Assembly: GCA_035652855.1 (NCBI GenBank)
Contig: DASRCZ010000008.1
Span: 14,911 to 78,910, forward strand
DNA: 64,000 bases
DNA from: Candidatus Acidiferrum sp.
Lineage (GTDB): Bacteria; Acidobacteriota; Terriglobia; Acidiferrales; UBA7541
Direction of reading: 5' to 3'
Positions 1 through 64,000 of the stretch are shown one piece after another. The notes beneath the pieces are model-generated. The model was not told the origin of the DNA. It ran no database searches and saw only the letters and a program-made list of their open reading frames with translations. A program made the translations under genes and the position numbers. Position 1 is the stretch's first letter. Every line of letters starts with the position of its first letter.

Positions 1-32
1 AGTATGCGAATAAGACGGTGGTTTTCGACTAA

Positions 33-48
33 TGGTAGCCGGCTTGCA
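33..48 (+). promoter_or_regulatory. Candidate sigma54 -24/-12 promoter for the cohesin-like gene
   Basis: TGGTAGCCGGCTTGCA: GG-N10-GC with TTGCA, ending ~33 nt before the TTG at 81. Confidence 0.55.
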
Positions 49-80
49 CGCCTGGGACAGAGTTCGATTCGGGGCGACTG

Positions 81-566
81 TTGCGTTTCGCCTTTGCCAC
101 AAGCATAGCGTTGGTTTGCGCCTTCCGGTTATCGGCGCAAAATGCCGTATTATCGATGTCGCCTACGCCCAGCGTAGCCGGGGCCAAAGTGACGATGCCA
201 ATCTCCTTGACCGTTCCGCCGGGAGCGAAAATCGCGGCGCTGCAGTGGTCGCTGATTTATCCGGAAAGCGACATCGTATCCGTGAATGTGGCCGCAGCGG
301 CGGCGGTCCAGATGGTTCACAAAACAGTGGTGTGCTCCGGGAAACGGGGAAGCGCCACGTGTGTGCTATTTGGAATGAATCAGAGTGTCATGCCGGATGG
401 CGTGCTCGTCCAAGTGACATTCGAACTTTCAGAGCAGCCGCATACGTTGATTAACATCGAGTTGAACAACATCGTTGCGGCGACGGCTGTCGGCGGACCG
501 GTTGCGGTCTCAACAGGTTCTGAGCCGAAAATTGTGGTGGCGCCGCGTGCGCCCAGGACCATGTGA
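81..566 (+). CDS. Secreted stand-alone cohesin-like domain protein
   Basis: Signal peptide (..RLSA/Q), then a beta-rich domain GAKVTMPISL..AALQWSLIY..KTVVC..CVLFGMNQSVMPDGVLVQVTF that is clearly homologous to the N-terminal domain of 40510..42033. Confidence 0.7.
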   Translation: MRFAFATSIALVCAFRLSAQNAVLSMSPTPSVAGAKVTMPISLTVPPGAKIAALQWSLIYPESDIVSVNVAAAAAVQMVHKTVVCSGKRGSATCVLFGMNQSVMPDGVLVQVTFELSEQPHTLINIELNNIVAATAVGGPVAVSTGSEPKIVVAPRAPRTM

Positions 567-666
567 CCCGGACTGGATTCTAAATATCAGCGACAGTGGA
601 AACTTGTTCGGACGGCCGCTGGGCGGGTTGCCGCTCAAAGTTCTGTGTTTTGTGTGTATTCGGGTA

Positions 667-682
667 TGGCGCCGAAACTGCT
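667..682 (+). promoter_or_regulatory. Candidate sigma54 promoter
   Basis: TGGCGCCGAAACTGCT, GG-N10-GC, just upstream of ATG 700. Confidence 0.5.
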
Positions 683-699
683 CCAATATTCAACTCCTG

Positions 700-1068
700 A
701 TGTCTCGGCCGGTGCGCAACCTCATATATTCATATTGGATGATGTTGTGTATTGCGCCAGCCGCGTCTGGCGATGTTATACGGTACGCCTCGACCGACTT
801 TTTGGCGAAGGGTCATTGTTGCAGTATGGCAGCGGATCGGCCGTCGATGCGCGTCGATGACTTTCTAGCGGTGACCGACGCGGCCGCCGCTGCCCTGACG
901 GATGAAATGCCGGATGTGCGTTTGCATGGACCCTCATGGCTTTTCTTTTTCATGGCGATTATGGCCTTCATAGCCGCCAAAACCCTGCTGTTCTATCGTC
1001 CGGTGCATCGCGCCACCGTGGCATACGCCCGCCTGTATTGGGCTCTTTTCAACCCATTAGAATTCTAG
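700..1068 (+). CDS. Small hypothetical exported/membrane-anchored protein (start re-called from 475 to 700)
   Basis: Signal-like N-terminus (..LCIAPAASG/DVIRY) and a C-terminal hydrophobic helix WLFFFMAIMAFIAA followed by basic residues; a sigma54-like element lies directly upstream. Confidence 0.45.
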   Translation: MSRPVRNLIYSYWMMLCIAPAASGDVIRYASTDFLAKGHCCSMAADRPSMRVDDFLAVTDAAAAALTDEMPDVRLHGPSWLFFFMAIMAFIAAKTLLFYRPVHRATVAYARLYWALFNPLEF

Positions 1069-1079
1069 CTATAGCTAGA
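1064..1079. repeat. Perfect 16-bp palindrome
   Basis: TCTAGCTATAGCTAGA, overlapping the TAG stop at 1066-1068. Confidence 0.8.
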
Positions 1080-1360
1080 GCTCCGTTTCCATCCATCCCT
1101 TACACGTTCGACACACCCTCTTCAAGATCAGCACGGATCTTGAACACCCAAAGGCCGGCTCACGTCATTCATACGGCGGGAGTGGATCTGGTCAGCCCCG
1201 GCAGTGCTGGAGGGCGCGGAATAATATTCCGCTATCGGATAGAGCAGCGGCCGCTCAGTTCGCACTGGCCATCTGTCGAGCCCCTGCTCGTCGGCGATCT
1301 GCGACGCTTTGAACCCTGGCTTACAGGGGAAAGGAGTTGCCGGATATAACCGTGGCGGCG

Positions 1361-1376
1361 TGGCTCATACTATGCA
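1361..1376 (+). promoter_or_regulatory. Candidate sigma54 promoter
   Basis: TGGCTCATACTATGCA, GG-N10-GC. Confidence 0.55.
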
Positions 1377-1385
1377 CAGGAGCGA

Positions 1386-1514
1386 ATGTTTTTACAGCAA
1401 CGCAGTCAGGAAGTGAGTTGCGCGTGCTGCGTGCTTATCCAGTACATTCAACCCCTTGCGCCCGGAGAGAAGCCAGACAGGCCGTACGGCTCACCGGCGA
1501 GCGCGGCCATCTGA
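1386..1514 (+). CDS. Possible 42-aa small protein (not in ORF track)
   Basis: Hand translation MFLQQRSQEVSCACCVLIQYIQPLAPGEKPDRPYGSPASAAI*; its ATG lies at the predicted start site of the 1361 promoter. Confidence 0.25.
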   Translation: MFLQQRSQEVSCACCVLIQYIQPLAPGEKPDRPYGSPASAAI

Positions 1515-1808
1515 ACTGAATACGCTATACAACAAATCAGGAATTTGCTCCGCTATTTGGGTCGTCGTTACGTCGCCGCGGAGTGGCATACGCTTCAGAC
1601 GCACGGACAAGCGCTGACCTGCTATTTGGCCCCTTATTTGCCCAGTAGTTTATCTCCAACTTGGCAGGATAACGGTGCAGTGAAAGGCCAGCGGGGAAAT
1701 GCCTATCTTCCAACGGTTCGCAGACAGCCTGGTTCTTATTACCTTTTCTTTGGTGTACCGCGCGGCAGTGACGCTGCTGAAGTACCGGAGAGCTGGCTAG
1801 CGTAGCAC

Positions 1809-2711
1809 ATGCTCAATGCATTTACCGTCGATGTAGAAGAATATTTCCACCCGACTGAACTTCAAGCTGATGCTCCGACCAGACGCTGGCGAACATTTCC
1901 CTCCCGGCTCGAAGATCAGATTCGCCGCATCCTGGATTTGCTTCATGCACACAACGTATCCGCAACATTTTTTATCCTGGGCTGGATTGCAAACCGCCAG
2001 CCTGGCATTGTTCGATTGATCGCCAGTTACGGGCACGAGATCGGATGCCACAGCAATACTCACCGGTTGGTCTATACGCTCTCACCGGCTGAATTTCGCG
2101 AAGACACGAATTGCGCAGTGGCGGCAATCGAGGATGCCTGCGGAATCAGCCCCACTTGCTACAGAGCCCCCAGTTACTCGATTACGGACAAATGTCTTTG
2201 GGCTTTCGATATTTTAGCTGAGTGCAATTTTTCTCACGATTCGAGCGTTTATCCCATCTGCCATGATCGATATGGCATTCCCGGCTTCAGTCGCCACGCG
2301 ACCATCGTGCATACGCCGTCCGGTCCGATTCAGGAAATTCCTCCCGCCACCGTTCAGCTCAGCACTCATAATATAGCCCCGATTGGAGGCGGCGCATATT
2401 TTCGCCTTTTGCCGTACAGATATACGGCCGCCGGGATTCGCCGCGTCAATGAGCAAGAAGGTAAGCCCGTGTGCATGTATGTGCATCCGTGGGAGATTGA
2501 TCCGAAGCAGCCGAGGATCGCAAGCGGTTTTCTTTCGCGCTTGCGGACCTACGCCGGTCTGGGTTCTGTCGAACGCAAACTGAATCGCTTGCTCTCCGAC
2601 TTCCGGTTTCGTTCTATCGGAGAGATCTATCCCGCAATAGCCGATGGCGGTTCACATCATGAAACGTCGTCAAACTGTGGTCATAGTGTGGCGATCGGAT
2701 CAGCCGGCTGA
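1809..2711 (+). CDS. Polysaccharide deacetylase, PEP-CTERM/XrtA-system type (CE4 + DUF3473)
   Basis: NAFTVDVEEYFH, ATFFILGW, HEIGCHSNTH, YRAPSYSI, GGGAYFRLLPY, YVHPWEIDP. Confidence 0.92.
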   Translation: MLNAFTVDVEEYFHPTELQADAPTRRWRTFPSRLEDQIRRILDLLHAHNVSATFFILGWIANRQPGIVRLIASYGHEIGCHSNTHRLVYTLSPAEFREDTNCAVAAIEDACGISPTCYRAPSYSITDKCLWAFDILAECNFSHDSSVYPICHDRYGIPGFSRHATIVHTPSGPIQEIPPATVQLSTHNIAPIGGGAYFRLLPYRYTAAGIRRVNEQEGKPVCMYVHPWEIDPKQPRIASGFLSRLRTYAGLGSVERKLNRLLSDFRFRSIGEIYPAIADGGSHHETSSNCGHSVAIGSAG

Positions 2712-2753
2712 AATGAGCCGCGCTCTATTCTCTGCCTCATAGCATCGTAGTAA

Positions 2754-2769
2754 TGGTAATGCACTTGCC
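2754..2769 (+). promoter_or_regulatory. Candidate sigma54 promoter for cusBA
   Basis: TGGTAATGCACTTGCC, GG-N10-GC, ~58 nt before ATG 2827. Confidence 0.55.
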
Positions 2770-2826
2770 GTAAGTCGTTTGCCGCATTCCAGCCGCCTCG
2801 CTAGCGAATGTCGGAGCTGAATCGAC

Positions 2827-3891
2827 ATGAAGACGGTCATAGTACTGGTTCCGATCGCCGTTTTGGGGTTCAGTGTATGGATAAGCATCCCTCGCACTTT
2901 CCATCCTCCGGCGGCAATCGCCGCCGCATATCGGTGCCCCATGCATCCCGCATACATACAAAACGCACCGGGCAACTGCCCGGTATGTGGAATGCTTCTG
3001 ACGCCGACGGGCGCTTATCGAGAAAGTGATAAAAGCCTTGCAAGCAGTGGGCGGGCGCCCGTGACAGTCCGTCCGGAATATCAGCGTACGCTAGGCATCC
3101 GTGTCGCCGAGGTTCACGAAGTGGCGCTCGAAAAGACGATCCGAGCAGTCGGCCACGTCTACTTCGGCGCGCCGTCCAGATTCGCTTCCGAACAGGCGGG
3201 CGCTGTGCGTGAAGTGTATCGCACAATTAGCGCTGTCGGCGGTCCACGGCTGCGCCGTGCAGATGCAATATTGTCGTTATCTACTTCATCTGCTTCAGAC
3301 TTGCGGATATCGGAGGTCACGATCGTTCGCGCCCTCAAACCTCTTGTTCTCTTGTCTGTACCGCAACCAGGGCAGCGCGTTGAGAAAGGAAACGACCTAT
3401 ATACATATGTTGATCTGTCTCTTCTTTCCGTCCTGGCCGATATCAGAACCCCCGATATGCAGTTCGCAAAGATCGGCGCGCCCGCGTATGCGACATTGCC
3501 GTCGCACCCTGGAAAGGTGTGGCGCGGCAGGATTCGTGAAGCCACCCAGCAGTTCGATGAACGGACGCAGACGCTACGAGTAAAAGTGGATTTCCCGAAT
3601 GGCGAAGCCGATATCTGGCCCGGCATGATTGCCAATGTGGAGTTGCGCTGTCCAGTCCGGCGGGCGCTTGCCATACCCGAAAGCGCTGTTATCGAAAATG
3701 GCGAAACGGCAATCGTTTTCGTCGCAAAGCCGGGCGATCTGTTTGAGCCCAAACCGGTTGAGCTCGGGCTGCGCGCCAACGGCGTAGCCGAGATTCGACG
3801 CGGATTGCAGAGCGGAGAACGCGTCGTCGCTTCGGCAACGTTCCTGATCGATGCCGAATCGCAATTGCGCGCTGCGGCAATTACACGTTGA
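2827..3891 (+). CDS. cusB: CusB-like RND periplasmic adaptor with N-terminal heavy-metal-binding domain; unusually short
   Basis: YRCPMHP..PGNCPVCGM, DLSLLSV, TQTLRVKV, PGMIANV, LAIPESAVI, GLQSGERVVASATFLIDAES; directly upstream of cusA. Confidence 0.88.
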   Translation: MKTVIVLVPIAVLGFSVWISIPRTFHPPAAIAAAYRCPMHPAYIQNAPGNCPVCGMLLTPTGAYRESDKSLASSGRAPVTVRPEYQRTLGIRVAEVHEVALEKTIRAVGHVYFGAPSRFASEQAGAVREVYRTISAVGGPRLRRADAILSLSTSSASDLRISEVTIVRALKPLVLLSVPQPGQRVEKGNDLYTYVDLSLLSVLADIRTPDMQFAKIGAPAYATLPSHPGKVWRGRIREATQQFDERTQTLRVKVDFPNGEADIWPGMIANVELRCPVRRALAIPESAVIENGETAIVFVAKPGDLFEPKPVELGLRANGVAEIRRGLQSGERVVASATFLIDAESQLRAAAITR

Positions 3892-3913
3892 GTGCTGACC
3901 TGAGCTCGTCCTG

Positions 3914-6900
3914 ATGCTTGCCTCCATTGTTCGCTGGTCGGCTACGCACCGTTTCATCGTCATTGCAAGCTGGTGTCTCATTGCGGCGGTTGGAGTCTGG
4001 ACACTGCCCCGGCAGCGGGTCGACGCTCTCCCCGACGTTTCGGATACCCAAGTCATCGTGTATGCGAACTGGGCTCAGCCGGCTGAGCTGGTGGAAGCGC
4101 AGGTTACGTATCCGCTTACGATGGCTCTCCTGGGCGCCCTGCAAGTGAAGACGGTTCGCGGGTACACGGAATCCGGGTATGCCCTGATATATGTGATTTT
4201 TGACGACGGCGCGGACTTTTTCCGGGCCCGACAAAAGGTATCAGAGGCGTTGTCGAGAACCGGTTCATTACTGCCGGCAGACGCGCGTGTGGAAATAGGG
4301 CCCGAGGCGACCAGCGTCGGTTGGGTCTTCCAATATGCGCTCATCGATTCTGCTGGAAGGCGGTCGCTTGCGGATCTCAGGGCGCTCCAGGACTTCCAGT
4401 TGCAACCCGCGCTCAAAGCGACGCCTGGCGTCGCGGAAGTCGCCAGCGTCGGTGGCTTTGAAAGGGAATACCAGGTTACCGTTGATCCCACCTTTCTGGA
4501 AGACAACGACATTTCTCTTAAGGCTGTTGTCGAAGCCGTCCGCAAATCCAATGCTAATGCCGGCGCGCGGGTAATCGAGTTTTCAGACCGGCGATACACG
4601 GTGCGCGGCCTTGGGCTGGCGCATAGTATTGAAGATCTGGAGCGGATTGTCGTTCATCCGGATCATCCCTACAAAGTGGAAATGGGATTAGCGCCTGCGC
4701 CTGTGTTGCTTCGTGACATTGCGCACGTGGAAGCCGTTCCGCAGACGCGCTGGGGTATAGCCGATCTCGACGGCGCCGGAGAAGTCGTGGGCGGGATTGT
4801 GGTCATGCGCGCTGGTGAGAACGCGTCAGAAACCGTCCGCCGTGTGAAAGAACGGCTCCACGCATTCGAACGGTCCCTACCGGCCGGAGTGCGTATTGTA
4901 ACGACGTACGATCGCTCGGACCTGATCAAACGGTCGCTCGCAACGTTTCGTAATGAGTTGCTGCTGGCCGCATGCGTGGTTGCGCTCGTCATTATCATTT
5001 CATTGCAACATTTTCCATCCGCGATTGCGGCCGTGGCGATTATCCCGGCAACGCTGCTCATTGCGATGGGACCGATGTACTGGCTCGGCGTGAATCTGAA
5101 TATTATGTCGCTGGCCGCAATGGTTCTCTCGACCGGCGTGCTGGTGGATGGAGCCATTATCGAAGTGGAAAATTCGCACCGGCGGCTGAGTATGGCTGGC
5201 GTTGCAGGCGACGCGCGCCCTGTTCTGATTGAAGCCATGCAGGAGGTAGTTCCTGCCGTATTCTTGTCGTTGCTCGCAATCGCGGTGACGTTCCTGCCCG
5301 TATTTGCGCTCACGGGTCAGGAGGGGCGCTTGTTCCGGCCCATGGCAGCCGCGAAAACGATCGTGATGGCCGCAGCCGCGGCTCTGTCGCTGACGTTTGC
5401 CCCCGCCTTGCGCAGCGTCTTCAGCCGCTTGAACCCTATTGTATTTCGGCCGCGATGGCTCGCTTCCATAGCCAACTCCATGCTGGTCGGCGCGTACCGG
5501 CGGGAAGGGCAATCGCATCTATGGCGTACGCTGTACGCCATATATGAGCGAGTATTACGTCGTGTTCTCCTGTATCCCAAGACAACGATTGCAATCGCGA
5601 TTGTGCTGATGGCCGGTACGGCTCCACTGTACTTCCGGCTTGGCCGCGAATGGGCGCCGTCATTAAACGAAGAAACTCTCCTCTACATGCCGACTACGCT
5701 GCCCGGCATCCCCGTCAGTGAGGCCGCGCAGCTGCTCCATAGACAGGATGCCGTGCTGCGAGGCTTCCCAGAGGTGGCGAGCGTTTTTGGCAAGGCGGGT
5801 CGGGCGGCGACCTCGACAGATCCGGCGCCCCTCAACATGATCGAGACCACCGTCGTGTTAAAACCGCGCGAGCAGTGGCGGGAACGGCATCGCTGGTATT
5901 CCGGCTGGTCGCCGGAATGGTTGAAGGACTTGCTGTTCCGGCGCTTCGCCAGCGACCGGATCACGTATGACGAACTGCTCGCCGAAATGAATCGCGCGAC
6001 CGCGTTGCCCGGCCTGGTGAACTCCTGGACGATGCCGGTGCGCGGGCGCGCCGAGATGCTCACGACAGGCGCGCGGACGCCCTTGGCGGTGAAGGTTCTC
6101 GGACCAGATGCGCGCGCGGCGGAACGGATCGCCCGGCAGGTGGAAGCACGGCTGAAACCAGTTGCTGGAACGCGTTCGGTGTTTGCAGAACGTGCGCAGG
6201 AAGGATATTACCTCGATATTGACGTTGATCGCGACAAGCTGGCAGCGTATGGACTGCAAATGACGGACGTCCAGGATGTGATCCACTGCGCAATTGGCGG
6301 CGCGGAGGCGACGCGTCTCTTCGATGGCCGGGCGCAATATCCGGTAACCGTCCGATATCCGAAGAAATTTCGGGACAGCGTCGCAGAAATCGAGCGCATT
6401 ACGATTCTCAACAGCAGCGGAGAGCATGTTCCGCTAGGCGCAATTGCGCATATCCGCCCAACGCGCGGGCCCGGGATGCTGCGCACCGAAGGCGCTATGT
6501 TTGCGTCGTACGTATACATAGATACGGATTCTGATGACATCGGGACGTATGTTTCAAAAGCGCAGGCGGTCATGAACACGATCGCCACGCCTCCCGGATG
6601 CTGGCTCGAATGGGCGGGCGAGTTCGAAAACATGCTGCGCGCGAAGGCGCAGCTACGAATCGTGGCGCCGGCGACGCTTGCGCTGTTGATAGCGGTGCTG
6701 TATCTGAACACGAAATCGTTTGTAAGGACCGGTGTTGTGCTGTTGGCGGTCCCGTTTTCGCTTGTGGGCGCGCTGTGGATGATGTATGCGCTCGGCTATC
6801 ATGTTTCCATCGCCGCTTGGGTTGGAATGATCGCGTTAATGGGGCTGGATGCAGAAACGGGCGTATTCATGTTGCTGTTCATCGACCTCGCATACAGCGC

Positions 6901-7207
6901 CGCACGCCGCAACAACGCCGTAAAAACGTCTGCCGAGCTGAAAGACGCGATTATCGACGGAGCGGCAAAGAGGATGCGGCCGAAACTGATGACCGTAACA
7001 GCCGCTGTCGTCGGACTGTTGCCAACTCTGGTTTCGACCGGCACGGGATCTGAAATTGCGAAACGAATTGTCGCCCCCATGGTGGGGGGCTTGCTAGCCT
7101 CATTTGCGCTTGAGCTTCTCGTCTATCCTGCCGTTTACTACTTGTGGAAGCAGCCTCGCCCCGTCAGTGAGCCTAAAAGCGCGCTTGCGGCAAAGCGTCA
7201 CTACTGA
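3914..7207 (+). CDS. cusA: CusA/SilA-type Cu(I)/Ag(I) HME-RND transporter
   Basis: DALPDVSDTQVI, VTYPLT, GPEATSVGWVFQY; three-Met site motifs LLYMPTTLPG, DPAPLNMIET and RAEMLTTG; proton-relay motifs VDGAII, DAETG and RPKLMT. Confidence 0.95.
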   Translation: MLASIVRWSATHRFIVIASWCLIAAVGVWTLPRQRVDALPDVSDTQVIVYANWAQPAELVEAQVTYPLTMALLGALQVKTVRGYTESGYALIYVIFDDGADFFRARQKVSEALSRTGSLLPADARVEIGPEATSVGWVFQYALIDSAGRRSLADLRALQDFQLQPALKATPGVAEVASVGGFEREYQVTVDPTFLEDNDISLKAVVEAVRKSNANAGARVIEFSDRRYTVRGLGLAHSIEDLERIVVHPDHPYKVEMGLAPAPVLLRDIAHVEAVPQTRWGIADLDGAGEVVGGIVVMRAGENASETVRRVKERLHAFERSLPAGVRIVTTYDRSDLIKRSLATFRNELLLAACVVALVIIISLQHFPSAIAAVAIIPATLLIAMGPMYWLGVNLNIMSLAAMVLSTGVLVDGAIIEVENSHRRLSMAGVAGDARPVLIEAMQEVVPAVFLSLLAIAVTFLPVFALTGQEGRLFRPMAAAKTIVMAAAAALSLTFAPALRSVFSRLNPIVFRPRWLASIANSMLVGAYRREGQSHLWRTLYAIYERVLRRVLLYPKTTIAIAIVLMAGTAPLYFRLGREWAPSLNEETLLYMPTTLPGIPVSEAAQLLHRQDAVLRGFPEVASVFGKAGRAATSTDPAPLNMIETTVVLKPREQWRERHRWYSGWSPEWLKDLLFRRFASDRITYDELLAEMNRATALPGLVNSWTMPVRGRAEMLTTGARTPLAVKVLGPDARAAERIARQVEARLKPVAGTRSVFAERAQEGYYLDIDVDRDKLAAYGLQMTDVQDVIHCAIGGAEATRLFDGRAQYPVTVRYPKKFRDSVAEIERITILNSSGEHVPLGAIAHIRPTRGPGMLRTEGAMFASYVYIDTDSDDIGTYVSKAQAVMNTIATPPGCWLEWAGEFENMLRAKAQLRIVAPATLALLIAVLYLNTKSFVRTGVVLLAVPFSLVGALWMMYALGYHVSIAAWVGMIALMGLDAETGVFMLLFIDLAYSAARRNNAVKTSAELKDAIIDGAAKRMRPKLMTVTAAVVGLLPTLVSTGTGSEIAKRIVAPMVGGLLASFALELLVYPAVYYLWKQPRPVSEPKSALAAKRHY

Positions 7208-10200
7208 ATCTGCACGAAGGGAGCGACCGAGGGCACGCCATTGCTGTTGACGAGGAACAGCATATAGTAGCCCGGAGGCGCAAGGTTCCCGTTCGCTGGG
7301 GCGGATATCGTGAGCCCGCCCGCAGTTTGTTGAAATGCTAAAGGCACGAACCGAGCATTCTCATCGAAGAAGTGCGTCACCGCTCCGGTCCGGATCAATA
7401 CCGCGCTGGCAATGCTTGCAGCATCAGGCGTGCCGACGAAAAATGTGGAACCGTATTGGATTTGCGCCGGCGCCTGGGTAATCGCTGGCCGCGCGCCCTT
7501 GAACAGGTAGGGCGGCGAGAAGAACTCTGCATTCTTCTCGTCTGGAACCTGGCCGAAATCGGAGCCCATGCCGGACACCAGCACGCGGCCATCTGGCAGC
7601 AACACTGCCGTTGAGTGGTATTCGCGCGGAGTGTGCATCGACGCCATCGTGGTCCAGGTCTGCGTCTGAGGCGACCACAATTCCGCCGCATATACTGCAT
7701 TTGCGATGTTCCCGCCGTTTTTATCTGTTTCGCCGCCGGTCGCCAGAACTGTTCCGTCCGGCAACGTCGTAAGGTTCAGAAAGCTTCGCGGATAAACCAT
7801 CGAAGGGGTCTGCTGCCATTTCGGCGAGGGCTGCGTCATATCGAGCACATACGTGGTGTTTGTCGATGCGCCCACGTCCTGACTGTCAGCCGCGCTGCCG
7901 GCTTTCATGATTTTCCCCGGCACATACATGGCGGAACTTCCGCCATCAACAATGTTCGGGTCGACAACTGACCAGGACTGCGTATTTAAGTCAAGAATAT
8001 CCGTCACCACGGCATATTCGGATCCACCAACGTGAATCACCCGGCCATCCGGCAGCAAATACATGAAGGGGTACGTTTCGAACGGATTGTAGGCGTTGGG
8101 CAGTTGGGTCCATTTATTCGTGACCGGATCATAAATCTCAGGAACTCCGGCGTTGGTATGACTTGCGGTCTGCCATCCGGCCGTCACCAGAACACGGCCG
8201 TCTGAAAGCGTTGTCGCCGTCGGATACCAGCGTTTGTACGCCATGTTCGGAACCGCGGTCCATTTGTTCGTCGATGGATCGAAGATTTCCGCATTTGCGA
8301 TTCCGATATTGCTGCCGCTTCCGCCGTAGCCGCCAGCGACGAGAACACGCCCGTCGGCGAGCAGAGCGTGGCCGGAGCAAAAGAGATCTGCGGACGTCGG
8401 AATATTCTGAAAGGTGTTATTGATGTAATCCCAGACCGTCGGCGTCATGCCGTCCTGATACAGCAGGACTTTGTTGTTGTTCAGCAGAATTAGGTTTACC
8501 GCAACGGTGGGAATGTTTACCACAGACGACCAGCTGCCCATCACGGCTGGATTTCCTGAGCGGTCCACGGTGATGGAAACAGCGGCGGACATCGCCGTAT
8601 TTCCGGCAGTGTCCCGCGCCCGGGCCGTTATCGTGTGCTGCCCATTGGCAACAGTGCTGGTATCCCAAACCATTGAGTACGGAGGGGTGGTTACTTCCGA
8701 CCCGAGCTGAGCGCCGTCGAGGAAAAACTGTACGCCGGCGACGGATGCGTTATCGGAGGCTACGGCCCAAAGTGTAGATGAGGTGGTCACAATGCCGCCC
8801 TGGGCCGGCGCGATGACGGACACAGTCGGCGGCGTGGCGTCAGGGACTCCGGAAGCGGCCGGCAGGACTTCGCAGAGACTGAGATTCCACCGGTCCGAAG
8901 TCGGCGAGGTATCGTTGATGCTGACCGTTGCTCCGGCTGCCGGAGTTGGACTATTCTGCATCTGCACCCAATATGTGTCGCCGGCCGGCGTCAAATATTG
9001 GTGAACAATACTCTGGCCGGTTCCTGCCGTCCGACCGACCGCTCTGTCGTAGTCGTTGCCGACGCCAAAGACCCAGGAATTGTTGCGAGTCGTCACGAGC
9101 GAGGCGCCCGGCGCCCCTGACGCGGCGTTCTTGCTTGCGATGGCGCCGATCGCTCCAGAACCGTTTGCCCCTGACGTATCCGCGCCAGTGAAACTGACCA
9201 CCGTGATCGAGGAGATAACGCTTTGCGACAACGAAGCGGTTACCGAAATATTGCTCAGCGGCCCGGCCGCAAATGCGCGCCAGATTTCGGATGTGCCGGC
9301 CTGCCCATTTGACCGAACTACGAGATTCCAGGTCAGTCCGCCGCCAGAAACGCTAGTGACTGTCGTGTTCGCGCCAGCGAGATAGTCAGTTGCAATGAAG
9401 GCCAACAGTAGCTCGTTGCCCACAGTGGTCGAGAATGCCGGACTGGTAATACTGGGCGCAGCCGCGGTCCCATCCGTTGAAACCTTAATGTCAATGCCGA
9501 GCGAACCCACGGATGCTGTCTGAGCTGTGAAATTCACGCCCGACACGTTTGCGTTGGAAACTGTTGCTGATTGAGACGCTGGCATCATCGTATAGCCCGC
9601 TTTCGAGGGCGTTACTGTATAGGCGCCATTTGCGAGACCAGTAAAACTGTAATTGCCTGCAGCATCCGCCGTAGTGGTCGCTTTTGCGGCGCCATTCAGC
9701 GTTACCGTGGCGGATGCTCCGGCTGAAGCCGGGCTGATGGTTCCGGAAATGCTCCAGGTGGGTATCGCCGTGGCAGTAAAATTGATCGCAGTCGCGTTGG
9801 CGCCATTAATCGTAAGGGACTGGCTGACTGGGTCGAAGGTATAGCCATTCTTGGCGGGCGTTACGGTATAGTTTCCATCCGGCGCGCCGCTAAAGCTATA
9901 ATTTCCGGATGCATCGGCTGTAGTCGTTGCGCTCGCGGCGCCGGTTAGAGTGATCGTTGCGCCGCTCCCCGCAGCGCTGGGAGTAATTGAGCCCGAAATG
10001 CTCCACGTCTGGGTTGCGACCGCCGGCGGTAAAATCTCGCAGACGGCCAGATTCCACCGATCAGACGTCGGTGCGGCGTCATTGATCGTGACGGTCGCCC
10101 CGCTTATCGGCGTCGGCGCATTCTGCATCTGAACCCAGTAGGTGTCTCCCGCTGGCGTGAGATATTGGTGAACCAGCGATTGCCCGGCCGGGACAGTCCG

Positions 10201-10737
10201 GGCGATAGCATTATCGTAGTCATTTCCTACGCCGAAGACCCAGGAATTCGCCCGGGTCGTGATAACAGACGCGCTCGGAGCTCCGGACCCGCCGTTTCTA
10301 CTGGCTGTCGCCCCGATTGCTCCTGAACCGTTGACGCCCGAGGTATCGACGCCGGTGAACGTCATTACGGTCATCGAGGAAAGCACCCGTTGCGAGAGCG
10401 TGGCCGTCACAGAGACATTCGTCAGCGGTGATGGCGCAAACGCGCGCCAGATCTCCGATGTGCCCCGCTGTCCATTGGATCGGACCACCAGCGTCCAAAC
10501 AAGGCCGGCGCCGGCGACGTTCCGAACAGTAGTATTTGTTCCCGACAAATAGTCTGTCTCGATGAAGGCCAACAGCAGCTCATTGCCGCTTACGGTCGTA
10601 AAAGTGGGGCTTACAATTGTCGTACTCGATGAACTGCGATCTTGGGAGATGTTGACGTCAACCGCGATCGCGGCGTGAGCGCACGCCGCCACAGCCAGAA
10701 GCGCAATGAAAACCGTACAGCGCCAATCCTTCACCAA
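7201..10737 (-). CDS. Secreted multidomain copper-radical oxidase (galactose/glyoxal oxidase-like, AA5): duplicated ~210-aa domain, two Ig-like spacers, Ig-like domain, Kelch propeller, DUF1929-type C-terminus
   Basis: Signal peptide; GGAGG RBS; DLFCSGH (Cys), RWYPT (Tyr), REYHST (Tyr-His), VTHFFD (His), APPGYYMLF. Confidence 0.9.
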   Translation of the reverse strand: MVKDWRCTVFIALLAVAACAHAAIAVDVNISQDRSSSSTTIVSPTFTTVSGNELLLAFIETDYLSGTNTTVRNVAGAGLVWTLVVRSNGQRGTSEIWRAFAPSPLTNVSVTATLSQRVLSSMTVMTFTGVDTSGVNGSGAIGATASRNGGSGAPSASVITTRANSWVFGVGNDYDNAIARTVPAGQSLVHQYLTPAGDTYWVQMQNAPTPISGATVTINDAAPTSDRWNLAVCEILPPAVATQTWSISGSITPSAAGSGATITLTGAASATTTADASGNYSFSGAPDGNYTVTPAKNGYTFDPVSQSLTINGANATAINFTATAIPTWSISGTISPASAGASATVTLNGAAKATTTADAAGNYSFTGLANGAYTVTPSKAGYTMMPASQSATVSNANVSGVNFTAQTASVGSLGIDIKVSTDGTAAAPSITSPAFSTTVGNELLLAFIATDYLAGANTTVTSVSGGGLTWNLVVRSNGQAGTSEIWRAFAAGPLSNISVTASLSQSVISSITVVSFTGADTSGANGSGAIGAIASKNAASGAPGASLVTTRNNSWVFGVGNDYDRAVGRTAGTGQSIVHQYLTPAGDTYWVQMQNSPTPAAGATVSINDTSPTSDRWNLSLCEVLPAASGVPDATPPTVSVIAPAQGGIVTTSSTLWAVASDNASVAGVQFFLDGAQLGSEVTTPPYSMVWDTSTVANGQHTITARARDTAGNTAMSAAVSITVDRSGNPAVMGSWSSVVNIPTVAVNLILLNNNKVLLYQDGMTPTVWDYINNTFQNIPTSADLFCSGHALLADGRVLVAGGYGGSGSNIGIANAEIFDPSTNKWTAVPNMAYKRWYPTATTLSDGRVLVTAGWQTASHTNAGVPEIYDPVTNKWTQLPNAYNPFETYPFMYLLPDGRVIHVGGSEYAVVTDILDLNTQSWSVVDPNIVDGGSSAMYVPGKIMKAGSAADSQDVGASTNTTYVLDMTQPSPKWQQTPSMVYPRSFLNLTTLPDGTVLATGGETDKNGGNIANAVYAAELWSPQTQTWTTMASMHTPREYHSTAVLLPDGRVLVSGMGSDFGQVPDEKNAEFFSPPYLFKGARPAITQAPAQIQYGSTFFVGTPDAASIASAVLIRTGAVTHFFDENARFVPLAFQQTAGGLTISAPANGNLAPPGYYMLFLVNSNGVPSVAPFVQIQ
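8860..9495 (-). repeat. Copy 2 of the intragenic ~210-aa domain duplication
   Basis: GNELLLAFI..RSNGQAGTSEIWRAFA..NSWVFGVGNDYD..HQYLTPAGDTYWVQMQN..PTSDRWNL. Confidence 0.9.
10025..10665 (-). repeat. Copy 1 of the intragenic ~210-aa domain duplication
   Basis: GNELLLAFI..RSNGQRGTSEIWRAFA..NSWVFGVGNDYD..HQYLTPAGDTYWVQMQN..PTSDRWNL. Confidence 0.9.
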
Positions 10738-10784
10738 ATCGTGCCTCCTCCGATGAACACACGAATCCTGTTCCTGCCGACCGT

Positions 10785-10800
10785 AGCATTCAAGATGCCA
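10785..10800 (-). promoter_or_regulatory. Candidate sigma54 promoter for the oxidase gene
   Basis: Minus strand TGGCATCTTGAATGCT, GG-N10-GC, ~48 nt before the start. Confidence 0.65.
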
Positions 10801-10949
10801 CGTCTGGCGCGGCTAAGCAGAACAGGATGGTCGTCTTGCCCTTCCCAGCGCCTGATGCGGCGACCGGCATCGGTCCGGCTAAACGGGCGATTGCCTGTCC
10901 GGCGTTTCTAGCGCAAACTCCTAAGGATCGGTTCGCTTTTTATCTGCAT

Positions 10950-10965
10950 CGGCAGCATGCGTGCA
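10950..10965 (+). promoter_or_regulatory. Weak candidate sigma54 promoter for the beta-barrel gene
   Basis: CGGCAGCATGCGTGCA, GG-N10-GC. Confidence 0.3.
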
Positions 10966-11155
10966 CTCGAGAATTGACTCCTGTGCGCCTCTCACGACGA
11001 TTTTGAATTGACCTGAAATGCCGATCTACTTTGTGAAGAAATGATGCTGAACGCGAACCTGCCTGTGCGGAGCGGCGCCATGCCAGAGTCGGCCGATTGC
11101 GGCTTATGGCCCGGGCTGCCGGATGTCGGCCGGCGGGGCCAAAGAGAGTAATACG

Positions 11156-12517
11156 ATGAAATTGCGACAATTATTTCTCGGCGCTGTGACGGTGGCGCTG
11201 GCTTGCGCGGTGATCCTTCGCGGCCAGAGCTTTGAGATGGAGACCTTTAATCCACTGAGCTCGACTACATCGGGCCTCCACCTGTACGGCGCTTCCGTCT
11301 CCGGATCGTATTTTTCAAACCCGTATGGCGTCTTCCCGACCGGCGTCTTCGGCAGCGGCACTTCCGATCTGTCCACGCTGCAGACCTCCGCTACAGTGGG
11401 CTGGTTGCGGCAGAGCCAAACGGCCATTATGTCGCTCACGTATTCCCCGATGTTTGTTCACACGCTGAGTGGTCCGACATATCAGTCGTTGAATCATTCG
11501 GTCGCATTTTCGGGCAAAAAAACATTTGGCGCAAAGTGGACCGCGGCGGGTTCAGCGCAGGGGGTCATCAGCGACTTCAGCCAGCTTCTATTCGCAACCA
11601 CCCCGTATGCCAGTGCGTCGAAGGTCGAGTCGACATTTGACGATTTGGCCGCCGCAGTGTTGACCGGTCGGTCCGATAACGCGGCCTTGGCGGCGTTATT
11701 TACATCCGCGCCGCTCGCAACCTCGCCGGAAACAGCAGTTCTGTATGGCAGTCGCATTCTCGCCGCATCGGCTGGGGCGTCCGTGTCTTACGCCTCTTCC
11801 TCTCGCTCGACCTATCAGGCGTCGCTACAGATAATTCGCGCACAATATTTCAGCCCCGGAAGCAATGGTTCGAGCAGCGGTCCGAACAACGTCGTGCCGG
11901 CGACGACATCCGGGCTGGGCAGCGTGGCATGGTCGTACTCGCTCACGCCCCGGACCGTTCTGTCGCTCAGCGCCTCTACCACCCGAACCATATCGAAATA
12001 TCAAGATGCGTACGGTACACAAGCGATGGTAACGATTGGACACACCCTCAGCAGGCGCTGGTTTGTGCGGGCCGGACTCGGGGCCGGGTTCATCAGTCCT
12101 TTGCGGGAGACCATCGCGGTCTCGCAAGGCATACAAGCGCCGTGGAGAGCCGGAATCGGATTTAAGGGCTACGCCCATACCCTATTGGCGTCGTATGAAC
12201 GCCCTGTTGCGGACATGTACGGCTTGGGAGCGAATGCGACGGATGTCATCTCGGTTGCCTGGACGTGGCAGCGGCCCGGCCGATCTATTTCGGCATCCGG
12301 CGCCTTCGGTTATGTGCGACTAGTCGGTCCAAGGTTTTCCAATGAGGGCAGCTGGACTGCGCATGCGTCCACACAAAAGGCGTTCGGACCGCATTGGGGA
12401 ATGATGATTGGATATACGTATCTTCACTCGCCGAATATCCTCATCGCTTCCGCATCGACGGCATCACAAAGCGGAGTCATGGCGACGTTATACTGGTTGC
12501 CGGTTTCACGACGCTGA
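11156..12517 (+). CDS. Probable outer-membrane beta-barrel protein, EPS-locus associated
   Basis: Signal peptide from ATG 11156 (GAGAG RBS); alternating amphipathic strands rich in S/T/Y/G (GASVSY, GSVAWSYSLTPRT, ISVAWTWQ); C-terminal ATLYW. Confidence 0.6.
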   Translation: MKLRQLFLGAVTVALACAVILRGQSFEMETFNPLSSTTSGLHLYGASVSGSYFSNPYGVFPTGVFGSGTSDLSTLQTSATVGWLRQSQTAIMSLTYSPMFVHTLSGPTYQSLNHSVAFSGKKTFGAKWTAAGSAQGVISDFSQLLFATTPYASASKVESTFDDLAAAVLTGRSDNAALAALFTSAPLATSPETAVLYGSRILAASAGASVSYASSSRSTYQASLQIIRAQYFSPGSNGSSSGPNNVVPATTSGLGSVAWSYSLTPRTVLSLSASTTRTISKYQDAYGTQAMVTIGHTLSRRWFVRAGLGAGFISPLRETIAVSQGIQAPWRAGIGFKGYAHTLLASYERPVADMYGLGANATDVISVAWTWQRPGRSISASGAFGYVRLVGPRFSNEGSWTAHASTQKAFGPHWGMMIGYTYLHSPNILIASASTASQSGVMATLYWLPVSRR

Positions 12518-12562
12518 ACAATTTCTTTCACCCGCCGCAAAGGCGCGTTTCCGCGCGTAGCG

Positions 12563-12910
12563 CTACCGGTTGGGGTGTAGAGCAGGGACTGCTTCGGAAT
12601 CCGGGCCGGTCTCGGAGGCATCAGCGGCGCGATCACATATGCGGGCTGCGCGCCGCCGCCGGACCATATGCACCGCTACCGAGAATGCGATCAGCGCCGT
12701 TCCGACTACAATATATGTCGCCGGCTCAGGCACATCCATGACCGGATGCTCTACAAACGTGTGATTGGCAGTAGCGTTCACCCCGCCAGAAATATCGGCG
12801 CTGACATGAGCCTCGTGCTGAAGCACGGGTTTGGCGCACACCGTTTCGAGCAGGAGAAATACGGTATACGTCACAATCGCTCGGCGGCGGGCGCATGGAA
12901 CCCCAATCAT
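12563..12910 (-). CDS. Miniature PEP-CTERM protein
   Basis: Signal-like N-terminus; DVPEPATYIVVGTALIAFSVAVHMVRRRR. Confidence 0.8.
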   Translation of the reverse strand: MIGVPCARRRAIVTYTVFLLLETVCAKPVLQHEAHVSADISGGVNATANHTFVEHPVMDVPEPATYIVVGTALIAFSVAVHMVRRRRAARICDRAADASETGPDSEAVPALHPNR

Positions 12911-12927
12911 GTGGATACAACCTGTTC

Positions 12928-12943
12928 TGCAGGTCGGGGGCCA
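12928..12943 (-). promoter_or_regulatory. Candidate sigma54 promoter for the PEP-CTERM gene
   Basis: Minus strand TGGCCCCCGACCTGCA, GG-N10-GC. Confidence 0.55.
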
Positions 12944-13001
12944 CTAAAAGAGGATGTATGGAGAGTAATTAAACTACTGCAAGCGTATGTCAACGCAGGC
13001 T

Positions 13002-14432
13002 TTAGACGCCCGCTGTATAATTCGCTTCGAGCGCCCGCGGCTCACCTATTGCAGCTGTTCCCTGCTTTGAGCCGTCAATGCCCAACTTTTTCATTTTGTA
13101 CAGCAGGGCCTTATAGTCGACCTTCAACAATGCGGCCGCTTGTTTCCGATTCCACCGTGTCGCATCCAGCGCGCTGAGAATGACCTCGCGTTCTGCGTGA
13201 TGCTTCGCCTTCGTTACTTGCTCGAGCACGGACGCGGGTTCTGCCGGCAGCGCGGCTTCGGCAGGCCGAGCAGCGACCATGCGAGCCATTTTCATTTGAA
13301 TTTCTCGGGCGATCATATCCTGATCGCGCAATACTACAAGCCGGCGCATCACGTTCTCGAGCTCGCGAATATTGCCTGGCCACGAGTACACCAACAACGT
13401 CTCCTTCAGCATAGGAGTGAGCGCCGGGATCGACTCCCCCCCGTGTTTTCTTATCAGAAACTCGGCAAGCGGGATGATATCCTCGCGACGGTCGCGTAAG
13501 GGAGGCAGGTGAAAATTCAAGACATTCAGCCGATAATACAGATCCTCGCGGAAGGCGCGCTCGGCGATGGCCTTTTCCAGGTCTTGATGGGTCGCCGCAA
13601 TCACCCGCACATCCACCCGGACCGTTTCCTTGCCGCCGATGCGCTGGAACTCTTGGTCTTGCAGGACCTGTAAAAGCTTTGCCTGGAGTTTAAAATCCAT
13701 ATCGCCGATTTCGTCCAGCAGAATGCTGCCGCCGTTTGCGAGCTCGAACATCCCTGCCTTCTTCTGAAAAGCGCCGGTAAATGCTCCTCGCTCGTAGCCG
13801 AACAGCTCGCTTTCCACCAGCTCGGAAGGCAGCGCCGCGCAATTCAATTTCAAGAAGGGTTTTTCCGCGCGATGTGAATTGGCGTGGAGTTCCCGCGCAA
13901 GCACTTCCTTGCCCGACCCTGTCTCTCCCTGGATCAACACGGGCGCGTCGGACATGCCGACTTGCCGCACCAGCTGCTGAATGGCGCGCATGCGCGCATT
14001 CGAGCCAAAAAAGACGGAGCGCTGTGCTGTCGGCGCCGCCGGGGCGGACAACCTGCCGGCATTGTCCAAGGCCTTGGTCAGCGCGTTCTTGAGGTCCTCG
14101 TGGACCACCGGTTTGCCCAAAAAGTCGGTCGCCCCGCACTTCATGGCCTCAACAACGTTCGTCGTGCACGAGCCGTCCGAAATCATAATAACCGGGAGAT
14201 CATAGCGGTCGCGCCGGATCTCGCGAAGCGTTTCGATGCCGTCTTTTCGCGGCATCACAATATCGAGCAAAACCGCGGCGATCTGTCGCCGCTCTCTCAA
14301 GCAGGCCAGGGCTTCCTCTCCGTCCTCGGCCACTTCGACGCGATAGCCCATACACCGGAGCGCCATCGCAAAGTACCCTCGGACTTCAGGTTCGTCTTCA
14401 GCCACCAGAATCGTGCTATTCAGGTTGTCCAT
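13002..14432 (-). CDS. Sigma54-dependent response regulator (REC-AAA+-Fis HTH; NtrC family, PrsR-like role)
   Basis: ILVAEDE, LLDIVMP, GETGSGKE, ESELFGYERGAFTGA, LLDEIG, WPGNIRELEN, C-terminal HTH; start re-called to ATG 14432. Confidence 0.95.
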   Translation of the reverse strand: MDNLNSTILVAEDEPEVRGYFAMALRCMGYRVEVAEDGEEALACLRERRQIAAVLLDIVMPRKDGIETLREIRRDRYDLPVIMISDGSCTTNVVEAMKCGATDFLGKPVVHEDLKNALTKALDNAGRLSAPAAPTAQRSVFFGSNARMRAIQQLVRQVGMSDAPVLIQGETGSGKEVLARELHANSHRAEKPFLKLNCAALPSELVESELFGYERGAFTGAFQKKAGMFELANGGSILLDEIGDMDFKLQAKLLQVLQDQEFQRIGGKETVRVDVRVIAATHQDLEKAIAERAFREDLYYRLNVLNFHLPPLRDRREDIIPLAEFLIRKHGGESIPALTPMLKETLLVYSWPGNIRELENVMRRLVVLRDQDMIAREIQMKMARMVAARPAEAALPAEPASVLEQVTKAKHHAEREVILSALDATRWNRKQAAALLKVDYKALLYKMKKLGIDGSKQGTAAIGEPRALEANYTAGV

Positions 14433-14445
14433 GGAACGCTTCTGG

Positions 14446-15699
14446 CTATGCATTTCGCAGCCCCATTCTGCAATCCGCTTCGGAGACGCATTCGGCGGCC
14501 GGCTCCTGCTGCATGGGGAGCACAAAGGAAAATAACGCGCCTTCCGGCCGGCTCTCGGCCCATACTTTGCCTCGATGCTGAGTGATGATCATTTTGCAGA
14601 TCGCAAGCCCCAGACCGGCGCCGGAGCGATCGTCCCGAACGGCGTACGACGTATAATCTTCAAACATTGAGTCCAGATGTTCCGGCCGAATGCCTGGCCC
14701 CGAATCCTGAATATCGATTCGATACGCATTCGGCTCTTGTGATCGCCTGAATCTCCGCTCCTGGTCAATCGTTCCGTTTAGATTTGGAATCCGGCGGTCC
14801 CAGAAGTATGGATATCCCTTAATCGCGATCCAGCCATGCCGCGGCGTAAACTTGCATGCATTGTCTAGTAGATTCACCAGCACCTGCTCGATTTGGCCCG
14901 GCTCAAAATACAACAACCCGCCGGGCGGGGGAATATCCACAAAGATTTCAATGTGCTTCTCATCGGCAAATTGGGCCACCTCATGAAGAGCCTGCTCAAT
15001 ACACTCCCGAATGTCGGCCCATTGAAAGTTTGGCTGCTGTTCAATATGGCCGCTGACGCCTAACTGGAACATGGCGTTCGACATTCGTCCTAAACGCTTG
15101 GCGCTCTTGAGCATTCGCTCCAAAACTTCTCTCTGTTGCGATGTAAGAGGACCTAATTGCCCTTCCAGAAGCAACCCGCAATAGCCGGTCAGCGCCGAAA
15201 CCGGCGCACGGAAATCATGTATGGCCCGGGTCAGGAAGTTCGTGCGCTCCTGATCATACTCCTGCAGCTTCAGATTGGCGTGAATGAGGCATTGCAGAAG
15301 CTCGTCGCGATCTAAACGCAAGGCCCGGACGTCATCGCCCCGCGACGACCTCCGGGACGCAATGACCTGACCCAAGATCGCCCGTAGAACCGGCCTGGTT
15401 AACGGCTTCAGCAGTATGCCCGCCCCGACCTCGGGATGCAGATCGCAAAAAAGGGAAATTTCTTTCCGGCGCAGAACGACAAAATGCGTGCGGCCCCAGG
15501 CAGCGCACTGCGGCAACGCAATGTCCGGCGAAAAGTCAAATATGTAAAGATCGTCTCCGGCGCTGACCGTCGCGCCAGGACGGATATTGCTCAGCTCCCA
15601 GTCAATATCTGAGTGCTCACTGATGAGTTCCCGCACTAAGTCGGCAATCGTCCCGTCCGACGATACGATGCATAGAGTGATACCGACACGGTGTCCCAT
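14446..15699 (-). CDS. Soluble sensor histidine kinase with N-terminal receiver-like domain
   Basis: H-box AIHDFRAP, N-box NLLDNACKF, DSGPG, GAGLGLAICK; no hydrophobic TM segment seen; N-terminal DLYIFD..LLKP. Confidence 0.88.
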   Translation of the reverse strand: MGHRVGITLCIVSSDGTIADLVRELISEHSDIDWELSNIRPGATVSAGDDLYIFDFSPDIALPQCAAWGRTHFVVLRRKEISLFCDLHPEVGAGILLKPLTRPVLRAILGQVIASRRSSRGDDVRALRLDRDELLQCLIHANLKLQEYDQERTNFLTRAIHDFRAPVSALTGYCGLLLEGQLGPLTSQQREVLERMLKSAKRLGRMSNAMFQLGVSGHIEQQPNFQWADIRECIEQALHEVAQFADEKHIEIFVDIPPPGGLLYFEPGQIEQVLVNLLDNACKFTPRHGWIAIKGYPYFWDRRIPNLNGTIDQERRFRRSQEPNAYRIDIQDSGPGIRPEHLDSMFEDYTSYAVRDDRSGAGLGLAICKMIITQHRGKVWAESRPEGALFSFVLPMQQEPAAECVSEADCRMGLRNA

Positions 15700-15749
15700 T
15701 AGTTTGTGTTTTTGCCCACGGAAGTTACAGAAATGTCGCTTGACGCTTC

Positions 15750-15777
15750 AGAATAGCGCCATTCCAAAAAATGTCAA
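15750..15777 (-). promoter_or_regulatory. Sigma70-type promoter for the HK-RR operon
   Basis: Minus strand TTGACA-N16-TATTCT, ~50 nt before ATG 15699. Confidence 0.6.
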
Positions 15778-15784
15778 GGTTTGT

Positions 15785-15827
15785 TAGTCCTTAGTACTAT
15801 CTTAGTACGCCTAGTCTAGACGCCTAG
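15785..15827. promoter_or_regulatory. TAGTAC/GTACTA repeat cluster (candidate operator)
   Basis: CTTAGTAC twice at 11-bp spacing, palindrome TAGTACTA at 15792-15799, CGCCTAG twice; directly upstream of the -35. Confidence 0.5.
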
Positions 15828-15945
15828 CCGTAAAGACTCAAACCACGCCACCAAACGGCATCATCGGCGGACCGAGAAGCCCTCTAATGAAACAAATCGG
15901 AATAGATTCTCAAAATACTTCCACACAATTCCAGGAAATAGAGGC

Positions 15946-15961
15946 TGGCAGATAAACTGCT
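15946..15961 (+). promoter_or_regulatory. Candidate sigma54 promoter for the PilZ gene
   Basis: TGGCAGATAAACTGCT, GG-N10-GC. Confidence 0.6.
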
Positions 15962-15979
15962 GATCACGGGTACTTTGGT

Positions 15980-16369
15980 GTGCGATACAAAACGGCAGCG
16001 CTCCTGCCTCCTGTGATGACCAGCTTCACTGAACGAAGAAGACAAGGCCGTGTAGAGGTGCGTTGGCCCGTTCGGCTCGCACGTCAACCGGGGGAACTCC
16101 CGATTGCGACCTGCACAAATAACATAAGTTCCAGCGGTTTTTATTGCTATTCTCCCGAATCGTTTTCACCCGGTGAAATGCTGAGCTGCTCGATCGATAT
16201 CCCCGCCTGGACGCCCGGAGCAGCGGATGAACATCTTACGCTCGAATGCCGCGTTCAGGTGATTTGGGTAGAGCGCGTAGAAGCCATCCGTCAGTTCGGG
16301 ATTGGCTGTCACATTCATGACTACGTTGTCACCAAGCAAGTCCGTGAACGCATGTCTACGGTCCAATAG
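15980..16369 (+). CDS. Stand-alone PilZ domain (c-di-GMP receptor) protein; start may be 16016
   Basis: ERRRQGR (RxxxR) and NISSSG (D/NxSxxG), plus CRVQVIWV and FGIGCHI. Confidence 0.85.
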   Translation: MRYKTAALLPPVMTSFTERRRQGRVEVRWPVRLARQPGELPIATCTNNISSSGFYCYSPESFSPGEMLSCSIDIPAWTPGAADEHLTLECRVQVIWVERVEAIRQFGIGCHIHDYVVTKQVRERMSTVQ

Positions 16370-16400
16370 GTTCGCTCGAGGGCCCCATCTTCTTCCCCGC

Positions 16401-16424
16401 CGCCGCGTTGGCTGGGACGCGGCG
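16401..16424. terminator. Hairpin between convergent genes
   Basis: CGCCGCGT-N8-ACGCGGCG; no U-tract. Confidence 0.4.
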
Positions 16425-16435
16425 TCGCTGAGAGC

Positions 16436-18754
16436 CTATTGCGGGATGTTGGCGGTCGCAGATCCGAGACGATTCGTCAGCGTCACACTCTGCGGCGTAA
16501 CTGCATTGGCGTCACCCTGTACCGTAAATGGTTGGGTAAAGACGAACTGACTGCCATACTGCCCGGAAGAAGCGTCCTGAAACCAAGCATTAAATAAATT
16601 CTCTACTGGTACTGTCAGGGTCGAAGTTTGACCGGCGACGCTGAAGGTAAAGGTGGCTTGGGTCACCTCTCGGGCTGTGGAAAAACCCGTTACTTCGATA
16701 TTGAACCCATTGCCTCCCCGAATGAGTCGCACGCTTTGGATCACGGGGGCGGCGCGCTCGATACGGATCGTGACGGACGGGGCTGGCGTAGGCGTAATAT
16801 CAATCCCCCCCGCCAGCAGCCGCAGGGATACGGTAATAGTCCCAGCCACAGTTCCGGTCTGCAATGCAAGGCGCGTCGCCGACACCGCGTTCAAAGTCCC
16901 GGCCGCAACCGTGAAGTCGGCGCTCCGGCCGCCGGATGCAAACTGAATCGTGCTATCGCCGCCGCCGCTGTCAGGAGCGAAGCTCAGCAGCGCCTGCCCG
17001 GAGATCAGCGCCGGGAATGGCGAGCTCAGGGAGATCTGAAAGGGAAGCTGCTCGGCAGGTTGCGCGCTCGCGGGCAAGTTCGAGATTACCGCCGACGGAG
17101 TCGGCGGCAGGCTCACATTGATCCGGAATAAATCGACATATGTGGTCCTGACGCTGTCCGTCACGCGTACGGTGAACGAATACGTCCCTGCCGCAGCCGG
17201 GATCCCGCTGATCACGCCGGTTGCCGGATCGATGGCCAATCCGTCCGGCAATCCATTTGTAGACCATGTATACGGCGGTACTCCGCCTGACGCTGTCATC
17301 GATTGCGAAAACGCCGCGCCCAGGGTGGCCTCCGCGAGTTGCGACGCGGTCGTTATGGTCAGCGATGAGGGGCTGACAGTGAGCGTGAATGTTTTGGTCC
17401 CGCTCGCCCCGGCGGCGTCCCGCACCAGAAGCGTTAAGGTAAATGCTCCTGGAGTAAGGGGAGTGCCCGAAAGGGTCGCCGTCGATGCGTCAAAGCTTAA
17501 CCCGGGCGCCCCGCCGTTCGTTAGCGACCACGTATAAGGCGCCGTGCCGCCCACAACCGTAAACGTCTGCCGATACGAGGCGCCGACGGCGCCACTCGGC
17601 AATGTTGCGCCGGTTGGAATCGTCAGTGTAGGCGGATTCACGACTACAGAGAACGGTTGTGAAACTTGCGCCCCGGCGCTGTCAGAGACCTGGATCGTGA
17701 AGTCGAATGTCCCGGCGGTCGTCGGAGTGCCACGGAGCGCGCCGGATGACGGATCTAGCGTTAAACCACCGGTGTTGCCGGACAGCACGGTCCAACGGTA
17801 AGGCGGCGCGCCGCCCGAGGCCGAAAACGTTTGCGCGTAGGCGACTCCAACCGTGCCGCTGAACAGCGGCGGCGCTGTCGTGATCTTGAGCGGCGCTGAA
17901 TTGATCGTCAGCGCAAACTCTCGCGAAGCGGATAACTGCGCAGCATCGGTTACCTGAACCGTGAAATCGAAGACTCCGCTGGCCGTCGGAATTCCGCTGA
18001 TCGCGCCGCTTGCCGGATCGAGCGTCATGCCGGTCGGAAGACCTGGCCCGACGGTCCATCGATACGGCGGCGTCCCGCCGCTTGCAGTCAGAACTTGCAT
18101 ATAGTTCTGTCCCACCATCCCGCCGGGCAACGGACTCGCAGTCATAATCGAGAATGCTGATGATCCCGTAATTGTGATCGAGAATGTTTTGGACGCCGCC
18201 TGGCCAGCGCTGTCGGTCACCTGGGCGGTGAAATTGAACGTGCCCGCGGTCGTTGGAGTCCCGGCAATGGCGCCGGAGGAATTCAGCGCCAATCCGGGAG
18301 CTACAGCAGTGGTGGACCAGGTATACGGCGGGGCCCCGCCTGTTGCGGTCAAGGTAAACGCGTATGCTGCGCCGGGCGCGCCTTGCGGAACCGCTGAGGT
18401 CGTAATCGTTACCGCCGAGCCCGTCACGGTGAATATCAGGCCATTGGATGAAACGCCGCCTGGATTGATAACGGTGATCGTTCCATAACCTGGATTCGCC
18501 AATATGGGGGACGGAATACTCGCGGTCAATTGAGTGCTGCTGAAATACGTAGTCGGAATCGCTGCGCCGTTCCATGCGACCACAGACCCTAGCTGAAAAT
18601 TTGTCCCGCTGACCACCAGCACCACGCCGGGGCTGCCTGCCGGCGCTGTCGACGGACTGATCACCGTGACAGCCGGCGCCGTGCTCTGCGCCGACGCAAC
18701 GGCCCGAAGTAGTATCGCCAGGACGCTACAGAATACAGCGCGTTTCCGGCTCAT
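16436..18754 (-). CDS. Secreted Ig-repeat protein (IPT/TIG + ~5 putative-Ig He_PIG repeats + C-terminal domain)
   Basis: Repeats of ASGGxPPYxW..LP.GL.LD..SG.ISGTPT..G.F.FTVQVTDS; ATG 18754 overlaps the upstream stop (ATGA). Confidence 0.85.
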   Translation of the reverse strand: MSRKRAVFCSVLAILLRAVASAQSTAPAVTVISPSTAPAGSPGVVLVVSGTNFQLGSVVAWNGAAIPTTYFSSTQLTASIPSPILANPGYGTITVINPGGVSSNGLIFTVTGSAVTITTSAVPQGAPGAAYAFTLTATGGAPPYTWSTTAVAPGLALNSSGAIAGTPTTAGTFNFTAQVTDSAGQAASKTFSITITGSSAFSIMTASPLPGGMVGQNYMQVLTASGGTPPYRWTVGPGLPTGMTLDPASGAISGIPTASGVFDFTVQVTDAAQLSASREFALTINSAPLKITTAPPLFSGTVGVAYAQTFSASGGAPPYRWTVLSGNTGGLTLDPSSGALRGTPTTAGTFDFTIQVSDSAGAQVSQPFSVVVNPPTLTIPTGATLPSGAVGASYRQTFTVVGGTAPYTWSLTNGGAPGLSFDASTATLSGTPLTPGAFTLTLLVRDAAGASGTKTFTLTVSPSSLTITTASQLAEATLGAAFSQSMTASGGVPPYTWSTNGLPDGLAIDPATGVISGIPAAAGTYSFTVRVTDSVRTTYVDLFRINVSLPPTPSAVISNLPASAQPAEQLPFQISLSSPFPALISGQALLSFAPDSGGGDSTIQFASGGRSADFTVAAGTLNAVSATRLALQTGTVAGTITVSLRLLAGGIDITPTPAPSVTIRIERAAPVIQSVRLIRGGNGFNIEVTGFSTAREVTQATFTFSVAGQTSTLTVPVENLFNAWFQDASSGQYGSQFVFTQPFTVQGDANAVTPQSVTLTNRLGSATANIPQ

Positions 18755-19752
18755 TGAGCGTTCTCCGGAGCGCCCGACGACGGCCGTTCGATCGGAACAA
18801 ACCACATGCGCAGATTCGCTCCCGATCCGTCGAAAAGCATCACCGGGCCCGTCGATAGATCATTGACGCGAAACATCGCTGCGGAATTTACCGCATCCAA
18901 AGCGGTCGGCCGGCAGTCGCACGAAATGGTTTTCCAAAGCCCGCTCGCGGAGTCGAACTCTGCAATCAATCCCTCCGCGTACGCGACATGCGCGCGGCGC
19001 CCGTCGCGCGAGAGCCGAACCGCTACCGGATTCGAGATCTGATCGCCCGCGATCTGGCCGTAATAAGAGGTCGCGCCGCCCGCCCGAATCAGATACAGTT
19101 CGCCGCTGCGCGATACAGCCAGCCCGTCGCCTCCATCCGGCCGAAAGCAAACAGCGGCCATGACGCCGGGAATCGAGAGCTGCATCCAGCCGGAATTTGC
19201 ATTGAACAGCCAAACCGAATTGGAGTCCGTGACGAACAGAACCAATGCGCCGTCATCGCTGACAGCCAGATCCGCGGCGCTGCCCAGACCGTCCACTGCA
19301 AGCTCCTCGGTCACGGCAGGCGCATCCGGCAATCCGGTGAGGACCTGAAGGCGCGCCGCGCTTTGACTGTAAAGCAACGCCGCGCGCGCCGATGGACTGA
19401 GGACCACGCGATCCGGAGAGACCAGCGCGCCCTCGATCAGGCGAACCATCGGCGCGCTCTGTGGAATTCGCGCCAGGCGGACGCGACCATCATCAGCGGA
19501 CGTCGCCAGTACAAACCGCAGTTGCGCTGCCGCAGCGGCATGCGCCACTGCAAAGCCAATGTCGAGCGGGGCGCCCACCGCAGCCGCTCCGGGAACGCCC
19601 AGGATTGGCCGGATCGCTTTCAGATTGCCGTCGTAGACAAACCCCAGTAATGGAATGCCTACCAGAGATGGCGACGAGCTCTGAGCATTGACCAGCCGGC
19701 AGGACAGCAATAGCGCTGCAGATGATGCCAATAACGCGTAATAAAATCGCAT
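18751..19752 (-). CDS. Secreted hypothetical protein, probable beta-propeller
   Basis: Signal peptide; blade-like motifs VLSPSARA, LAVSDDG, FRPDG, LSRDG; translationally coupled. Confidence 0.7.
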   Translation of the reverse strand: MRFYYALLASSAALLLSCRLVNAQSSSPSLVGIPLLGFVYDGNLKAIRPILGVPGAAAVGAPLDIGFAVAHAAAAAQLRFVLATSADDGRVRLARIPQSAPMVRLIEGALVSPDRVVLSPSARAALLYSQSAARLQVLTGLPDAPAVTEELAVDGLGSAADLAVSDDGALVLFVTDSNSVWLFNANSGWMQLSIPGVMAAVCFRPDGGDGLAVSRSGELYLIRAGGATSYYGQIAGDQISNPVAVRLSRDGRRAHVAYAEGLIAEFDSASGLWKTISCDCRPTALDAVNSAAMFRVNDLSTGPVMLFDGSGANLRMWFVPIERPSSGAPENAQ

Positions 19753-19755
19753 GTT

Positions 19756-20373
19756 TTAGTGAGGTGGACCAACCGTGCCCGTGCCGGGCGTGATGCTGAT
19801 GGCAGGAGCCGCCGGCGTTGGCGAACTTCCGCTGGAACTATTTTTTCCTCCCAGCGCCGCAGCCGCCACGCCCCCGCCTGCGGCAGCGCCGGCGATCGCC
19901 AGGATGATCGCCACCTTCTTGGCGGATCCGCCGCCGGAGCGCTTGCCGGGAACAGCCATATTGAATTGGGTAATATTGGTTCGCGCCGTTCGACCACGAT
20001 ACGATGCGGTGACGTGGATCTGTAGTCTGCCCGTGATCTGGTTCGCCTTTAAACCCTGCGCCGCCGCCCGACCTTGCTGGTCGGTCGTGACTACCAGATT
20101 TTTCGAGCCGTTTGCAAACTCGCCGCTGGCGCCCTCGGTCGGCACTGTGAACACAACCGCCGCCCCGGCCACCGGCCTTTGGTTCTCGTCTTCCACCCTC
20201 ACGACCGGGTCATGCGTGGCCCGCTGGCCAATGTTGTTGATCGCCCCTTCACCAGCAATGACGACGATATTCAGGCCGGCCGGCGGATTTTGGGCGTCCG
20301 CAGGCGGGAGCACAAGCTGCGCACAAATCACCGCCGAAAGCCCTGTACAGAGCGCTTTCATGTTATATCTCAA
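19756..20373 (-). CDS. Exported Ig-like (invasin/Big_1-like) protein with a C-terminal Gly/Ala hydrophobic segment
   Basis: VVRVEDENQRPVAGAAVVFTVP..TTDQQGRA; KKVAIILAIAGAAAGGGVAAA; GGAAAG RBS-like sequence. Confidence 0.7.
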   Translation of the reverse strand: MRYNMKALCTGLSAVICAQLVLPPADAQNPPAGLNIVVIAGEGAINNIGQRATHDPVVRVEDENQRPVAGAAVVFTVPTEGASGEFANGSKNLVVTTDQQGRAAAQGLKANQITGRLQIHVTASYRGRTARTNITQFNMAVPGKRSGGGSAKKVAIILAIAGAAAGGGVAAAALGGKNSSSGSSPTPAAPAISITPGTGTVGPPH

Positions 20374-20429
20374 TAGCTTTCCTTTTCACTACAGGCGACA
20401 ACCGAGGTTGAAGCGATCAGCTCTCGTAA

Positions 20430-20445
20430 AGCAATTTGCTTGCCC
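20430..20445 (-). promoter_or_regulatory. Candidate sigma54 promoter for the three-gene Ig operon
   Basis: Minus strand GGGCAAGCAAATTGCT, GG-N10-GC. Confidence 0.55.
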
Positions 20446-20650
20446 GCAACACGTATCGGACCGCTCAAATCCAGCCCTCCGGATCGTATGATCGCTGCCA
20501 TAGTGGAGATAAACCACCTAAAGGATAATATCGGCTCCGATCGCATACTAAACATTCAGAAGGAATCCCAGTATTTCGCCCTGAGCGGGGCGGGGGTATC
20601 TCGGTCGTGGATTTCATGAAGGTTGAGGCTTTCAGCAGCATTACCATCAT

Positions 20651-20666
20651 TGGTCCGGCAACTGCA
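20651..20666 (+). promoter_or_regulatory. Candidate sigma54 promoter for the OPX gene
   Basis: TGGTCCGGCAACTGCA, GG-N10-GC, ~26 nt before ATG 20692. Confidence 0.55.
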
Positions 20667-20691
20667 TGGAAATGTGATTCAGGTTTTTAAA

Positions 20692-21555
20692 ATGATGGAG
20701 CTAAATAGCAGCGCTGTATTCAGGTTGTGCCTCGCCGGTTTTTTTCTCCTTGCCGGCGGCTTTCGCCTGAATGGCGCCGAGGATCAAAAAGCGCCGCCGA
20801 AAGATCTTGTCGAGTACGTTCGCGAAGCCGCCAAACTTGGCTTGCAGGATGCGCAAATCCAACAGAACGCAGTGAATGCGGGCTGGTCCGCCAGCACGGT
20901 GGAGGAGGCGATCGCATACGTTCGGTCAGGAAAGCAGCCGGACCAATCAGCCCCATCCACAACTGCCTTGTCCCACCCGCCGGCCCCCAACACCCCCGGC
21001 GCCGCCGCAACAAGTGAGCCCGGCGCCTTCGATCCGTCTGCGCGATCGAAGGCGCGCGGCGTGCCGGATGACTATCAGATCGGGGCCGGCGACACGCTGC
21101 AGATTTCCGTGTGGAAAGAACCTGAGGCCTCGGTCGCCAATGCTGTCGTTCGCCCCGACGGGAAGATTGGAATGCCGCTGCTCAAGGAGGTCGAAGTCGT
21201 CGGACTGACGCCCCGGGAAGCCGAAAAGATCATCACATCGCGGCTTTCAAAGTACATCCCTGCCGCGGACGTGACCGTGGTCGTCTCTGGAATCAACAGC
21301 AAAAAAATCTATATTGTCGGCGCGGTGAAAAAAGAGGGCCCTATTCCCTATACCTATCGCATGACCGTATTGCAGGCCTTGAGCGAAGCCGGGGGGCTGA
21401 ACGACTATGCCAAACGCAAAAAGATCTATGTACTTCGAACCGAGAACGGCAAGGAGTACAAACTCCCGTTCGACTACGACGCGGTCCTTAAGGGTGAGCG
21501 CATGGAACTGAATATTCCGCTATTGCCGAACGATACAGTGGTGGTACCGCACTAA
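20692..21555 (+). CDS. Polysaccharide export (OPX/Wza family) protein, short Poly_export + SLBB type
   Basis: YQIGAGDTLQISVWKEPE, VRPDGKIGMPL, IYIVGAVKKEG, LQALSEAGG; ends at LLPNDTVVVPH. Confidence 0.9.
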   Translation: MMELNSSAVFRLCLAGFFLLAGGFRLNGAEDQKAPPKDLVEYVREAAKLGLQDAQIQQNAVNAGWSASTVEEAIAYVRSGKQPDQSAPSTTALSHPPAPNTPGAAATSEPGAFDPSARSKARGVPDDYQIGAGDTLQISVWKEPEASVANAVVRPDGKIGMPLLKEVEVVGLTPREAEKIITSRLSKYIPAADVTVVVSGINSKKIYIVGAVKKEGPIPYTYRMTVLQALSEAGGLNDYAKRKKIYVLRTENGKEYKLPFDYDAVLKGERMELNIPLLPNDTVVVPH

Positions 21556-21596
21556 TTCAAGCTCCCATTCAGCCAATAAGACCGATTCGAACGCAG

Positions 21597-24500
21597 ATGT
21601 CACAATTCTTCAGAACATCCCGGCTTGTTGCGGCCATAGCGCTTAGCTGCGGCTCTTTTGTGTACGCGCAGCTATCGACTTCTGCATACCGCGTGCTCGG
21701 CCAGATCGGGTTCCAGCAGAACGGTCTGAATATGGTGCAAGGCATGGAGTTGAACAGCCCGGCCGGCATCGCCATCGATTTCCGCAACGGACAATTGCAT
21801 GTCTATGTCTCGGATACGGGAAACCACCGCATTCTGGCCTGGCAGGATGCCCGCAGTTATCAGAATGGAGACCCGCCGGCGCTCGTTCTGGCGCAGCCTG
21901 GACGACAATTCTCGGCGCCTCTCGGCATCGGCCTGAAAGGGCTGAACTCGCCGCTGGGCATGGCAGTAGATCCGACCACCGGCAACCTGTACGTCGCCGA
22001 TTCCAACAATAACCGAGTGGTCCGGTTCCCGAATCCATTCGCCAATCCGGCGCGCGTCGAACCGGATGCGGTCTACGGCCAGCCTGGCTTCAACGTGACT
22101 TCGGCTGGCGTCTCCAGCAGTACGCTGAACAAGCCTCGCGCCGTGGCGTTCGATTCGAAGGGTAATTTATGGGTGGCCGACACGGGCAACCATCGCATTG
22201 TCCGATTCAGCGCCGCGCTCCTCGATAGCGCCTCCCCGCCGGCTGCCGATGCTGTTATCGGTCAACCGGACTTTTTTTCAAATAGACCGAATGCCGGAGG
22301 CCCCGTCTCGGCCTCGGGATTCGATACGCCTGCCGGGCTCGCGTTCGATTCGCAAGATAATCTCTATGTCGCGGACCTGAACAATACGCGGGTGCTGAAA
22401 TTTTCCGCACCGCTCGGACCCTCAAATCAAAATCCTGCAGCCAGCAGCGTTTGGGGCGAACCCAACTTTCAGACCAGAGGCGTTATCGGGCAGCCCTCAG
22501 CCTCAACCATCGCCGCGCCGGCTGGACTGGCGGTAGATGCGGCTGGAAACCTGTATGTCGCGTCGCCTGCCGATAATCGCGTTTTGATCTTCCCGGCCAC
22601 AAACGCCGGGGGCGCTGCCAGGAGCGTGCTGGGGCAGCCCGATTTTTCGTCAACCGCTGCGAACGCGAATGCTTCGCCCAAAGCCTCCCCGAACACGCTC
22701 TCAAACCCTCGGGACGTGAAAGTCGATCCGGCCAGCGGCATTGTATTCGTGGCCGATTCGGGAAATAACCGCGTCGTATCGTTTCCTCCGGGCTCCAAGT
22801 CGGCCACCCAGGTGTGGGGACAGACCGATTTCATTGCGAACTCTGTCAATCAGCTCAAGCCGGCCAGCATCGGCGCTCCCTACAAGATGGCCATCGATTA
22901 CTCCAGCGCGCCGTATGCGCTGTATGTTTCTGATTTCATGAACAATCGCGTGCTAGCATGGCGCGACTCCGTCCGTTTCCGGAACGGCGATCCCGCCGAT
23001 TTCGTGATCGGCCAGCCGGATCTGTTCACCGGCATCCCCAACGTTGATACGCGAGGATCTCAAACGCCGTCGCGGACGTCGCTCTCCGGTCCTGCCGGCA
23101 TTGCCGTGAATCCAAGCGATGGCTCGCTGTATGTCGCGGATTCCGGCAACAATCGCGTTCTCCACTATCCACGTCCCGTCAGCCAGGTGGGGCGTATTAC
23201 TCCGGACGCCGTCATCGGACAAACGGATTTCAACAGCAACGCCTCCGCGCTGGTGAATAGTTCCTCCCTGAAGTCCCCCATGGGCGTAGCGCTGGGACCG
23301 GACGGAAACATCTTCATCGCGGATACGGGCAATAATCGCGTGCTCGAGTTCGCGGCGGGCGCAGGCACGGGCGCGACAGCGATCCGGGTATACGGCCAGC
23401 CAAACAGCACATCGGCAAGCGCGCCCGCCCAGCCCTCGGCTCAGACGCTGGCGGCGCCGCAAGGCCTGTTCGTGGACCAATCGTACAATTTGTACGTCGC
23501 CGATACCGCGGCCAATCGAGTCGTCATCTTTCCGAATACCCAGTCTGCGCCGCCCGCAGGCGCCACAGCAGCCTTTGTGATCGGCCAATCCAGTTTCAAT
23601 ACAGCCGCCTCGGGTACCTTGAAAACGCCGACCGATGTCGCCGTTGACAGCGGCGCCAATATCTACGTGGCCGATTACGGCGATAATCGCATACTCATTT
23701 TCCCCTCCGTCGTGTTTTTGCCGGTTGCGGGCGCCGAGCCTGCGGCTGTCGTAGGGCAGCAGGACACGAAGGGAACCACTGCGAACTGGAGTTCTACGAA
23801 TGGCCTCGCAGCCTCCGACGGCCTCTTCGGACCCATTGGAATCTATTTGGATCGCCAGGATACGCTATATGTCGGCGATAGCGGGAACAGCCGCGTCCTG
23901 CATTTCCTCAAAGCTGCTTTCCCCGTCAACAGCGCCACGTATCAGGCCGCCGTGCCGGTCAGCCAGGGCGGACTGACAACGCTGTTCGGCAATGGATTCA
24001 CGACCGAGATCGCGACCGCAGCGGGAGCGTCCTGGCCAACCAGTCTCGCCAACCGCGAGGTCGTCATCAATGATGAAATTAAAGCGCCTATTTACTTCAT
24101 CAATTCCACTCAGGTCAATTTCCAAATGCCCCAAAGCGCCCCGCTTGGAAGCGACCGCATCGCACTGCGCATTGCCGATACCGGCGAGCTCATCGCGGGC
24201 GGAAGCCTGCCGATCGCTGCCGTCTCGCCCGGCCTTTTCACCGCCACCCGGGATGGGAAAGGGCAGGCCGCTGCAACCAACCAGGATGGAAGGATCAACA
24301 GCTCGGCGAACCCAGCGGCGCGGGGCTCGATTATTACCCTATATGGAACCGGACAGGGCCGGGTGAGCCCGCCTGTGCCGGACGGCGTCGCAGCGCCTTC
24401 CTCTCCGCTGTCGAACACAGTCACGGTTCCCACGTCCGATGCGCGCGCATGCATTGCGTCGCAGCCGTCCATGTGCGTTGCCATCGGTTCGTCCTTTGCG

Positions 24501-24653
24501 GAGATTCAGTATTCCGGCCTCGCGCCCGGATACATCGGCCTGTGGCAGATCAATGTGAAAATTCCCCAGGAGGTTCCGCCCGGTAACGCCACGCCCGTGA
24601 GAATCCTTCTCAACGGCGTACCGAGCAATACGGTGACAGTCGCAATCCGGTAA
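21597..24653 (+). CDS. Secreted NHL-repeat protein with Solibacter-type (TIGR03437-like) C-terminal domain
   Basis: About a dozen P.G.A.D..GNLYVAD..N.RV repeats with V(I/L)GQPDF; C-terminal PGLFT..GQAAATNQDG..NPAARGSIITLYGTG..GLAPGYIGLWQINV. Confidence 0.88.
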   Translation: MSQFFRTSRLVAAIALSCGSFVYAQLSTSAYRVLGQIGFQQNGLNMVQGMELNSPAGIAIDFRNGQLHVYVSDTGNHRILAWQDARSYQNGDPPALVLAQPGRQFSAPLGIGLKGLNSPLGMAVDPTTGNLYVADSNNNRVVRFPNPFANPARVEPDAVYGQPGFNVTSAGVSSSTLNKPRAVAFDSKGNLWVADTGNHRIVRFSAALLDSASPPAADAVIGQPDFFSNRPNAGGPVSASGFDTPAGLAFDSQDNLYVADLNNTRVLKFSAPLGPSNQNPAASSVWGEPNFQTRGVIGQPSASTIAAPAGLAVDAAGNLYVASPADNRVLIFPATNAGGAARSVLGQPDFSSTAANANASPKASPNTLSNPRDVKVDPASGIVFVADSGNNRVVSFPPGSKSATQVWGQTDFIANSVNQLKPASIGAPYKMAIDYSSAPYALYVSDFMNNRVLAWRDSVRFRNGDPADFVIGQPDLFTGIPNVDTRGSQTPSRTSLSGPAGIAVNPSDGSLYVADSGNNRVLHYPRPVSQVGRITPDAVIGQTDFNSNASALVNSSSLKSPMGVALGPDGNIFIADTGNNRVLEFAAGAGTGATAIRVYGQPNSTSASAPAQPSAQTLAAPQGLFVDQSYNLYVADTAANRVVIFPNTQSAPPAGATAAFVIGQSSFNTAASGTLKTPTDVAVDSGANIYVADYGDNRILIFPSVVFLPVAGAEPAAVVGQQDTKGTTANWSSTNGLAASDGLFGPIGIYLDRQDTLYVGDSGNSRVLHFLKAAFPVNSATYQAAVPVSQGGLTTLFGNGFTTEIATAAGASWPTSLANREVVINDEIKAPIYFINSTQVNFQMPQSAPLGSDRIALRIADTGELIAGGSLPIAAVSPGLFTATRDGKGQAAATNQDGRINSSANPAARGSIITLYGTGQGRVSPPVPDGVAAPSSPLSNTVTVPTSDARACIASQPSMCVAIGSSFAEIQYSGLAPGYIGLWQINVKIPQEVPPGNATPVRILLNGVPSNTVTVAIR

Positions 24654-24787
24654 GCGCACACACGCCCGCCGGCGCTCTGCGCTGTACGCAAGCAGCTGCC
24701 GCGGGCGTACTACGACGACGTGAACTCTGCATTTGCATTCAGCCTCACATCCACCTCATCCTCTGGGATCCTTCACGCTATCGATGG

Positions 24788-24812
24788 TGGTTATGTCGAC
24801 TTAGCATAACCA
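24788..24812. promoter_or_regulatory. Inverted repeat upstream of the PEP-CTERM gene (candidate TF site)
   Basis: TGGTTATG-N9-CATAACCA. Confidence 0.4.
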
Positions 24813-24905
24813 ATTTCGCGAAGGAAGATACATCTACACGGCTGTAACTGCCTAGTACGCGTGATCTATTCTGGCGGCCCGATGATTAGTGGCAATGTCT
24901 TGACT

Positions 24906-25604
24906 ATGAGAACTGTGTTACTCACTGCAATAGTGATGATTTCCGGTTTAGCGGCATCGGCAACCCCCATCCAGATATTTTCTCGTGATGCGCTGAATGC
25001 CAATGATTTCGTGGATTGGGGTCAGTTACCGCCGCCGATTACCATCTTGGGCGAGGACGTATGGGTGTCATCCCACAATGCGCTGATGCCGGTGCACGCC
25101 AGCAGTTCTCACGAACTCTATTCCGATCAACAAGGCAATCCCTGGGCGGGCAATTTCAGCCCGGGTGATGCTCTGATCGGAACCGGCCAATTCTTTCCAG
25201 CCGCGCCGATTGAGATTACGTTCGATAAGCCCGTTCGCGGCCTGGCTACACAAGTCGGGTACAACATCATTTCCGAAGACTCCTTCCCATTCACGGCCTA
25301 CCTGAAGCTCTTCGATCCTAATGGCGCTCTGTTGGGCTCATTCACAGCAGACGGCAACATGAATAATCATGCGGATAATTCCGCTGTAGTGCTCGGCGCC
25401 ATCGATACAGAGGCCAGCATCGCCCGGGTCGAATTATTTGCGTCCGCGGAATGTGCCCCCGGGGCGTTTCAAAATTCCTTCACAATCAACCGTCTTGATC
25501 TCCTGATCGATGTTCCGGAACCAACGACCCTCATTCCCGTGATGCTCGCCATGACTCTGTTCATTACATATCGCCGCCTGGTCGTGAAAGCACGGCGCGC
25601 ATAA
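24906..25604 (+). CDS. PEP-CTERM sorting-domain protein
   Basis: Signal peptide MRTVLL..AASA/TPI; C-terminal DVPEPTTLIPVMLAMTLFITYRR; Asn/Asp-rich body. Confidence 0.85.
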   Translation: MRTVLLTAIVMISGLAASATPIQIFSRDALNANDFVDWGQLPPPITILGEDVWVSSHNALMPVHASSSHELYSDQQGNPWAGNFSPGDALIGTGQFFPAAPIEITFDKPVRGLATQVGYNIISEDSFPFTAYLKLFDPNGALLGSFTADGNMNNHADNSAVVLGAIDTEASIARVELFASAECAPGAFQNSFTINRLDLLIDVPEPTTLIPVMLAMTLFITYRRLVVKARRA

Positions 25605-25619
25605 AGACGTCCGATTCAC

Positions 25620-25641
25620 CGCGGCGCGGGCGCGCGCCGCG
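25620..25641. terminator. GC hairpin after the PEP-CTERM gene
   Basis: CGCGGCGCG-GGCG-CGCGCCGCG; no U-tract. Confidence 0.35.
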
Positions 25642-25815
25642 TAACTCATCGCTCGCAACTGGTTCGCGCCAGGAGATCGTCTCGACCCGCAAAGCACCCG
25701 GCCGATATTGCCGGTGCGATAATTAGCGGCATTTCCAGCCGACACAAGCCAGCCCAGCTACAATCTATTGTGTAATCTATCCTACTGTATTGGGTCGCTA
25801 TGCTTTAACCAGCAT

Positions 25816-25831
25816 CGGCACGAAGTTTGCA
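25816..25831 (+). promoter_or_regulatory. Near-consensus sigma54 promoter
   Basis: CGGCACGAAGTTTGCA, ~310 nt upstream of ATG 26142. Confidence 0.7.
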
Positions 25832-26141
25832 CAATAGACCACCCGACCAGTTCGTTTTGCCGTTTGCGTCACCCAACGCCGAACTACCAAGAAATCAGTG
25901 GCTTGTAAGGATCCGACGCAGACCTACTCTTCTGGCAGAGAAAATGGGCCCTTGTCTGGTACTATATTGCTAGATCGTTTGGTACTAGAGTACTATATCA
26001 ATTCTAGCGCTGACGGACGATCTCTGTGGTCGGGTTCCTCAGCGCCAAACGGTCCCGATCCCGGTCAAGACTGGGTATAACTGGTGAGACCGGTGAACAA
26101 TTTTATCCGAGGTCAGCAGAAGCCTCCTGGAAAGGAATGCA

Positions 26142-27944
26142 ATGCGGGTTTTTCTGTCGCTTTCCGTAGTGCTGTTGTCCGCTGCGGGCTGGTCATCTTT
26201 AGCCGTCGCACAAACGCCGCCGCCGGTCATCTTTTTCACCGATCTACAATCCGGTCCGAATAGCGGAGGGGACGCTCAGGGCGGCTATTCCGGCGCTTAC
26301 GTCACCATCTATGGAAATTTTTTCGGTGCGACGCAGGGGACGTCTACTGTGACGCTGAATGGGTCGTCATGTCTGCGCGTCGTGTCGTGGGGGACATCCT
26401 GGCTGTGGTATCAGCGAATAGTTGTGCAACTAGGCTCCTCCTGCTCCAGTGGAAACCTCGTTGTTTCAACTTCCGCAGGGCAAAGCAACGGCGTTCCATT
26501 TACGGTTCGGGCCGGCAATATCTACTGTATATCTCCAGCCGGATCGGATAGTAACAGCGGAAAGTTTCCATCCTCGTGCTGGTCGACCCTGGCGCATGCG
26601 CTCTCTGTCATGTCGGCCGGAGATACGGTCTATTTGCAGAACGGCGTGGTCAATGCCAATGTGAGCAACTATTCAGCCGTGGCTAATGTACAAGGCAGGC
26701 CGGGCGGCACGGCGGCCAGTCCGATCGCTATCGTTGCATACCCCGGAGCGACCGCTACCATTGGCAGCAACAGCGTCACTTATGCGATCCGTGTTCCACA
26801 AACCGGGGTGAATCCTGCCTATTACGTCATCGCCGGGCTGACATTGCGCGGTGGAGAGGGCTTGGAGATCTTTGGCGCCGATAACTGGCGACTCGTAGCC
26901 AATGATTTAAGCTGTCCGGCGGGAAGCGGCTACGGCTGTACGCATGTGGATCAATCGTCCAACATTTATTACTACGGCAATTACACTCACAATATCACCG
27001 GAAAAGTAAAACTCTACCACGGCGTTTATTTCACTACCAATACTAACCATGTCTGGGTGGGATGGAATTTGATCGACAATGACCCCAGTCATACGGGCTC
27101 AGCCGGATGCCGTGGTTTACAATTCTATTCCACCGGCGGCAACGACATGTATGATGTTCACGTTCACGACAACATCATCCGAAACACCGACTGTGATGGG
27201 ATCGCGATGACGACGATGAACCCGGACCAGGGAACCGTCGAGGTCTATAACAATGTTATCTACAATGCTGGCATGGCCGATCCAGGAGATTTCGCCCACT
27301 ACACCTGTCTGCAGGTCGCAAGTGGCAGTGTTGTCACCATGCCGGCTCAAGTTTACAATAACACTTTGTACAACTGCGGCTCTCGGGGGGGCGGATCGGT
27401 CGTTGGGGCTTTTTCTCTGACCATTCCAACCAAGCTAACCAATAATGTCGTATACAGCGCCAGCTCCGCGGAGCCATATCTCGCATCCGATAACGGCCCA
27501 TGCTCCCTATTGAGCGGCAGCAACAACTTATGGTTTGGGGCCGGCCCGCCGCCGTGCTCTTCCAATCTCAGCAGCAGTCTGAATGTCGATCCCAAATTTG
27601 TCGCCATAGGCTCGAATTTTCAACTACAAAGCGGCAGCCCAGCCATCGACGGCGGCGCCAGCGTTTCCGCAGCCTTTTCGATCGATGGGGTACGGAGGCC
27701 TCAAGGTTCCAGCGTCGACCGTGGCGCATATGAATTTTTTGTAGCGACGACTACCGCGTCCCCATGCGACCTGAACGGCGACGGTTCGATTGACGCATCC
27801 GATGTCTCACTCGCGGTGAACCAGGCATTGGGGAGCACAACCTGCTCGTCTGGCGACTTGGACCGAGACGGCAATTGCACCGTTGTGGACGTTCAGCGAG
27901 TCGTCAACAGCACGCTTGGGCAAGGGTGCCGGGTTGGACCGTAG
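26142..27944 (+). CDS. Secreted IPT/TIG + right-handed beta-helix (pectin-lyase-like) protein with choice-of-anchor-Q-like motif and C-terminal dockerin
   Basis: AGDTVYL; Asn-ladder repeats (VHDNII, VYNNVIYN, VYNNTLYN); FQLQSGSPAID..RPQG..DRGAYEF; CDLNGDGSIDASD..GDLDRDGNCTVVD. Confidence 0.85.
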   Translation: MRVFLSLSVVLLSAAGWSSLAVAQTPPPVIFFTDLQSGPNSGGDAQGGYSGAYVTIYGNFFGATQGTSTVTLNGSSCLRVVSWGTSWLWYQRIVVQLGSSCSSGNLVVSTSAGQSNGVPFTVRAGNIYCISPAGSDSNSGKFPSSCWSTLAHALSVMSAGDTVYLQNGVVNANVSNYSAVANVQGRPGGTAASPIAIVAYPGATATIGSNSVTYAIRVPQTGVNPAYYVIAGLTLRGGEGLEIFGADNWRLVANDLSCPAGSGYGCTHVDQSSNIYYYGNYTHNITGKVKLYHGVYFTTNTNHVWVGWNLIDNDPSHTGSAGCRGLQFYSTGGNDMYDVHVHDNIIRNTDCDGIAMTTMNPDQGTVEVYNNVIYNAGMADPGDFAHYTCLQVASGSVVTMPAQVYNNTLYNCGSRGGGSVVGAFSLTIPTKLTNNVVYSASSAEPYLASDNGPCSLLSGSNNLWFGAGPPPCSSNLSSSLNVDPKFVAIGSNFQLQSGSPAIDGGASVSAAFSIDGVRRPQGSSVDRGAYEFFVATTTASPCDLNGDGSIDASDVSLAVNQALGSTTCSSGDLDRDGNCTVVDVQRVVNSTLGQGCRVGP

Positions 27945-27962
27945 CGTCCCCTGAGGATGCCC

Positions 27963-29264
27963 TCAGTGCGGGCGCCGCTGCTGGTCCAGGACGCCGAGGA
28001 CAACAGCTTCAAACCGGCGGACTGCCGGTCCGACGCCAAAATTGCGGCGCACGATTTCAATTCCCGCGACGCCCATATCGCGTCGCAACTGGTCGGAATG
28101 AATCAACACATCGATCGCGTGACTGATTGATGAGAGATCTTCGGCATTGACGCGAAAGCCGGTGATCCCTTCGTAGATTGCGTCGGCGGTGCCTCCCGCT
28201 ACGCCGCCGATTACCGGCGTGCCGCATGCCGACGCTTCTATGAACACAATCCCGAACCCTTCAGTGTTGCCGGCGATGTCCCGATTCGGCTGCAGAAATA
28301 TGTCCGCCGCTCCCAAATAAGAAGGGACTTTTGCTTCGGGTATAAAGCCTTCAAACCGGGTGTATGCATTCGCGCCGGTCTGCTCCGCCAGGGCGCGCAG
28401 CTCGCGCTCCTGTTCGCCGGCGCCGGCGATTATGTGCACCCAATCGGCCGGGAGCCTGCCGGCCCGCTTTAGCTGCGCTATTGCGCGTATGGCTTGGTCG
28501 ATGCCCTTGCGTGGCGTAAGTCTTGCCAGCGATAAAATGATCCGTTTGCCCTGCCAACCAAGCTCCCGCCGCAACTTTTCTTTGTCGGGCGGCGGTGAAA
28601 ACCGTTCAGTGTCAACAAAGTTCGGCAGGATGACAATCCGGTCCCGAGCAATGCCAGCGAGCTCCGCCGCCCGGTCGGCGGTATACCTGCTGACGGCGAT
28701 ATTGACCGCCGCCCTCCGCATTGCCCGCATCTGCGCCCGGAACAACAACGGCCGCAAAAACCGCGATGCGGATGCCGCGGCAAGTTCTTCTCCATGCAGG
28801 TAGTTGATCAAAGGAATCGCGCCTGGAACTTGCCCCATCAGCCACCCAGCTATATACGTAGCGCCGCAGATGACGACATCGGGACGAACCGCGCAAAGTA
28901 CGGCTCGCCACTCCCGGCTCGTTCTTACAAAAAATTGTCCCGCTTCGACTAAACGGCTCGCCAGCGTGGCTGATGGAGCAAAGGCGAGCTCAAAACGCTG
29001 AATTCGCCGCACTTCGTACCCATTCTGGCGGGGACAGGATCGGTCGAATTGCTCGAGAACGCGCACATCGCCTCGATCCTGCCGCTGCGTAACCACGACA
29101 GCCTTGAGCGCTTGCAGTCGGATCAACATCTGGTGGTACAACTGTACAGCGCCGCCGTAACAGGAAGGGGCGTAGTATGGCGCAACCAGCAGAACTTGCG
29201 GCTTGATGCTGCGCCCAGGCGAGAGAATATTCGGGGCAGGAACCACGTCGTGTCTAACGGGCAA
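27963..29264 (-). CDS. GT4 glycosyltransferase
   Basis: LARLTPRKGID, EGFGIVFIEASACGTPVIGG. Confidence 0.9.
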   Translation of the reverse strand: MPVRHDVVPAPNILSPGRSIKPQVLLVAPYYAPSCYGGAVQLYHQMLIRLQALKAVVVTQRQDRGDVRVLEQFDRSCPRQNGYEVRRIQRFELAFAPSATLASRLVEAGQFFVRTSREWRAVLCAVRPDVVICGATYIAGWLMGQVPGAIPLINYLHGEELAAASASRFLRPLLFRAQMRAMRRAAVNIAVSRYTADRAAELAGIARDRIVILPNFVDTERFSPPPDKEKLRRELGWQGKRIILSLARLTPRKGIDQAIRAIAQLKRAGRLPADWVHIIAGAGEQERELRALAEQTGANAYTRFEGFIPEAKVPSYLGAADIFLQPNRDIAGNTEGFGIVFIEASACGTPVIGGVAGGTADAIYEGITGFRVNAEDLSSISHAIDVLIHSDQLRRDMGVAGIEIVRRNFGVGPAVRRFEAVVLGVLDQQRRPH

Positions 29265-29307
29265 TTGTCGGCCTCACGAGTTCTTTTAGCAGCCTGTTTT
29301 GCGTGTT

Positions 29308-31029
29308 TTAAATGAGGGCGGCTGCTTCAACGTTTTTTGGAGCGATCACCGCGCTCGTATATCCACCAGTTTCAGCGGCCGTAGCCAGAGTGCATCCATC
29401 GATGGCCTCCGCGCCGGCGCATTGGCTGTACGTATGAAGGCCCACCAGTCCCTCCCAGGTCGTCGGATCAAGCGTCAACAAAGCCTGCTCGCAATACTCC
29501 TCCGGGTTCAAGGTAGTAATTTCCTGAAAATTCAAACGATAGCCGTAACGCACGCTGCCATCCTGGCTCGGCCGCAGCAGCCTGCCGTCCTGTCGAAAAA
29601 TGGGACCCGCGCCTCGGACGGTCCGGACATCGGCGCATATCGGGTTGGCCGGGTGACTCTTCCATTCGCCGGTCAGTTCACGGGAAAAAAACAAGAACAG
29701 CATCGTTCCCTCGGCGCGGCTCTCCTTGAGCGTGGAAAAAAACCACCAGAATTCCCCGTCATGCCAAATCGCCGTGTCCACCGCCCATAGGTTTGAGGCC
29801 AAAACCTTCTCGAGCTTCCACTCATGAGGAAAGTGAACAGCCCGATATAGCTCTACCGTCCGGTTGCCACCCGTCTCGGGCACCATGAAGATCTCGCCGC
29901 CGTATTCGAATACCTGGGGAAAGGACAAATGATAATTGCGTCGCAAAGCAACGCGGGCCTCCGATAGAGCGCCATCCGGGAGAACTGCCGCGCAATCGAT
30001 AACAGCCCGCCGCGCGGCGTACTCATAGTGCTCGTAAAACAGCCAGATCTGTCCTTCGCGCCGTATGAGAAATGGATCCGCATAGAGGTGACCCGGGGGC
30101 GAAGAAATCCACCGGAAGCCGCTCGTATCAGGAACGCCACTCCTCAGCAATCGCTGCTCTCCAACGCGGATGGCCATACGCCAGTGTTCAGCGCGCGCAC
30201 CAGTTACAAGCCGGCGGGCGACCTTGCCGGCAATCTTCGGAGCGAGCCAGGCGATCATTTCTGTATTCGACGGATTCCGGCCATGGGCAGCCGGTGCGTT
30301 CCGCGATGGCGGCTCGGAGGACCTCACGGCGCCGCACGAATGAAGCTCGAATAGCTTTTGAATTACAAACGATGTGCAGGCCCATCCGGGTCGAGCCCGG
30401 CCCGCGCGCCACGAGATATTTCCCGCCGGAGCGCCGCCGAAAACGCCCTCACATAACACACGGTCGTTCTTCCCCGCATCGCCCAGAACACACAGCGCAA
30501 CCCGGGTGAACGGACGCGCGTACCGGACCTGCCAAAACAACGCAAGAGCGCCATCCCGCTCGGGGCCGTCGGCGAATCGATACGCCCATACCCCGTGACG
30601 AGGGATCTGCACAATGCGTCCCCGTATATCGCGGCACGAAACAAGCAATAGGACATCTAGGTCGGCGGCGCGAATCGCCTCGAGCGCGTCTGACCCGATT
30701 TCACCGTCTGCTGAAACCTCGGCATCTATGCGCCGTGCGGCGCCAAACGCGTCGGCCGCCTCAGCCGGTGCGAATGGATCCGCGGCGGCGTTCGCACGCA
30801 TTCGGTCCCACCGGTCATACAGACGAAACAGCACGCCTGCGCGCCGGGACGCCGCCGGCCCCTGCATCCGCACCACGACTTCGAGCCGCGCAAAATTGCA
30901 CTTCGCAATATCCTCGAAAATCGACAAGAACAGCTGCGGGATAGACCCCGCATCGGCAAGGACGCCAACCCTTAACGCTCGGCTATTGCTCGATGAAATC
31001 CGATATAAGGAGGAGAGCACAGTGATCAT
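29308..31029 (-). CDS. Degenerate formyltransferase-like domain fused to a GINT1-N/GH43-like five-bladed beta-propeller
   Basis: DLDVLL..PRHGVW in the N-terminal part; YADPFL, HLSFPQVF, MVPET, RGAG, RPSQD, GLHTY. Confidence 0.7.
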   Translation of the reverse strand: MITVLSSLYRISSSNSRALRVGVLADAGSIPQLFLSIFEDIAKCNFARLEVVVRMQGPAASRRAGVLFRLYDRWDRMRANAAADPFAPAEAADAFGAARRIDAEVSADGEIGSDALEAIRAADLDVLLLVSCRDIRGRIVQIPRHGVWAYRFADGPERDGALALFWQVRYARPFTRVALCVLGDAGKNDRVLCEGVFGGAPAGNISWRAGRARPGWACTSFVIQKLFELHSCGAVRSSEPPSRNAPAAHGRNPSNTEMIAWLAPKIAGKVARRLVTGARAEHWRMAIRVGEQRLLRSGVPDTSGFRWISSPPGHLYADPFLIRREGQIWLFYEHYEYAARRAVIDCAAVLPDGALSEARVALRRNYHLSFPQVFEYGGEIFMVPETGGNRTVELYRAVHFPHEWKLEKVLASNLWAVDTAIWHDGEFWWFFSTLKESRAEGTMLFLFFSRELTGEWKSHPANPICADVRTVRGAGPIFRQDGRLLRPSQDGSVRYGYRLNFQEITTLNPEEYCEQALLTLDPTTWEGLVGLHTYSQCAGAEAIDGCTLATAAETGGYTSAVIAPKNVEAAALI

Positions 31030-31038
31030 CTGCCCATG

Positions 31039-31054
31039 AGCAACTCGCGTGCCA
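31039..31054 (-). promoter_or_regulatory. Consensus sigma54 promoter
   Basis: Minus strand TGGCACGCGAGTTGCT, a full match to TGGCACG-N4-TTGCW. Confidence 0.8.
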
Positions 31055-31073
31055 AGCAGGAGAACTTAACTCA

Positions 31074-31089
31074 TGGCGCCCGACGTGCA
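31074..31089 (+). promoter_or_regulatory. Candidate sigma54 promoter, divergent partner of the 31039 site
   Basis: TGGCGCCCGACGTGCA. Confidence 0.55.
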
Positions 31090-31118
31090 TTCGCGTAGCC
31101 CTATAGTGGTGACGATCC

Positions 31119-31712
31119 TTGTTTCGGACATTCAAAGCTGACCTGTCCCAATATTTTGCATATTCGACCAACGGCCGGGTCGGTATGCGAGAGGCCGTCT
31201 ACGCCATCCTCGAGCCCTCATTGTGGGCCGTGGCAATCTTCCGCTTCGGCAAACGGGTGCAGCATATTTCCTTTCCGCCTATACGGAAATGCCTCATGGT
31301 TCTATATGTGTTCGCATACAAGTTTTGCGAACTGGCGACCGGAATCCGGATCTCCATCGATTCGGAAATCGGTCCCGGCCTGGTGATCCACAATTTTGGC
31401 GGCATCATCGTTCATGGAACCATTGGGCGCAATTGCTTTGTGAACCAGGGTTCACAAATGATCTCACGAGGAGATGGCGCCGGCGCCGGATGGCCCACCC
31501 TCGGGGATAACGTTTATGTCGGAGCCGGCGCCAAAATCGTCGGCAACATCCGGATCGGCAACAATGTTCGGATTGGGGCCAATGCGGTCGTTCGAAGAGA
31601 CGTGCCGGACAATTCAATCGTCCTGCCGCCGCAAAGCACTGTAAAACCGCTCAGAACAACACCGCCGCTGTCGCGCTCCGCTCACGCCTCGCGCCAAGCG
31701 GCTTGCGATTAA
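31119..31712 (+). CDS. Hexapeptide-repeat O-acetyltransferase (CysE/WcaB-like)
   Basis: IGPGLVIHNFGGI, PTLGDNVYVGAGAKIVGNIRIGNNVRIGANAVV..DVP. Confidence 0.88.
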   Translation: MFRTFKADLSQYFAYSTNGRVGMREAVYAILEPSLWAVAIFRFGKRVQHISFPPIRKCLMVLYVFAYKFCELATGIRISIDSEIGPGLVIHNFGGIIVHGTIGRNCFVNQGSQMISRGDGAGAGWPTLGDNVYVGAGAKIVGNIRIGNNVRIGANAVVRRDVPDNSIVLPPQSTVKPLRTTPPLSRSAHASRQAACD

Positions 31713-33064
31713 TTAACAAGCTCTGGCGCTGCCTGCTCGAGCGCCGGCAACTCGGTTGGCTCTGGATAGGCCTCCGCTTCTTCTTCGACCATGTTCAAGC
31801 CGCGGTACACCATGCCGAACATTATGAACGTATAGCCTGATATCTCGATATAACCCCACCGATTCCCAAAGCAGTTGCCAATCGCTATGCAGATCACGCA
31901 CACAAGGCTTCCCAGGCCGATCGACATCAGCATCGGATCGTTCGCCCGCCGGAAAAGCCGCCATGAGCTCGCCAATGCCGTTCCGAGCAGCCACAGAAAA
32001 ACGGAAAAACCGGCTACGCCCATCTCGCCGAGCAATTGAATGTAATAGTTATGCGCGTCAGCGAGCCCCTCATAGTGCACCAGAAATTTGACTGTGTCAA
32101 AGCCCGCGCCGAACCATGGATGCTGTTTGAACAGACCCATCACGAGGTCCCACATGATCAGCCGTCCCGCCGCCGAAGCTTCCAATTCACCATTGGCCTG
32201 CTGCGTCATGGTAATGCGTTCTATGACGGCGCCGGGAATAATGGTCGCGCCGATGGCCAACGATACGATGAGGAAGGCAATGGTCGCGAATACGAGGCCG
32301 CGGCGCTTAAAAATGCCGAGCGCGATGAAACCGATTGCAAACGCAAGATACGCGCCTCGGGAAAAAACCATCACCATGCATGCCGTAGTCGCCAGGCCCA
32401 GAAAGGTGAACGCCCACCGGCGAACTTTCTGCTGCGACAATGCGAACGCCAGTATAAATAGAGCATTCTGCGCCAGGAATGCCGCGAGGCCATTTTCTCC
32501 GGCTGACACCATGGTCGCGGGGTCGCGTTTCGTGTATGAAAATGTGTCGAAAGTCCGTCCCCGATTACTCAGGATGAAGCTTCGTTCAACCCACAGCATA
32601 CCGATGCACATCAGTACGACCACCAGAAGCATCTGCTTGCGAGTTTGAATCGTCTGTTGCGCCAGGAACAACAGAAAAGCAATCCGGCAGTAATTCTTCC
32701 AATCTGAAAATCTGATATCGCTGAATGGGGCCGGCAGCGGCAAATCGTTGAGCAGAGACCCTGTCCACAGCGTGACGAAAGTCAGAATCCACAACGTGAA
32801 AACCACTTTTCGAAGCGCGCTCGAGGCGAAAATGCGCTGGCCTCGTAAGAACAGGCCGACCGCAATGCCTAGCATCAGCAAATCAATGAATTGATCGGCA
32901 AGCAAAAACCCGTGCAACTTCGCTCGAAGCGTCTCGTTCGGCAATAGTGGTATAAGCACATACAAGCCGATTTCTGGGCGGCGCAAGGCAGAGATCACTA
33001 CAGCCCCCATTACCGTCAGGTAAAGGGTCCAGAGAACGACGGGACCTAGACCAAAGCCGGACAT
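31709..33064 (-). CDS. O-antigen ligase/Wzy-family polytopic membrane protein
   Basis: Many TM helices; SRGAYL, SAAGRLIMW, PWFGAG, AHNYYIQLLGEMG. Confidence 0.85.
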   Translation of the reverse strand: MSGFGLGPVVLWTLYLTVMGAVVISALRRPEIGLYVLIPLLPNETLRAKLHGFLLADQFIDLLMLGIAVGLFLRGQRIFASSALRKVVFTLWILTFVTLWTGSLLNDLPLPAPFSDIRFSDWKNYCRIAFLLFLAQQTIQTRKQMLLVVVLMCIGMLWVERSFILSNRGRTFDTFSYTKRDPATMVSAGENGLAAFLAQNALFILAFALSQQKVRRWAFTFLGLATTACMVMVFSRGAYLAFAIGFIALGIFKRRGLVFATIAFLIVSLAIGATIIPGAVIERITMTQQANGELEASAAGRLIMWDLVMGLFKQHPWFGAGFDTVKFLVHYEGLADAHNYYIQLLGEMGVAGFSVFLWLLGTALASSWRLFRRANDPMLMSIGLGSLVCVICIAIGNCFGNRWGYIEISGYTFIMFGMVYRGLNMVEEEAEAYPEPTELPALEQAAPELVN

Positions 33065-33150
33065 TCTACCTCATAGCCGCCGTCAGCGCGCCCCGGCGGC
33101 CCCAGCCGAGCTGCGGACCCGCCCCATACTCATAGACTCCCACCCTTGGT

Positions 33151-34116
33151 CTAAGCCCGATGGATTCCACGGAATGCAGCTAGGGGAAGAACGAGGGCGC
33201 GAGCAAACGCATAGGCAAGCACCAGCACGACCAGGAGCGGGCCATAGTGCAGTTTCCGGCCCCGTTCGGGCCCGGAGAGCGCCAGCAGTACAGGAGGCAG
33301 CAGCAGAGCGCACAGGCAAGCTGAGACTAAAGCGACTCGGCCAAAAATGCCGGAGACAAGCAGCAGCATCGTACACGCCAGCGTGTAGATCGCCAGCGAA
33401 ATCGCCCGCCGGTTCGCATGCAGCGCGGAGCGATTCATCACGGCAGAACCGTGCCAGAACTGACGTCTTACAAAGTGCGCGAGATTCCGCTCACAGCCAT
33501 GGTGCACGATTGAAAGCGCCTCATCCGCAAAAACTGTCGCGCCGGCCCGCTTCGCGCGCGCGCAGAATTCGACATCTTCATTGGCGCGCAGCGATTCGTC
33601 AAAACCGCCGATCCGCCAGAACAGGTCTCGCGCAAGAAGCATATTCCCGGCCGGTACAAATGGAACTGCTCCCGTTCGCCTCTGGTCAAATCGCCAGTAC
33701 CACACTCGGCCAGGCCAAGGAGCATTCGGCGGAACAAGGTACGATGCGCCCGTAACCGTCACGTTAGCGGCAAGGATCCGGTCCGCGGCCTCGAGCCACT
33801 GCGGACATACATCGCAATCGGCGTCGACAAACGCCAGATAGCGCCCCTGGGCGGCGCGCGCGCCGGAGTTCCTGAGCGCACTGACCGACACGCCGGGAAT
33901 ACTCAGAATTCTGATGTCAAGCCGGTGCGAAAACGTCCCGGCAATCTGAAGCGTGCGATCCGACGAGCCGTTATCGGCCACGAGGACTTCCACGGTGGAA
34001 AGGTCGTAGTCGAGCTGACAAATTGCTTCAAGGCACGTCGCAATAAATGCTTCTTCGTTCAGCGTCGGAATGATGATCGACCAGGTCTTTGTTTGTGGCG
34101 CTGAAGCTCCAGGCAC
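33151..34116 (-). CDS. GT2 glycosyltransferase with C-terminal TM helices (start re-called to GTG 34116)
   Basis: SIIIPTLNEE, DNGSSD, RNSGA, FVDAD, GGFDE..EDVE. Confidence 0.88.
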   Translation of the reverse strand: MPGASAPQTKTWSIIIPTLNEEAFIATCLEAICQLDYDLSTVEVLVADNGSSDRTLQIAGTFSHRLDIRILSIPGVSVSALRNSGARAAQGRYLAFVDADCDVCPQWLEAADRILAANVTVTGASYLVPPNAPWPGRVWYWRFDQRRTGAVPFVPAGNMLLARDLFWRIGGFDESLRANEDVEFCARAKRAGATVFADEALSIVHHGCERNLAHFVRRQFWHGSAVMNRSALHANRRAISLAIYTLACTMLLLVSGIFGRVALVSACLCALLLPPVLLALSGPERGRKLHYGPLLVVLVLAYAFARALVLPLAAFRGIHRA

Positions 34117-34129
34117 TGCGGGTCTCACT

Positions 34130-34145
34130 TGCAACCCTCTGGCCA
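34130..34145 (-). promoter_or_regulatory. Candidate sigma54 promoter
   Basis: Minus strand TGGCCAGAGGGTTGCA; it overlaps the ORF-track start, which implies a later start codon. Confidence 0.6.
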
Positions 34146-34343
34146 AAGCGCTGCTCCACCGCCTCTTTTACACCGCCTGGCGACTCAGTGCGCGTTCCGA
34201 ATTTAGGTATAGCGCCAGAATTCGGGATTCATTGCAACAAAATTGTATGACCGCAGTTCGAACCCTGTCGCATGCTCAAAACCGGCCCTTTGCGCGCCGC
34301 CGAGCGAGCCATGACGAACCAGTTCTGGGGATCCATACTCGAT

Positions 34344-34359
34344 TGGCATAGCTCTTGCA
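34344..34359 (+). promoter_or_regulatory. Near-consensus sigma54 promoter for the 34493-40381 operon
   Basis: TGGCATAGCTCTTGCA. Confidence 0.75.
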
Positions 34360-34492
34360 ACACGCCTTTGTACTCAATATTCGAGGCAGAGTGCCAGCCG
34401 AAGCACAGTCCGCTAGATCCGTTGTACCCGTTCATGACGCACCAGACTGGCATGAAGTCGCATGTTGAGTCTCTCGACGATAGTCGGAACCG

Positions 34493-35365
34493 ATGATTAA
34501 CCTGACCTCCGTGGAAGCGCACAACACGGCGCCATTAGGGCTTGACCATCCGTTGAAAGCGCGGGCGATCAAGTACTACCAGAGACACGCCGCAATCTAC
34601 AACGAACGGTACTCCGTCCGGGCGGCGGGCGACCTGCTGTGGAGTCGCCACCGGGCTTTGCTCCAACTGGTAGACCGCTGGGCGCTCCCGCCTGGCTCGC
34701 GCATTGTGGATCTGGGGTGTGGACCGGGACTCTTAACGCGTGATCTGGCACGATTGGGATACGCCGGAGTTGGCGTAGACACATCGGCTGCAATGATCCG
34801 TCACTGCCAAGATCAGGCCAGGGCCGCCAATCTTGGCGCCTCATGGAGCTACCAACTCGGCGACGTTGAATGCGTGGCATTGGCCAGCGGCAGCTTCGAT
34901 GCGGCGATCTGTTCAGGCGTCATTGACTACCTGCCAACTGACAATAAACTGTTGGCCGAAGCGCGCCGTCTCCTCAAGCCGGGAGGTCGTTTTCTTTTAT
35001 GCGTAACGAATAAATTCGGCTATACAGTCTCGCTATCGACGCCGCTGTATTGGCTGAAAAGACTCCCGGGCGTTAATGCCTTCGCATCCTGGATGCGCTC
35101 TCTGGTCGTAGGCGGGCGCGAAGGCGCGATGCGCTTCGATTTCCGACCCCGAAAGCATCGCCCGGCCCAAATTCGCAACAGCTTGCGCGCGCATGGGTTC
35201 CGGCTGAAGCATGACCGCTATACGCATTTTTCCCTTCTGCCTGCGCCGCTGTGCGCCTTGACATCCCGTTTGACCTGCGACATCGACCGGAGACTCGAGG
35301 GGTTGGACCGGACGAGATTACGAGTACTTGGCTCCTGCTACATACTCGATTGCGAGGCAGAGTAA
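34493..35365 (+). CDS. Class I SAM-dependent methyltransferase
   Basis: IVDLGCGPG, GVDTS, SFDA, RLLKPGG. Confidence 0.88.
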   Translation: MINLTSVEAHNTAPLGLDHPLKARAIKYYQRHAAIYNERYSVRAAGDLLWSRHRALLQLVDRWALPPGSRIVDLGCGPGLLTRDLARLGYAGVGVDTSAAMIRHCQDQARAANLGASWSYQLGDVECVALASGSFDAAICSGVIDYLPTDNKLLAEARRLLKPGGRFLLCVTNKFGYTVSLSTPLYWLKRLPGVNAFASWMRSLVVGGREGAMRFDFRPRKHRPAQIRNSLRAHGFRLKHDRYTHFSLLPAPLCALTSRLTCDIDRRLEGLDRTRLRVLGSCYILDCEAE

Positions 35366-35393
35366 AGCCTGAAGTCCAGCCTGAGGTCGCCCG

Positions 35394-37304
35394 ATGGTCC
35401 TTGCTTACCACGAAATCGTCCCCTCGTCCGCGCCGTACTTGTACGCGATAACCCGCCAGCAGCTGAAAGAGCATTTGCACGTCCTGGCTACAGCCACGGC
35501 TGCCGCTCCACCGCCACAACCTCTGCCTCTGACTTTCGATGACGGCCACCTCTCGCAATATGCTGAAGCGGCGCCTCTTCTCGAACAATTCTCGATGACA
35601 GGCGCCTTTTTCATCACGGCGGGATGGGTCGGTAAAAGCCAGCATCATATGACCGTGGCGCACCTCCGGGATTTGTCCTCCCGCGGGCATCAAATTCAAG
35701 CGCATGGCTGGTCGCACCGGGTGCTGACGCTTTGTTCGCCGGCAATTCTCTTTGAGGAGCTCGCCCGGTGCAAGTCCGCCCTCGAGGATTGGCTCGGTTT
35801 GCCGGTTACCGCAATATCCATGCCGCATGGCAGATGGAACGATCGGGTGCTGAGCGTCTGCGCCGCGGTGGGGTTCAAAACCGTGTTTGTGTCGGACCCG
35901 CGTATGGCGGGTTCGATGAGAAACGGCGTGCGCGTAATTGGACGCACAATGGTCACGCGAAACATGTCGGGCCAGGATCTCCGCGCTATGCTCAGCGGCG
36001 CGTATCACACTGCGTTTGCCGCCGCTATCAAAGCCAACGCGAAAGCATTGTTAAAGCGGGCTATCGGCGACAGGCGCTATCACGCTTTGTGGAATGCCGT
36101 TTTCAATCGGGGCCAAATCGCTACGCTGGACGGGTTTTCTGCGCCGTCCCCAGCCGAATGCGAGGACCAATTGCCTAATCGGCCCGCAGTTCTTCAATTG
36201 ATCAGCAGCGGAGGCTATTACGGCGCAGAAAACGTCGTGGTCACGCTTGCTAAGGCGCTACACAATGCCAACCTCAAAAGCGTAATCGGCGTTTTCGAAA
36301 ATTCGCAAAACCCGCATCTCGAAATCGCGGACCACGCCCGCGCGCTGGGACTCACGGTTGAAATCATACCCTGCGACGGACGCGTTCACTGGAACGCGGT
36401 TCGGACCGTTCGCGACCTCATCTATAAACACGGCATTAGCGTTGTTCATGCCCATGGATCGAAAGCCAACGTGTACGCAGCGGCGGCAGCGCGAGGGCTG
36501 AAGGTCTCGCTTGTTGCGACCTACCATCTGGACTGGCCTGATCGCGGTTTTCTGCTGTTTTGTTACCACGCTCTCGACCGTGTGGTCCTGCGCCGCTACG
36601 ACAGAGTCGTCGCAGTCTCACAGGCCATCGCGCGCTCGTTGCGCCGATCCGGTTTGACGCCGGTTATCGTTCCCAACGGCATTGATCTGAGCCCGTTCGT
36701 TAACGCGTCTGAGCGCGGCGCAGCGCCGCGTCAGTTTCCGGGAGTTCTGAACATCGGCGTGGTCGCGCGACTCACGCCCCAGAAGGGTCACACATTCTTG
36801 CTGGACGCTGCGCCGGAGATTCTGGCGGCATACCCCCAGGCGCGGTTCGTCTTTGTTGGCGACGGGCCGACGAAGGACACGCTCCAGAGTAGAGCGGCCG
36901 CCCTGGGCTTGAGCGAATCTGTAATCTTTGCCGGAGTCCGGCGCGACATGCCGGCGGTATACGCCGGGTTGGACATTGTGGTCCTGCCGTCCGTCAATGA
37001 AGGCATGCCGATGACTCTGATCGAAGCGCTTGCGGCGGGGAAACCCGTCGTAGCGACGAGCGTCGGAGAGGTTCCGGCGCTGATCCGGAGCGGGGAAACC
37101 GGCATCCTCGTAAAACCGCGCAGCCCGGAAGCGCTTAGGGACGCGATTATACAGCTCATTAGCGATCCCGATAAACGTCTCGCGCTCGGTATGCAGGGGC
37201 GCGCATGGGTGTCGGACAGGTTTACATCCGAGGCGATGGCCGGCGCATACCGGAGTATTTACGAAGAAGCATTGACGACGTCCAGCCGCGCCGCCGGGCT
37301 ATAG
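35394..37304 (+). CDS. CE4 polysaccharide deacetylase fused to GT4 glycosyltransferase
   Basis: LAYH, LTFDDG, HGWSH, SMPHG; then GGYYGAE, RLTPQKGH, EGMPMTLIEA. Confidence 0.88.
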   Translation: MVLAYHEIVPSSAPYLYAITRQQLKEHLHVLATATAAAPPPQPLPLTFDDGHLSQYAEAAPLLEQFSMTGAFFITAGWVGKSQHHMTVAHLRDLSSRGHQIQAHGWSHRVLTLCSPAILFEELARCKSALEDWLGLPVTAISMPHGRWNDRVLSVCAAVGFKTVFVSDPRMAGSMRNGVRVIGRTMVTRNMSGQDLRAMLSGAYHTAFAAAIKANAKALLKRAIGDRRYHALWNAVFNRGQIATLDGFSAPSPAECEDQLPNRPAVLQLISSGGYYGAENVVVTLAKALHNANLKSVIGVFENSQNPHLEIADHARALGLTVEIIPCDGRVHWNAVRTVRDLIYKHGISVVHAHGSKANVYAAAAARGLKVSLVATYHLDWPDRGFLLFCYHALDRVVLRRYDRVVAVSQAIARSLRRSGLTPVIVPNGIDLSPFVNASERGAAPRQFPGVLNIGVVARLTPQKGHTFLLDAAPEILAAYPQARFVFVGDGPTKDTLQSRAAALGLSESVIFAGVRRDMPAVYAGLDIVVLPSVNEGMPMTLIEALAAGKPVVATSVGEVPALIRSGETGILVKPRSPEALRDAIIQLISDPDKRLALGMQGRAWVSDRFTSEAMAGAYRSIYEEALTTSSRAAGL

Positions 37305-37312
37305 GACTTCGC

Positions 37313-38449
37313 GTGACAAGGATTTTGTTCGTCGTCGACCAATTGTGCGCTGCGGGCGGCGCTGAGCGAGTTTTGCTGCGCACGATCGACCGCCTTCCGC
37401 GCGATCGGTTTTATCCGCAGGTGGTCACCTTCGCCATGGAACCTGCGTTTGCCATAGAGAATTCGATTTCCTGCCCGGTTCATGTGTGGCGGCTGCGCCG
37501 GACCTATGATTGGTCGGGGCTTTCGGTTGCGCGGCGCATCCGGAACTTTGTTCGTTTGCACAACATCGATATCACCCACACTTTCCACGAAACCTCTGAC
37601 ACATGGGCCGGCCCCATTGCGAAGTTGAGCGGCTGCCCGATCCTGATTTCCAGCCGCCGCGACATGGGCTTTCAGCGCACGGCCAAGCACCGCATCGCAT
37701 ACCGGTTCTTAAACCGGTATTTCGATCAGGTCCACGCTGTATCGGAGGAGGTCCGTCGCTTCGCCATCGAATACGACCGCCTGGATCCTTCGCGCGTCAT
37801 TACGTTGTACAACGGCATCGATTTTCCGCCGCCGCCCGCCCCGCCAGACAAGCCGCTGCTGCGGCGTCGCTTCGGCCTGCCCGAATCGGGACCGCTCATT
37901 ATCTCGGTCGGCCACATCCGAAAAATCAAGGGCTTCGACGTGTTCTTGCGCGCCGCGGCCGTCGTGGCCCGGCACGCGCCCGACGCCATCTTCGCCATTG
38001 CCGGCGCCGCGCACGAATCATCATACGCCCGCGAGCTCGAAGCTGCGGCCGCTGACCTCGGACTGAACGGCAGGTTCTTCTTTCTCGGCCCGGTCCAGCA
38101 GGTCATCCTGCTTCTCCACTGCTCTGACGTCTTCTGCCTGCTTTCGCGCAGCGAAGGCATGTCCAATGCGCTGCTCGAGGCCATGGGCGCCGGATTACCG
38201 TCTGTGGCGACACGCGTCGGCGGCAACCCGGAGGTGATTGCCCACGAACAGACGGGCTACATCGTCGGGAGTGAGGACCACCAGGCCGCCGCCGACGCCA
38301 TTTTGAACCTCCTCCGCAATCCGCCGCTCGCCCGCACGATGGGCGCCGCCGCGCGCAATCTCATTGCGGAGAAATTTACAACCGAAGTCATGATGCGAAA
38401 CCTGATCGAGTGCTATGACCGACTTCTTGCCAAACGCCGGAATCTCTAA
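37313..38449 (+). CDS. GT4 glycosyltransferase (start re-called to GTG 37313)
   Basis: GGAER, SSRRDMG, IKG, SEGMSNALLEAM. Confidence 0.9.
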   Translation: MTRILFVVDQLCAAGGAERVLLRTIDRLPRDRFYPQVVTFAMEPAFAIENSISCPVHVWRLRRTYDWSGLSVARRIRNFVRLHNIDITHTFHETSDTWAGPIAKLSGCPILISSRRDMGFQRTAKHRIAYRFLNRYFDQVHAVSEEVRRFAIEYDRLDPSRVITLYNGIDFPPPPAPPDKPLLRRRFGLPESGPLIISVGHIRKIKGFDVFLRAAAVVARHAPDAIFAIAGAAHESSYARELEAAAADLGLNGRFFFLGPVQQVILLLHCSDVFCLLSRSEGMSNALLEAMGAGLPSVATRVGGNPEVIAHEQTGYIVGSEDHQAAADAILNLLRNPPLARTMGAAARNLIAEKFTTEVMMRNLIECYDRLLAKRRNL

Positions 38450-39587
38450 ATTGCTGGGCGTGGCGGGCGTCATCGCCGCTGCGCTCCTCGTGTACGCATA
38501 CGCCGGCTACCCCCTGCTGCTTTCGATTCTGTCGCTGTTCTCGCGCCGCCGCAGGCCCGAGATCGGATATACGCCATCGATTTCCGTGTTGATCTCCGCA
38601 TATAACGAGGAGGCCGTCATCGGCCGGAAGATCGAGCAGACGCTCGCCCTCGAATACCCTGCCGACAAGCTCGAAGTGCTGGTCGTTTCCGATGGCTCCA
38701 CGGACCGTACTGACGAAATTGTCCGAACATTTTCCGATCCCAGGGTCCGACTTCTCCGCGTTGAAGGGCGCGCCGGCAAGACCGTCGCCCAAAACGAAGG
38801 CGTGAAGCGCTGCCGCGGAGAAATTATCGTCTTCTCCGACGCCACCGCGATCTACCACCCGAAAGCGCTTCTGTACCTAGCCGCCAATTACGCTGATCCG
38901 CGCGTGGGCGCCGTCAGCGGCAGATACAAATATTTCGACCCCGAAGACGAGTCGCCTACCGGCTCGGGGTCGGTTGCGTTCTGGAATTACGAAAACATCA
39001 TCAAGTTCTTCCAGTCGCGCATCTCCACTCTAACCGGCTGCTCCGGCTGTATCTATTCGGTCCGCCGCAGCGCTTACATCCCGCTGCCGCGCGAGGCCTG
39101 CAGCGATCTCGTCGAGCCATTATGGATTGTGCGCGCTGGCCGGCGGGTGGCCTTTGAAGACCGCGCGCTCGCCTACGAGGAAACCACCAAGACCTCGAGC
39201 CAGGAGTTCAAAATGCGCGTTCGCGTTGCCACGCGAGGCATGCGGGGTCTGCTCAGCGCCCCCGAATTGCTCGCCCCCTGGCGTCACCCCTGGATTGCCT
39301 TTCAGCTGTTCTCGCACAAAATTGTGCGCTGGCTGGTTCCGGTGTTTCTGATCATCATTCTGGCCGCTACGATCGCGAACCTGAACTCCGTGGTTTTTCA
39401 GGCCGCCTTCGCGCTGCAGGCCCTTTTCTACTGCGCGGCCGTGACATCGTTGTATGTGCCGTTGCACCGGCGCTGGAAACTGCTCGGAATTCCCTTGTTT
39501 TTTTGCACGCTAAACGCTGCGGCGCTGATTGGAATGTTTGCAGTGTTTCGCGGACATAAATTCACGACCTGGGAAACCGTCCGCTGA
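38415..39587 (+). CDS. Membrane GT2 glycosyltransferase
   Basis: YAGYP, AYNEE, SDGSTD, FSDA, SDL, RVRVATR, SHKIVRW; TM helices at both ends. Confidence 0.9.
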   Translation: MTDFLPNAGISKLLGVAGVIAAALLVYAYAGYPLLLSILSLFSRRRRPEIGYTPSISVLISAYNEEAVIGRKIEQTLALEYPADKLEVLVVSDGSTDRTDEIVRTFSDPRVRLLRVEGRAGKTVAQNEGVKRCRGEIIVFSDATAIYHPKALLYLAANYADPRVGAVSGRYKYFDPEDESPTGSGSVAFWNYENIIKFFQSRISTLTGCSGCIYSVRRSAYIPLPREACSDLVEPLWIVRAGRRVAFEDRALAYEETTKTSSQEFKMRVRVATRGMRGLLSAPELLAPWRHPWIAFQLFSHKIVRWLVPVFLIIILAATIANLNSVVFQAAFALQALFYCAAVTSLYVPLHRRWKLLGIPLFFCTLNAAALIGMFAVFRGHKFTTWETVR

Positions 39588-39595
39588 GGAAATCC

Positions 39596-40381
39596 ATGCG
39601 AATCGAATTTTTGACTGTGGCAGATCCCATTTATATCCTGCCGTTGTTTGATGAGTTCTTCAGACATTATGGCGACCAATGGGATGTCGTCCGGATCTCC
39701 TGCTGCCGCACAATGGGCAGCCGCCCGAGGCTGAAGCTGGCCCGTGAGTTGATCGAGTTATACGGCCCCGTCGGATTTGCTCGGCTTTCGGCGCGGCTCG
39801 CGTCCGCACGCGCCTTGGGATTGATCCCGCTGGGACGAGGCGCGCGCCGGTACCACTCGCTTTCGCAGCTTGCCAAAGCATACGGAATCGAGTGCCAAGC
39901 GATCGGCAATCCGAACGCTCCCGAATTCATCGCTGAAGTCGAGGGCCGCCGCTGCGATCTCATCGTGTCAGTCGCATGCCCGTATATCCTGAAGCCGCGG
40001 CTGCTAAATTTGCCGCGTCTCGGCTGCATCAACATCCACCATGCGCCGCTGCCGCGATACAAGGGCATGATGCCAACGTTTTGGCAGATGTATCACGGTG
40101 AAACCACGGTCGGCCTAACCATCCATACGATGTCGGAAAAGATTGACGAAGGCGCAGCATTGCTTCAGGATGAACTGCCGATTCAGCCCGGCGAGACCCT
40201 CGACCATCTGATCCGCCGTTCTAAGCGCCACGCCGCGCACTGCCTGGCCAAGGTTCTGCGAGATATCTCTGGAAATTCCGTCCGTAAGAAGCCGCTCGAC
40301 CGCGAAGCCGGCAGCTACTTCACCTTCCCGACCTTCGCCCAAATCCGCGAGTTCCAGCGCCGTGGTCTTCGAGCCATCTGA
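39596..40381 (+). CDS. Sugar N-formyltransferase-like protein
   Basis: CINIHHAPLPRYKG, GLTIH, IDEG (Asn/His/Asp catalytic pattern). Confidence 0.85.
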   Translation: MRIEFLTVADPIYILPLFDEFFRHYGDQWDVVRISCCRTMGSRPRLKLARELIELYGPVGFARLSARLASARALGLIPLGRGARRYHSLSQLAKAYGIECQAIGNPNAPEFIAEVEGRRCDLIVSVACPYILKPRLLNLPRLGCINIHHAPLPRYKGMMPTFWQMYHGETTVGLTIHTMSEKIDEGAALLQDELPIQPGETLDHLIRRSKRHAAHCLAKVLRDISGNSVRKKPLDREAGSYFTFPTFAQIREFQRRGLRAI

Positions 40382-40467
40382 CGTCGGAACGCGCCCAAGT
40401 CACGCATGGCGACCCATGTGTCGCAGACAAATGACGGATGGAGTGGATGAACAGATGAACATCGGAA

Positions 40468-40499
40468 GCGGCGACAGGCGCGCTCCGGCCTGTCGCCGC
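40468..40499. terminator. 12-bp stem hairpin between convergent genes
   Basis: GCGGCGACAGGC-N8-GCCTGTCGCCGC. Confidence 0.6.
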
Positions 40500-40509
40500 A
40501 CGGCCGGCA

Positions 40510-42033
40510 TTACTGTCCTGGCGCGAAGACGACATCAACCCAATAGTTGCTGTTGTTCCATGTATTCCTCGGGAACACCGAAGATCCGTAGGCATATACT
40601 CCCGGAGAACTTCCGGAGACCGAAAGCGGGCTTGCATTCAAACTGCTCCACGCATAATTCTGGTCGTCCGAATAGTGACCGTTGGGCGCGGTGTACGAGA
40701 TGACATAGACTGTGTTGGCCGCGATCTTGACCGGTTTTGAGAAGTTCGCCTGCTGCCAGCCCGTGGCGGTTTCATTCTTGAACGTGACGGTGGCCAGAAG
40801 CGTGCCGCTGCTCGTCCAGAGATGTCCCACGTGCGTTCCCGTGTTGCTCGATCCTTTATAGAACCGGACGCCCGTAACCGAGCCGGCAACCGTAGACGAG
40901 AATTTCAACCCGAGCTCGACGGAACTCGCGTCCGGATCGGTTATTGTTCCCGGCGTGGCCGTCGCCGGCCAGAACGATACCGGAGAAGACGACGATCCGG
41001 CTGGATTGAGCGTCACGACAGCGGTCGCGTATTTGGTCGTATCCGCGACACTGGTCGCACGGACCGTGACCGTTTGCTGTTGAGATATAGAAGATGGGGC
41101 AGTGTACAGGCCTGTCGACGAGATCTTACCCGTAGAGGAGGATAGCGACCAGGTCACGGCAGTGTTGGAGGTCCCGCTGACGCTGGCCGTGAATTGCTGG
41201 GATCCGCCGGGCCCGAGCGTCACGCTCGAAGGCGATACCGAAACAGCAATGGATGCTCCGGGACTCACGTTGATCGTGGCGACCTTTGTTGTCGAATTCA
41301 ACGACGCCGAAACTTGAACTGATGTCGAGGCCGTAGCGGCGCTGATCTGCACAGTAAATTGAGCCGTAGTCGCCCCGCTCGCAACGGTAACAGATGTCGG
41401 CGCCGACACGGTCGCGGCGGATGAGCTCCATCCGACCGACACGGCAACGCCGCCGGACGGCGCAGGTCCGGAAAGCGACACCGTACATTGAGAGGAAGCG
41501 GGCGCTGTGACGGAAGCGGGACTGCACGCCAGGCTGTTCAGTGTAACCGTCGGCGCGTTGATCGTCACCGTTGCGGTAGACCCAGCAGCCGCCAGCGGGT
41601 CGCCGGCCGCCGAACTCGCGCTCGCGCTGGCCACTTGGACAGCGCTCGAGCTCGCCCCCGTGCTGCTCGACAAGGTCAGATTGGCGGTCGCAATCGTTCC
41701 GTCAGCAATCACGTTCGAGTTCATTCCAGTTACAAGGCAAACATATTGCCCTGATGCCGGCGAATTGCAAGAAATTGTTTTCCCCGCATTGGAAGTGGAT
41801 GGGCCAGGGATCACAGAAACATTACTGAAATCCGCCGGCGAAAACAAAAATGCCCACTGCACCCCAGCGGCCTGCGCCCCGTTGGAAACATACGCAACTG
41901 GCAAGCTCACAGTTGTGCCCTTAAGGCCTGAGCCAGACGAGAGCCTGAGAGTGGCCGTCTGCCCAAATGCGACGAACGTCCAAGCGAAAAGAGATATCGC
42001 GCATACAGCGCTCCGTAATACACTGATTTCCAC
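40510..42033 (-). CDS. Secreted cohesin-like + Ig-like + DUF4082 protein
   Basis: Signal peptide; GTTVSLPV..AGVQW..KTISC..CLVTGMNSNVIADG; VSVSPSSVTL..QQFTASVSGTSNTAVTWS; VELGLKF..GVRFYK..GWQQANF..NYWVDVVF. Confidence 0.85.
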   Translation of the reverse strand: MEISVLRSAVCAISLFAWTFVAFGQTATLRLSSGSGLKGTTVSLPVAYVSNGAQAAGVQWAFLFSPADFSNVSVIPGPSTSNAGKTISCNSPASGQYVCLVTGMNSNVIADGTIATANLTLSSSTGASSSAVQVASASASSAAGDPLAAAGSTATVTINAPTVTLNSLACSPASVTAPASSQCTVSLSGPAPSGGVAVSVGWSSSAATVSAPTSVTVASGATTAQFTVQISAATASTSVQVSASLNSTTKVATINVSPGASIAVSVSPSSVTLGPGGSQQFTASVSGTSNTAVTWSLSSSTGKISSTGLYTAPSSISQQQTVTVRATSVADTTKYATAVVTLNPAGSSSSPVSFWPATATPGTITDPDASSVELGLKFSSTVAGSVTGVRFYKGSSNTGTHVGHLWTSSGTLLATVTFKNETATGWQQANFSKPVKIAANTVYVISYTAPNGHYSDDQNYAWSSLNASPLSVSGSSPGVYAYGSSVFPRNTWNNSNYWVDVVFAPGQ

Positions 42034-42256
42034 TTTTAGTAAGCTTCCTTACTTAATTGGTACTACTATAGGAACTAGTTTATCAGAACTACTAGTACTA
42101 TAATCGCTGCGGTACTCTCAGCTCCACATGCAGCGAAATGCTGAAATTTTTAAGAAGTTTGCCTGTCCCGTCCAGACTCAATGTCGCCTCAGGCGAGGCG
42201 ACGCGTGGAAAATCAATGGCTTGGACGCTGGAGTGGCAGTTCGTTTCGCGTGCTCG

Positions 42257-43465
42257 TCATTCCGCAACTGCAGCGCTGTCCTCGCCCTGCCGCCCGGAGG
42301 ATCGCCGCATGCCGCGCGGCGGCGCGCTTGCATTCTCAACCACTCTGAACACGCCCGCGAGAATCAAGACCATCAATGTATCCGTGATCTCGCATGACCG
42401 GCCAGGCATATAGCGGTGCGCCAGCGAAATGCCGAAAACAACCCCGGCCGCCAGCCCCGCCGCCGCGTGAAATTTTAGTCCCGCGCGAACTATCGCCCAA
42501 ACCAGTGCGCCGTACAGAAATGTCTTCTGGAAAAACGATGGCGCGCTGAGATCGGGCGCACCATAGATGAAGGCCTGGAACGGAATCCACCCGAAGTCCT
42601 GGGGTGGAGCCTGGAACGTGAATGGCGCCAGACCGCGGAGAATCGCCGCGACCGTTATTGCGATGGCTACAATGACGGCGCGATGGCGGACTCGTGAGAC
42701 CATAATGATCCACGCGGCAACCGCCGCCCCCGCGCCAATCACTTCGTCCGGCGACAGGGCAATGCCGCTGATCAGCATGCGCCCGCCAAGCACGACGCCG
42801 CTCATGAGCACAGTCAGCCCGCGGCTCGCCTGCACGCCGGCAATTTCTTCGATCATCGCCGCCACCGCCAGCCAGCATGCGGCCAGGTAGCAGGCGTGAA
42901 CAGCGGAGACCTGCGGCGAGAAGATCAGCGGCTTTACCGCGCTCCAGTACTTGTGCAGATCGATGACCGGAACATAGGGGAATAGCTCGAACGCCAGCCA
43001 GAACGCCATCAACATGAACGCGAACGGATGCCGTTTGACCTTGACGCCGGACGCCGCGCCGCGCCGACGCACGATGAGAGCGGCTGCAAGAACGCCCAGC
43101 GCCGTCCCTGCGGTATTCGCGTAGACGTCAGAAATTGCGGGATCGCGTCCGGCGTCATAGACCTGAATGAATTCCATACACAGCGACAGCGCCGCGCCTG
43201 CCGCCGTAACCAGTCCTGCGCGGATCGCTGCTGCTCTGCGGGACAACGCCAGGCTGGCGAACAACCCGAACGGCATATAGAACAGGACGTTTGCCGCCAG
43301 ATCGCCGCGCCCGGGCGGCAAATTCCAGGTGGAGAGCAGCGTCTCTACGGGACTGCGAATTCCGGCAGGACGGTGGAACTGAAACGGAAACAGGGAAGCG
43401 TAGATGATGCCCGCAACGATAACCACAGTCGCCCAGGCGCACCGGGCATTGTATGTCTGCTTCAC
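42257..43465 (-). CDS. VanZ-family multi-pass membrane protein (start uncertain, 43465 or 43513)
   Basis: YASLFPF, DLAANVLFYMPFG, SLCMEFIQ..GR..ISDVYANTAG; internally repeated module. Confidence 0.8.
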   Translation of the reverse strand: MKQTYNARCAWATVVIVAGIIYASLFPFQFHRPAGIRSPVETLLSTWNLPPGRGDLAANVLFYMPFGLFASLALSRRAAAIRAGLVTAAGAALSLCMEFIQVYDAGRDPAISDVYANTAGTALGVLAAALIVRRRGAASGVKVKRHPFAFMLMAFWLAFELFPYVPVIDLHKYWSAVKPLIFSPQVSAVHACYLAACWLAVAAMIEEIAGVQASRGLTVLMSGVVLGGRMLISGIALSPDEVIGAGAAVAAWIIMVSRVRHRAVIVAIAITVAAILRGLAPFTFQAPPQDFGWIPFQAFIYGAPDLSAPSFFQKTFLYGALVWAIVRAGLKFHAAAGLAAGVVFGISLAHRYMPGRSCEITDTLMVLILAGVFRVVENASAPPRGMRRSSGRQGEDSAAVAE

Positions 43466-43588
43466 AAGGCCAGTTGCCTCATCGCCGTATGGGTGCGCTC
43501 GACGCCCCCACATTCGCTGCCAGCCGTTTACGACGCCCTGTTATACTAAAGGCGATTTCCCGCGCCCCGGTCGCGTCCTTCATTTTGC

Positions 43589-45520
43589 ATGTGCGGCATC
43601 GCAGGATTCGTAACGAATTCAGAACGAGATCGCGACCAAGCGACGCTGGCGCGGATGACGGGCCTTCTCCGCCACCGCGGCCCCGACGATAGCGGCCTGT
43701 GGACTGACGGAGTCGCCTTTCTCGGGCACCGCCGTCTGAGCATCGTCGACCTTGCCGCCGGACATCAACCCATGTCCAACGAAGACGGCAATCTTCAGAT
43801 CATCTTTAACGGCGAAATCTTCAATCACGAGTCCATTCGCCGCGAACTGGAGCGCGCCGGACATATATATAGGTCGCGCTCCGACACGGAAACCATCCTC
43901 CACGCCTACGAACAGTACGACGCTGATTGCGTGCGGCGCTTTCGCGGCATGTTCGCTTTCGCCATCTGGGACCAGCGGCGCCGCCGTCTGTTTTGCGCCC
44001 GCGACCGCCTCGGCATCAAGCCCCTGTATTATTTTTGGGACGGCCGGCTGTTCGCATTTGCTTCCGAGATCAAGGCGCTTCTCGAACACCCCTCGATTTC
44101 GACCCGCTTCGACGAATCGATCCTGCCCGAATATCTCGCCTTCGGCTACATCAGCGATGAGCGCACGTTCTTCGGCGGCATTAGAAAACTCATGCCCGGA
44201 CACGTCCTCGAACTGGACGCTTCCGGCGAGTCATTGAAACTCGATATTCGCCAGTACTGGGACGTCCCCGCGCCCACCAGACAGGACCGCGACGACGAAA
44301 GCTGGGTGCGCGAGTGCCGCGCGCGCCTGGAGGAAACCGTCCGCATGCGCCTGATGAGTGATGTTCCGCTGGGCGCATTTTTAAGCGGCGGCGTCGATTC
44401 GAGCGCTATTGTCGCCCTGATGAAGCGCATGGTTTCCGGCCGGGTGGTCACGTTTTCGGTCGGCTACGCCGAGGACGAGTTCAGCGAGCTCGATTATGCG
44501 CGCCAGGTCGCCCGCGCGCTGGATACCGAACATCGCGAAGTCGTGATCTCCTGTGAGGATTTCTTCGGCGCTCTGCCCAAGCTAGTCTGGCATGAAGACG
44601 AACCGATCGTGTGGCCCTCGAGCGTGTCGCTGTATTTCGTCGCAAAACTCTCGGCCGAACACGTCAAGGTCGTTCTCACGGGGGAGGGAAGTGACGAGCT
44701 CTTCGGCGGCTATTCCCGGTATCGCTTCTACACGCTCAACGAGAAATGGCTGGGGTGGTATCGCTTGGCGCCCGCATTGGCGCGGCGCGGCATCCGGAGC
44801 TGGATCGCGTCTTCGCCTCTGCTGAATGCAACGCTGCGCCGCAAGCTGCAGCACACATTTCTCGGGCAGGCCGAAGACCTCGAGTCTCTGTATCTCGATA
44901 ATTTCTACTCAGCGTTCGGCGCCGCGGCGCAGAGCCGGCTGCTGCGGAATCCGGACCCGGCCGCCATTTACGCCAACTATCGCCGCTACTGGACAGCGCG
45001 GGACGGCGCGTCGCCGCTAACGCAACTGCTTTACGCGGATCAGAAAACCTACCTCGTCGAACTCCTGATGAAACAGGACCAGATGAGCATGGCCTGCTCC
45101 ATCGAGAGCCGCGTGCCTCTGCTCGATCATCCGCTGGTGGAATTCGCCGCGCAGGCGCCGGATCGCATGAAGGTCCGCAACGGCGTCGGGAAATATATGT
45201 TCAAGCGCGCCGTCGAGGATCTGCTGCCGCCCGACATCATTCATCGCAAGAAAATGGGATTCCCGACGCCGCTCCGACAGTGGCTCTCAGGACCAGGGGC
45301 TCCGGAGCGCTACGCCTCCCTGCGTGCGCCGGATTCTTTCATCTCGGAATTCGTGGACCGCGCTGAGCTGAACGCGATCCTCGACCGGCACGAGCGTGGG
45401 GTCGAAGACGCTACCGATAGGATCTGGCGTCTTCTGAATTTCGAGACCTGGGGCGAGATTTTCATTGCCGGCAACCACGCGGTTCCTGAGCAGTCCGCGG
45501 AGGTCCGGTCTCCCGCGTGA
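43589..45520 (+). CDS. asnB: Asparagine synthase (glutamine-hydrolysing) family amidotransferase, probably a polysaccharide amidotransferase
   Basis: MCGIAG, HRGPD, HRRLSIVD, FNGEIFN, LSGGVDSS, TGEGSDELFGGY, SIESRVP, KKMGF. Confidence 0.93.
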   Translation: MCGIAGFVTNSERDRDQATLARMTGLLRHRGPDDSGLWTDGVAFLGHRRLSIVDLAAGHQPMSNEDGNLQIIFNGEIFNHESIRRELERAGHIYRSRSDTETILHAYEQYDADCVRRFRGMFAFAIWDQRRRRLFCARDRLGIKPLYYFWDGRLFAFASEIKALLEHPSISTRFDESILPEYLAFGYISDERTFFGGIRKLMPGHVLELDASGESLKLDIRQYWDVPAPTRQDRDDESWVRECRARLEETVRMRLMSDVPLGAFLSGGVDSSAIVALMKRMVSGRVVTFSVGYAEDEFSELDYARQVARALDTEHREVVISCEDFFGALPKLVWHEDEPIVWPSSVSLYFVAKLSAEHVKVVLTGEGSDELFGGYSRYRFYTLNEKWLGWYRLAPALARRGIRSWIASSPLLNATLRRKLQHTFLGQAEDLESLYLDNFYSAFGAAAQSRLLRNPDPAAIYANYRRYWTARDGASPLTQLLYADQKTYLVELLMKQDQMSMACSIESRVPLLDHPLVEFAAQAPDRMKVRNGVGKYMFKRAVEDLLPPDIIHRKKMGFPTPLRQWLSGPGAPERYASLRAPDSFISEFVDRAELNAILDRHERGVEDATDRIWRLLNFETWGEIFIAGNHAVPEQSAEVRSPA

Positions 45521-46713
45521 AGATTCTTTGGGTCAAGAGCGATTTCCTGCACCCCACGACCAAAGGCGGCCAGATCCGCACGCTGGAGATGCTGCGCCAG
45601 TTGCATCGCCGCCACGAAATCCACTATGTCGCCTTCGATGATGGAAACCGCGAGGGCGTCGAGCGCAGCCGTGAATATTCGAAGCGCGCCTATCCAATCC
45701 CGTTTCGCGCGGTATCGAAACGGTCGCCGCGCTTTGCCGCACAACTTGGAGCAGGGCTGTTTTCCCGCTTGCCGATTGCGATTCAGCGGTATCGCTCAAC
45801 CGCCATGGAACATGCGATTGCCGCACTTCAGGCCCGCGAATCGTTCGACGCGATGGTGTGCGACTTTCTGACGCCGTCCATCAATATCCACAACATCGAA
45901 CGCTTCACGCTGTTCCAACACAACGTTGAGACTATGATCTGGCGGCGCCACGCCGAACACGCCCGCGACCCGCTGCGCCGGGCGTATATGCGGCTCCAGG
46001 CTGATCGGATGTTTCGATACGAGCGCGATGTTTGCCGGCGCGCCGCGCAGGTGATCGCCGTCTCGCCGGTGGATCGCGACGTGATGCGGGAGTTATTCGG
46101 CCTGGAACGGGTCCGCGATGTCGCCACCGGTGTTGATATCGAATATTTCCAACCACCTCCGTCGCCGCCCCGCCTCTCCGACCTGGTTTTTATAGGCTCC
46201 ATGGACTGGATGCCCAACATCCATGCCGTCCAGGAGTTCGTTTCGCAAATTCTGCCCCTGATCCGCCGCCGGCGGCCGGACTGCTCGGTCGCGATTGTGG
46301 GCCGGGATCCGACGCCCGAAATCAGAGCGCTGGCCGAGAGCGACCCGAACATCCGGGTCACTGGCACCGTGCCGGATGTGCGCCCATATCTGTGGGGCGC
46401 TGGGGTGTCCATCGTTCCCATTTACATCGGCGGTGGAACGCGCCTGAAGATCTATGAATCGATGGCGGCCAAGGTCCCGGTGGTTTCGACATCTGTCGGA
46501 GCTGAGGGCTTGACGATCGACCCTCCCCGGAATATCCGGATCGCGGATGAACCCCGGGCGTTTGCGGACGCCTGCCTGGAATTGCTTGAAAATGAAGCGG
46601 AACGGGAACGTATGCGCGTCGAAGCGTGGCGCATGGTCGCATCGAAGTTCTCGTGGGAGAAAATCGCCTCGGATTTCGCCGAAGCGCTCGACAGCCAGCG
46701 CGCGGTCGCATGA
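45517..46713 (+). CDS. GT4 glycosyltransferase, PEP-CTERM-locus sugar-transferase type
   Basis: GGQIR, HNVE, FIGSMDWMPN, GGTRLKIYE, STSVGAEG. Confidence 0.9.
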   Translation: MKILWVKSDFLHPTTKGGQIRTLEMLRQLHRRHEIHYVAFDDGNREGVERSREYSKRAYPIPFRAVSKRSPRFAAQLGAGLFSRLPIAIQRYRSTAMEHAIAALQARESFDAMVCDFLTPSINIHNIERFTLFQHNVETMIWRRHAEHARDPLRRAYMRLQADRMFRYERDVCRRAAQVIAVSPVDRDVMRELFGLERVRDVATGVDIEYFQPPPSPPRLSDLVFIGSMDWMPNIHAVQEFVSQILPLIRRRRPDCSVAIVGRDPTPEIRALAESDPNIRVTGTVPDVRPYLWGAGVSIVPIYIGGGTRLKIYESMAAKVPVVSTSVGAEGLTIDPPRNIRIADEPRAFADACLELLENEAERERMRVEAWRMVASKFSWEKIASDFAEALDSQRAVA

Positions 46714-47663
46714 CGTCTTCGAAATGGCTCATCATTGGCAAGTGCATTGCCGCGAATATCCGGACTCAAGCGCGCTATCTGGCCGGTAATTCGCGCTCCT
46801 CGATTGGCGCTTCCCACAGCGCTTTCTCCCTGGAGCAGAGCATCGCCTATATTAATCGCGTTTTTACTGATTACCTGCGCTATGGCGGGCTGACCGCGGC
46901 CGATCTCGCCGGCAAGCGCATTCTGGAGGTCGGGCCAGGCGACAACCTGGGCGTGGCCATGCGGTTCATACACGCGGGCGCGGCTGAGGTGGTTGCGCTC
47001 GACCGGTTCGTCACTGCCCAGGATCCTGCAAAGAACAACCTTATTTATCGCGCCCTCGGCGAATCCTTGGGCGTGGGGGAATTTCCCGCAGACCGGATCC
47101 GGCCGGTATATAGCGTCGCCATCGAACGCGCCGACGGGCATTTCGCCCCGGAGTCGTTTGATTTAATCGTTTCGCGAGCCGTCCTTGAAGAGGTGTATGA
47201 GATTGACCGGGCGTTTTCGGCCATGGACCGACTGCTGCGACCGGGCGGCGGGCTGATTCATAAGATCGACCTGACCGATTATGGCCTGTTCAGCCGTAAA
47301 GGCTTCCATCCGCTCGAATTCCTGACCATTCCGAAGGCCGTGTATACATCGATGTCCCGGTACTCAGCCATCCCGCATCGTCACAGGATTAATTACTATC
47401 GCGACAAAATGCGCGCGCTGGGATATGACGCCAGGTTGTTCATTACTCGGGTCGCGGGCTGCGCGGATGAGCTTGACCCGCACAAGACTGCGATTCGGCC
47501 GGGCGTCGATTACGGTCCTGTACAAATCGAACTCATCCAGGCCATCAGGCCGCGGCTTGCGCCGCCCTTCCGCAACCTTTCCGATGAGGATCTGCTCGCT
47601 GCCGGGCTATTCCTGGCGGCGCGCAAGCCTATTGCTTCAGCATCGCTCCACCGCCGAGAATAA
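46710..47663 (+). CDS. Class I SAM-dependent methyltransferase (start re-called to 46710, ATGA overlap)
   Basis: ILEVGPG, FDLIVSRAVLEE, LLRPGG..HKIDL. Confidence 0.82.
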   Translation: MTSSKWLIIGKCIAANIRTQARYLAGNSRSSIGASHSAFSLEQSIAYINRVFTDYLRYGGLTAADLAGKRILEVGPGDNLGVAMRFIHAGAAEVVALDRFVTAQDPAKNNLIYRALGESLGVGEFPADRIRPVYSVAIERADGHFAPESFDLIVSRAVLEEVYEIDRAFSAMDRLLRPGGGLIHKIDLTDYGLFSRKGFHPLEFLTIPKAVYTSMSRYSAIPHRHRINYYRDKMRALGYDARLFITRVAGCADELDPHKTAIRPGVDYGPVQIELIQAIRPRLAPPFRNLSDEDLLAAGLFLAARKPIASASLHRRE

Positions 47664-47667
47664 TTGC

Positions 47668-47892
47668 GTGGACCACGCCCAATTCCTTGCCGAGTTTCAG
47701 AAAATCCTGGAGAATCCCGTTGATGGACTCAAGGGATCAGAACGGCTGGAGGACATCGGATGGGACTCGCTTGCGCTGATGTCTTTTATCGCCATGGTGG
47801 ATGAGCAGCTCGGCCGCGAACTGTCGCCGCGCGATGTCAGCCGCTGCGAGACCGTCGACGATCTCTATCAGCTGGCCACCAACGGGGCGTAA
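47668..47892 (+). CDS. Acyl carrier protein
   Basis: 74 aa, acidic, GWDSL phosphopantetheine motif, TVDDL; GTG start. Confidence 0.85.
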   Translation: MDHAQFLAEFQKILENPVDGLKGSERLEDIGWDSLALMSFIAMVDEQLGRELSPRDVSRCETVDDLYQLATNGA

Positions 47893-47898
47893 CCCCGC

Positions 47899-48915
47899 AT
47901 GAAAGCAGCGATCCGAGCGATCGAATATTATCTGCCGGAGAAGGCCGTGACCACGGAGCAGTTGTCGGCCGAATTCCCCGAGTGGTCCGTGCAGAAGATC
48001 GATGAAAAGACCGGGATCCAGGCGCGTCACATCGCGGGCGAGGATGAGTGCTCGTCCGACCTAGCGGTTGCCGCAGCGCAGAAGCTGTTCGCATCCGGCG
48101 TCTGCGCGGCCCATGACATCGATTACGTTCTTCTGTGTACGCAGAGTCCTGATTATTTTCTGCCCACGACAGCGTGTCTGATCCAGGACCGGCTGGGCAT
48201 ACCCACTTCGGCCGGCGCGCTCGATTTCAACCTGGGTTGTTCAGGGTTCGTCTACGGGCTGGGCTTAGCGCAGGGGCTGATTGAATCCGGTCAAGCGGCG
48301 AACGTTTTACTGCTGACCGCGGAGACGTACAGCAAGTTCATTCACCCGCGCGATCGCAGCGTGCGGACGATCTTTGGCGATGCGGCTGCGGCGACGCTCG
48401 TGTCCGCGGTCGAAGCCGACGCTCCGCTCATTGGCCCCTTCGTGTTCGGGACCGATGGCCGCGGCGCGAACAATCTGATTGTGCCGACCGGAGGCCTGCG
48501 CCGGGCGCGCACCGCGGAGACGGCCCGCGAAATCACGGACGACAGCGGGAGCGTGCGCACGCAAGACCATCTGTTCATGGACGGGGCAGAGATTTTCAAT
48601 TTCACGCTGAAGGCCGTGCCCCAGAGCGTGTGCCAGTTGCTTGAGCGCAGCCGCAAGACGCTGGAAGAAATCGACCTGTTCGTATTCCACCAGGCCAATC
48701 GCTACATGCTGGAGCACCTGCGCAGGAAAATCAAAGTCCCGCAGGACAAATTCTGCGTGGCGATGAGCCATTGCGGAAACACGGTATCATCCACCATCCC
48801 GATCGCGCTCAAACACGCGCAGCTCGAAGGCCGGTTAAAACCCGGCGATTTGACGATGCTGGTCGGCTTCGGCGTGGGCTATTCGTGGGCGGCCGGTCTG
48901 GCTCGGTGGGTGTAG
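47899..48915 (+). CDS. fabH: 3-oxoacyl-ACP synthase III (FabH family)
   Basis: LGCSG, FGDAAAA, FHQAN, GNTVS, GFGVG (Cys-His-Asn triad). Confidence 0.92.
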   Translation: MKAAIRAIEYYLPEKAVTTEQLSAEFPEWSVQKIDEKTGIQARHIAGEDECSSDLAVAAAQKLFASGVCAAHDIDYVLLCTQSPDYFLPTTACLIQDRLGIPTSAGALDFNLGCSGFVYGLGLAQGLIESGQAANVLLLTAETYSKFIHPRDRSVRTIFGDAAAATLVSAVEADAPLIGPFVFGTDGRGANNLIVPTGGLRRARTAETAREITDDSGSVRTQDHLFMDGAEIFNFTLKAVPQSVCQLLERSRKTLEEIDLFVFHQANRYMLEHLRRKIKVPQDKFCVAMSHCGNTVSSTIPIALKHAQLEGRLKPGDLTMLVGFGVGYSWAAGLARWV

Positions 48916-49006
48916 ACGTTCCCGGAGGCGTCGCCGACCTAGCTCGCGGGTGATATACGATTGGGCTTCTACCTGGCCAATTGAGAAACACTGGTAGAAG
49001 GCACAG

Positions 49007-49264
49007 ATGACGGTGATGGAGATGCTCGACGCGCTCGAGGCTGAAGTGGCGCGGCTACGCGCGGAGCGCGCGAGACTGGCGGCGGCTCTTGAGGCGGCGC
49101 AGGAGCAGCTCCGGTCGCTGCTCAATGAGTCGCCCGGGGCGAAAAGCGTGCGCGCTAAAGCGGCACAATCGCCGGATGAGAAACCGCGGCCGCGCCGGAC
49201 GCGCCGGGCCCTCGGCAAGACGCTGGCGCAGCTCCGGACGGCGGCGCGGCGTGAAATCACCTGA
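49007..49264 (+). CDS. Small coiled-coil protein with basic C-terminus
   Basis: Heptad N-terminus LDALEAEVARLRAE..; K/R-rich tail; GAAGG RBS; fills the intergenic gap. Confidence 0.6.
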   Translation: MTVMEMLDALEAEVARLRAERARLAAALEAAQEQLRSLLNESPGAKSVRAKAAQSPDEKPRPRRTRRALGKTLAQLRTAARREIT

Positions 49265-49305
49265 GCCGCCAGCCGTTTAGACTAGAGGCTTAGGACCCGC
49301 CTTCG

Positions 49306-50316
49306 ATGTCCTCCACGTCTCCCGTTGCCGCAGTCAAAACCGCCGGCGCCCAGTCTCAGACAGCGCGGCTGCACCCCGTGTACTGGCTGGCATCGCTGCT
49401 GATCGCCGCTGTCCTGCTCTTTTATTCCCTTCGCGGCATCGCCTGGGCGCGGGTTGGCGAGATCTTCCGGACGGCGCGGCTGCCGTGGATGGCGGCGGCC
49501 TGCGGAATGTGCGCGCTGGCGATGTTTCTGCGCGCGATGCGATGGCGGATATTGCTCACGGCTGAAGGCGTGGCGCCGCTTCGCACGGTGTTCTGGGCGA
49601 CTGCGGCGGGCTATTTCGGGAACAACTTCCTGCCCGCGCGCGGCGGTGAGCTTGTACGCGTGTTTATGGTCAGCGCGCGGTCCACGCTGAGCAAAACCTA
49701 CGTTCTGACCACGGCGCTCTCAGAAAGAGCGGCGGATGCGATTGCGCTGGCGCTCATCAGCGCGTGCGTTCTACTGACCTTGGAAGTGAAGCCCGGCTGG
49801 TTTGGCCCCGCGGCGCGCCCGTTCGCGATCCTGGCCCTGTGCGGCGTTGTTTCGATGGCGCTGCTGCCCCGCTTCGAGCGGCTATGCGTTGCCGTGTTCC
49901 GCAAGCTGCCGTGCTCGGAAGGGTTGCGGAGCAAGCTTGAGCACATTGTGCAGCAGGCGCTGTTGGGAATCCGGAGCTTTCATGACAGCGGTCGCCTTTT
50001 GCGATTTCTGGTGATGACGGCCGTCATATGGTTCTGCGACGGCGTTTTTACCATCCTGGGCGCGAAAGCGATCGGACTGTCGCTGAGCCTGCCGACGGCT
50101 TTTCTGTTGATCGCGGGATTGGGACTGGGCAGCGCGCTGCCATCGACACCCGGATATGTCGGGATTTATCAGTTCGTCGCAGTCAGCGTGCTGGTTCCTT
50201 TCGGATTCAGCCGGACGGACGCGGTCGCCTATATTCTGCTGGCGCAGGCGCTGCAATATGTAGTCATCACAGGGCTGGGCCTGATCGGGTTCTGGCAATA
50301 TCGCAGGATCCGGTAG
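49306..50316 (+). CDS. Lysylphosphatidylglycerol-synthase TM region (UPF0104, flippase-like) protein
   Basis: RAMRWRILL, NNFLPARGGELVR, ERAAD, LPSTPGYVG. Confidence 0.85.
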   Translation: MSSTSPVAAVKTAGAQSQTARLHPVYWLASLLIAAVLLFYSLRGIAWARVGEIFRTARLPWMAAACGMCALAMFLRAMRWRILLTAEGVAPLRTVFWATAAGYFGNNFLPARGGELVRVFMVSARSTLSKTYVLTTALSERAADAIALALISACVLLTLEVKPGWFGPAARPFAILALCGVVSMALLPRFERLCVAVFRKLPCSEGLRSKLEHIVQQALLGIRSFHDSGRLLRFLVMTAVIWFCDGVFTILGAKAIGLSLSLPTAFLLIAGLGLGSALPSTPGYVGIYQFVAVSVLVPFGFSRTDAVAYILLAQALQYVVITGLGLIGFWQYRRIR

Positions 50317-50328
50317 CAATGCGCCGGA

Positions 50329-51084
50329 TCACTCCGGCGCGGCTGCGGTCTTGCTCGCGATCGCGAACTGGCCTTGGTAGGCGTCGAGCACAGGGCGGAT
50401 TTCCCCATACATCACGACCTCGCCGCGGTCGAGCCACAGGGCCCGGTCGCACAACTCGGTCAGGATGGCGGTCGAATGCGAAACGGCGATGATGGTCTTG
50501 CCGCGATGCCGGAACTGGCGGATCTTGTCGAAACACTTCGCCTGGAATTCCTGGTCGCCGACCGCAATGACTTCATCGATCACAAGGATGTCCGGATCGA
50601 GATTTACGGCCACGGAAAAGGCCAGGCGGAGGATCATGCCGCTTGAATACGTACGCAGCGGCTCGTCGATGAAGTCGCCGATGCCGGCGAAATCGACGAT
50701 GCCGGCAAAGAGCTGATTGGTCTGCTTTCGGGTGAATCCCAGGAGGGCGGCGTTGAGGCGGACGTTTTCGGCGCCGGTGAGATCGGGATGGAAGCCGGAA
50801 CCGAGTTCGAGCAGCGCGGCGGCCCGCCCGTTGATCTGGATGGAGCCGTAATCGGGCCGGGCGAGTCCGGTGATGATGCTCAGCAGCGTGCTTTTGCCCG
50901 CGCCATTGCGGCCCACGATAGCCAGACTTTCGCCGGAATCGACATGGAAGGAGATGTTTCTGAGCGCGTAGAACCAGTCCGATTCGCGCGAGCGGAAGAA
51001 TGCGGCGATATGGCTGCGCAGGAGCCGCTGGCCGCTGTGATGGTGGAAGCGCTTGAACACGCTCCGGCAATCGATTCGCCGCAT
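50329..51084 (-). CDS. wzt: Polysaccharide ABC transporter ATPase without C-terminal carbohydrate-binding domain
   Basis: GRNGAGKST, LELGSGF, YSSGM, IDEVIAVGD, VSH; start re-called to 51084. Confidence 0.92.
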   Translation of the reverse strand: MRRIDCRSVFKRFHHHSGQRLLRSHIAAFFRSRESDWFYALRNISFHVDSGESLAIVGRNGAGKSTLLSIITGLARPDYGSIQINGRAAALLELGSGFHPDLTGAENVRLNAALLGFTRKQTNQLFAGIVDFAGIGDFIDEPLRTYSSGMILRLAFSVAVNLDPDILVIDEVIAVGDQEFQAKCFDKIRQFRHRGKTIIAVSHSTAILTELCDRALWLDRGEVVMYGEIRPVLDAYQGQFAIASKTAAAPE

Positions 51085-51085
51085 A

Positions 51086-51850
51086 TCAGAGGTGGTCGTA
51101 GACGCGCCGCTTGAGTCGTTCAAAAATCAGAATGCCGGCGGTCAGCATCATGAACGCCACCAGCGTCATCTTGACGACCACGCTCATGGGCGGCGCTTTC
51201 GCTTCAATCAGAATGCGTCTCAGCGCAAGCACCAGCGCCGCAACCGGGTTGAACTGATACACCTCCTTGAACTGAGCGGGAATGATCGCGAAATCATAGA
51301 AGATCGGCACCAGCCAGAACAACACGGTATTGGCCGATTCAACGACGTATCGCATGTCGCGAATATAGACGTTCAGGGCGGCGAAAATCAGCGCAAGACC
51401 GCACACAAAGATAATTTCCAGAGTCCACAGAACCGGCATCCAGGCCCAATAGACGTTGACCTTCAGACCGAACAGCAGGGTCATGCCGAGCAGGAGTCCG
51501 ATTTGAATGAACAGATGTACGCAATTTGACAGGACGCTGGTAACCGGCACGATTTCGCGCGGCACCGGTACGCGTTTGATCAGGCCGGCGTTGTCGGTCA
51601 GCGAGCACGTCCCGGAGATCCAGGCGATGCTGAAGAAATTGAACGGGACCAGCCCGCACATGACGAAGACCGGGAATTTTGGAATGTTGTTGGGGAAGAT
51701 TTTGGTGAAGATAAATGTCAGCACGCCCATCATCACCAGAGGATTCAGCACCGACCACAACACGCCGAGAGACATGTTGCGGTAGCGGATGCGGAAGTCC
51801 TTTAGGACGAGATTGCCGATCAGGAAGGGATAATCGCCTTGCCACGTCAT
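51086..51850 (-). CDS. wzm: Polysaccharide ABC transporter permease
   Basis: [32 protein letters not shown]. Confidence 0.92.
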
Positions 51851-51913
51851 GCGAACTGTTCGCCGGAAATCTCAGGCTAGCATGGGCGGGTAATGCCGCC
51901 GTCATATCATTGC

Positions 51914-54900
51914 TCATCCCCAGTTCAGCGAAAAATCCTCTTTTCTCCGCGTCAGGTTGGGGTTGTAGAAGGGGTCCGAGGAAATGATGTGCGCCCAGCG
52001 TGATTTCAACCCCGTGATCTCCGCCGGTTGTGGATCAAGATCTTTGTCCGATTTCGACGCCGCCTCGTGATGATACAGCAGCGCGTGTGGATTGTATATG
52101 ATGCGGTATCCGGCGTCCATAATCTTCAGACACAAATCGATATCGTTGTAGGCGACCGGAAAAAGCGTCTCATCGAATCCGCCGACCTTCCGGAACACCT
52201 CCGATCGGGTGATCAAGCATGCTCCGGTTACGGCGGATACATTGCGAACAACATCCGGAAAGTCGAAATAATGCCGCTGATCGCCGCGCAATCCTTTAAA
52301 GGAGTGCCCGCACTGGCCAGCGAGGCCCAGCGTGACGCCCGCGTGCTGAATGCGGCCGTCCGGATACAGCAACTTCGCGCCGACGGCTCCGACCTCGGGC
52401 CGGACTGCGTGCTCCACGAGGGCCGTCAGCCAGTCCGGAGCAATCACCTCCGTATCATCGTTCAAAAAGAGCAGGAGCGGACTGGCGACGTCCCGGACCG
52501 CGGCGTTATTCAGACGCGAAAAGTTGAACGGCTGGCCCCGCATATCAACGCAGCGAACCGGCGAGCCCTTTTGTCGCAAGCGCCGGATGTATTCAGAAAT
52601 GACGTCGCCTTTGCTGTTGTCAATAACAACAACGTCGTAATCGGAGTATGTAGTCCGTTCCAATAAACTCTTCAGGTTGCGCCGCAGCACGTCGAGATTA
52701 CCGCCGCTTGGGATGATGATGCTGACGTGGCTGCCTGGGGGCACAGGATACCGTACGCGCCATCTGCCAGGGTGGATGCCCTCTTCCACGCGAGCTCCTT
52801 GGGCCGTTTGGGCCAGGTAGCTCTCTACTGCACGGCGCGATGAGGCAAAGGCCGCCTGTTCACGGGAAGATGCGCGCTGCATGGATTCCAGGTTCGTGCG
52901 CCAGTGATATAAGATTCGCGGGACATGGAAAATACGGCGGGCTTTGGCGCTCATGCGGAGCAGCAGATCGTGATCCTGGCTCAGATCCATTTCGCTGCGG
53001 AATCCGCCGACCGCCTCGGCAAGACCGCGCTCGAATACCATGAAATGGCAGACGTAATTTTCGGACAGAATCAGATCGGGCGACCAGTCGGGCTTGAAGA
53101 ACGGGTCAAATCGCCGGCCAACCTCATCCATGTGATCTTCATCCGAGTAGAGGAGATCCGGTCGCGGGGTCTGCTGAAGAGCCTCCACCATATGAAACAG
53201 GGCGTCCGGCGCCAGCATGTCATCGTGATCAAGCAGGCCAATATACTCGCCTTTGGCCATGGCCAGCCCCCGGTTTGACGCCGCCGAGATTCCGCCCGAC
53301 TCGGGCATGGTTGCAAACTCGATCCGCGCATCCTGCGTTGAATACGCTTCGAGGAGGCCTGTCAACTCCGCAGATTGCGACCCGTCATCGACGAGGCACA
53401 ACTGCCATTTCGGATAGCTTTGGGCCAGAACCGATTCGATTGCGGCTTTCAGCACCGGCGCGGCAGTCCGGTAAACCGGCGCTATCACCGATATTAACGG
53501 CTGGTAGACGAACGCAGACAGCTTCAATTCGATGAGCACCGGATCACGCCGCTCGAACTGGTGCAGCCATCTGTCATACTCGCTGGCGAAACCGTGCTCA
53601 TGATCAACCAGCACCGGGATGCGTTTTTCTGCGGTTTCTCCCGATTTCGCGTGCGCACGTATTGTCAATACGTGCAGGCCGTTCGACAGCCGGCGGGTAT
53701 CGAGTTTGGCCGCAAAGCCCGCTTCAGCCGCCCCCTTGATATGGGGGAACAGAGGCGGCAGATCGGGCCGCGGCAATCCGTACCGGGCGGGAAACGATAT
53801 CTCTGAACCGGCCTCGATATCCACGTGAGTGATACCCCGTTCCGCAAGGGCCCACCCGCGGATCTCGATGGTTCCGCTTATTCCGTGTTTCGGTTCGGGC
53901 GGGGGCATATCGCAATGGATACGAACGCCGATGTTGTCTCGAACCGCGCGCCTGGCGACAGCCTTCCAGGGCGCAATGGCCCTCTGTAGCCGCAGCACGG
54001 CGCCTCCACCGGCCTGGAGGGTTCGCCAGATCCGGCTGTTCAGCAGGTTGTCAACTTGCGCGGCGATATGGCGCTGATCCTGCTCAAGCCGCGCCACTTC
54101 GGCTTCCAGCCCATTTCCGGTTCCGGATTCGCGTTCTGCAAGCTGCAGCAGACGCGACTGAACGGTGTGTAACGCGGCCTGTACGGAGGCAAGCGTCATC
54201 TCGGCGGAGTGCATCCATGTCTTTACTGCCGCCGCCTCAGACTGCGCGTCAGCGAGCGCGCGCACTTCGGCTTTAACAGCGTCAAGGTCGCCTTGGAGCG
54301 CGTGGACCGTTTCGGCCAAATCAACGCCGGCTTGTTGGACGACGGACGAACAACCGCGCCGCTCTGCCAGCGCAGCAGGCTCGCGGCGCGGATGCGATCT
54401 TGCGCTGAGAACGCGCGCAAAAAACACCAGCGCGTCTTCGGGCGGCCGCTCCTTGCGGCGGCGAAGCAACATCGCCCAAGGCGTCAGAAACTGAGCGTCG
54501 AACAGCATGTCCGGATAGAATCCGCGTTCTGCAAACAAATGGATCCATCCCAGAACAGGACGCACATTCTGATGCGTGGCTTCATTCAGGTCGACGGGGG
54601 TTGATGAAAACAGAATGGCGTCGGACGCCTCGCACAGGCGGTTTATGGCCGCTTCTGCTTCAGCCGGCGACATATGTTCGAGGACTTCAATACATGTGAT
54701 GAGATCAAACGATCCGCCGGGTAAGCCTTCGGCGATCGAACCCACGACACAATAGGGGCGAATATCGGGACGGGCATGCGAGACTGCAAAAGACGATATG
54801 TCAATCCCCCAGGCTTCGACGCCGCGGTCCCATAACGCCTCGACCAAAAAGCCCATGGCGCAGCCCGCGTCAAGGACGCGCCTCGGCTGCAGCAGACGAA

Positions 54901-55063
54901 CGATATGATCGGCAATATTGCCGAAAAAGTTCAGCCAGTGCGGCGCACGCTCATAGGGAAAGGGGCCGCAACTGGTCCGATAATATTCCGCATCATAGGG
55001 GCAGCGGCTGGATCCCACGTCTGAATAGCGATTTCCGATATCCTGAGAATCGCTGCTGCTCAT
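51914..55063 (-). CDS. Multidomain glycan polymerase/terminator: methyltransferase - coiled coil - Ig-like domain - GT2 - GT2 (WsaE-like)
   Basis: VLDAGCAMG, EVLEH; ~100-aa heptad region; LDHDD, YSDED, FFKPDWSP, SQDHDL; FNFS, LNDD, AVTGACL, YNDID, DPFYNPN; start re-called to ATG 55063. Confidence 0.88.
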   Translation of the reverse strand: MSSSDSQDIGNRYSDVGSSRCPYDAEYYRTSCGPFPYERAPHWLNFFGNIADHIVRLLQPRRVLDAGCAMGFLVEALWDRGVEAWGIDISSFAVSHARPDIRPYCVVGSIAEGLPGGSFDLITCIEVLEHMSPAEAEAAINRLCEASDAILFSSTPVDLNEATHQNVRPVLGWIHLFAERGFYPDMLFDAQFLTPWAMLLRRRKERPPEDALVFFARVLSARSHPRREPAALAERRGCSSVVQQAGVDLAETVHALQGDLDAVKAEVRALADAQSEAAAVKTWMHSAEMTLASVQAALHTVQSRLLQLAERESGTGNGLEAEVARLEQDQRHIAAQVDNLLNSRIWRTLQAGGGAVLRLQRAIAPWKAVARRAVRDNIGVRIHCDMPPPEPKHGISGTIEIRGWALAERGITHVDIEAGSEISFPARYGLPRPDLPPLFPHIKGAAEAGFAAKLDTRRLSNGLHVLTIRAHAKSGETAEKRIPVLVDHEHGFASEYDRWLHQFERRDPVLIELKLSAFVYQPLISVIAPVYRTAAPVLKAAIESVLAQSYPKWQLCLVDDGSQSAELTGLLEAYSTQDARIEFATMPESGGISAASNRGLAMAKGEYIGLLDHDDMLAPDALFHMVEALQQTPRPDLLYSDEDHMDEVGRRFDPFFKPDWSPDLILSENYVCHFMVFERGLAEAVGGFRSEMDLSQDHDLLLRMSAKARRIFHVPRILYHWRTNLESMQRASSREQAAFASSRRAVESYLAQTAQGARVEEGIHPGRWRVRYPVPPGSHVSIIIPSGGNLDVLRRNLKSLLERTTYSDYDVVVIDNSKGDVISEYIRRLRQKGSPVRCVDMRGQPFNFSRLNNAAVRDVASPLLLFLNDDTEVIAPDWLTALVEHAVRPEVGAVGAKLLYPDGRIQHAGVTLGLAGQCGHSFKGLRGDQRHYFDFPDVVRNVSAVTGACLITRSEVFRKVGGFDETLFPVAYNDIDLCLKIMDAGYRIIYNPHALLYHHEAASKSDKDLDPQPAEITGLKSRWAHIISSDPFYNPNLTRRKEDFSLNWG

Positions 55064-55155
55064 AGAAGACCTGACATCTCGCTGATGATTGTCGGCGGAA
55101 TGGACTGCGCGCACAATTGCCGGCGACCGCTGGGGCCATGAGCGGTTGTGAGTTT

Positions 55156-55248
55156 CATTATATCTTCTGCGCCCGCGCGCCCGGTCGAGGGAGCAGCCTG
55201 CGCAGCCATACAGCGACGTCAAGTCCGACCATGTGGTAGGCTTATAAT
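55156..55248. promoter_or_regulatory. Divergent sigma70 -10 boxes
   Basis: TATAAT on the minus strand at 55156-55161 and on the plus strand at 55243-55248. Confidence 0.45.
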
Positions 55249-55297
55249 CTCCCTTGCGCCGCGCAGTCGCTCCAAGCGGCGGTGTGCGCGTTGATTC

Positions 55298-56305
55298 ATG
55301 CCGAACAAGCAAAAAATGCTGGCGCGCATCGACTGCGGCAAATGCGTGGGGCTTGAGATCGGCCCATTAACGCAGCCCGTAGTAACAAAAGAGGACGGAG
55401 AGATCTACTACCTCGATCATCTCTCCACGGAGGACCTTCGGCGAAAATATGCTGATCATCCCACCGTCGACAAATCAAAAATTGTCGAGGTCTCTTTTGT
55501 CGCTCCCGACGGGGATCTGATCCGAGCGTGCGGCGAAAGGCGCTTTGATTACGTCATTGCATCACACGTTATCGAGCACATTCCAAACACCATCGGCTGG
55601 CTGCATCAGGTCGCAAGCCTTCTGCACACCGGAGGGAAACTTGCGCTTGCTATTCCGGACAAACGATATACCTTCGACCAATTTCGTCTATTAACGCCGC
55701 TGGGCGATATTATACAATGTTGGCTCGAAAATCGCCGGAATCCATCAGCAAAACACGTGTTCGATTATTGCGCGAATGTCGCTCTGGCGGATGCGCGGCG
55801 CATCTGGGAAGGCGCCGGTCCCCAGACCGCGGACGAGGCGCCCCATTACTATACGCTTGAACAAGCCCTGCAACTGGCGCAGCATCAGTTCGCCACCGAC
55901 GAATATTTCGACGCGCACTGCCATGTATTTACGCCGGCGTCATTTCTGGATATCCTGGCGGACCTGACCAGACTCGGCTTACTGGACTTTATCTGCATTG
56001 ATTTTCAGACGACGGCCCGGTACGAGATTGAATTTTACGTCACTCTTGAAAAAGTCTACCCGGGGTTTGATCGCCATCTGCAATTGGAGAGCATAAACCG
56101 CTTTCGTTCCGCCATTCACAGCGAGCATCACGCTGGCGCCGAGAGGGACGAGAATATGCGCCGGATTCAGGCTCTTGAGGCGGAGGTGGAGCAATGGCAG
56201 CGGGAGGCGCGGATGTTGCGTCAATCCTTGTCCTGGAAGATCACGGCGCCATTGCGGCGCATCTCCGGTCTGCTGCTACAGCGCGGGCGCCCGCAGGGGG
56301 GGTAG
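55298..56305 (+). CDS. SAM methyltransferase-like protein with short C-terminal coiled coil
   Basis: GLEIGP, FDYVIASHVIEH, PDKRYTFD, DAHCHVFT; C-terminal SLSWKITAPLR. Confidence 0.8.
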   Translation: MPNKQKMLARIDCGKCVGLEIGPLTQPVVTKEDGEIYYLDHLSTEDLRRKYADHPTVDKSKIVEVSFVAPDGDLIRACGERRFDYVIASHVIEHIPNTIGWLHQVASLLHTGGKLALAIPDKRYTFDQFRLLTPLGDIIQCWLENRRNPSAKHVFDYCANVALADARRIWEGAGPQTADEAPHYYTLEQALQLAQHQFATDEYFDAHCHVFTPASFLDILADLTRLGLLDFICIDFQTTARYEIEFYVTLEKVYPGFDRHLQLESINRFRSAIHSEHHAGAERDENMRRIQALEAEVEQWQREARMLRQSLSWKITAPLRRISGLLLQRGRPQGG

Positions 56306-56430
56306 ATTGACGGACACGCCGCGCCTGGTGAATCGAGCTCTGCTGTTCCGCTATTACGCCCGTCCGCTCGGCCGCGCATTGAGGCGAGCGGTCGCTAAAA
56401 TCGCACACATACAGCTCGCCGAGGATCGAC

Positions 56431-57480
56431 ATGACCAAAAAAGCCCTTATTACTGGAATCACGGGACAAGACGGCTCTTTTCTTGCTGAGCTGCTGCTGT
56501 CCAAAGGCTATGAGGTGCACGGCATTGTTCGTCGCGCATCCACCTTCAACACAGACCGTTTGGACTCCATCTATGCGGATCCACACGAAGCGGGCGTCAA
56601 GTTCTATCTGCACTACGGCGATCTGTCCGACGGCACGGGCATCAGACGCATCCTGGAGCGAATCAAGCCCGACGAGCTCTACAACCTGGCCGCACAATCT
56701 CACGTCCGCGTCAGCTTTGATCAATCTGAATACACGGCGGACGTCGTGGCCACAGGCACGCTGCGCCTGCTCGAGGCGATCCGGGATTCCGTTCAAGCGA
56801 CAGGGAAACCAATTCGGATGTACCAGGCCGGGTCGTCGGAAATGTTCGGCGCCGCTCCTCCTCCGCAAAATGAATCTACTCCGTTCTACCCGCGGAGTCC
56901 GTACGCCGTCAGCAAACTGGCTGCACACTGGTACGCCGTCAATTACCGCGAAGCGTACAATCTCTTCATCAGCAACGGCATTCTCTTCAACCACGAGTCC
57001 CCCCGGCGGGGTGAGACCTTTGTGACGCGCAAGATTACGCGCGCGCTCACTCGTATCAAGTTAGGACTGCAATCGAAACTGTTTCTTGGCAACCTGGACG
57101 CCCGCCGGGACTGGGGATACGCCGGCGACTATGTGGAAGCAATGTGGCTCATGTTACAGCAACCCGAGCCTCGCGACTACGTCATTGCAACAGGCGAATC
57201 ACACACAATTCGGGAATTTCTCGATCTCGCGGCAGCCTACTGCGAACTTGACTGGACCAAGTATGTTGAGAAAGATCCCCGGTATTTTCGACCGACTGAG
57301 GTCGACCATCTTTTAGGAGATTCATCCAAGGCTCGCCGCGAACTCGGCTGGCGGCCGAAGGTCGGCTTCGACGATCTGGTGAAAATGATGGTGGAACATG
57401 ACCTGGAGCTTGCACGCCAGGAGCAGCTTCTTGCCGAAGCCGGCCATCATGTCATCGTTCGGGGCTCTGCGCATGGATAA
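56431..57480 (+). CDS. gmd: GDP-mannose 4,6-dehydratase
   Basis: [57 protein letters not shown]. Confidence 0.97.
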
Positions 57481-58414
57481 AGGCGGCAAGATCTATGTGG
57501 CGGGACATCGGGGACTGGTAGGATCCGCCATACTCCGCGCTCTGCAAAGCGGAGGGTGGACGAACCTTGTCGTTCAGTCCCGCGACGAAACAGACCTGCG
57601 CGATCGAGCAGCCGTAGACCGCTTTTTCCGCTCCGCCCGACCCGCATATGTATTTCTGGCGGCCGCCAAAGTCGGCGGAATTCTCGCCAACAGCAGCCGG
57701 CCTGCCGAGTTCATTTACGACAATCTGGCCATCGAACTCAACGTTATCGACGCAGCCTATCGCTACGGGGTTCAGAAACTGCAGTTTCTCGGTTCGTCTT
57801 GCATCTATCCCAAGCTCTCGCCACAGCCAATCCGGGAAGAGTACCTTTTAAGTGGACCATTAGAACCGACTAATGAGTGGTATGCGGTGGCGAAGATCGC
57901 GGGCATCAAGCTCTGCCAATCTTATCGATTGCAATATGGTTTTAACGCAATCAGTGTGATGCCGACGAATTTATATGGCCCAAACGACAACTTTGATTTG
58001 ACCTCGTCGCACGTGCTTCCTGCGCTTATTCGCAAGTTCCACGAAGCAAAACTGGAGGGGCGGCCCGAAGTACAGATCTGGGGCACCGGCTCGCCGAGGC
58101 GCGAGTTTCTGCATGTAGACGATCTCGCGCAAGCGGCTGTTCATCTTATGAACACTTACGATGAGCCCGAGATTATCAATGTCGGGACCGGCGAGGATAT
58201 CAGCATTCGCGAGTTATCTGAACTCATACGACGCACCGTCGGCTATACCGGGCGCATCACGTTCGATCCTTCGAAGCCCGACGGGACGCCCAGAAAATTG
58301 CTGGACATCTCGAAAATCCGGGCCTTGGGGTGGGCGCCGAAAATCCCGCTCCATGAAGGCATCGCATCGACGTATGCCTGGTATCTCCAAAACGCTGCGT
58401 CGGCAGGCGCGTAG
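57473..58414 (+). CDS. fcl: GDP-L-fucose synthase
   Basis: [50 protein letters not shown]. Confidence 0.96.
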
Positions 58415-58521
58415 GTGAGCCGCGCCGGCAGCGTTCAAAGGCGGCTGGGACTGCATGCGGCTGAGCTCGACCGTTTTGATCACGGTGAGAATCTGCTTGA
58501 ATATGCGAAAATATTCGTTTC

Positions 58522-59286
58522 ATGCGCAAGACAGTAGCCCTGTGTTTTCTCGTATGGAACGAGGAGCAGGGGTGTGAAGCCGACCTGCCATATGTGGATC
58601 GGTCAATATTCGATGAAGTCTTTGCCATCGATGGCGGCAGCACCGATGGAACTGTAGCCGTATTACGGCGATACGGCGTACCGGTACATCGTCAGAGGGT
58701 CCGAAGTCTGAACGCAGCTTACTGGCAGGCGGTCGAGACGTCGACTTGCGATTGTCTGGTCGTTTTTTTTCCAAAGGGAACAATTTCCCCGGCGATCCTT
58801 CCGACCTTCAAAGCGCAGTTGTTAAGCGGCCACGATCTGGTGATTGCCAGCCGCATGATTCAGGGGAGCAGAAATGAAGAGGACAGTAAATGGCTGAAGC
58901 CCCGCAAATGGGGCGTCGGCGCCCTTGCCTTGTGTTCTTCTTTGCTCTGGCGACGAGAAGGACCCATTATCTGGGACGTTCTGCATGGGGTCAAGGGCTT
59001 TTCAAAATGCGCGTTTTATGCAATGAACCCCTCGCGCACGGGCGTTACGATTGACCTGGAGATGGCGATCCGCTGCTATAAACTCGGTCTTCGCCGCCAG
59101 GAATTTCCTGTCATCGAGAGCCCGCGCGCATATGGCGCAACGAAGTTCAGGATTTTTCCGACAAGCGTCAAGCTGGCGAGGTGTCTGCTTGCGGAAATGC
59201 GCAATTCAGCGGGGCGCCGACCTGTAATCACGTCCACGCCCGATCATGCCGCCGTCCGTTCCCACGTGGTCCCGCCCGATGCATGA
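58522..59286 (+). CDS. GT2, polyprenol-phosphate glycosyltransferase (DPM1-like)
   Basis: WNEE, IDGGSTDG, DLVIASR, E.PV.E..R..G.TK; DxD position reads FFPKG. Confidence 0.75.
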   Translation: MRKTVALCFLVWNEEQGCEADLPYVDRSIFDEVFAIDGGSTDGTVAVLRRYGVPVHRQRVRSLNAAYWQAVETSTCDCLVVFFPKGTISPAILPTFKAQLLSGHDLVIASRMIQGSRNEEDSKWLKPRKWGVGALALCSSLLWRREGPIIWDVLHGVKGFSKCAFYAMNPSRTGVTIDLEMAIRCYKLGLRRQEFPVIESPRAYGATKFRIFPTSVKLARCLLAEMRNSAGRRPVITSTPDHAAVRSHVVPPDA

Positions 59287-59319
59287 TCGCCCGCGAATAC
59301 TACCCGACCTGCGCCGATA

Positions 59320-60396
59320 ATGCCACGCGAACACGAGCAACAGAATACAGCCATAGTAGTCACATCGATCGCGCGGCCGAATCGCGCTTTGCGACAATTA
59401 GCGGACGGAGCGCGGCAACGCCGGTATCGCTTTTATGTCATGGGCGATGTCTCCAGTCCTCCTGACTTTCACCTGGATGGTTGTGAATTCTTTAGTCTTG
59501 AACGGCAACGGCAGCTCGGCTTTCTCACAGCCGAACGCTGCCCGGAACGCCATTACGCACGTAAGAACATCGGATATTTGCAGGCGATCAGAGACGGCGC
59601 GGCCCGGATTGTCGAAACCGACGACGACAACATTCCACGAGCGGAATTTTGGGACGCGCGGCCGAGGACGATTATCGCCTCTGTGTGCGCCGCGTCAGGC
59701 TGGGTGAACGTATATCAGTATTTCACTGACCGCGACATCTGGCCGCGGGGGCTCCCCCTACAGTTTGTCCGACGCCCAGCGCCGCCATGGGACTCTTTGC
59801 CTTTATCGGAGAGCGACTGTCCCATCCAGCAAGGGCTGGCCGATGAAAATCCCGACGTCGATGCTGTTTACCGGCTGGTCTTACCGTTGCCGGTGCGCTT
59901 TCGACGCGGCCGCTCCGTTGCATTAGCTCCCGGAGCTTGGTGCCCTTTCAATAGCCAGAATACCGTTTTCTGGAAAGACGCCTATCCGCTCCTCTACCTG
60001 CCAGCGTTCTGCTCATTCCGCATGACCGATATCTGGCGCAGTTTTATCGCGCAACGCATCTGCTGGGAAAATGGATGGGCTGTTCTCTTCCACGACGCCA
60101 CCGTGCTGCAAGAGCGAAATGCACACGATCTAATGAAGGATTTTCGCGACGAATTGCCGGGTTATCTCCAAAATGATCAGATTCGCGAGATCCTGGAGCG
60201 TCTGCCGTTACGATCGGGTCTTCAGCATATCGAGGACAATCTGCGGCGTTGCTACGAAGCGCTTATTTCCGCCTCGATACTGTCTCAAAATGAGCTGCCG
60301 TTGCTCAACGCCTGGCTGCAAGACCTCGCATCGATCAGCCAACGACAGCGTTCCATATCCAACGACCATGGCCCGCACAGCGAAGGCGCGCAATAG
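59320..60396 (+). CDS. STELLO (DUF288)/GT75-related protein
   Basis: YARKNIGYL, ETDDDN, WPRGLPL, QQGLADENPDVDA, PFNSQNT, FRMTDIWRS. Confidence 0.82.
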   Translation: MPREHEQQNTAIVVTSIARPNRALRQLADGARQRRYRFYVMGDVSSPPDFHLDGCEFFSLERQRQLGFLTAERCPERHYARKNIGYLQAIRDGAARIVETDDDNIPRAEFWDARPRTIIASVCAASGWVNVYQYFTDRDIWPRGLPLQFVRRPAPPWDSLPLSESDCPIQQGLADENPDVDAVYRLVLPLPVRFRRGRSVALAPGAWCPFNSQNTVFWKDAYPLLYLPAFCSFRMTDIWRSFIAQRICWENGWAVLFHDATVLQERNAHDLMKDFRDELPGYLQNDQIREILERLPLRSGLQHIEDNLRRCYEALISASILSQNELPLLNAWLQDLASISQRQRSISNDHGPHSEGAQ

Positions 60397-63300
60397 TCAT
60401 CCGCGAGAGACGCCGGCGGAAGGCGGTTCAACCCTCGAGCGCGCCGCCCGCCAACCCACATTGCAACTCACGTTTCCATCAGGCCCCCCTTTGCAGGCAT
60501 CCTGGCGACTGTTTCTCTTAGCAATGCTCTACGCGGCGGTTTTTGCGGGCTGCGTCTTTCGATGGTGGCGACCTCGACAGCAATATCCTGACGTAATTAC
60601 TGGCGCCATAACCTGGGGAAACATCAGTAAGACCAGCGACTATATCGGGTTGAGCCTGATTGCTATCGGTACGGTGCTCGCGTACTGGGGACTGCTGCGA
60701 CTGGCAAGATTCATCTTGCAGCGCGCTGGGGGGCCTGCGCACTGGCTGACAACGCTTCTCAATGTTCCCGTGGTGCTGCTCGCTTACTGGGTGGGCGCGC
60801 AGCTGGTCGGATTCGACATCCAACGGCTTCCTCTGGAATCTCTGCTGAGCAGCTTTGTCCTTTTTCTCGCCTTGCCGGCTCTGGTTCGGTTGCAGCGCCT
60901 TTCGCCGCGCATGCTGCAACGCGCGGGTCTGCTGCTGATGTTCGACCTTCTTTGTCTGCTATTGGGCGGATTCGGCATCGCATTTTTATTCGCGATCCTG
61001 TTTCCATCCGCGCCGGTGAACGTTTCGTATGCAACCGCCCTGTACACGCTTGCCGGTGTGACTGTTTTGGGCGTTTTACTACTGCGCTGTACATCTCTCT
61101 GCCAGTGCGTTGCAAAGCTGACCAAGGCGACCTATTTTCTTCAGGCGCCGACGGCGTTGCTGTTCTTGGCGATGCTGCGCCGCGCCGTCCTCTATCATGG
61201 CCAGCGAATCGCGCCGACGAACCGGCGGCCGTTGCTCGCACTACTGGCGATTCTCTGCCTCGCTGCATGGATCTCGCTGTATCGGCGCTACCGCCGTTGC
61301 GCCCGCTATTTTCGTTCGCCGCTGCGCGCGCACGTAGAGCCGCTGTGCCTGGCGGCCGTCATCGCCTGTTTCATCGCCATGCCGGCGTTTCCAACGATTA
61401 CAGGAGACGACTTTCATTTTGGCGAACAGTATATCCCGTGGCAACAGCTAACCCAGTTCGGGCGAATTCCGTACGTTGATCTCATTCCCATTCATGGTCT
61501 GATGGCGTTCGCCACAGGCGCCCTAAATGCACTGTTGTTTGACGGCACTGTCGCAACTTTCGGGGCTGCCGGCGCTCTGCTTGGAGCGTTGGCTGGCGCC
61601 GTAACATTTTTCTGTCTGTATCGCAGCGCGGGTCTCGCGCCTGCGCTCTTGTTTTGCCTGGTTGTAAATCATCTCGACCGGCTCTATCTTGTCGGCCCCG
61701 TATTGTTATGCCTCGAGCAGCCAAAATGGCTCCGGTCGGGCCGGATGTGGTTTTCGGTTATTGCGCTCTGTTTGCTTTCGGTCGCATACAACATTCCGGT
61801 CGGCCTTGCATTGATCATTGGTCTGCTGCCCACCATCATCGACGAAGGCCTCAGGGCATGGCGCCGCCGGCTGCTGCCCTGGCGTCGCGCGTTCATTGGG
61901 GCCGCCGCGTCGCTCTGCATAGTTTTGGCAATACCCATAGTCCGACGCGTCGGCTTTGGTTTCGTTCGCTTTGCGTATGAGACGGCGAGCACAAACACTG
62001 TCGCGCATGGAATCCAGTGGGAAGGCTTTGCGAGCGTCCAGCCGCCTGCCGCGGATGCGGTCGTCAGCCCGCTGCTGTTCGAGCTGTTTAAATTTGGCTG
62101 GGTCTTTATTGCGTTATTCGCAGTCGCGATACTGATCGCCAAAGGTCGGCTGAATCCATCCCGGCGCGCTTCCCGCCTGCTTTGGGGCGTAGCGCTCACA
62201 TGTTTGGTGATGGCGCCCTGGACAATCAACCGGATTGGCTCGGGTTTAAGCCGGAGCGGGTCTTTATCCGCCTATTGCGCGGCTGTGTTTTTGCCGCTGC
62301 TCGCAATTCGATACGTGGGAGCTCTCCGGCATACGGGCGGCGGATCTTCTGCTTTACCCCTAATCGGAGCGCTGTTAGGGGTTTATGCAGTATTTACCGG
62401 GAGCTTCGCGTCACTCCAGAACCTTTCCGCCCGGCTACAGCCCGCCGTAACAGTGCCTGACAATCTGTTGCACGTAAAAGGTTCCGACGCCGGTCTGCCG
62501 AATCTGGGCGATCTCTACATGCCGCAGGACCGGCTCGATGCGATCCTGCGGTTTCATCGTACGGTGTCGGCCTTCGTCGGCGAGTCTGGCACCTACTTCG
62601 ATCTCTCAAACCGACAAGCTCTGTACTCGTTTACCCGTCGCAGAGAACCCGTTTTATATGCGACTCCCTACATCGCGGTATCGCATCAGCAGCAAGAGCG
62701 CGTCCTGAAGCAACTATCCGCCAATCCCCCGCAGCTCGTATATGTCGCGCCAGCCATGAACTTTGATGGACCGGCGAGTCTCAGAAGCTATTTGCTGTAC
62801 CGGTACGCCGTACTTCGATACCGACCCTGTAAAGTTGCCGAGAACATTTTTCTGCTGGCGCCATCGCTCAATCCGGGCCTTTGTGAAAACGTTCCGCCTC
62901 AGCAGTTATTGAACAGCAATTTCGCACTTTGGAATCTAGCCGCGCTTCCGAGCGCCTGGGGCGGGTCGTGGCGCACCTTACGCTCGCTATTCATAACCCG
63001 GGATGTTGTCCTGACGTCCTCACGAGTCCACCTGGATGGTCTCTCGCGCGAAGCAGACGCATTTACAGTGCCTCCCGCCGCTTTTGATGAGCAAACGTAT
63101 CTGGAGCGCTATCCCGACGTCGCAAACGCTGTTAAGGCCGGCGCATTCACAAGCGGGCTTCAGCACTACGAAACTTTCGGCCGGCATGAGGGCCGGAATG
63201 GCGCCAAAAATTCTTCCTTCGAACTCGATGTTCGAGATCTGAACATCGACCCCAAGCGTTACGACTTCCTGACGTTCCGTTTCGCATTCCTGCCCAACAC

Positions 63301-63553
63301 TGCGCGTCCAATCTTTGAGCTGCGCTGGACGTCAGATGTGGGAGCAAGTACAAATGCGATCAGCTTTATTCTCGAGGGAGACAGAGCCGTAATTCCGCTT
63401 GGCAGCTATCCGGAGTGGTTGATGGCGAACCGCATTACATCTTTGCGGTTTACAATCCCCTCTGGCTCCGGTCTCAAAACGGTTCGTCTCTTTGACTTTC
63501 AGTTTCTGCACTATCGGCCGTCTGAGGCCACCGACGCCATCGCAAGGAAGTAG
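60368..63553 (+). CDS. Large polytopic membrane protein, possibly GT-C fold, with periplasmic C-terminal domain (start uncertain)
   Basis: Many TM helices; loop DDFHFGE..PY.D..PIHG; C-terminal FDEQTYLERYPDV..GLQHYETFGRHEGR motif. Confidence 0.65.
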   Translation: MARTAKARNSHPRETPAEGGSTLERAARQPTLQLTFPSGPPLQASWRLFLLAMLYAAVFAGCVFRWWRPRQQYPDVITGAITWGNISKTSDYIGLSLIAIGTVLAYWGLLRLARFILQRAGGPAHWLTTLLNVPVVLLAYWVGAQLVGFDIQRLPLESLLSSFVLFLALPALVRLQRLSPRMLQRAGLLLMFDLLCLLLGGFGIAFLFAILFPSAPVNVSYATALYTLAGVTVLGVLLLRCTSLCQCVAKLTKATYFLQAPTALLFLAMLRRAVLYHGQRIAPTNRRPLLALLAILCLAAWISLYRRYRRCARYFRSPLRAHVEPLCLAAVIACFIAMPAFPTITGDDFHFGEQYIPWQQLTQFGRIPYVDLIPIHGLMAFATGALNALLFDGTVATFGAAGALLGALAGAVTFFCLYRSAGLAPALLFCLVVNHLDRLYLVGPVLLCLEQPKWLRSGRMWFSVIALCLLSVAYNIPVGLALIIGLLPTIIDEGLRAWRRRLLPWRRAFIGAAASLCIVLAIPIVRRVGFGFVRFAYETASTNTVAHGIQWEGFASVQPPAADAVVSPLLFELFKFGWVFIALFAVAILIAKGRLNPSRRASRLLWGVALTCLVMAPWTINRIGSGLSRSGSLSAYCAAVFLPLLAIRYVGALRHTGGGSSALPLIGALLGVYAVFTGSFASLQNLSARLQPAVTVPDNLLHVKGSDAGLPNLGDLYMPQDRLDAILRFHRTVSAFVGESGTYFDLSNRQALYSFTRRREPVLYATPYIAVSHQQQERVLKQLSANPPQLVYVAPAMNFDGPASLRSYLLYRYAVLRYRPCKVAENIFLLAPSLNPGLCENVPPQQLLNSNFALWNLAALPSAWGGSWRTLRSLFITRDVVLTSSRVHLDGLSREADAFTVPPAAFDEQTYLERYPDVANAVKAGAFTSGLQHYETFGRHEGRNGAKNSSFELDVRDLNIDPKRYDFLTFRFAFLPNTARPIFELRWTSDVGASTNAISFILEGDRAVIPLGSYPEWLMANRITSLRFTIPSGSGLKTVRLFDFQFLHYRPSEATDAIARK

Positions 63554-64000
63554 GCTTCTCGATCTCGTAACGGCCGCAAACACAGTGAGACTCTGGTCCG
63601 GCAGTGTGCACCATCTTACCGGATATGAACTCGCTTGCGCCAGTGCGGCCGTTGGCGACATTTTTGTTCGCCGGTGCAGCGGCAAGTGCGGCGATGACGC
63701 CCGCGGTTCTTCAACTCCCCTATGCTCTATATTTGAGCCGCACCGATGGCATATGGACGGCTCGCAAGTCGAGCCTCGAAATCCAGTTGGGAGGAAGCTG
63801 GACGCGATACCGCGTTGGCAGGCAGAGTATTTGCGTCCGGTTAGAGAATTCCAACCCAGGGCCAGACGCCATTCCGGAGTCAAGCACCGGCCGGCTAACT
63901 GTTATTACCGGCCGGCGCCAAGAGAACAGGCCTCTCTACGAGTCGGTCACGTTTCACGATGTTTACAAGGGCGTTGACTTAGCGTATTCATTCGCGGCCG

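Follow-up and report, generated by a model that had tools for sequence, protein, structure and literature searches.

Among described systems, the closest to the one reported here are found both inside and outside the cellulosome. The cellulosomal type I pairs of C. cellulolyticum CipC (2vn5/2vn6/1g1k) and C. thermocellum (1ohz) give the best profile and fold matches of the cohesins dealt with here, and they have in common with our secreted protein DocP the duplicated Ca-loop/helix design of the dockerin. In Archaeoglobus fulgidus, an organism without a cellulosome, there are single-cohesin proteins, and one of its cohesins (2xdh) is our top structural match; in C. perfringens, the non-cellulosomal cohesins of GH84C/NagJ and GH33 (2w1n, 2jh2, 2vo8) join secreted glycan-active enzymes; and in Ruminococcus flavefaciens, ScaG/CohG (4n2o, 4wkz), which has been proposed as a shuttle and is among our fold matches, is a stand-alone single cohesin like our CohA. 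On the enzyme side, RbmB (9ozl/9ozd), AlgG, and the PL6/PL9 lyases share the right-handed beta-helix fold with DocP, and we know of none of them being positioned by a dockerin. As to what cohesin and dockerin modules do outside cellulosomes, PMC5244752 and PMC10066038, which refer to the survey by Peer et al. 2009, describe this function as not known. In the literature, we found no description of a cohesin-dockerin pair holding a glycan-cutting enzyme on a carrier in an EPS island. Here, we describe a genuine non-cellulosomal cohesin-dockerin set, on balance probably with DocP docked on the carrier CohB, inside an XrtA/PEP-CTERM-type EPS island of Candidatus Acidiferrum sp., an uncultured acidobacterium of soil type.

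The window, that is, the whole stretch of DNA analyzed, comprises 64,000 nucleotides of an assembly (MAG) that is 72.6% complete. Comparing marker genes with the NCBIfam cut-offs places the DNA around CohA, CohB, and DocP in an XrtA/PEP-CTERM-type EPS island, given that an XrtA-system polysaccharide deacetylase (1809–2711, + strand; TIGR03006, 307.9 bits vs. a cut-off of 276.2), a marker of this island type, and a PEP-CTERM domain (17.6 vs. 16) both lie above them; the matches to the TIGR03108 amidotransferase (572.8 vs. 816.9), the TIGR03087 glycosyltransferase (238 vs. 317), and TIGR03097 (77 vs. 188) stay under theirs. Together with Poly_export, Wzy, many glycosyltransferases, and a PEP-CTERM protein, the deacetylase bears out the EPS biosynthesis island seen in the initial annotation; an amidotransferase, a Wzz/GNVR component, a sigma-54 regulator, and the kinase of this regulator are also encoded there. 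The cohesin and dockerin genes are spread over 42 kb, with 25.6 kb between CohA and DocP and about 12.5 kb between DocP and CohB, which lie on opposite strands and are not adjacent in the window. Three TAGTAC/GTACTA hexamers, a possible shared operator, are clustered about 150 bp upstream of DocP (25959–25995, unstranded), and another three precede the start codon of CohB by 27–67 bp (42060–42100, unstranded); the window contains 13 such sites vs. 5.2 expected, a number reached in 0 of 100 shuffles. The presence of these clusters upstream of both genes hints at their co-regulation.

CohA (81–566, + strand, 161 aa, TTG start; defined by ORF, profile, and AlphaFold model) consists of a signal peptide, kept in a homologue of 84% identity, and a single stand-alone cohesin module, with no further domain and no anchor. 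CohB (40510–42033, − strand, 507 aa; ORF, Pfam, and BLASTP) has a signal peptide, a cohesin module at residues 25–158 (41560–41961, − strand; 168.8 bits on the family profile), two Ig-like domains, and a DUF4082 domain at residues 359–499 (40537–40959, − strand; PF13313, E 2.8e-52). The two cohesin-like domains had been regarded as mutually homologous, and BLASTP agrees (30% identity between CohA residues 12–116 and CohB residues 10–121, E 7e-13), while seven of the CohA residues in the motif QW..KTxxC..C..GMN..DG, said to be shared by both, are invariant in 33 family members (W56, K81, C85, C94, G98, N100, and G107). Recognition by the cohesin HMM PF00963 stood only in part: as single sequences, CohA stays below the gathering score (12.9 vs. 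24.1 bits) and the CohB N-terminus gives no match in the Pfam search, whereas 23 of the 33 family members match PF00963 at E ≤ 0.01, 24.3 bits are obtained for the paralogue CohC, and the 33-sequence family profile has cohesins as its best six matches (6/6) and retrieves 2vn5 (E 6.9e-9) and 1g1k (E 2.4e-8) of C. cellulolyticum. The predicted CohA model (pLDDT 91.5) is a nine-stranded jelly-roll sandwich of the cohesin type and not a generic Ig/CBM sandwich, the top ~40 Foldseek matches in the PDB being all cohesins (TM 0.7–0.8); the closest one is the non-cellulosomal 2xdh of A. fulgidus (E 5e-12), and C. perfringens cohesins are also among the matches. The cohesin identity is weak by single sequence, and clear by the profile and the predicted fold. 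As for the DUF4082 of CohB, no solved homologue was found by sequence, and the Atlas returned only DUF4082 clusters besides weak PHR/lectin-like leads; a glycan- or envelope-binding role may be suggested for this domain.

DocP (26142–27944, + strand, 600 aa; ORF, Pfam/NCBIfam, and AlphaFold) is secreted and is composed, in this order, of a signal peptide, an IPT/TIG-like Ig domain (residues ~29–123), a right-handed parallel beta-helix (residues ~127–500), a choice_anch_Q domain (residues 492–532), and the dockerin (residues 543–591; 27768–27914, + strand), which has two Ca-loop motifs, each followed by a helix. The duplicated Ca-loop dockerin that had been recognized from the sequence at this C-terminus is confirmed by PF00404, which matches residues 543–589 (27768–27908) with 25.5 bits vs. 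a gathering score of 22.9, and with 27.4 bits in the genome scan. In both of its 12-residue Ca-loop motifs, DLNGDGSIDASD and DLDRDGNCTVVD, positions 1, 3, 5, and 12 are occupied by Asp or Asn, and the helices of the model span residues 552–562 and 581–591. The dockerin was aligned with seven other acidobacterial dockerins, and the four cysteines that flank it (542, 568, 579, and 596) are all conserved. The best Foldseek match of the DocP model (pLDDT 74) is the PL9 pectate lyase 1ru4 (E 8.7e-8), the others including GH28 2uve, 6kfn, 5olq, PL6 entries, alginate lyases, and RbmB, the biofilm-matrix lyase of V. cholerae, all these fold matches having a TM of about 0.4–0.6. No catalytic family was matched in Pfam or NCBIfam, and hence DocP is filed in no CAZy family; taken from the fold only, its enzymatic class would be of the polysaccharide lyase/hydrolase type, in keeping with the lyase-like secreted beta-helix protein first proposed as the dockerin carrier.

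Scanning the whole assembly revealed a single dockerin, that of DocP, which is the sole dockerin cargo, and four proteins with one cohesin each, namely CohA, CohB, CohC (467 aa, a cohesin plus TIG-type domains, encoded 10 kb upstream of the window), and a fourth one at the contig end, on C10; no multi-cohesin scaffoldin and no set of dockerin-tagged CAZymes were found in this 72.6%-complete assembly. Four cohesins with a single dockerin in the MAG do not make a cellulosome, and the non-cellulosomal character attributed to the set in the initial annotation is sustained by the genome-wide inventory of both modules. It also follows that most of the cohesins have no visible partner in the assembly.

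The pairing of CohB with DocP is likely, as suggested by the adjacency of their orthologues, the covariation of dockerin and cohesin, the phylum-wide adjacency of both modules, and a predicted complex. In the MAG contigs L013 and L003, belonging to another acidobacterial lineage and containing the same type of EPS island, a CohB orthologue (PF00963, 35–38 bits; Big_2, fn3, and two DUF4082 domains) is encoded immediately upstream of a DocP orthologue, which shares 43% full-length identity with DocP and has at its end a dockerin with the same four cysteines. CohB shares 48% identity with the L013 protein over residues 25–352 and 59% over DUF4082 (BLASTP), and the XrtA-system deacetylase orthologue of L013 is directly upstream of the CohB orthologue. 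Since there is hardly any difference between L003 and L013 (88% identity between their cohesin proteins), they amount to one independent case of adjacency besides the window. Ten DocP orthologues are devoid of a dockerin, including those of L005, L008, L010, and L012 in homologous acidobacterial EPS islands, and none of the ten (0/10) has a family cohesin within 10 kb; whether DocP bears a dockerin thus goes along with whether a cohesin is encoded nearby.

The complex predicted for CohB residues 25–158, DocP residues 536–600, and two Ca reached a score of 0.86, with 0.02 for the best of three controls, which shows the likeness of this model to solved complexes and not binding, and may reflect memory because like complexes have already been solved. 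Out of 80 solved complexes, 58 attain the mark applied to such predictions, as do 2 out of 110 mismatched pairs; at least 98% of the contacts recur between the runs, with a partner pLDDT of at least 89. In the model, contact is made through the canonical face of the cohesin and through both helices of the dockerin, and the predicted face of CohB (residues 56–59, 88–90, 92, 98–106, and 138–146) includes the family-invariant C..C..G.N motif, made of the Cys-Cys hairpin and G-x-N. Between CohA and CohB, 11 of the 26 positions in the predicted interface are identical vs. 19 of 108 elsewhere, the interface being the best-conserved part. In that face, however, CohA shows roughly the same degree of conservation as the L013 orthologue, and this, together with the surplus of cohesins over dockerins and the promiscuity that is common within a type in the cohesin-dockerin families of cellulosomes, speaks for real modules with other partners, where the DocP dockerin would go to CohA, CohC, or the contig-end cohesin, and CohB would receive a dockerin protein encoded in the unassembled 27%. 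We consider this arrangement unlikely, given that CohB is the only one of the four cohesins with orthologues adjoining a dockerin-bearing DocP orthologue, and that its predicted complex far exceeds the controls, CohB being the only cohesin that was run.

Returning to DocP docked on CohB, the reading that we prefer, we have shown the identity of the modules, their predicted folds, the linkage of the genes, and their inventory, and we infer binding, CohB as the partner, the substrate, and the location of the complex as follows. DocP would be an enzyme exported by the Sec route, with a right-handed beta-helix of the fold class of polysaccharide lyases and hydrolases, and since acidobacterial EPS islands regularly contain orthologues of DocP, the polymer made by the island itself is most likely what this enzyme trims or modifies. 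In its own lineage, DocP would have gained a C-terminal, cysteine-stapled, two-loop dockerin, for which the canonical face of CohB's N-terminal cohesin is the most likely, Ca-dependent docking site. CohB would work as a non-catalytic carrier (cohesin, Ig, Ig, DUF4082) and keep the enzyme attached to the ligand of its Ig and DUF4082 part, presumably either the polymer or the cell envelope; this matrix-tether step is a conjecture, because there is no recognizable anchor in CohA, CohB, or DocP and no known DUF4082 ligand. CohA, a lone cohesin that has this conserved face as well, is probably another binder of the DocP dockerin, and might act as a buffer, a shuttle, or a competitor; in the initial annotation, it was taken for a putative adaptor or competitor.

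A different location was also weighed, in which the cohesins would hold the beta-helix enzyme in the periplasm, at the export machinery, to process the nascent polymer with no tether to an outside matrix. In the alginate system, AlgG, AlgL, and AlgX process the nascent polymer at the export machinery, and many EPS-processing beta-helix enzymes are periplasmic, as in this same pathway; moreover, the island encodes Poly_export and Wzz/GNVR components, and the export signals of CohA, CohB, and DocP are of the Sec type only, with no outer-membrane or PEP-CTERM sorting signal detected in any of the three by Pfam/NCBIfam domain searches. Against this, the cohesin-dockerin systems known so far work outside the cell or at its surface, the choice_anch_Q domain of DocP is one that we take, from its NCBIfam definition, to mark proteins usually having surface-sorting tails, and in the relatives, the cohesin family is combined with long proteins of fn3 and cadherin-like repeats, a type commonly seen in surface fibres. 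We hold a periplasmic assembly to be quite improbable.

The linkage between both modules extends across the phylum. Besides our own genome, 400 acidobacterial genomes were sampled, 14 of them cohesin-positive, and 20 of 37 family cohesins were found within 5 kb of a PF00404 match vs. 0.2 expected by chance, i.e., about 100-fold above chance. This proximity (≤5 kb) was seen in 11 of the 14 cohesin-positive genomes, with several pairs fused in one ORF; of the other three, which have no nearby dockerin, two have no dockerin detected at all. At the genome level, 11/14 vs. 139/386 gives an odds ratio of 6.5 (Fisher p 0.003, with phylogeny ignored). In G212 and G484, small Fn3-dockerin proteins adjoin family cohesins. 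That the dockerin is just a Ca-binding stabilizing tail and the cohesin-fold domains glycan-binding or spacer sandwiches, present together by coincidence, is very improbable in view of the adjacency, the fused ORFs, the covariation on DocP, and the position of the family motif on the canonical face of the predicted complex, even if dockerins occur in 151 of the 401 sampled genomes (38%), several cohesin-positive genomes have none nearby, and PMC5244752, in the part citing Peer et al. 2009, reports the function of non-cellulosomal modules as unknown.

More tentatively, as a possibility that we would not put forward as the probable one, the Acidobacteriota may have a phylum-wide cohesin-dockerin system of their own, building and remodeling the protein part of the EPS matrix, here with DocP positioned on a DUF4082 carrier. 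Its hallmarks would be the invariant disulfide hairpin of the cohesin, the Cys-stapled dockerin, and genes usually adjacent or fused, where the fusion proteins, having both modules, could form head-to-tail chains; if this holds, DUF4082 would be a matrix-glycan-binding domain.

Unlike the cellulosome, this locus has no multi-cohesin scaffoldin, no CBM3, and no dockerin-tagged set of plant-cell-wall enzymes; its host is a Gram-negative member of the Acidobacteriota, and it makes a polysaccharide instead of degrading one. Compared with the cellulosomal pairs, the set here is set apart by the Cys-Cys hairpin that is invariant in the cohesins, and by the four conserved cysteines of the dockerin. 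ScaG differs from CohA in being part of a complete cellulosome, where its ligands are X-dockerins. In C. perfringens, large Gram-positive enzymes carrying both module types attack host glycans, whereas here a non-catalytic CohB and a free CohA would serve one enzyme, which probably acts on the cell's own polymer. DocP lacks the Pfam catalytic family match and resembles the self-matrix beta-helix enzymes RbmB, AlgG, and PL6/PL9 in that its orthologues lie inside EPS biosynthesis islands. Finally, in contrast with the non-cellulosomal modules of A. fulgidus, here we have a pair within an EPS island, with a beta-helix and presumably glycan-active cargo, and a linkage between both modules that is conserved across the phylum.

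CohA (81-566, plus strand; 161 aa) consists of a signal peptide and a single module with no further domain, and this module matches the N-terminus of the 507-aa protein CohB (40510-42033, minus strand) at 30% identity (BLASTP E 7e-13). The motif that the initial annotation had seen in both proteins is real, with seven CohA residues, W56, K81, C85, C94, G98, N100 and G107, invariant in the 33-member alignment of their family. The cohesin identity proposed for them also held, at the level of family profile and predicted fold: as single sequences they are weak against PF00963 (CohA 12.9 bits for a cut-off of 24.1; CohB without a match), but 23 of the 33 aligned members match this model, the family profile finds the solved C. 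cellulolyticum cohesins 2vn5 (E 6.9e-9) and 1g1k (E 2.4e-8), followed by more cohesins, and a Foldseek search of the PDB with the AlphaFold model of CohA (pLDDT 91.5) returns cohesins for all of its top 40 or so matches (TM about 0.7-0.8), the first being 2xdh (E 5e-12), a non-cellulosomal cohesin of Archaeoglobus fulgidus. Because all these top matches are cohesins, a generic Ig or CBM sandwich is ruled out. Within the CohA model, C85 faces C94 across a beta-hairpin (strands 81-88 and 91-98), which makes a disulfide between them plausible. Searched with a profile, 1.84 billion representative proteins gave 2780 matches at E<=1e-3, of which 1050 reached E<=1e-10; in these the module nearly always comes right behind the signal peptide, as the sole module (about 120-200 aa) or at the head of long multi-domain proteins. 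No close relatives of CohA appeared in genome-contig or metagenome-contig searches, and the family-alignment search yielded no more than five metagenome loci, all of them short and distant, and we left these out of the analysis.

The dockerin was likewise found where it had been placed, at the C-terminus of DocP (26142-27944, plus strand; 600 aa), with residues 543-589 scoring 25.5 bits against PF00404, over the Pfam threshold of 22.9. A helix follows each of its two loops, DLNGDGSIDASD and DLDRDGNCTVVD, and the DocP cysteines 542, 568, 579 and 596 are kept in the orthologous dockerins. Immediately N-terminal to the dockerin lies an NCBIfam choice_anch_Q domain (41 bits vs 25), and the rest of DocP runs from a signal peptide through an IPT/TIG-like domain to a right-handed beta-helix (model pLDDT 74). 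Its best fold match is the PL9 pectate lyase 1ru4 (E 9e-8), with further matches to GH28, PL6 and alginate lyases, rhamnogalacturonan lyase, phage tailspikes and the V. cholerae matrix lyase RbmB. Given that no sequence family in Pfam or NCBIfam assigns DocP a catalytic type, its designation as a putative polysaccharide lyase or hydrolase is a fold-level one.

Judging from its gene content, the region is an exopolysaccharide (EPS) island of the XrtA/PEP-CTERM type. Besides a TIGR03006 deacetylase that scores over its cut-off, it encodes Poly_export, a Wzy-like ligase, glycosyltransferases of GT2 and GT4, a formyltransferase and an amidotransferase of the asparagine-synthase type, together with a PEP-CTERM protein adjoining DocP, a sigma-54 activator accompanied by its kinase and, further along, a Wzm/Wzt exporter. 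The nearest relatives of the amidotransferase, at 63-68% identity, are from Bryobacteraceae and Solibacter MAGs, which places the host organism in the Acidobacteriota. TAGTAC/GTACTA hexamers are enriched in the window (13 sites vs 5.2 expected, a count reached in 0 of 100 shuffles) and form intergenic clusters at 15792-15808, 24707-24858, 25959-25995 and 42060-42100, upstream of the kinase, the PEP-CTERM gene, DocP and CohB, respectively; this arrangement hints at co-regulation, and the hexamer could be a shared operator. The same island encodes at 29308-31029 (minus strand) a 573-aa protein without an NCBIfam match that matches GINT1_N (E 5e-38), a family with a eukaryotic name (glucosamine inositolphosphorylceramide transferase N-terminal domain). 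At 7201-10737 (minus strand), convergent with an RND pump gene (3914-7207), there is a secreted 1178-aa protein with a galactose-oxidase/glyoxal-oxidase-type Kelch propeller, a GO-like E-set domain, and CarboxypepD_reg and Big domains. The stretch of roughly 1.2 kb that separates CohA from the XrtA deacetylase (566-1809) showed no convincing ORF or family match.

The source MAG (2.98 Mb in 292 contigs, 72.6% complete), in which the window spans positions 14911-78910 of contig C8, contains one dockerin, that of DocP, and four family cohesins. This inventory rules out a cellulosome and agrees with the non-cellulosomal set proposed in the initial annotation. The third cohesin protein, CohC (L001:4887-6290; 467 aa, PF00963 24.3 bits, TIG-type C-terminal domains), is encoded on the same contig at 10 kb upstream of the window, with a GT4 gene on one side and, on the other, the Wzz/GNVR and AAA/ParA-like genes belonging to a polysaccharide chain-length system. 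The fourth (L002:7912-8223) is a fragment cut by the end of another contig, C10, and directly before it stands the gene of a Peptidase_S8 subtilase with two C-terminal DUF4082 domains (L002:5421-7799), so that DUF4082 and the cohesin family recur together in this genome.

We considered whether the contig had been mis-binned, since the 35 congeners in the order sample, a part of whose candidates was scored, yielded neither module and a DocP homologue was found in just 1 of 40 congeners (42% identity, without the dockerin). The same data are accounted for by patchy accessory-island content. On this distribution, the cohesin-dockerin set appears to be accessory within the genus.

Adjacency, fusion and the apparent joint gain of dockerin and cohesin support a pairing of the two modules. 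DocP orthologues were found at 13 loci and kept the dockerin only at two MAG loci, L003 and L013, which are exactly those with a family cohesin gene immediately upstream of the DocP orthologue. The cohesin proteins of these two loci are 88% identical to each other and orthologous to CohB (48% identity over cohesin and Ig, 59% over DUF4082), and their gene order, sigma-54 regulator, kinase, XrtA deacetylase, CohB, DocP, deacetylase/GT4, Wzy and flippase, indicates the same type of EPS island as in the window. In contrast, no cohesin lies within 10 kb of the 10 orthologues that lack a dockerin, four of which are in homologous acidobacterial EPS islands. The near-identical L003 and L013 are deposited under different phyla, as a Rhodospirillales MAG and an Acidobacteriota MAG, probably because one bin assignment is wrong or because the island was transferred recently.

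The association extends to the 400 other genomes sampled from the phylum, where the cohesin family occurs in at least 14 and dockerins occur in 150. A dockerin is present in 11 of the 14 cohesin-positive genomes vs 139 of the 386 others (odds ratio 6.5, Fisher p 0.003, ignoring phylogeny), and 20 of 37 family cohesins lie less than 5 kb from a dockerin match, where 0.2 are expected by chance (11 of 14 genomes), statistics that overstate independence because the sampled genomes are mutually related. Cohesin counts in both the order and the phylum samples are lower bounds, given that scoring covered a part of the candidates in each genome, and the dockerin counts (6/151 order genomes and 151/401 phylum genomes) take in one unpublished genome apiece (G073 and G301, respectively), on which none of the adjacency and pairing claims is based. 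In two genomes (G212, G484), small signal-peptide-Fn3-dockerin proteins are followed by cohesin-Fn3 or cohesin-cadherin-like proteins, and in G418 an amidohydrolase with a C-terminal dockerin is followed by a cohesin protein. G418 (C35:9840-14823) and G509 (C204:5976-9750) also have tandem genes in which cohesin and dockerin share one open frame, at a distance of 19-31 bp from each other (962, 558, 875 and 668 aa); fusions of this kind could link up head to tail or serve as adaptors.

Complex prediction with CohB 25-158, DocP 536-600 and two Ca gave a score of 0.86 vs 0.02 for the best of three controls, a mark that 58 of the 80 solved complexes and 2 of the 110 mismatched pairs attained; runs agreed in at least 98% of contacts, with partner pLDDT of at least 89. 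As cohesin-dockerin complexes have already been solved, this pass may reflect memory, and the prediction shows likeness to solved complexes, not binding. On the CohB side, the predicted interface comprises residues 56-59, 88-90, 92, 98-106 and 138-146, with the invariant Cys hairpin and G-x-N motif among them; on the dockerin side, it comprises both helices. This interface is the best conserved part between CohA and CohB (11 of 26 positions identical vs 19 of 108 elsewhere), a comparison that does not separate the two as DocP partners.

Most likely, DocP is the polymer-processing enzyme of the island and gained its dockerin together with the cohesin proteins in the present lineage. From gene neighbourhood and predicted structure, CohB is the best candidate receptor of this dockerin, which CohA may bind as well, and the CohB-DocP complex would be periplasmic or extracellular; no anchor could be recognised in CohA, CohB or DocP. 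For DUF4082, no solved homologue was found by sequence, the ESM Atlas gave only DUF4082 clusters plus sub-threshold PHR/lectin-like leads, and the literature found mentions the domain without assigning a function. If this mechanism is true, a cellulosome connector has been reused for organising biofilm-matrix processing in Gram-negative bacteria; it would also give a first lead on what DUF4082 does, and protein engineering would gain new orthogonal cohesin-dockerin pairs.

Cohesin and dockerin modules are widespread outside cellulosomes, and the Acidobacteriota are an abundant, poorly studied soil phylum. Our literature search found no published cohesin-dockerin pair in Acidobacteria or in EPS loci, and published papers and reviews state the function of these modules outside cellulosomes as unknown (PMC5244752, citing Peer et al. 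2009). The present locus offers a concrete, testable case, with one enzyme, one dockerin and few candidate cohesin receptors in a polysaccharide-synthesis island. Its modules, which are not part of a cellulosome, would work like the type I cellulosomal pairs and like the few non-cellulosomal ones known, from A. fulgidus, the toxin complexes of C. perfringens and the R. bromii amylosome (PMC4611034).
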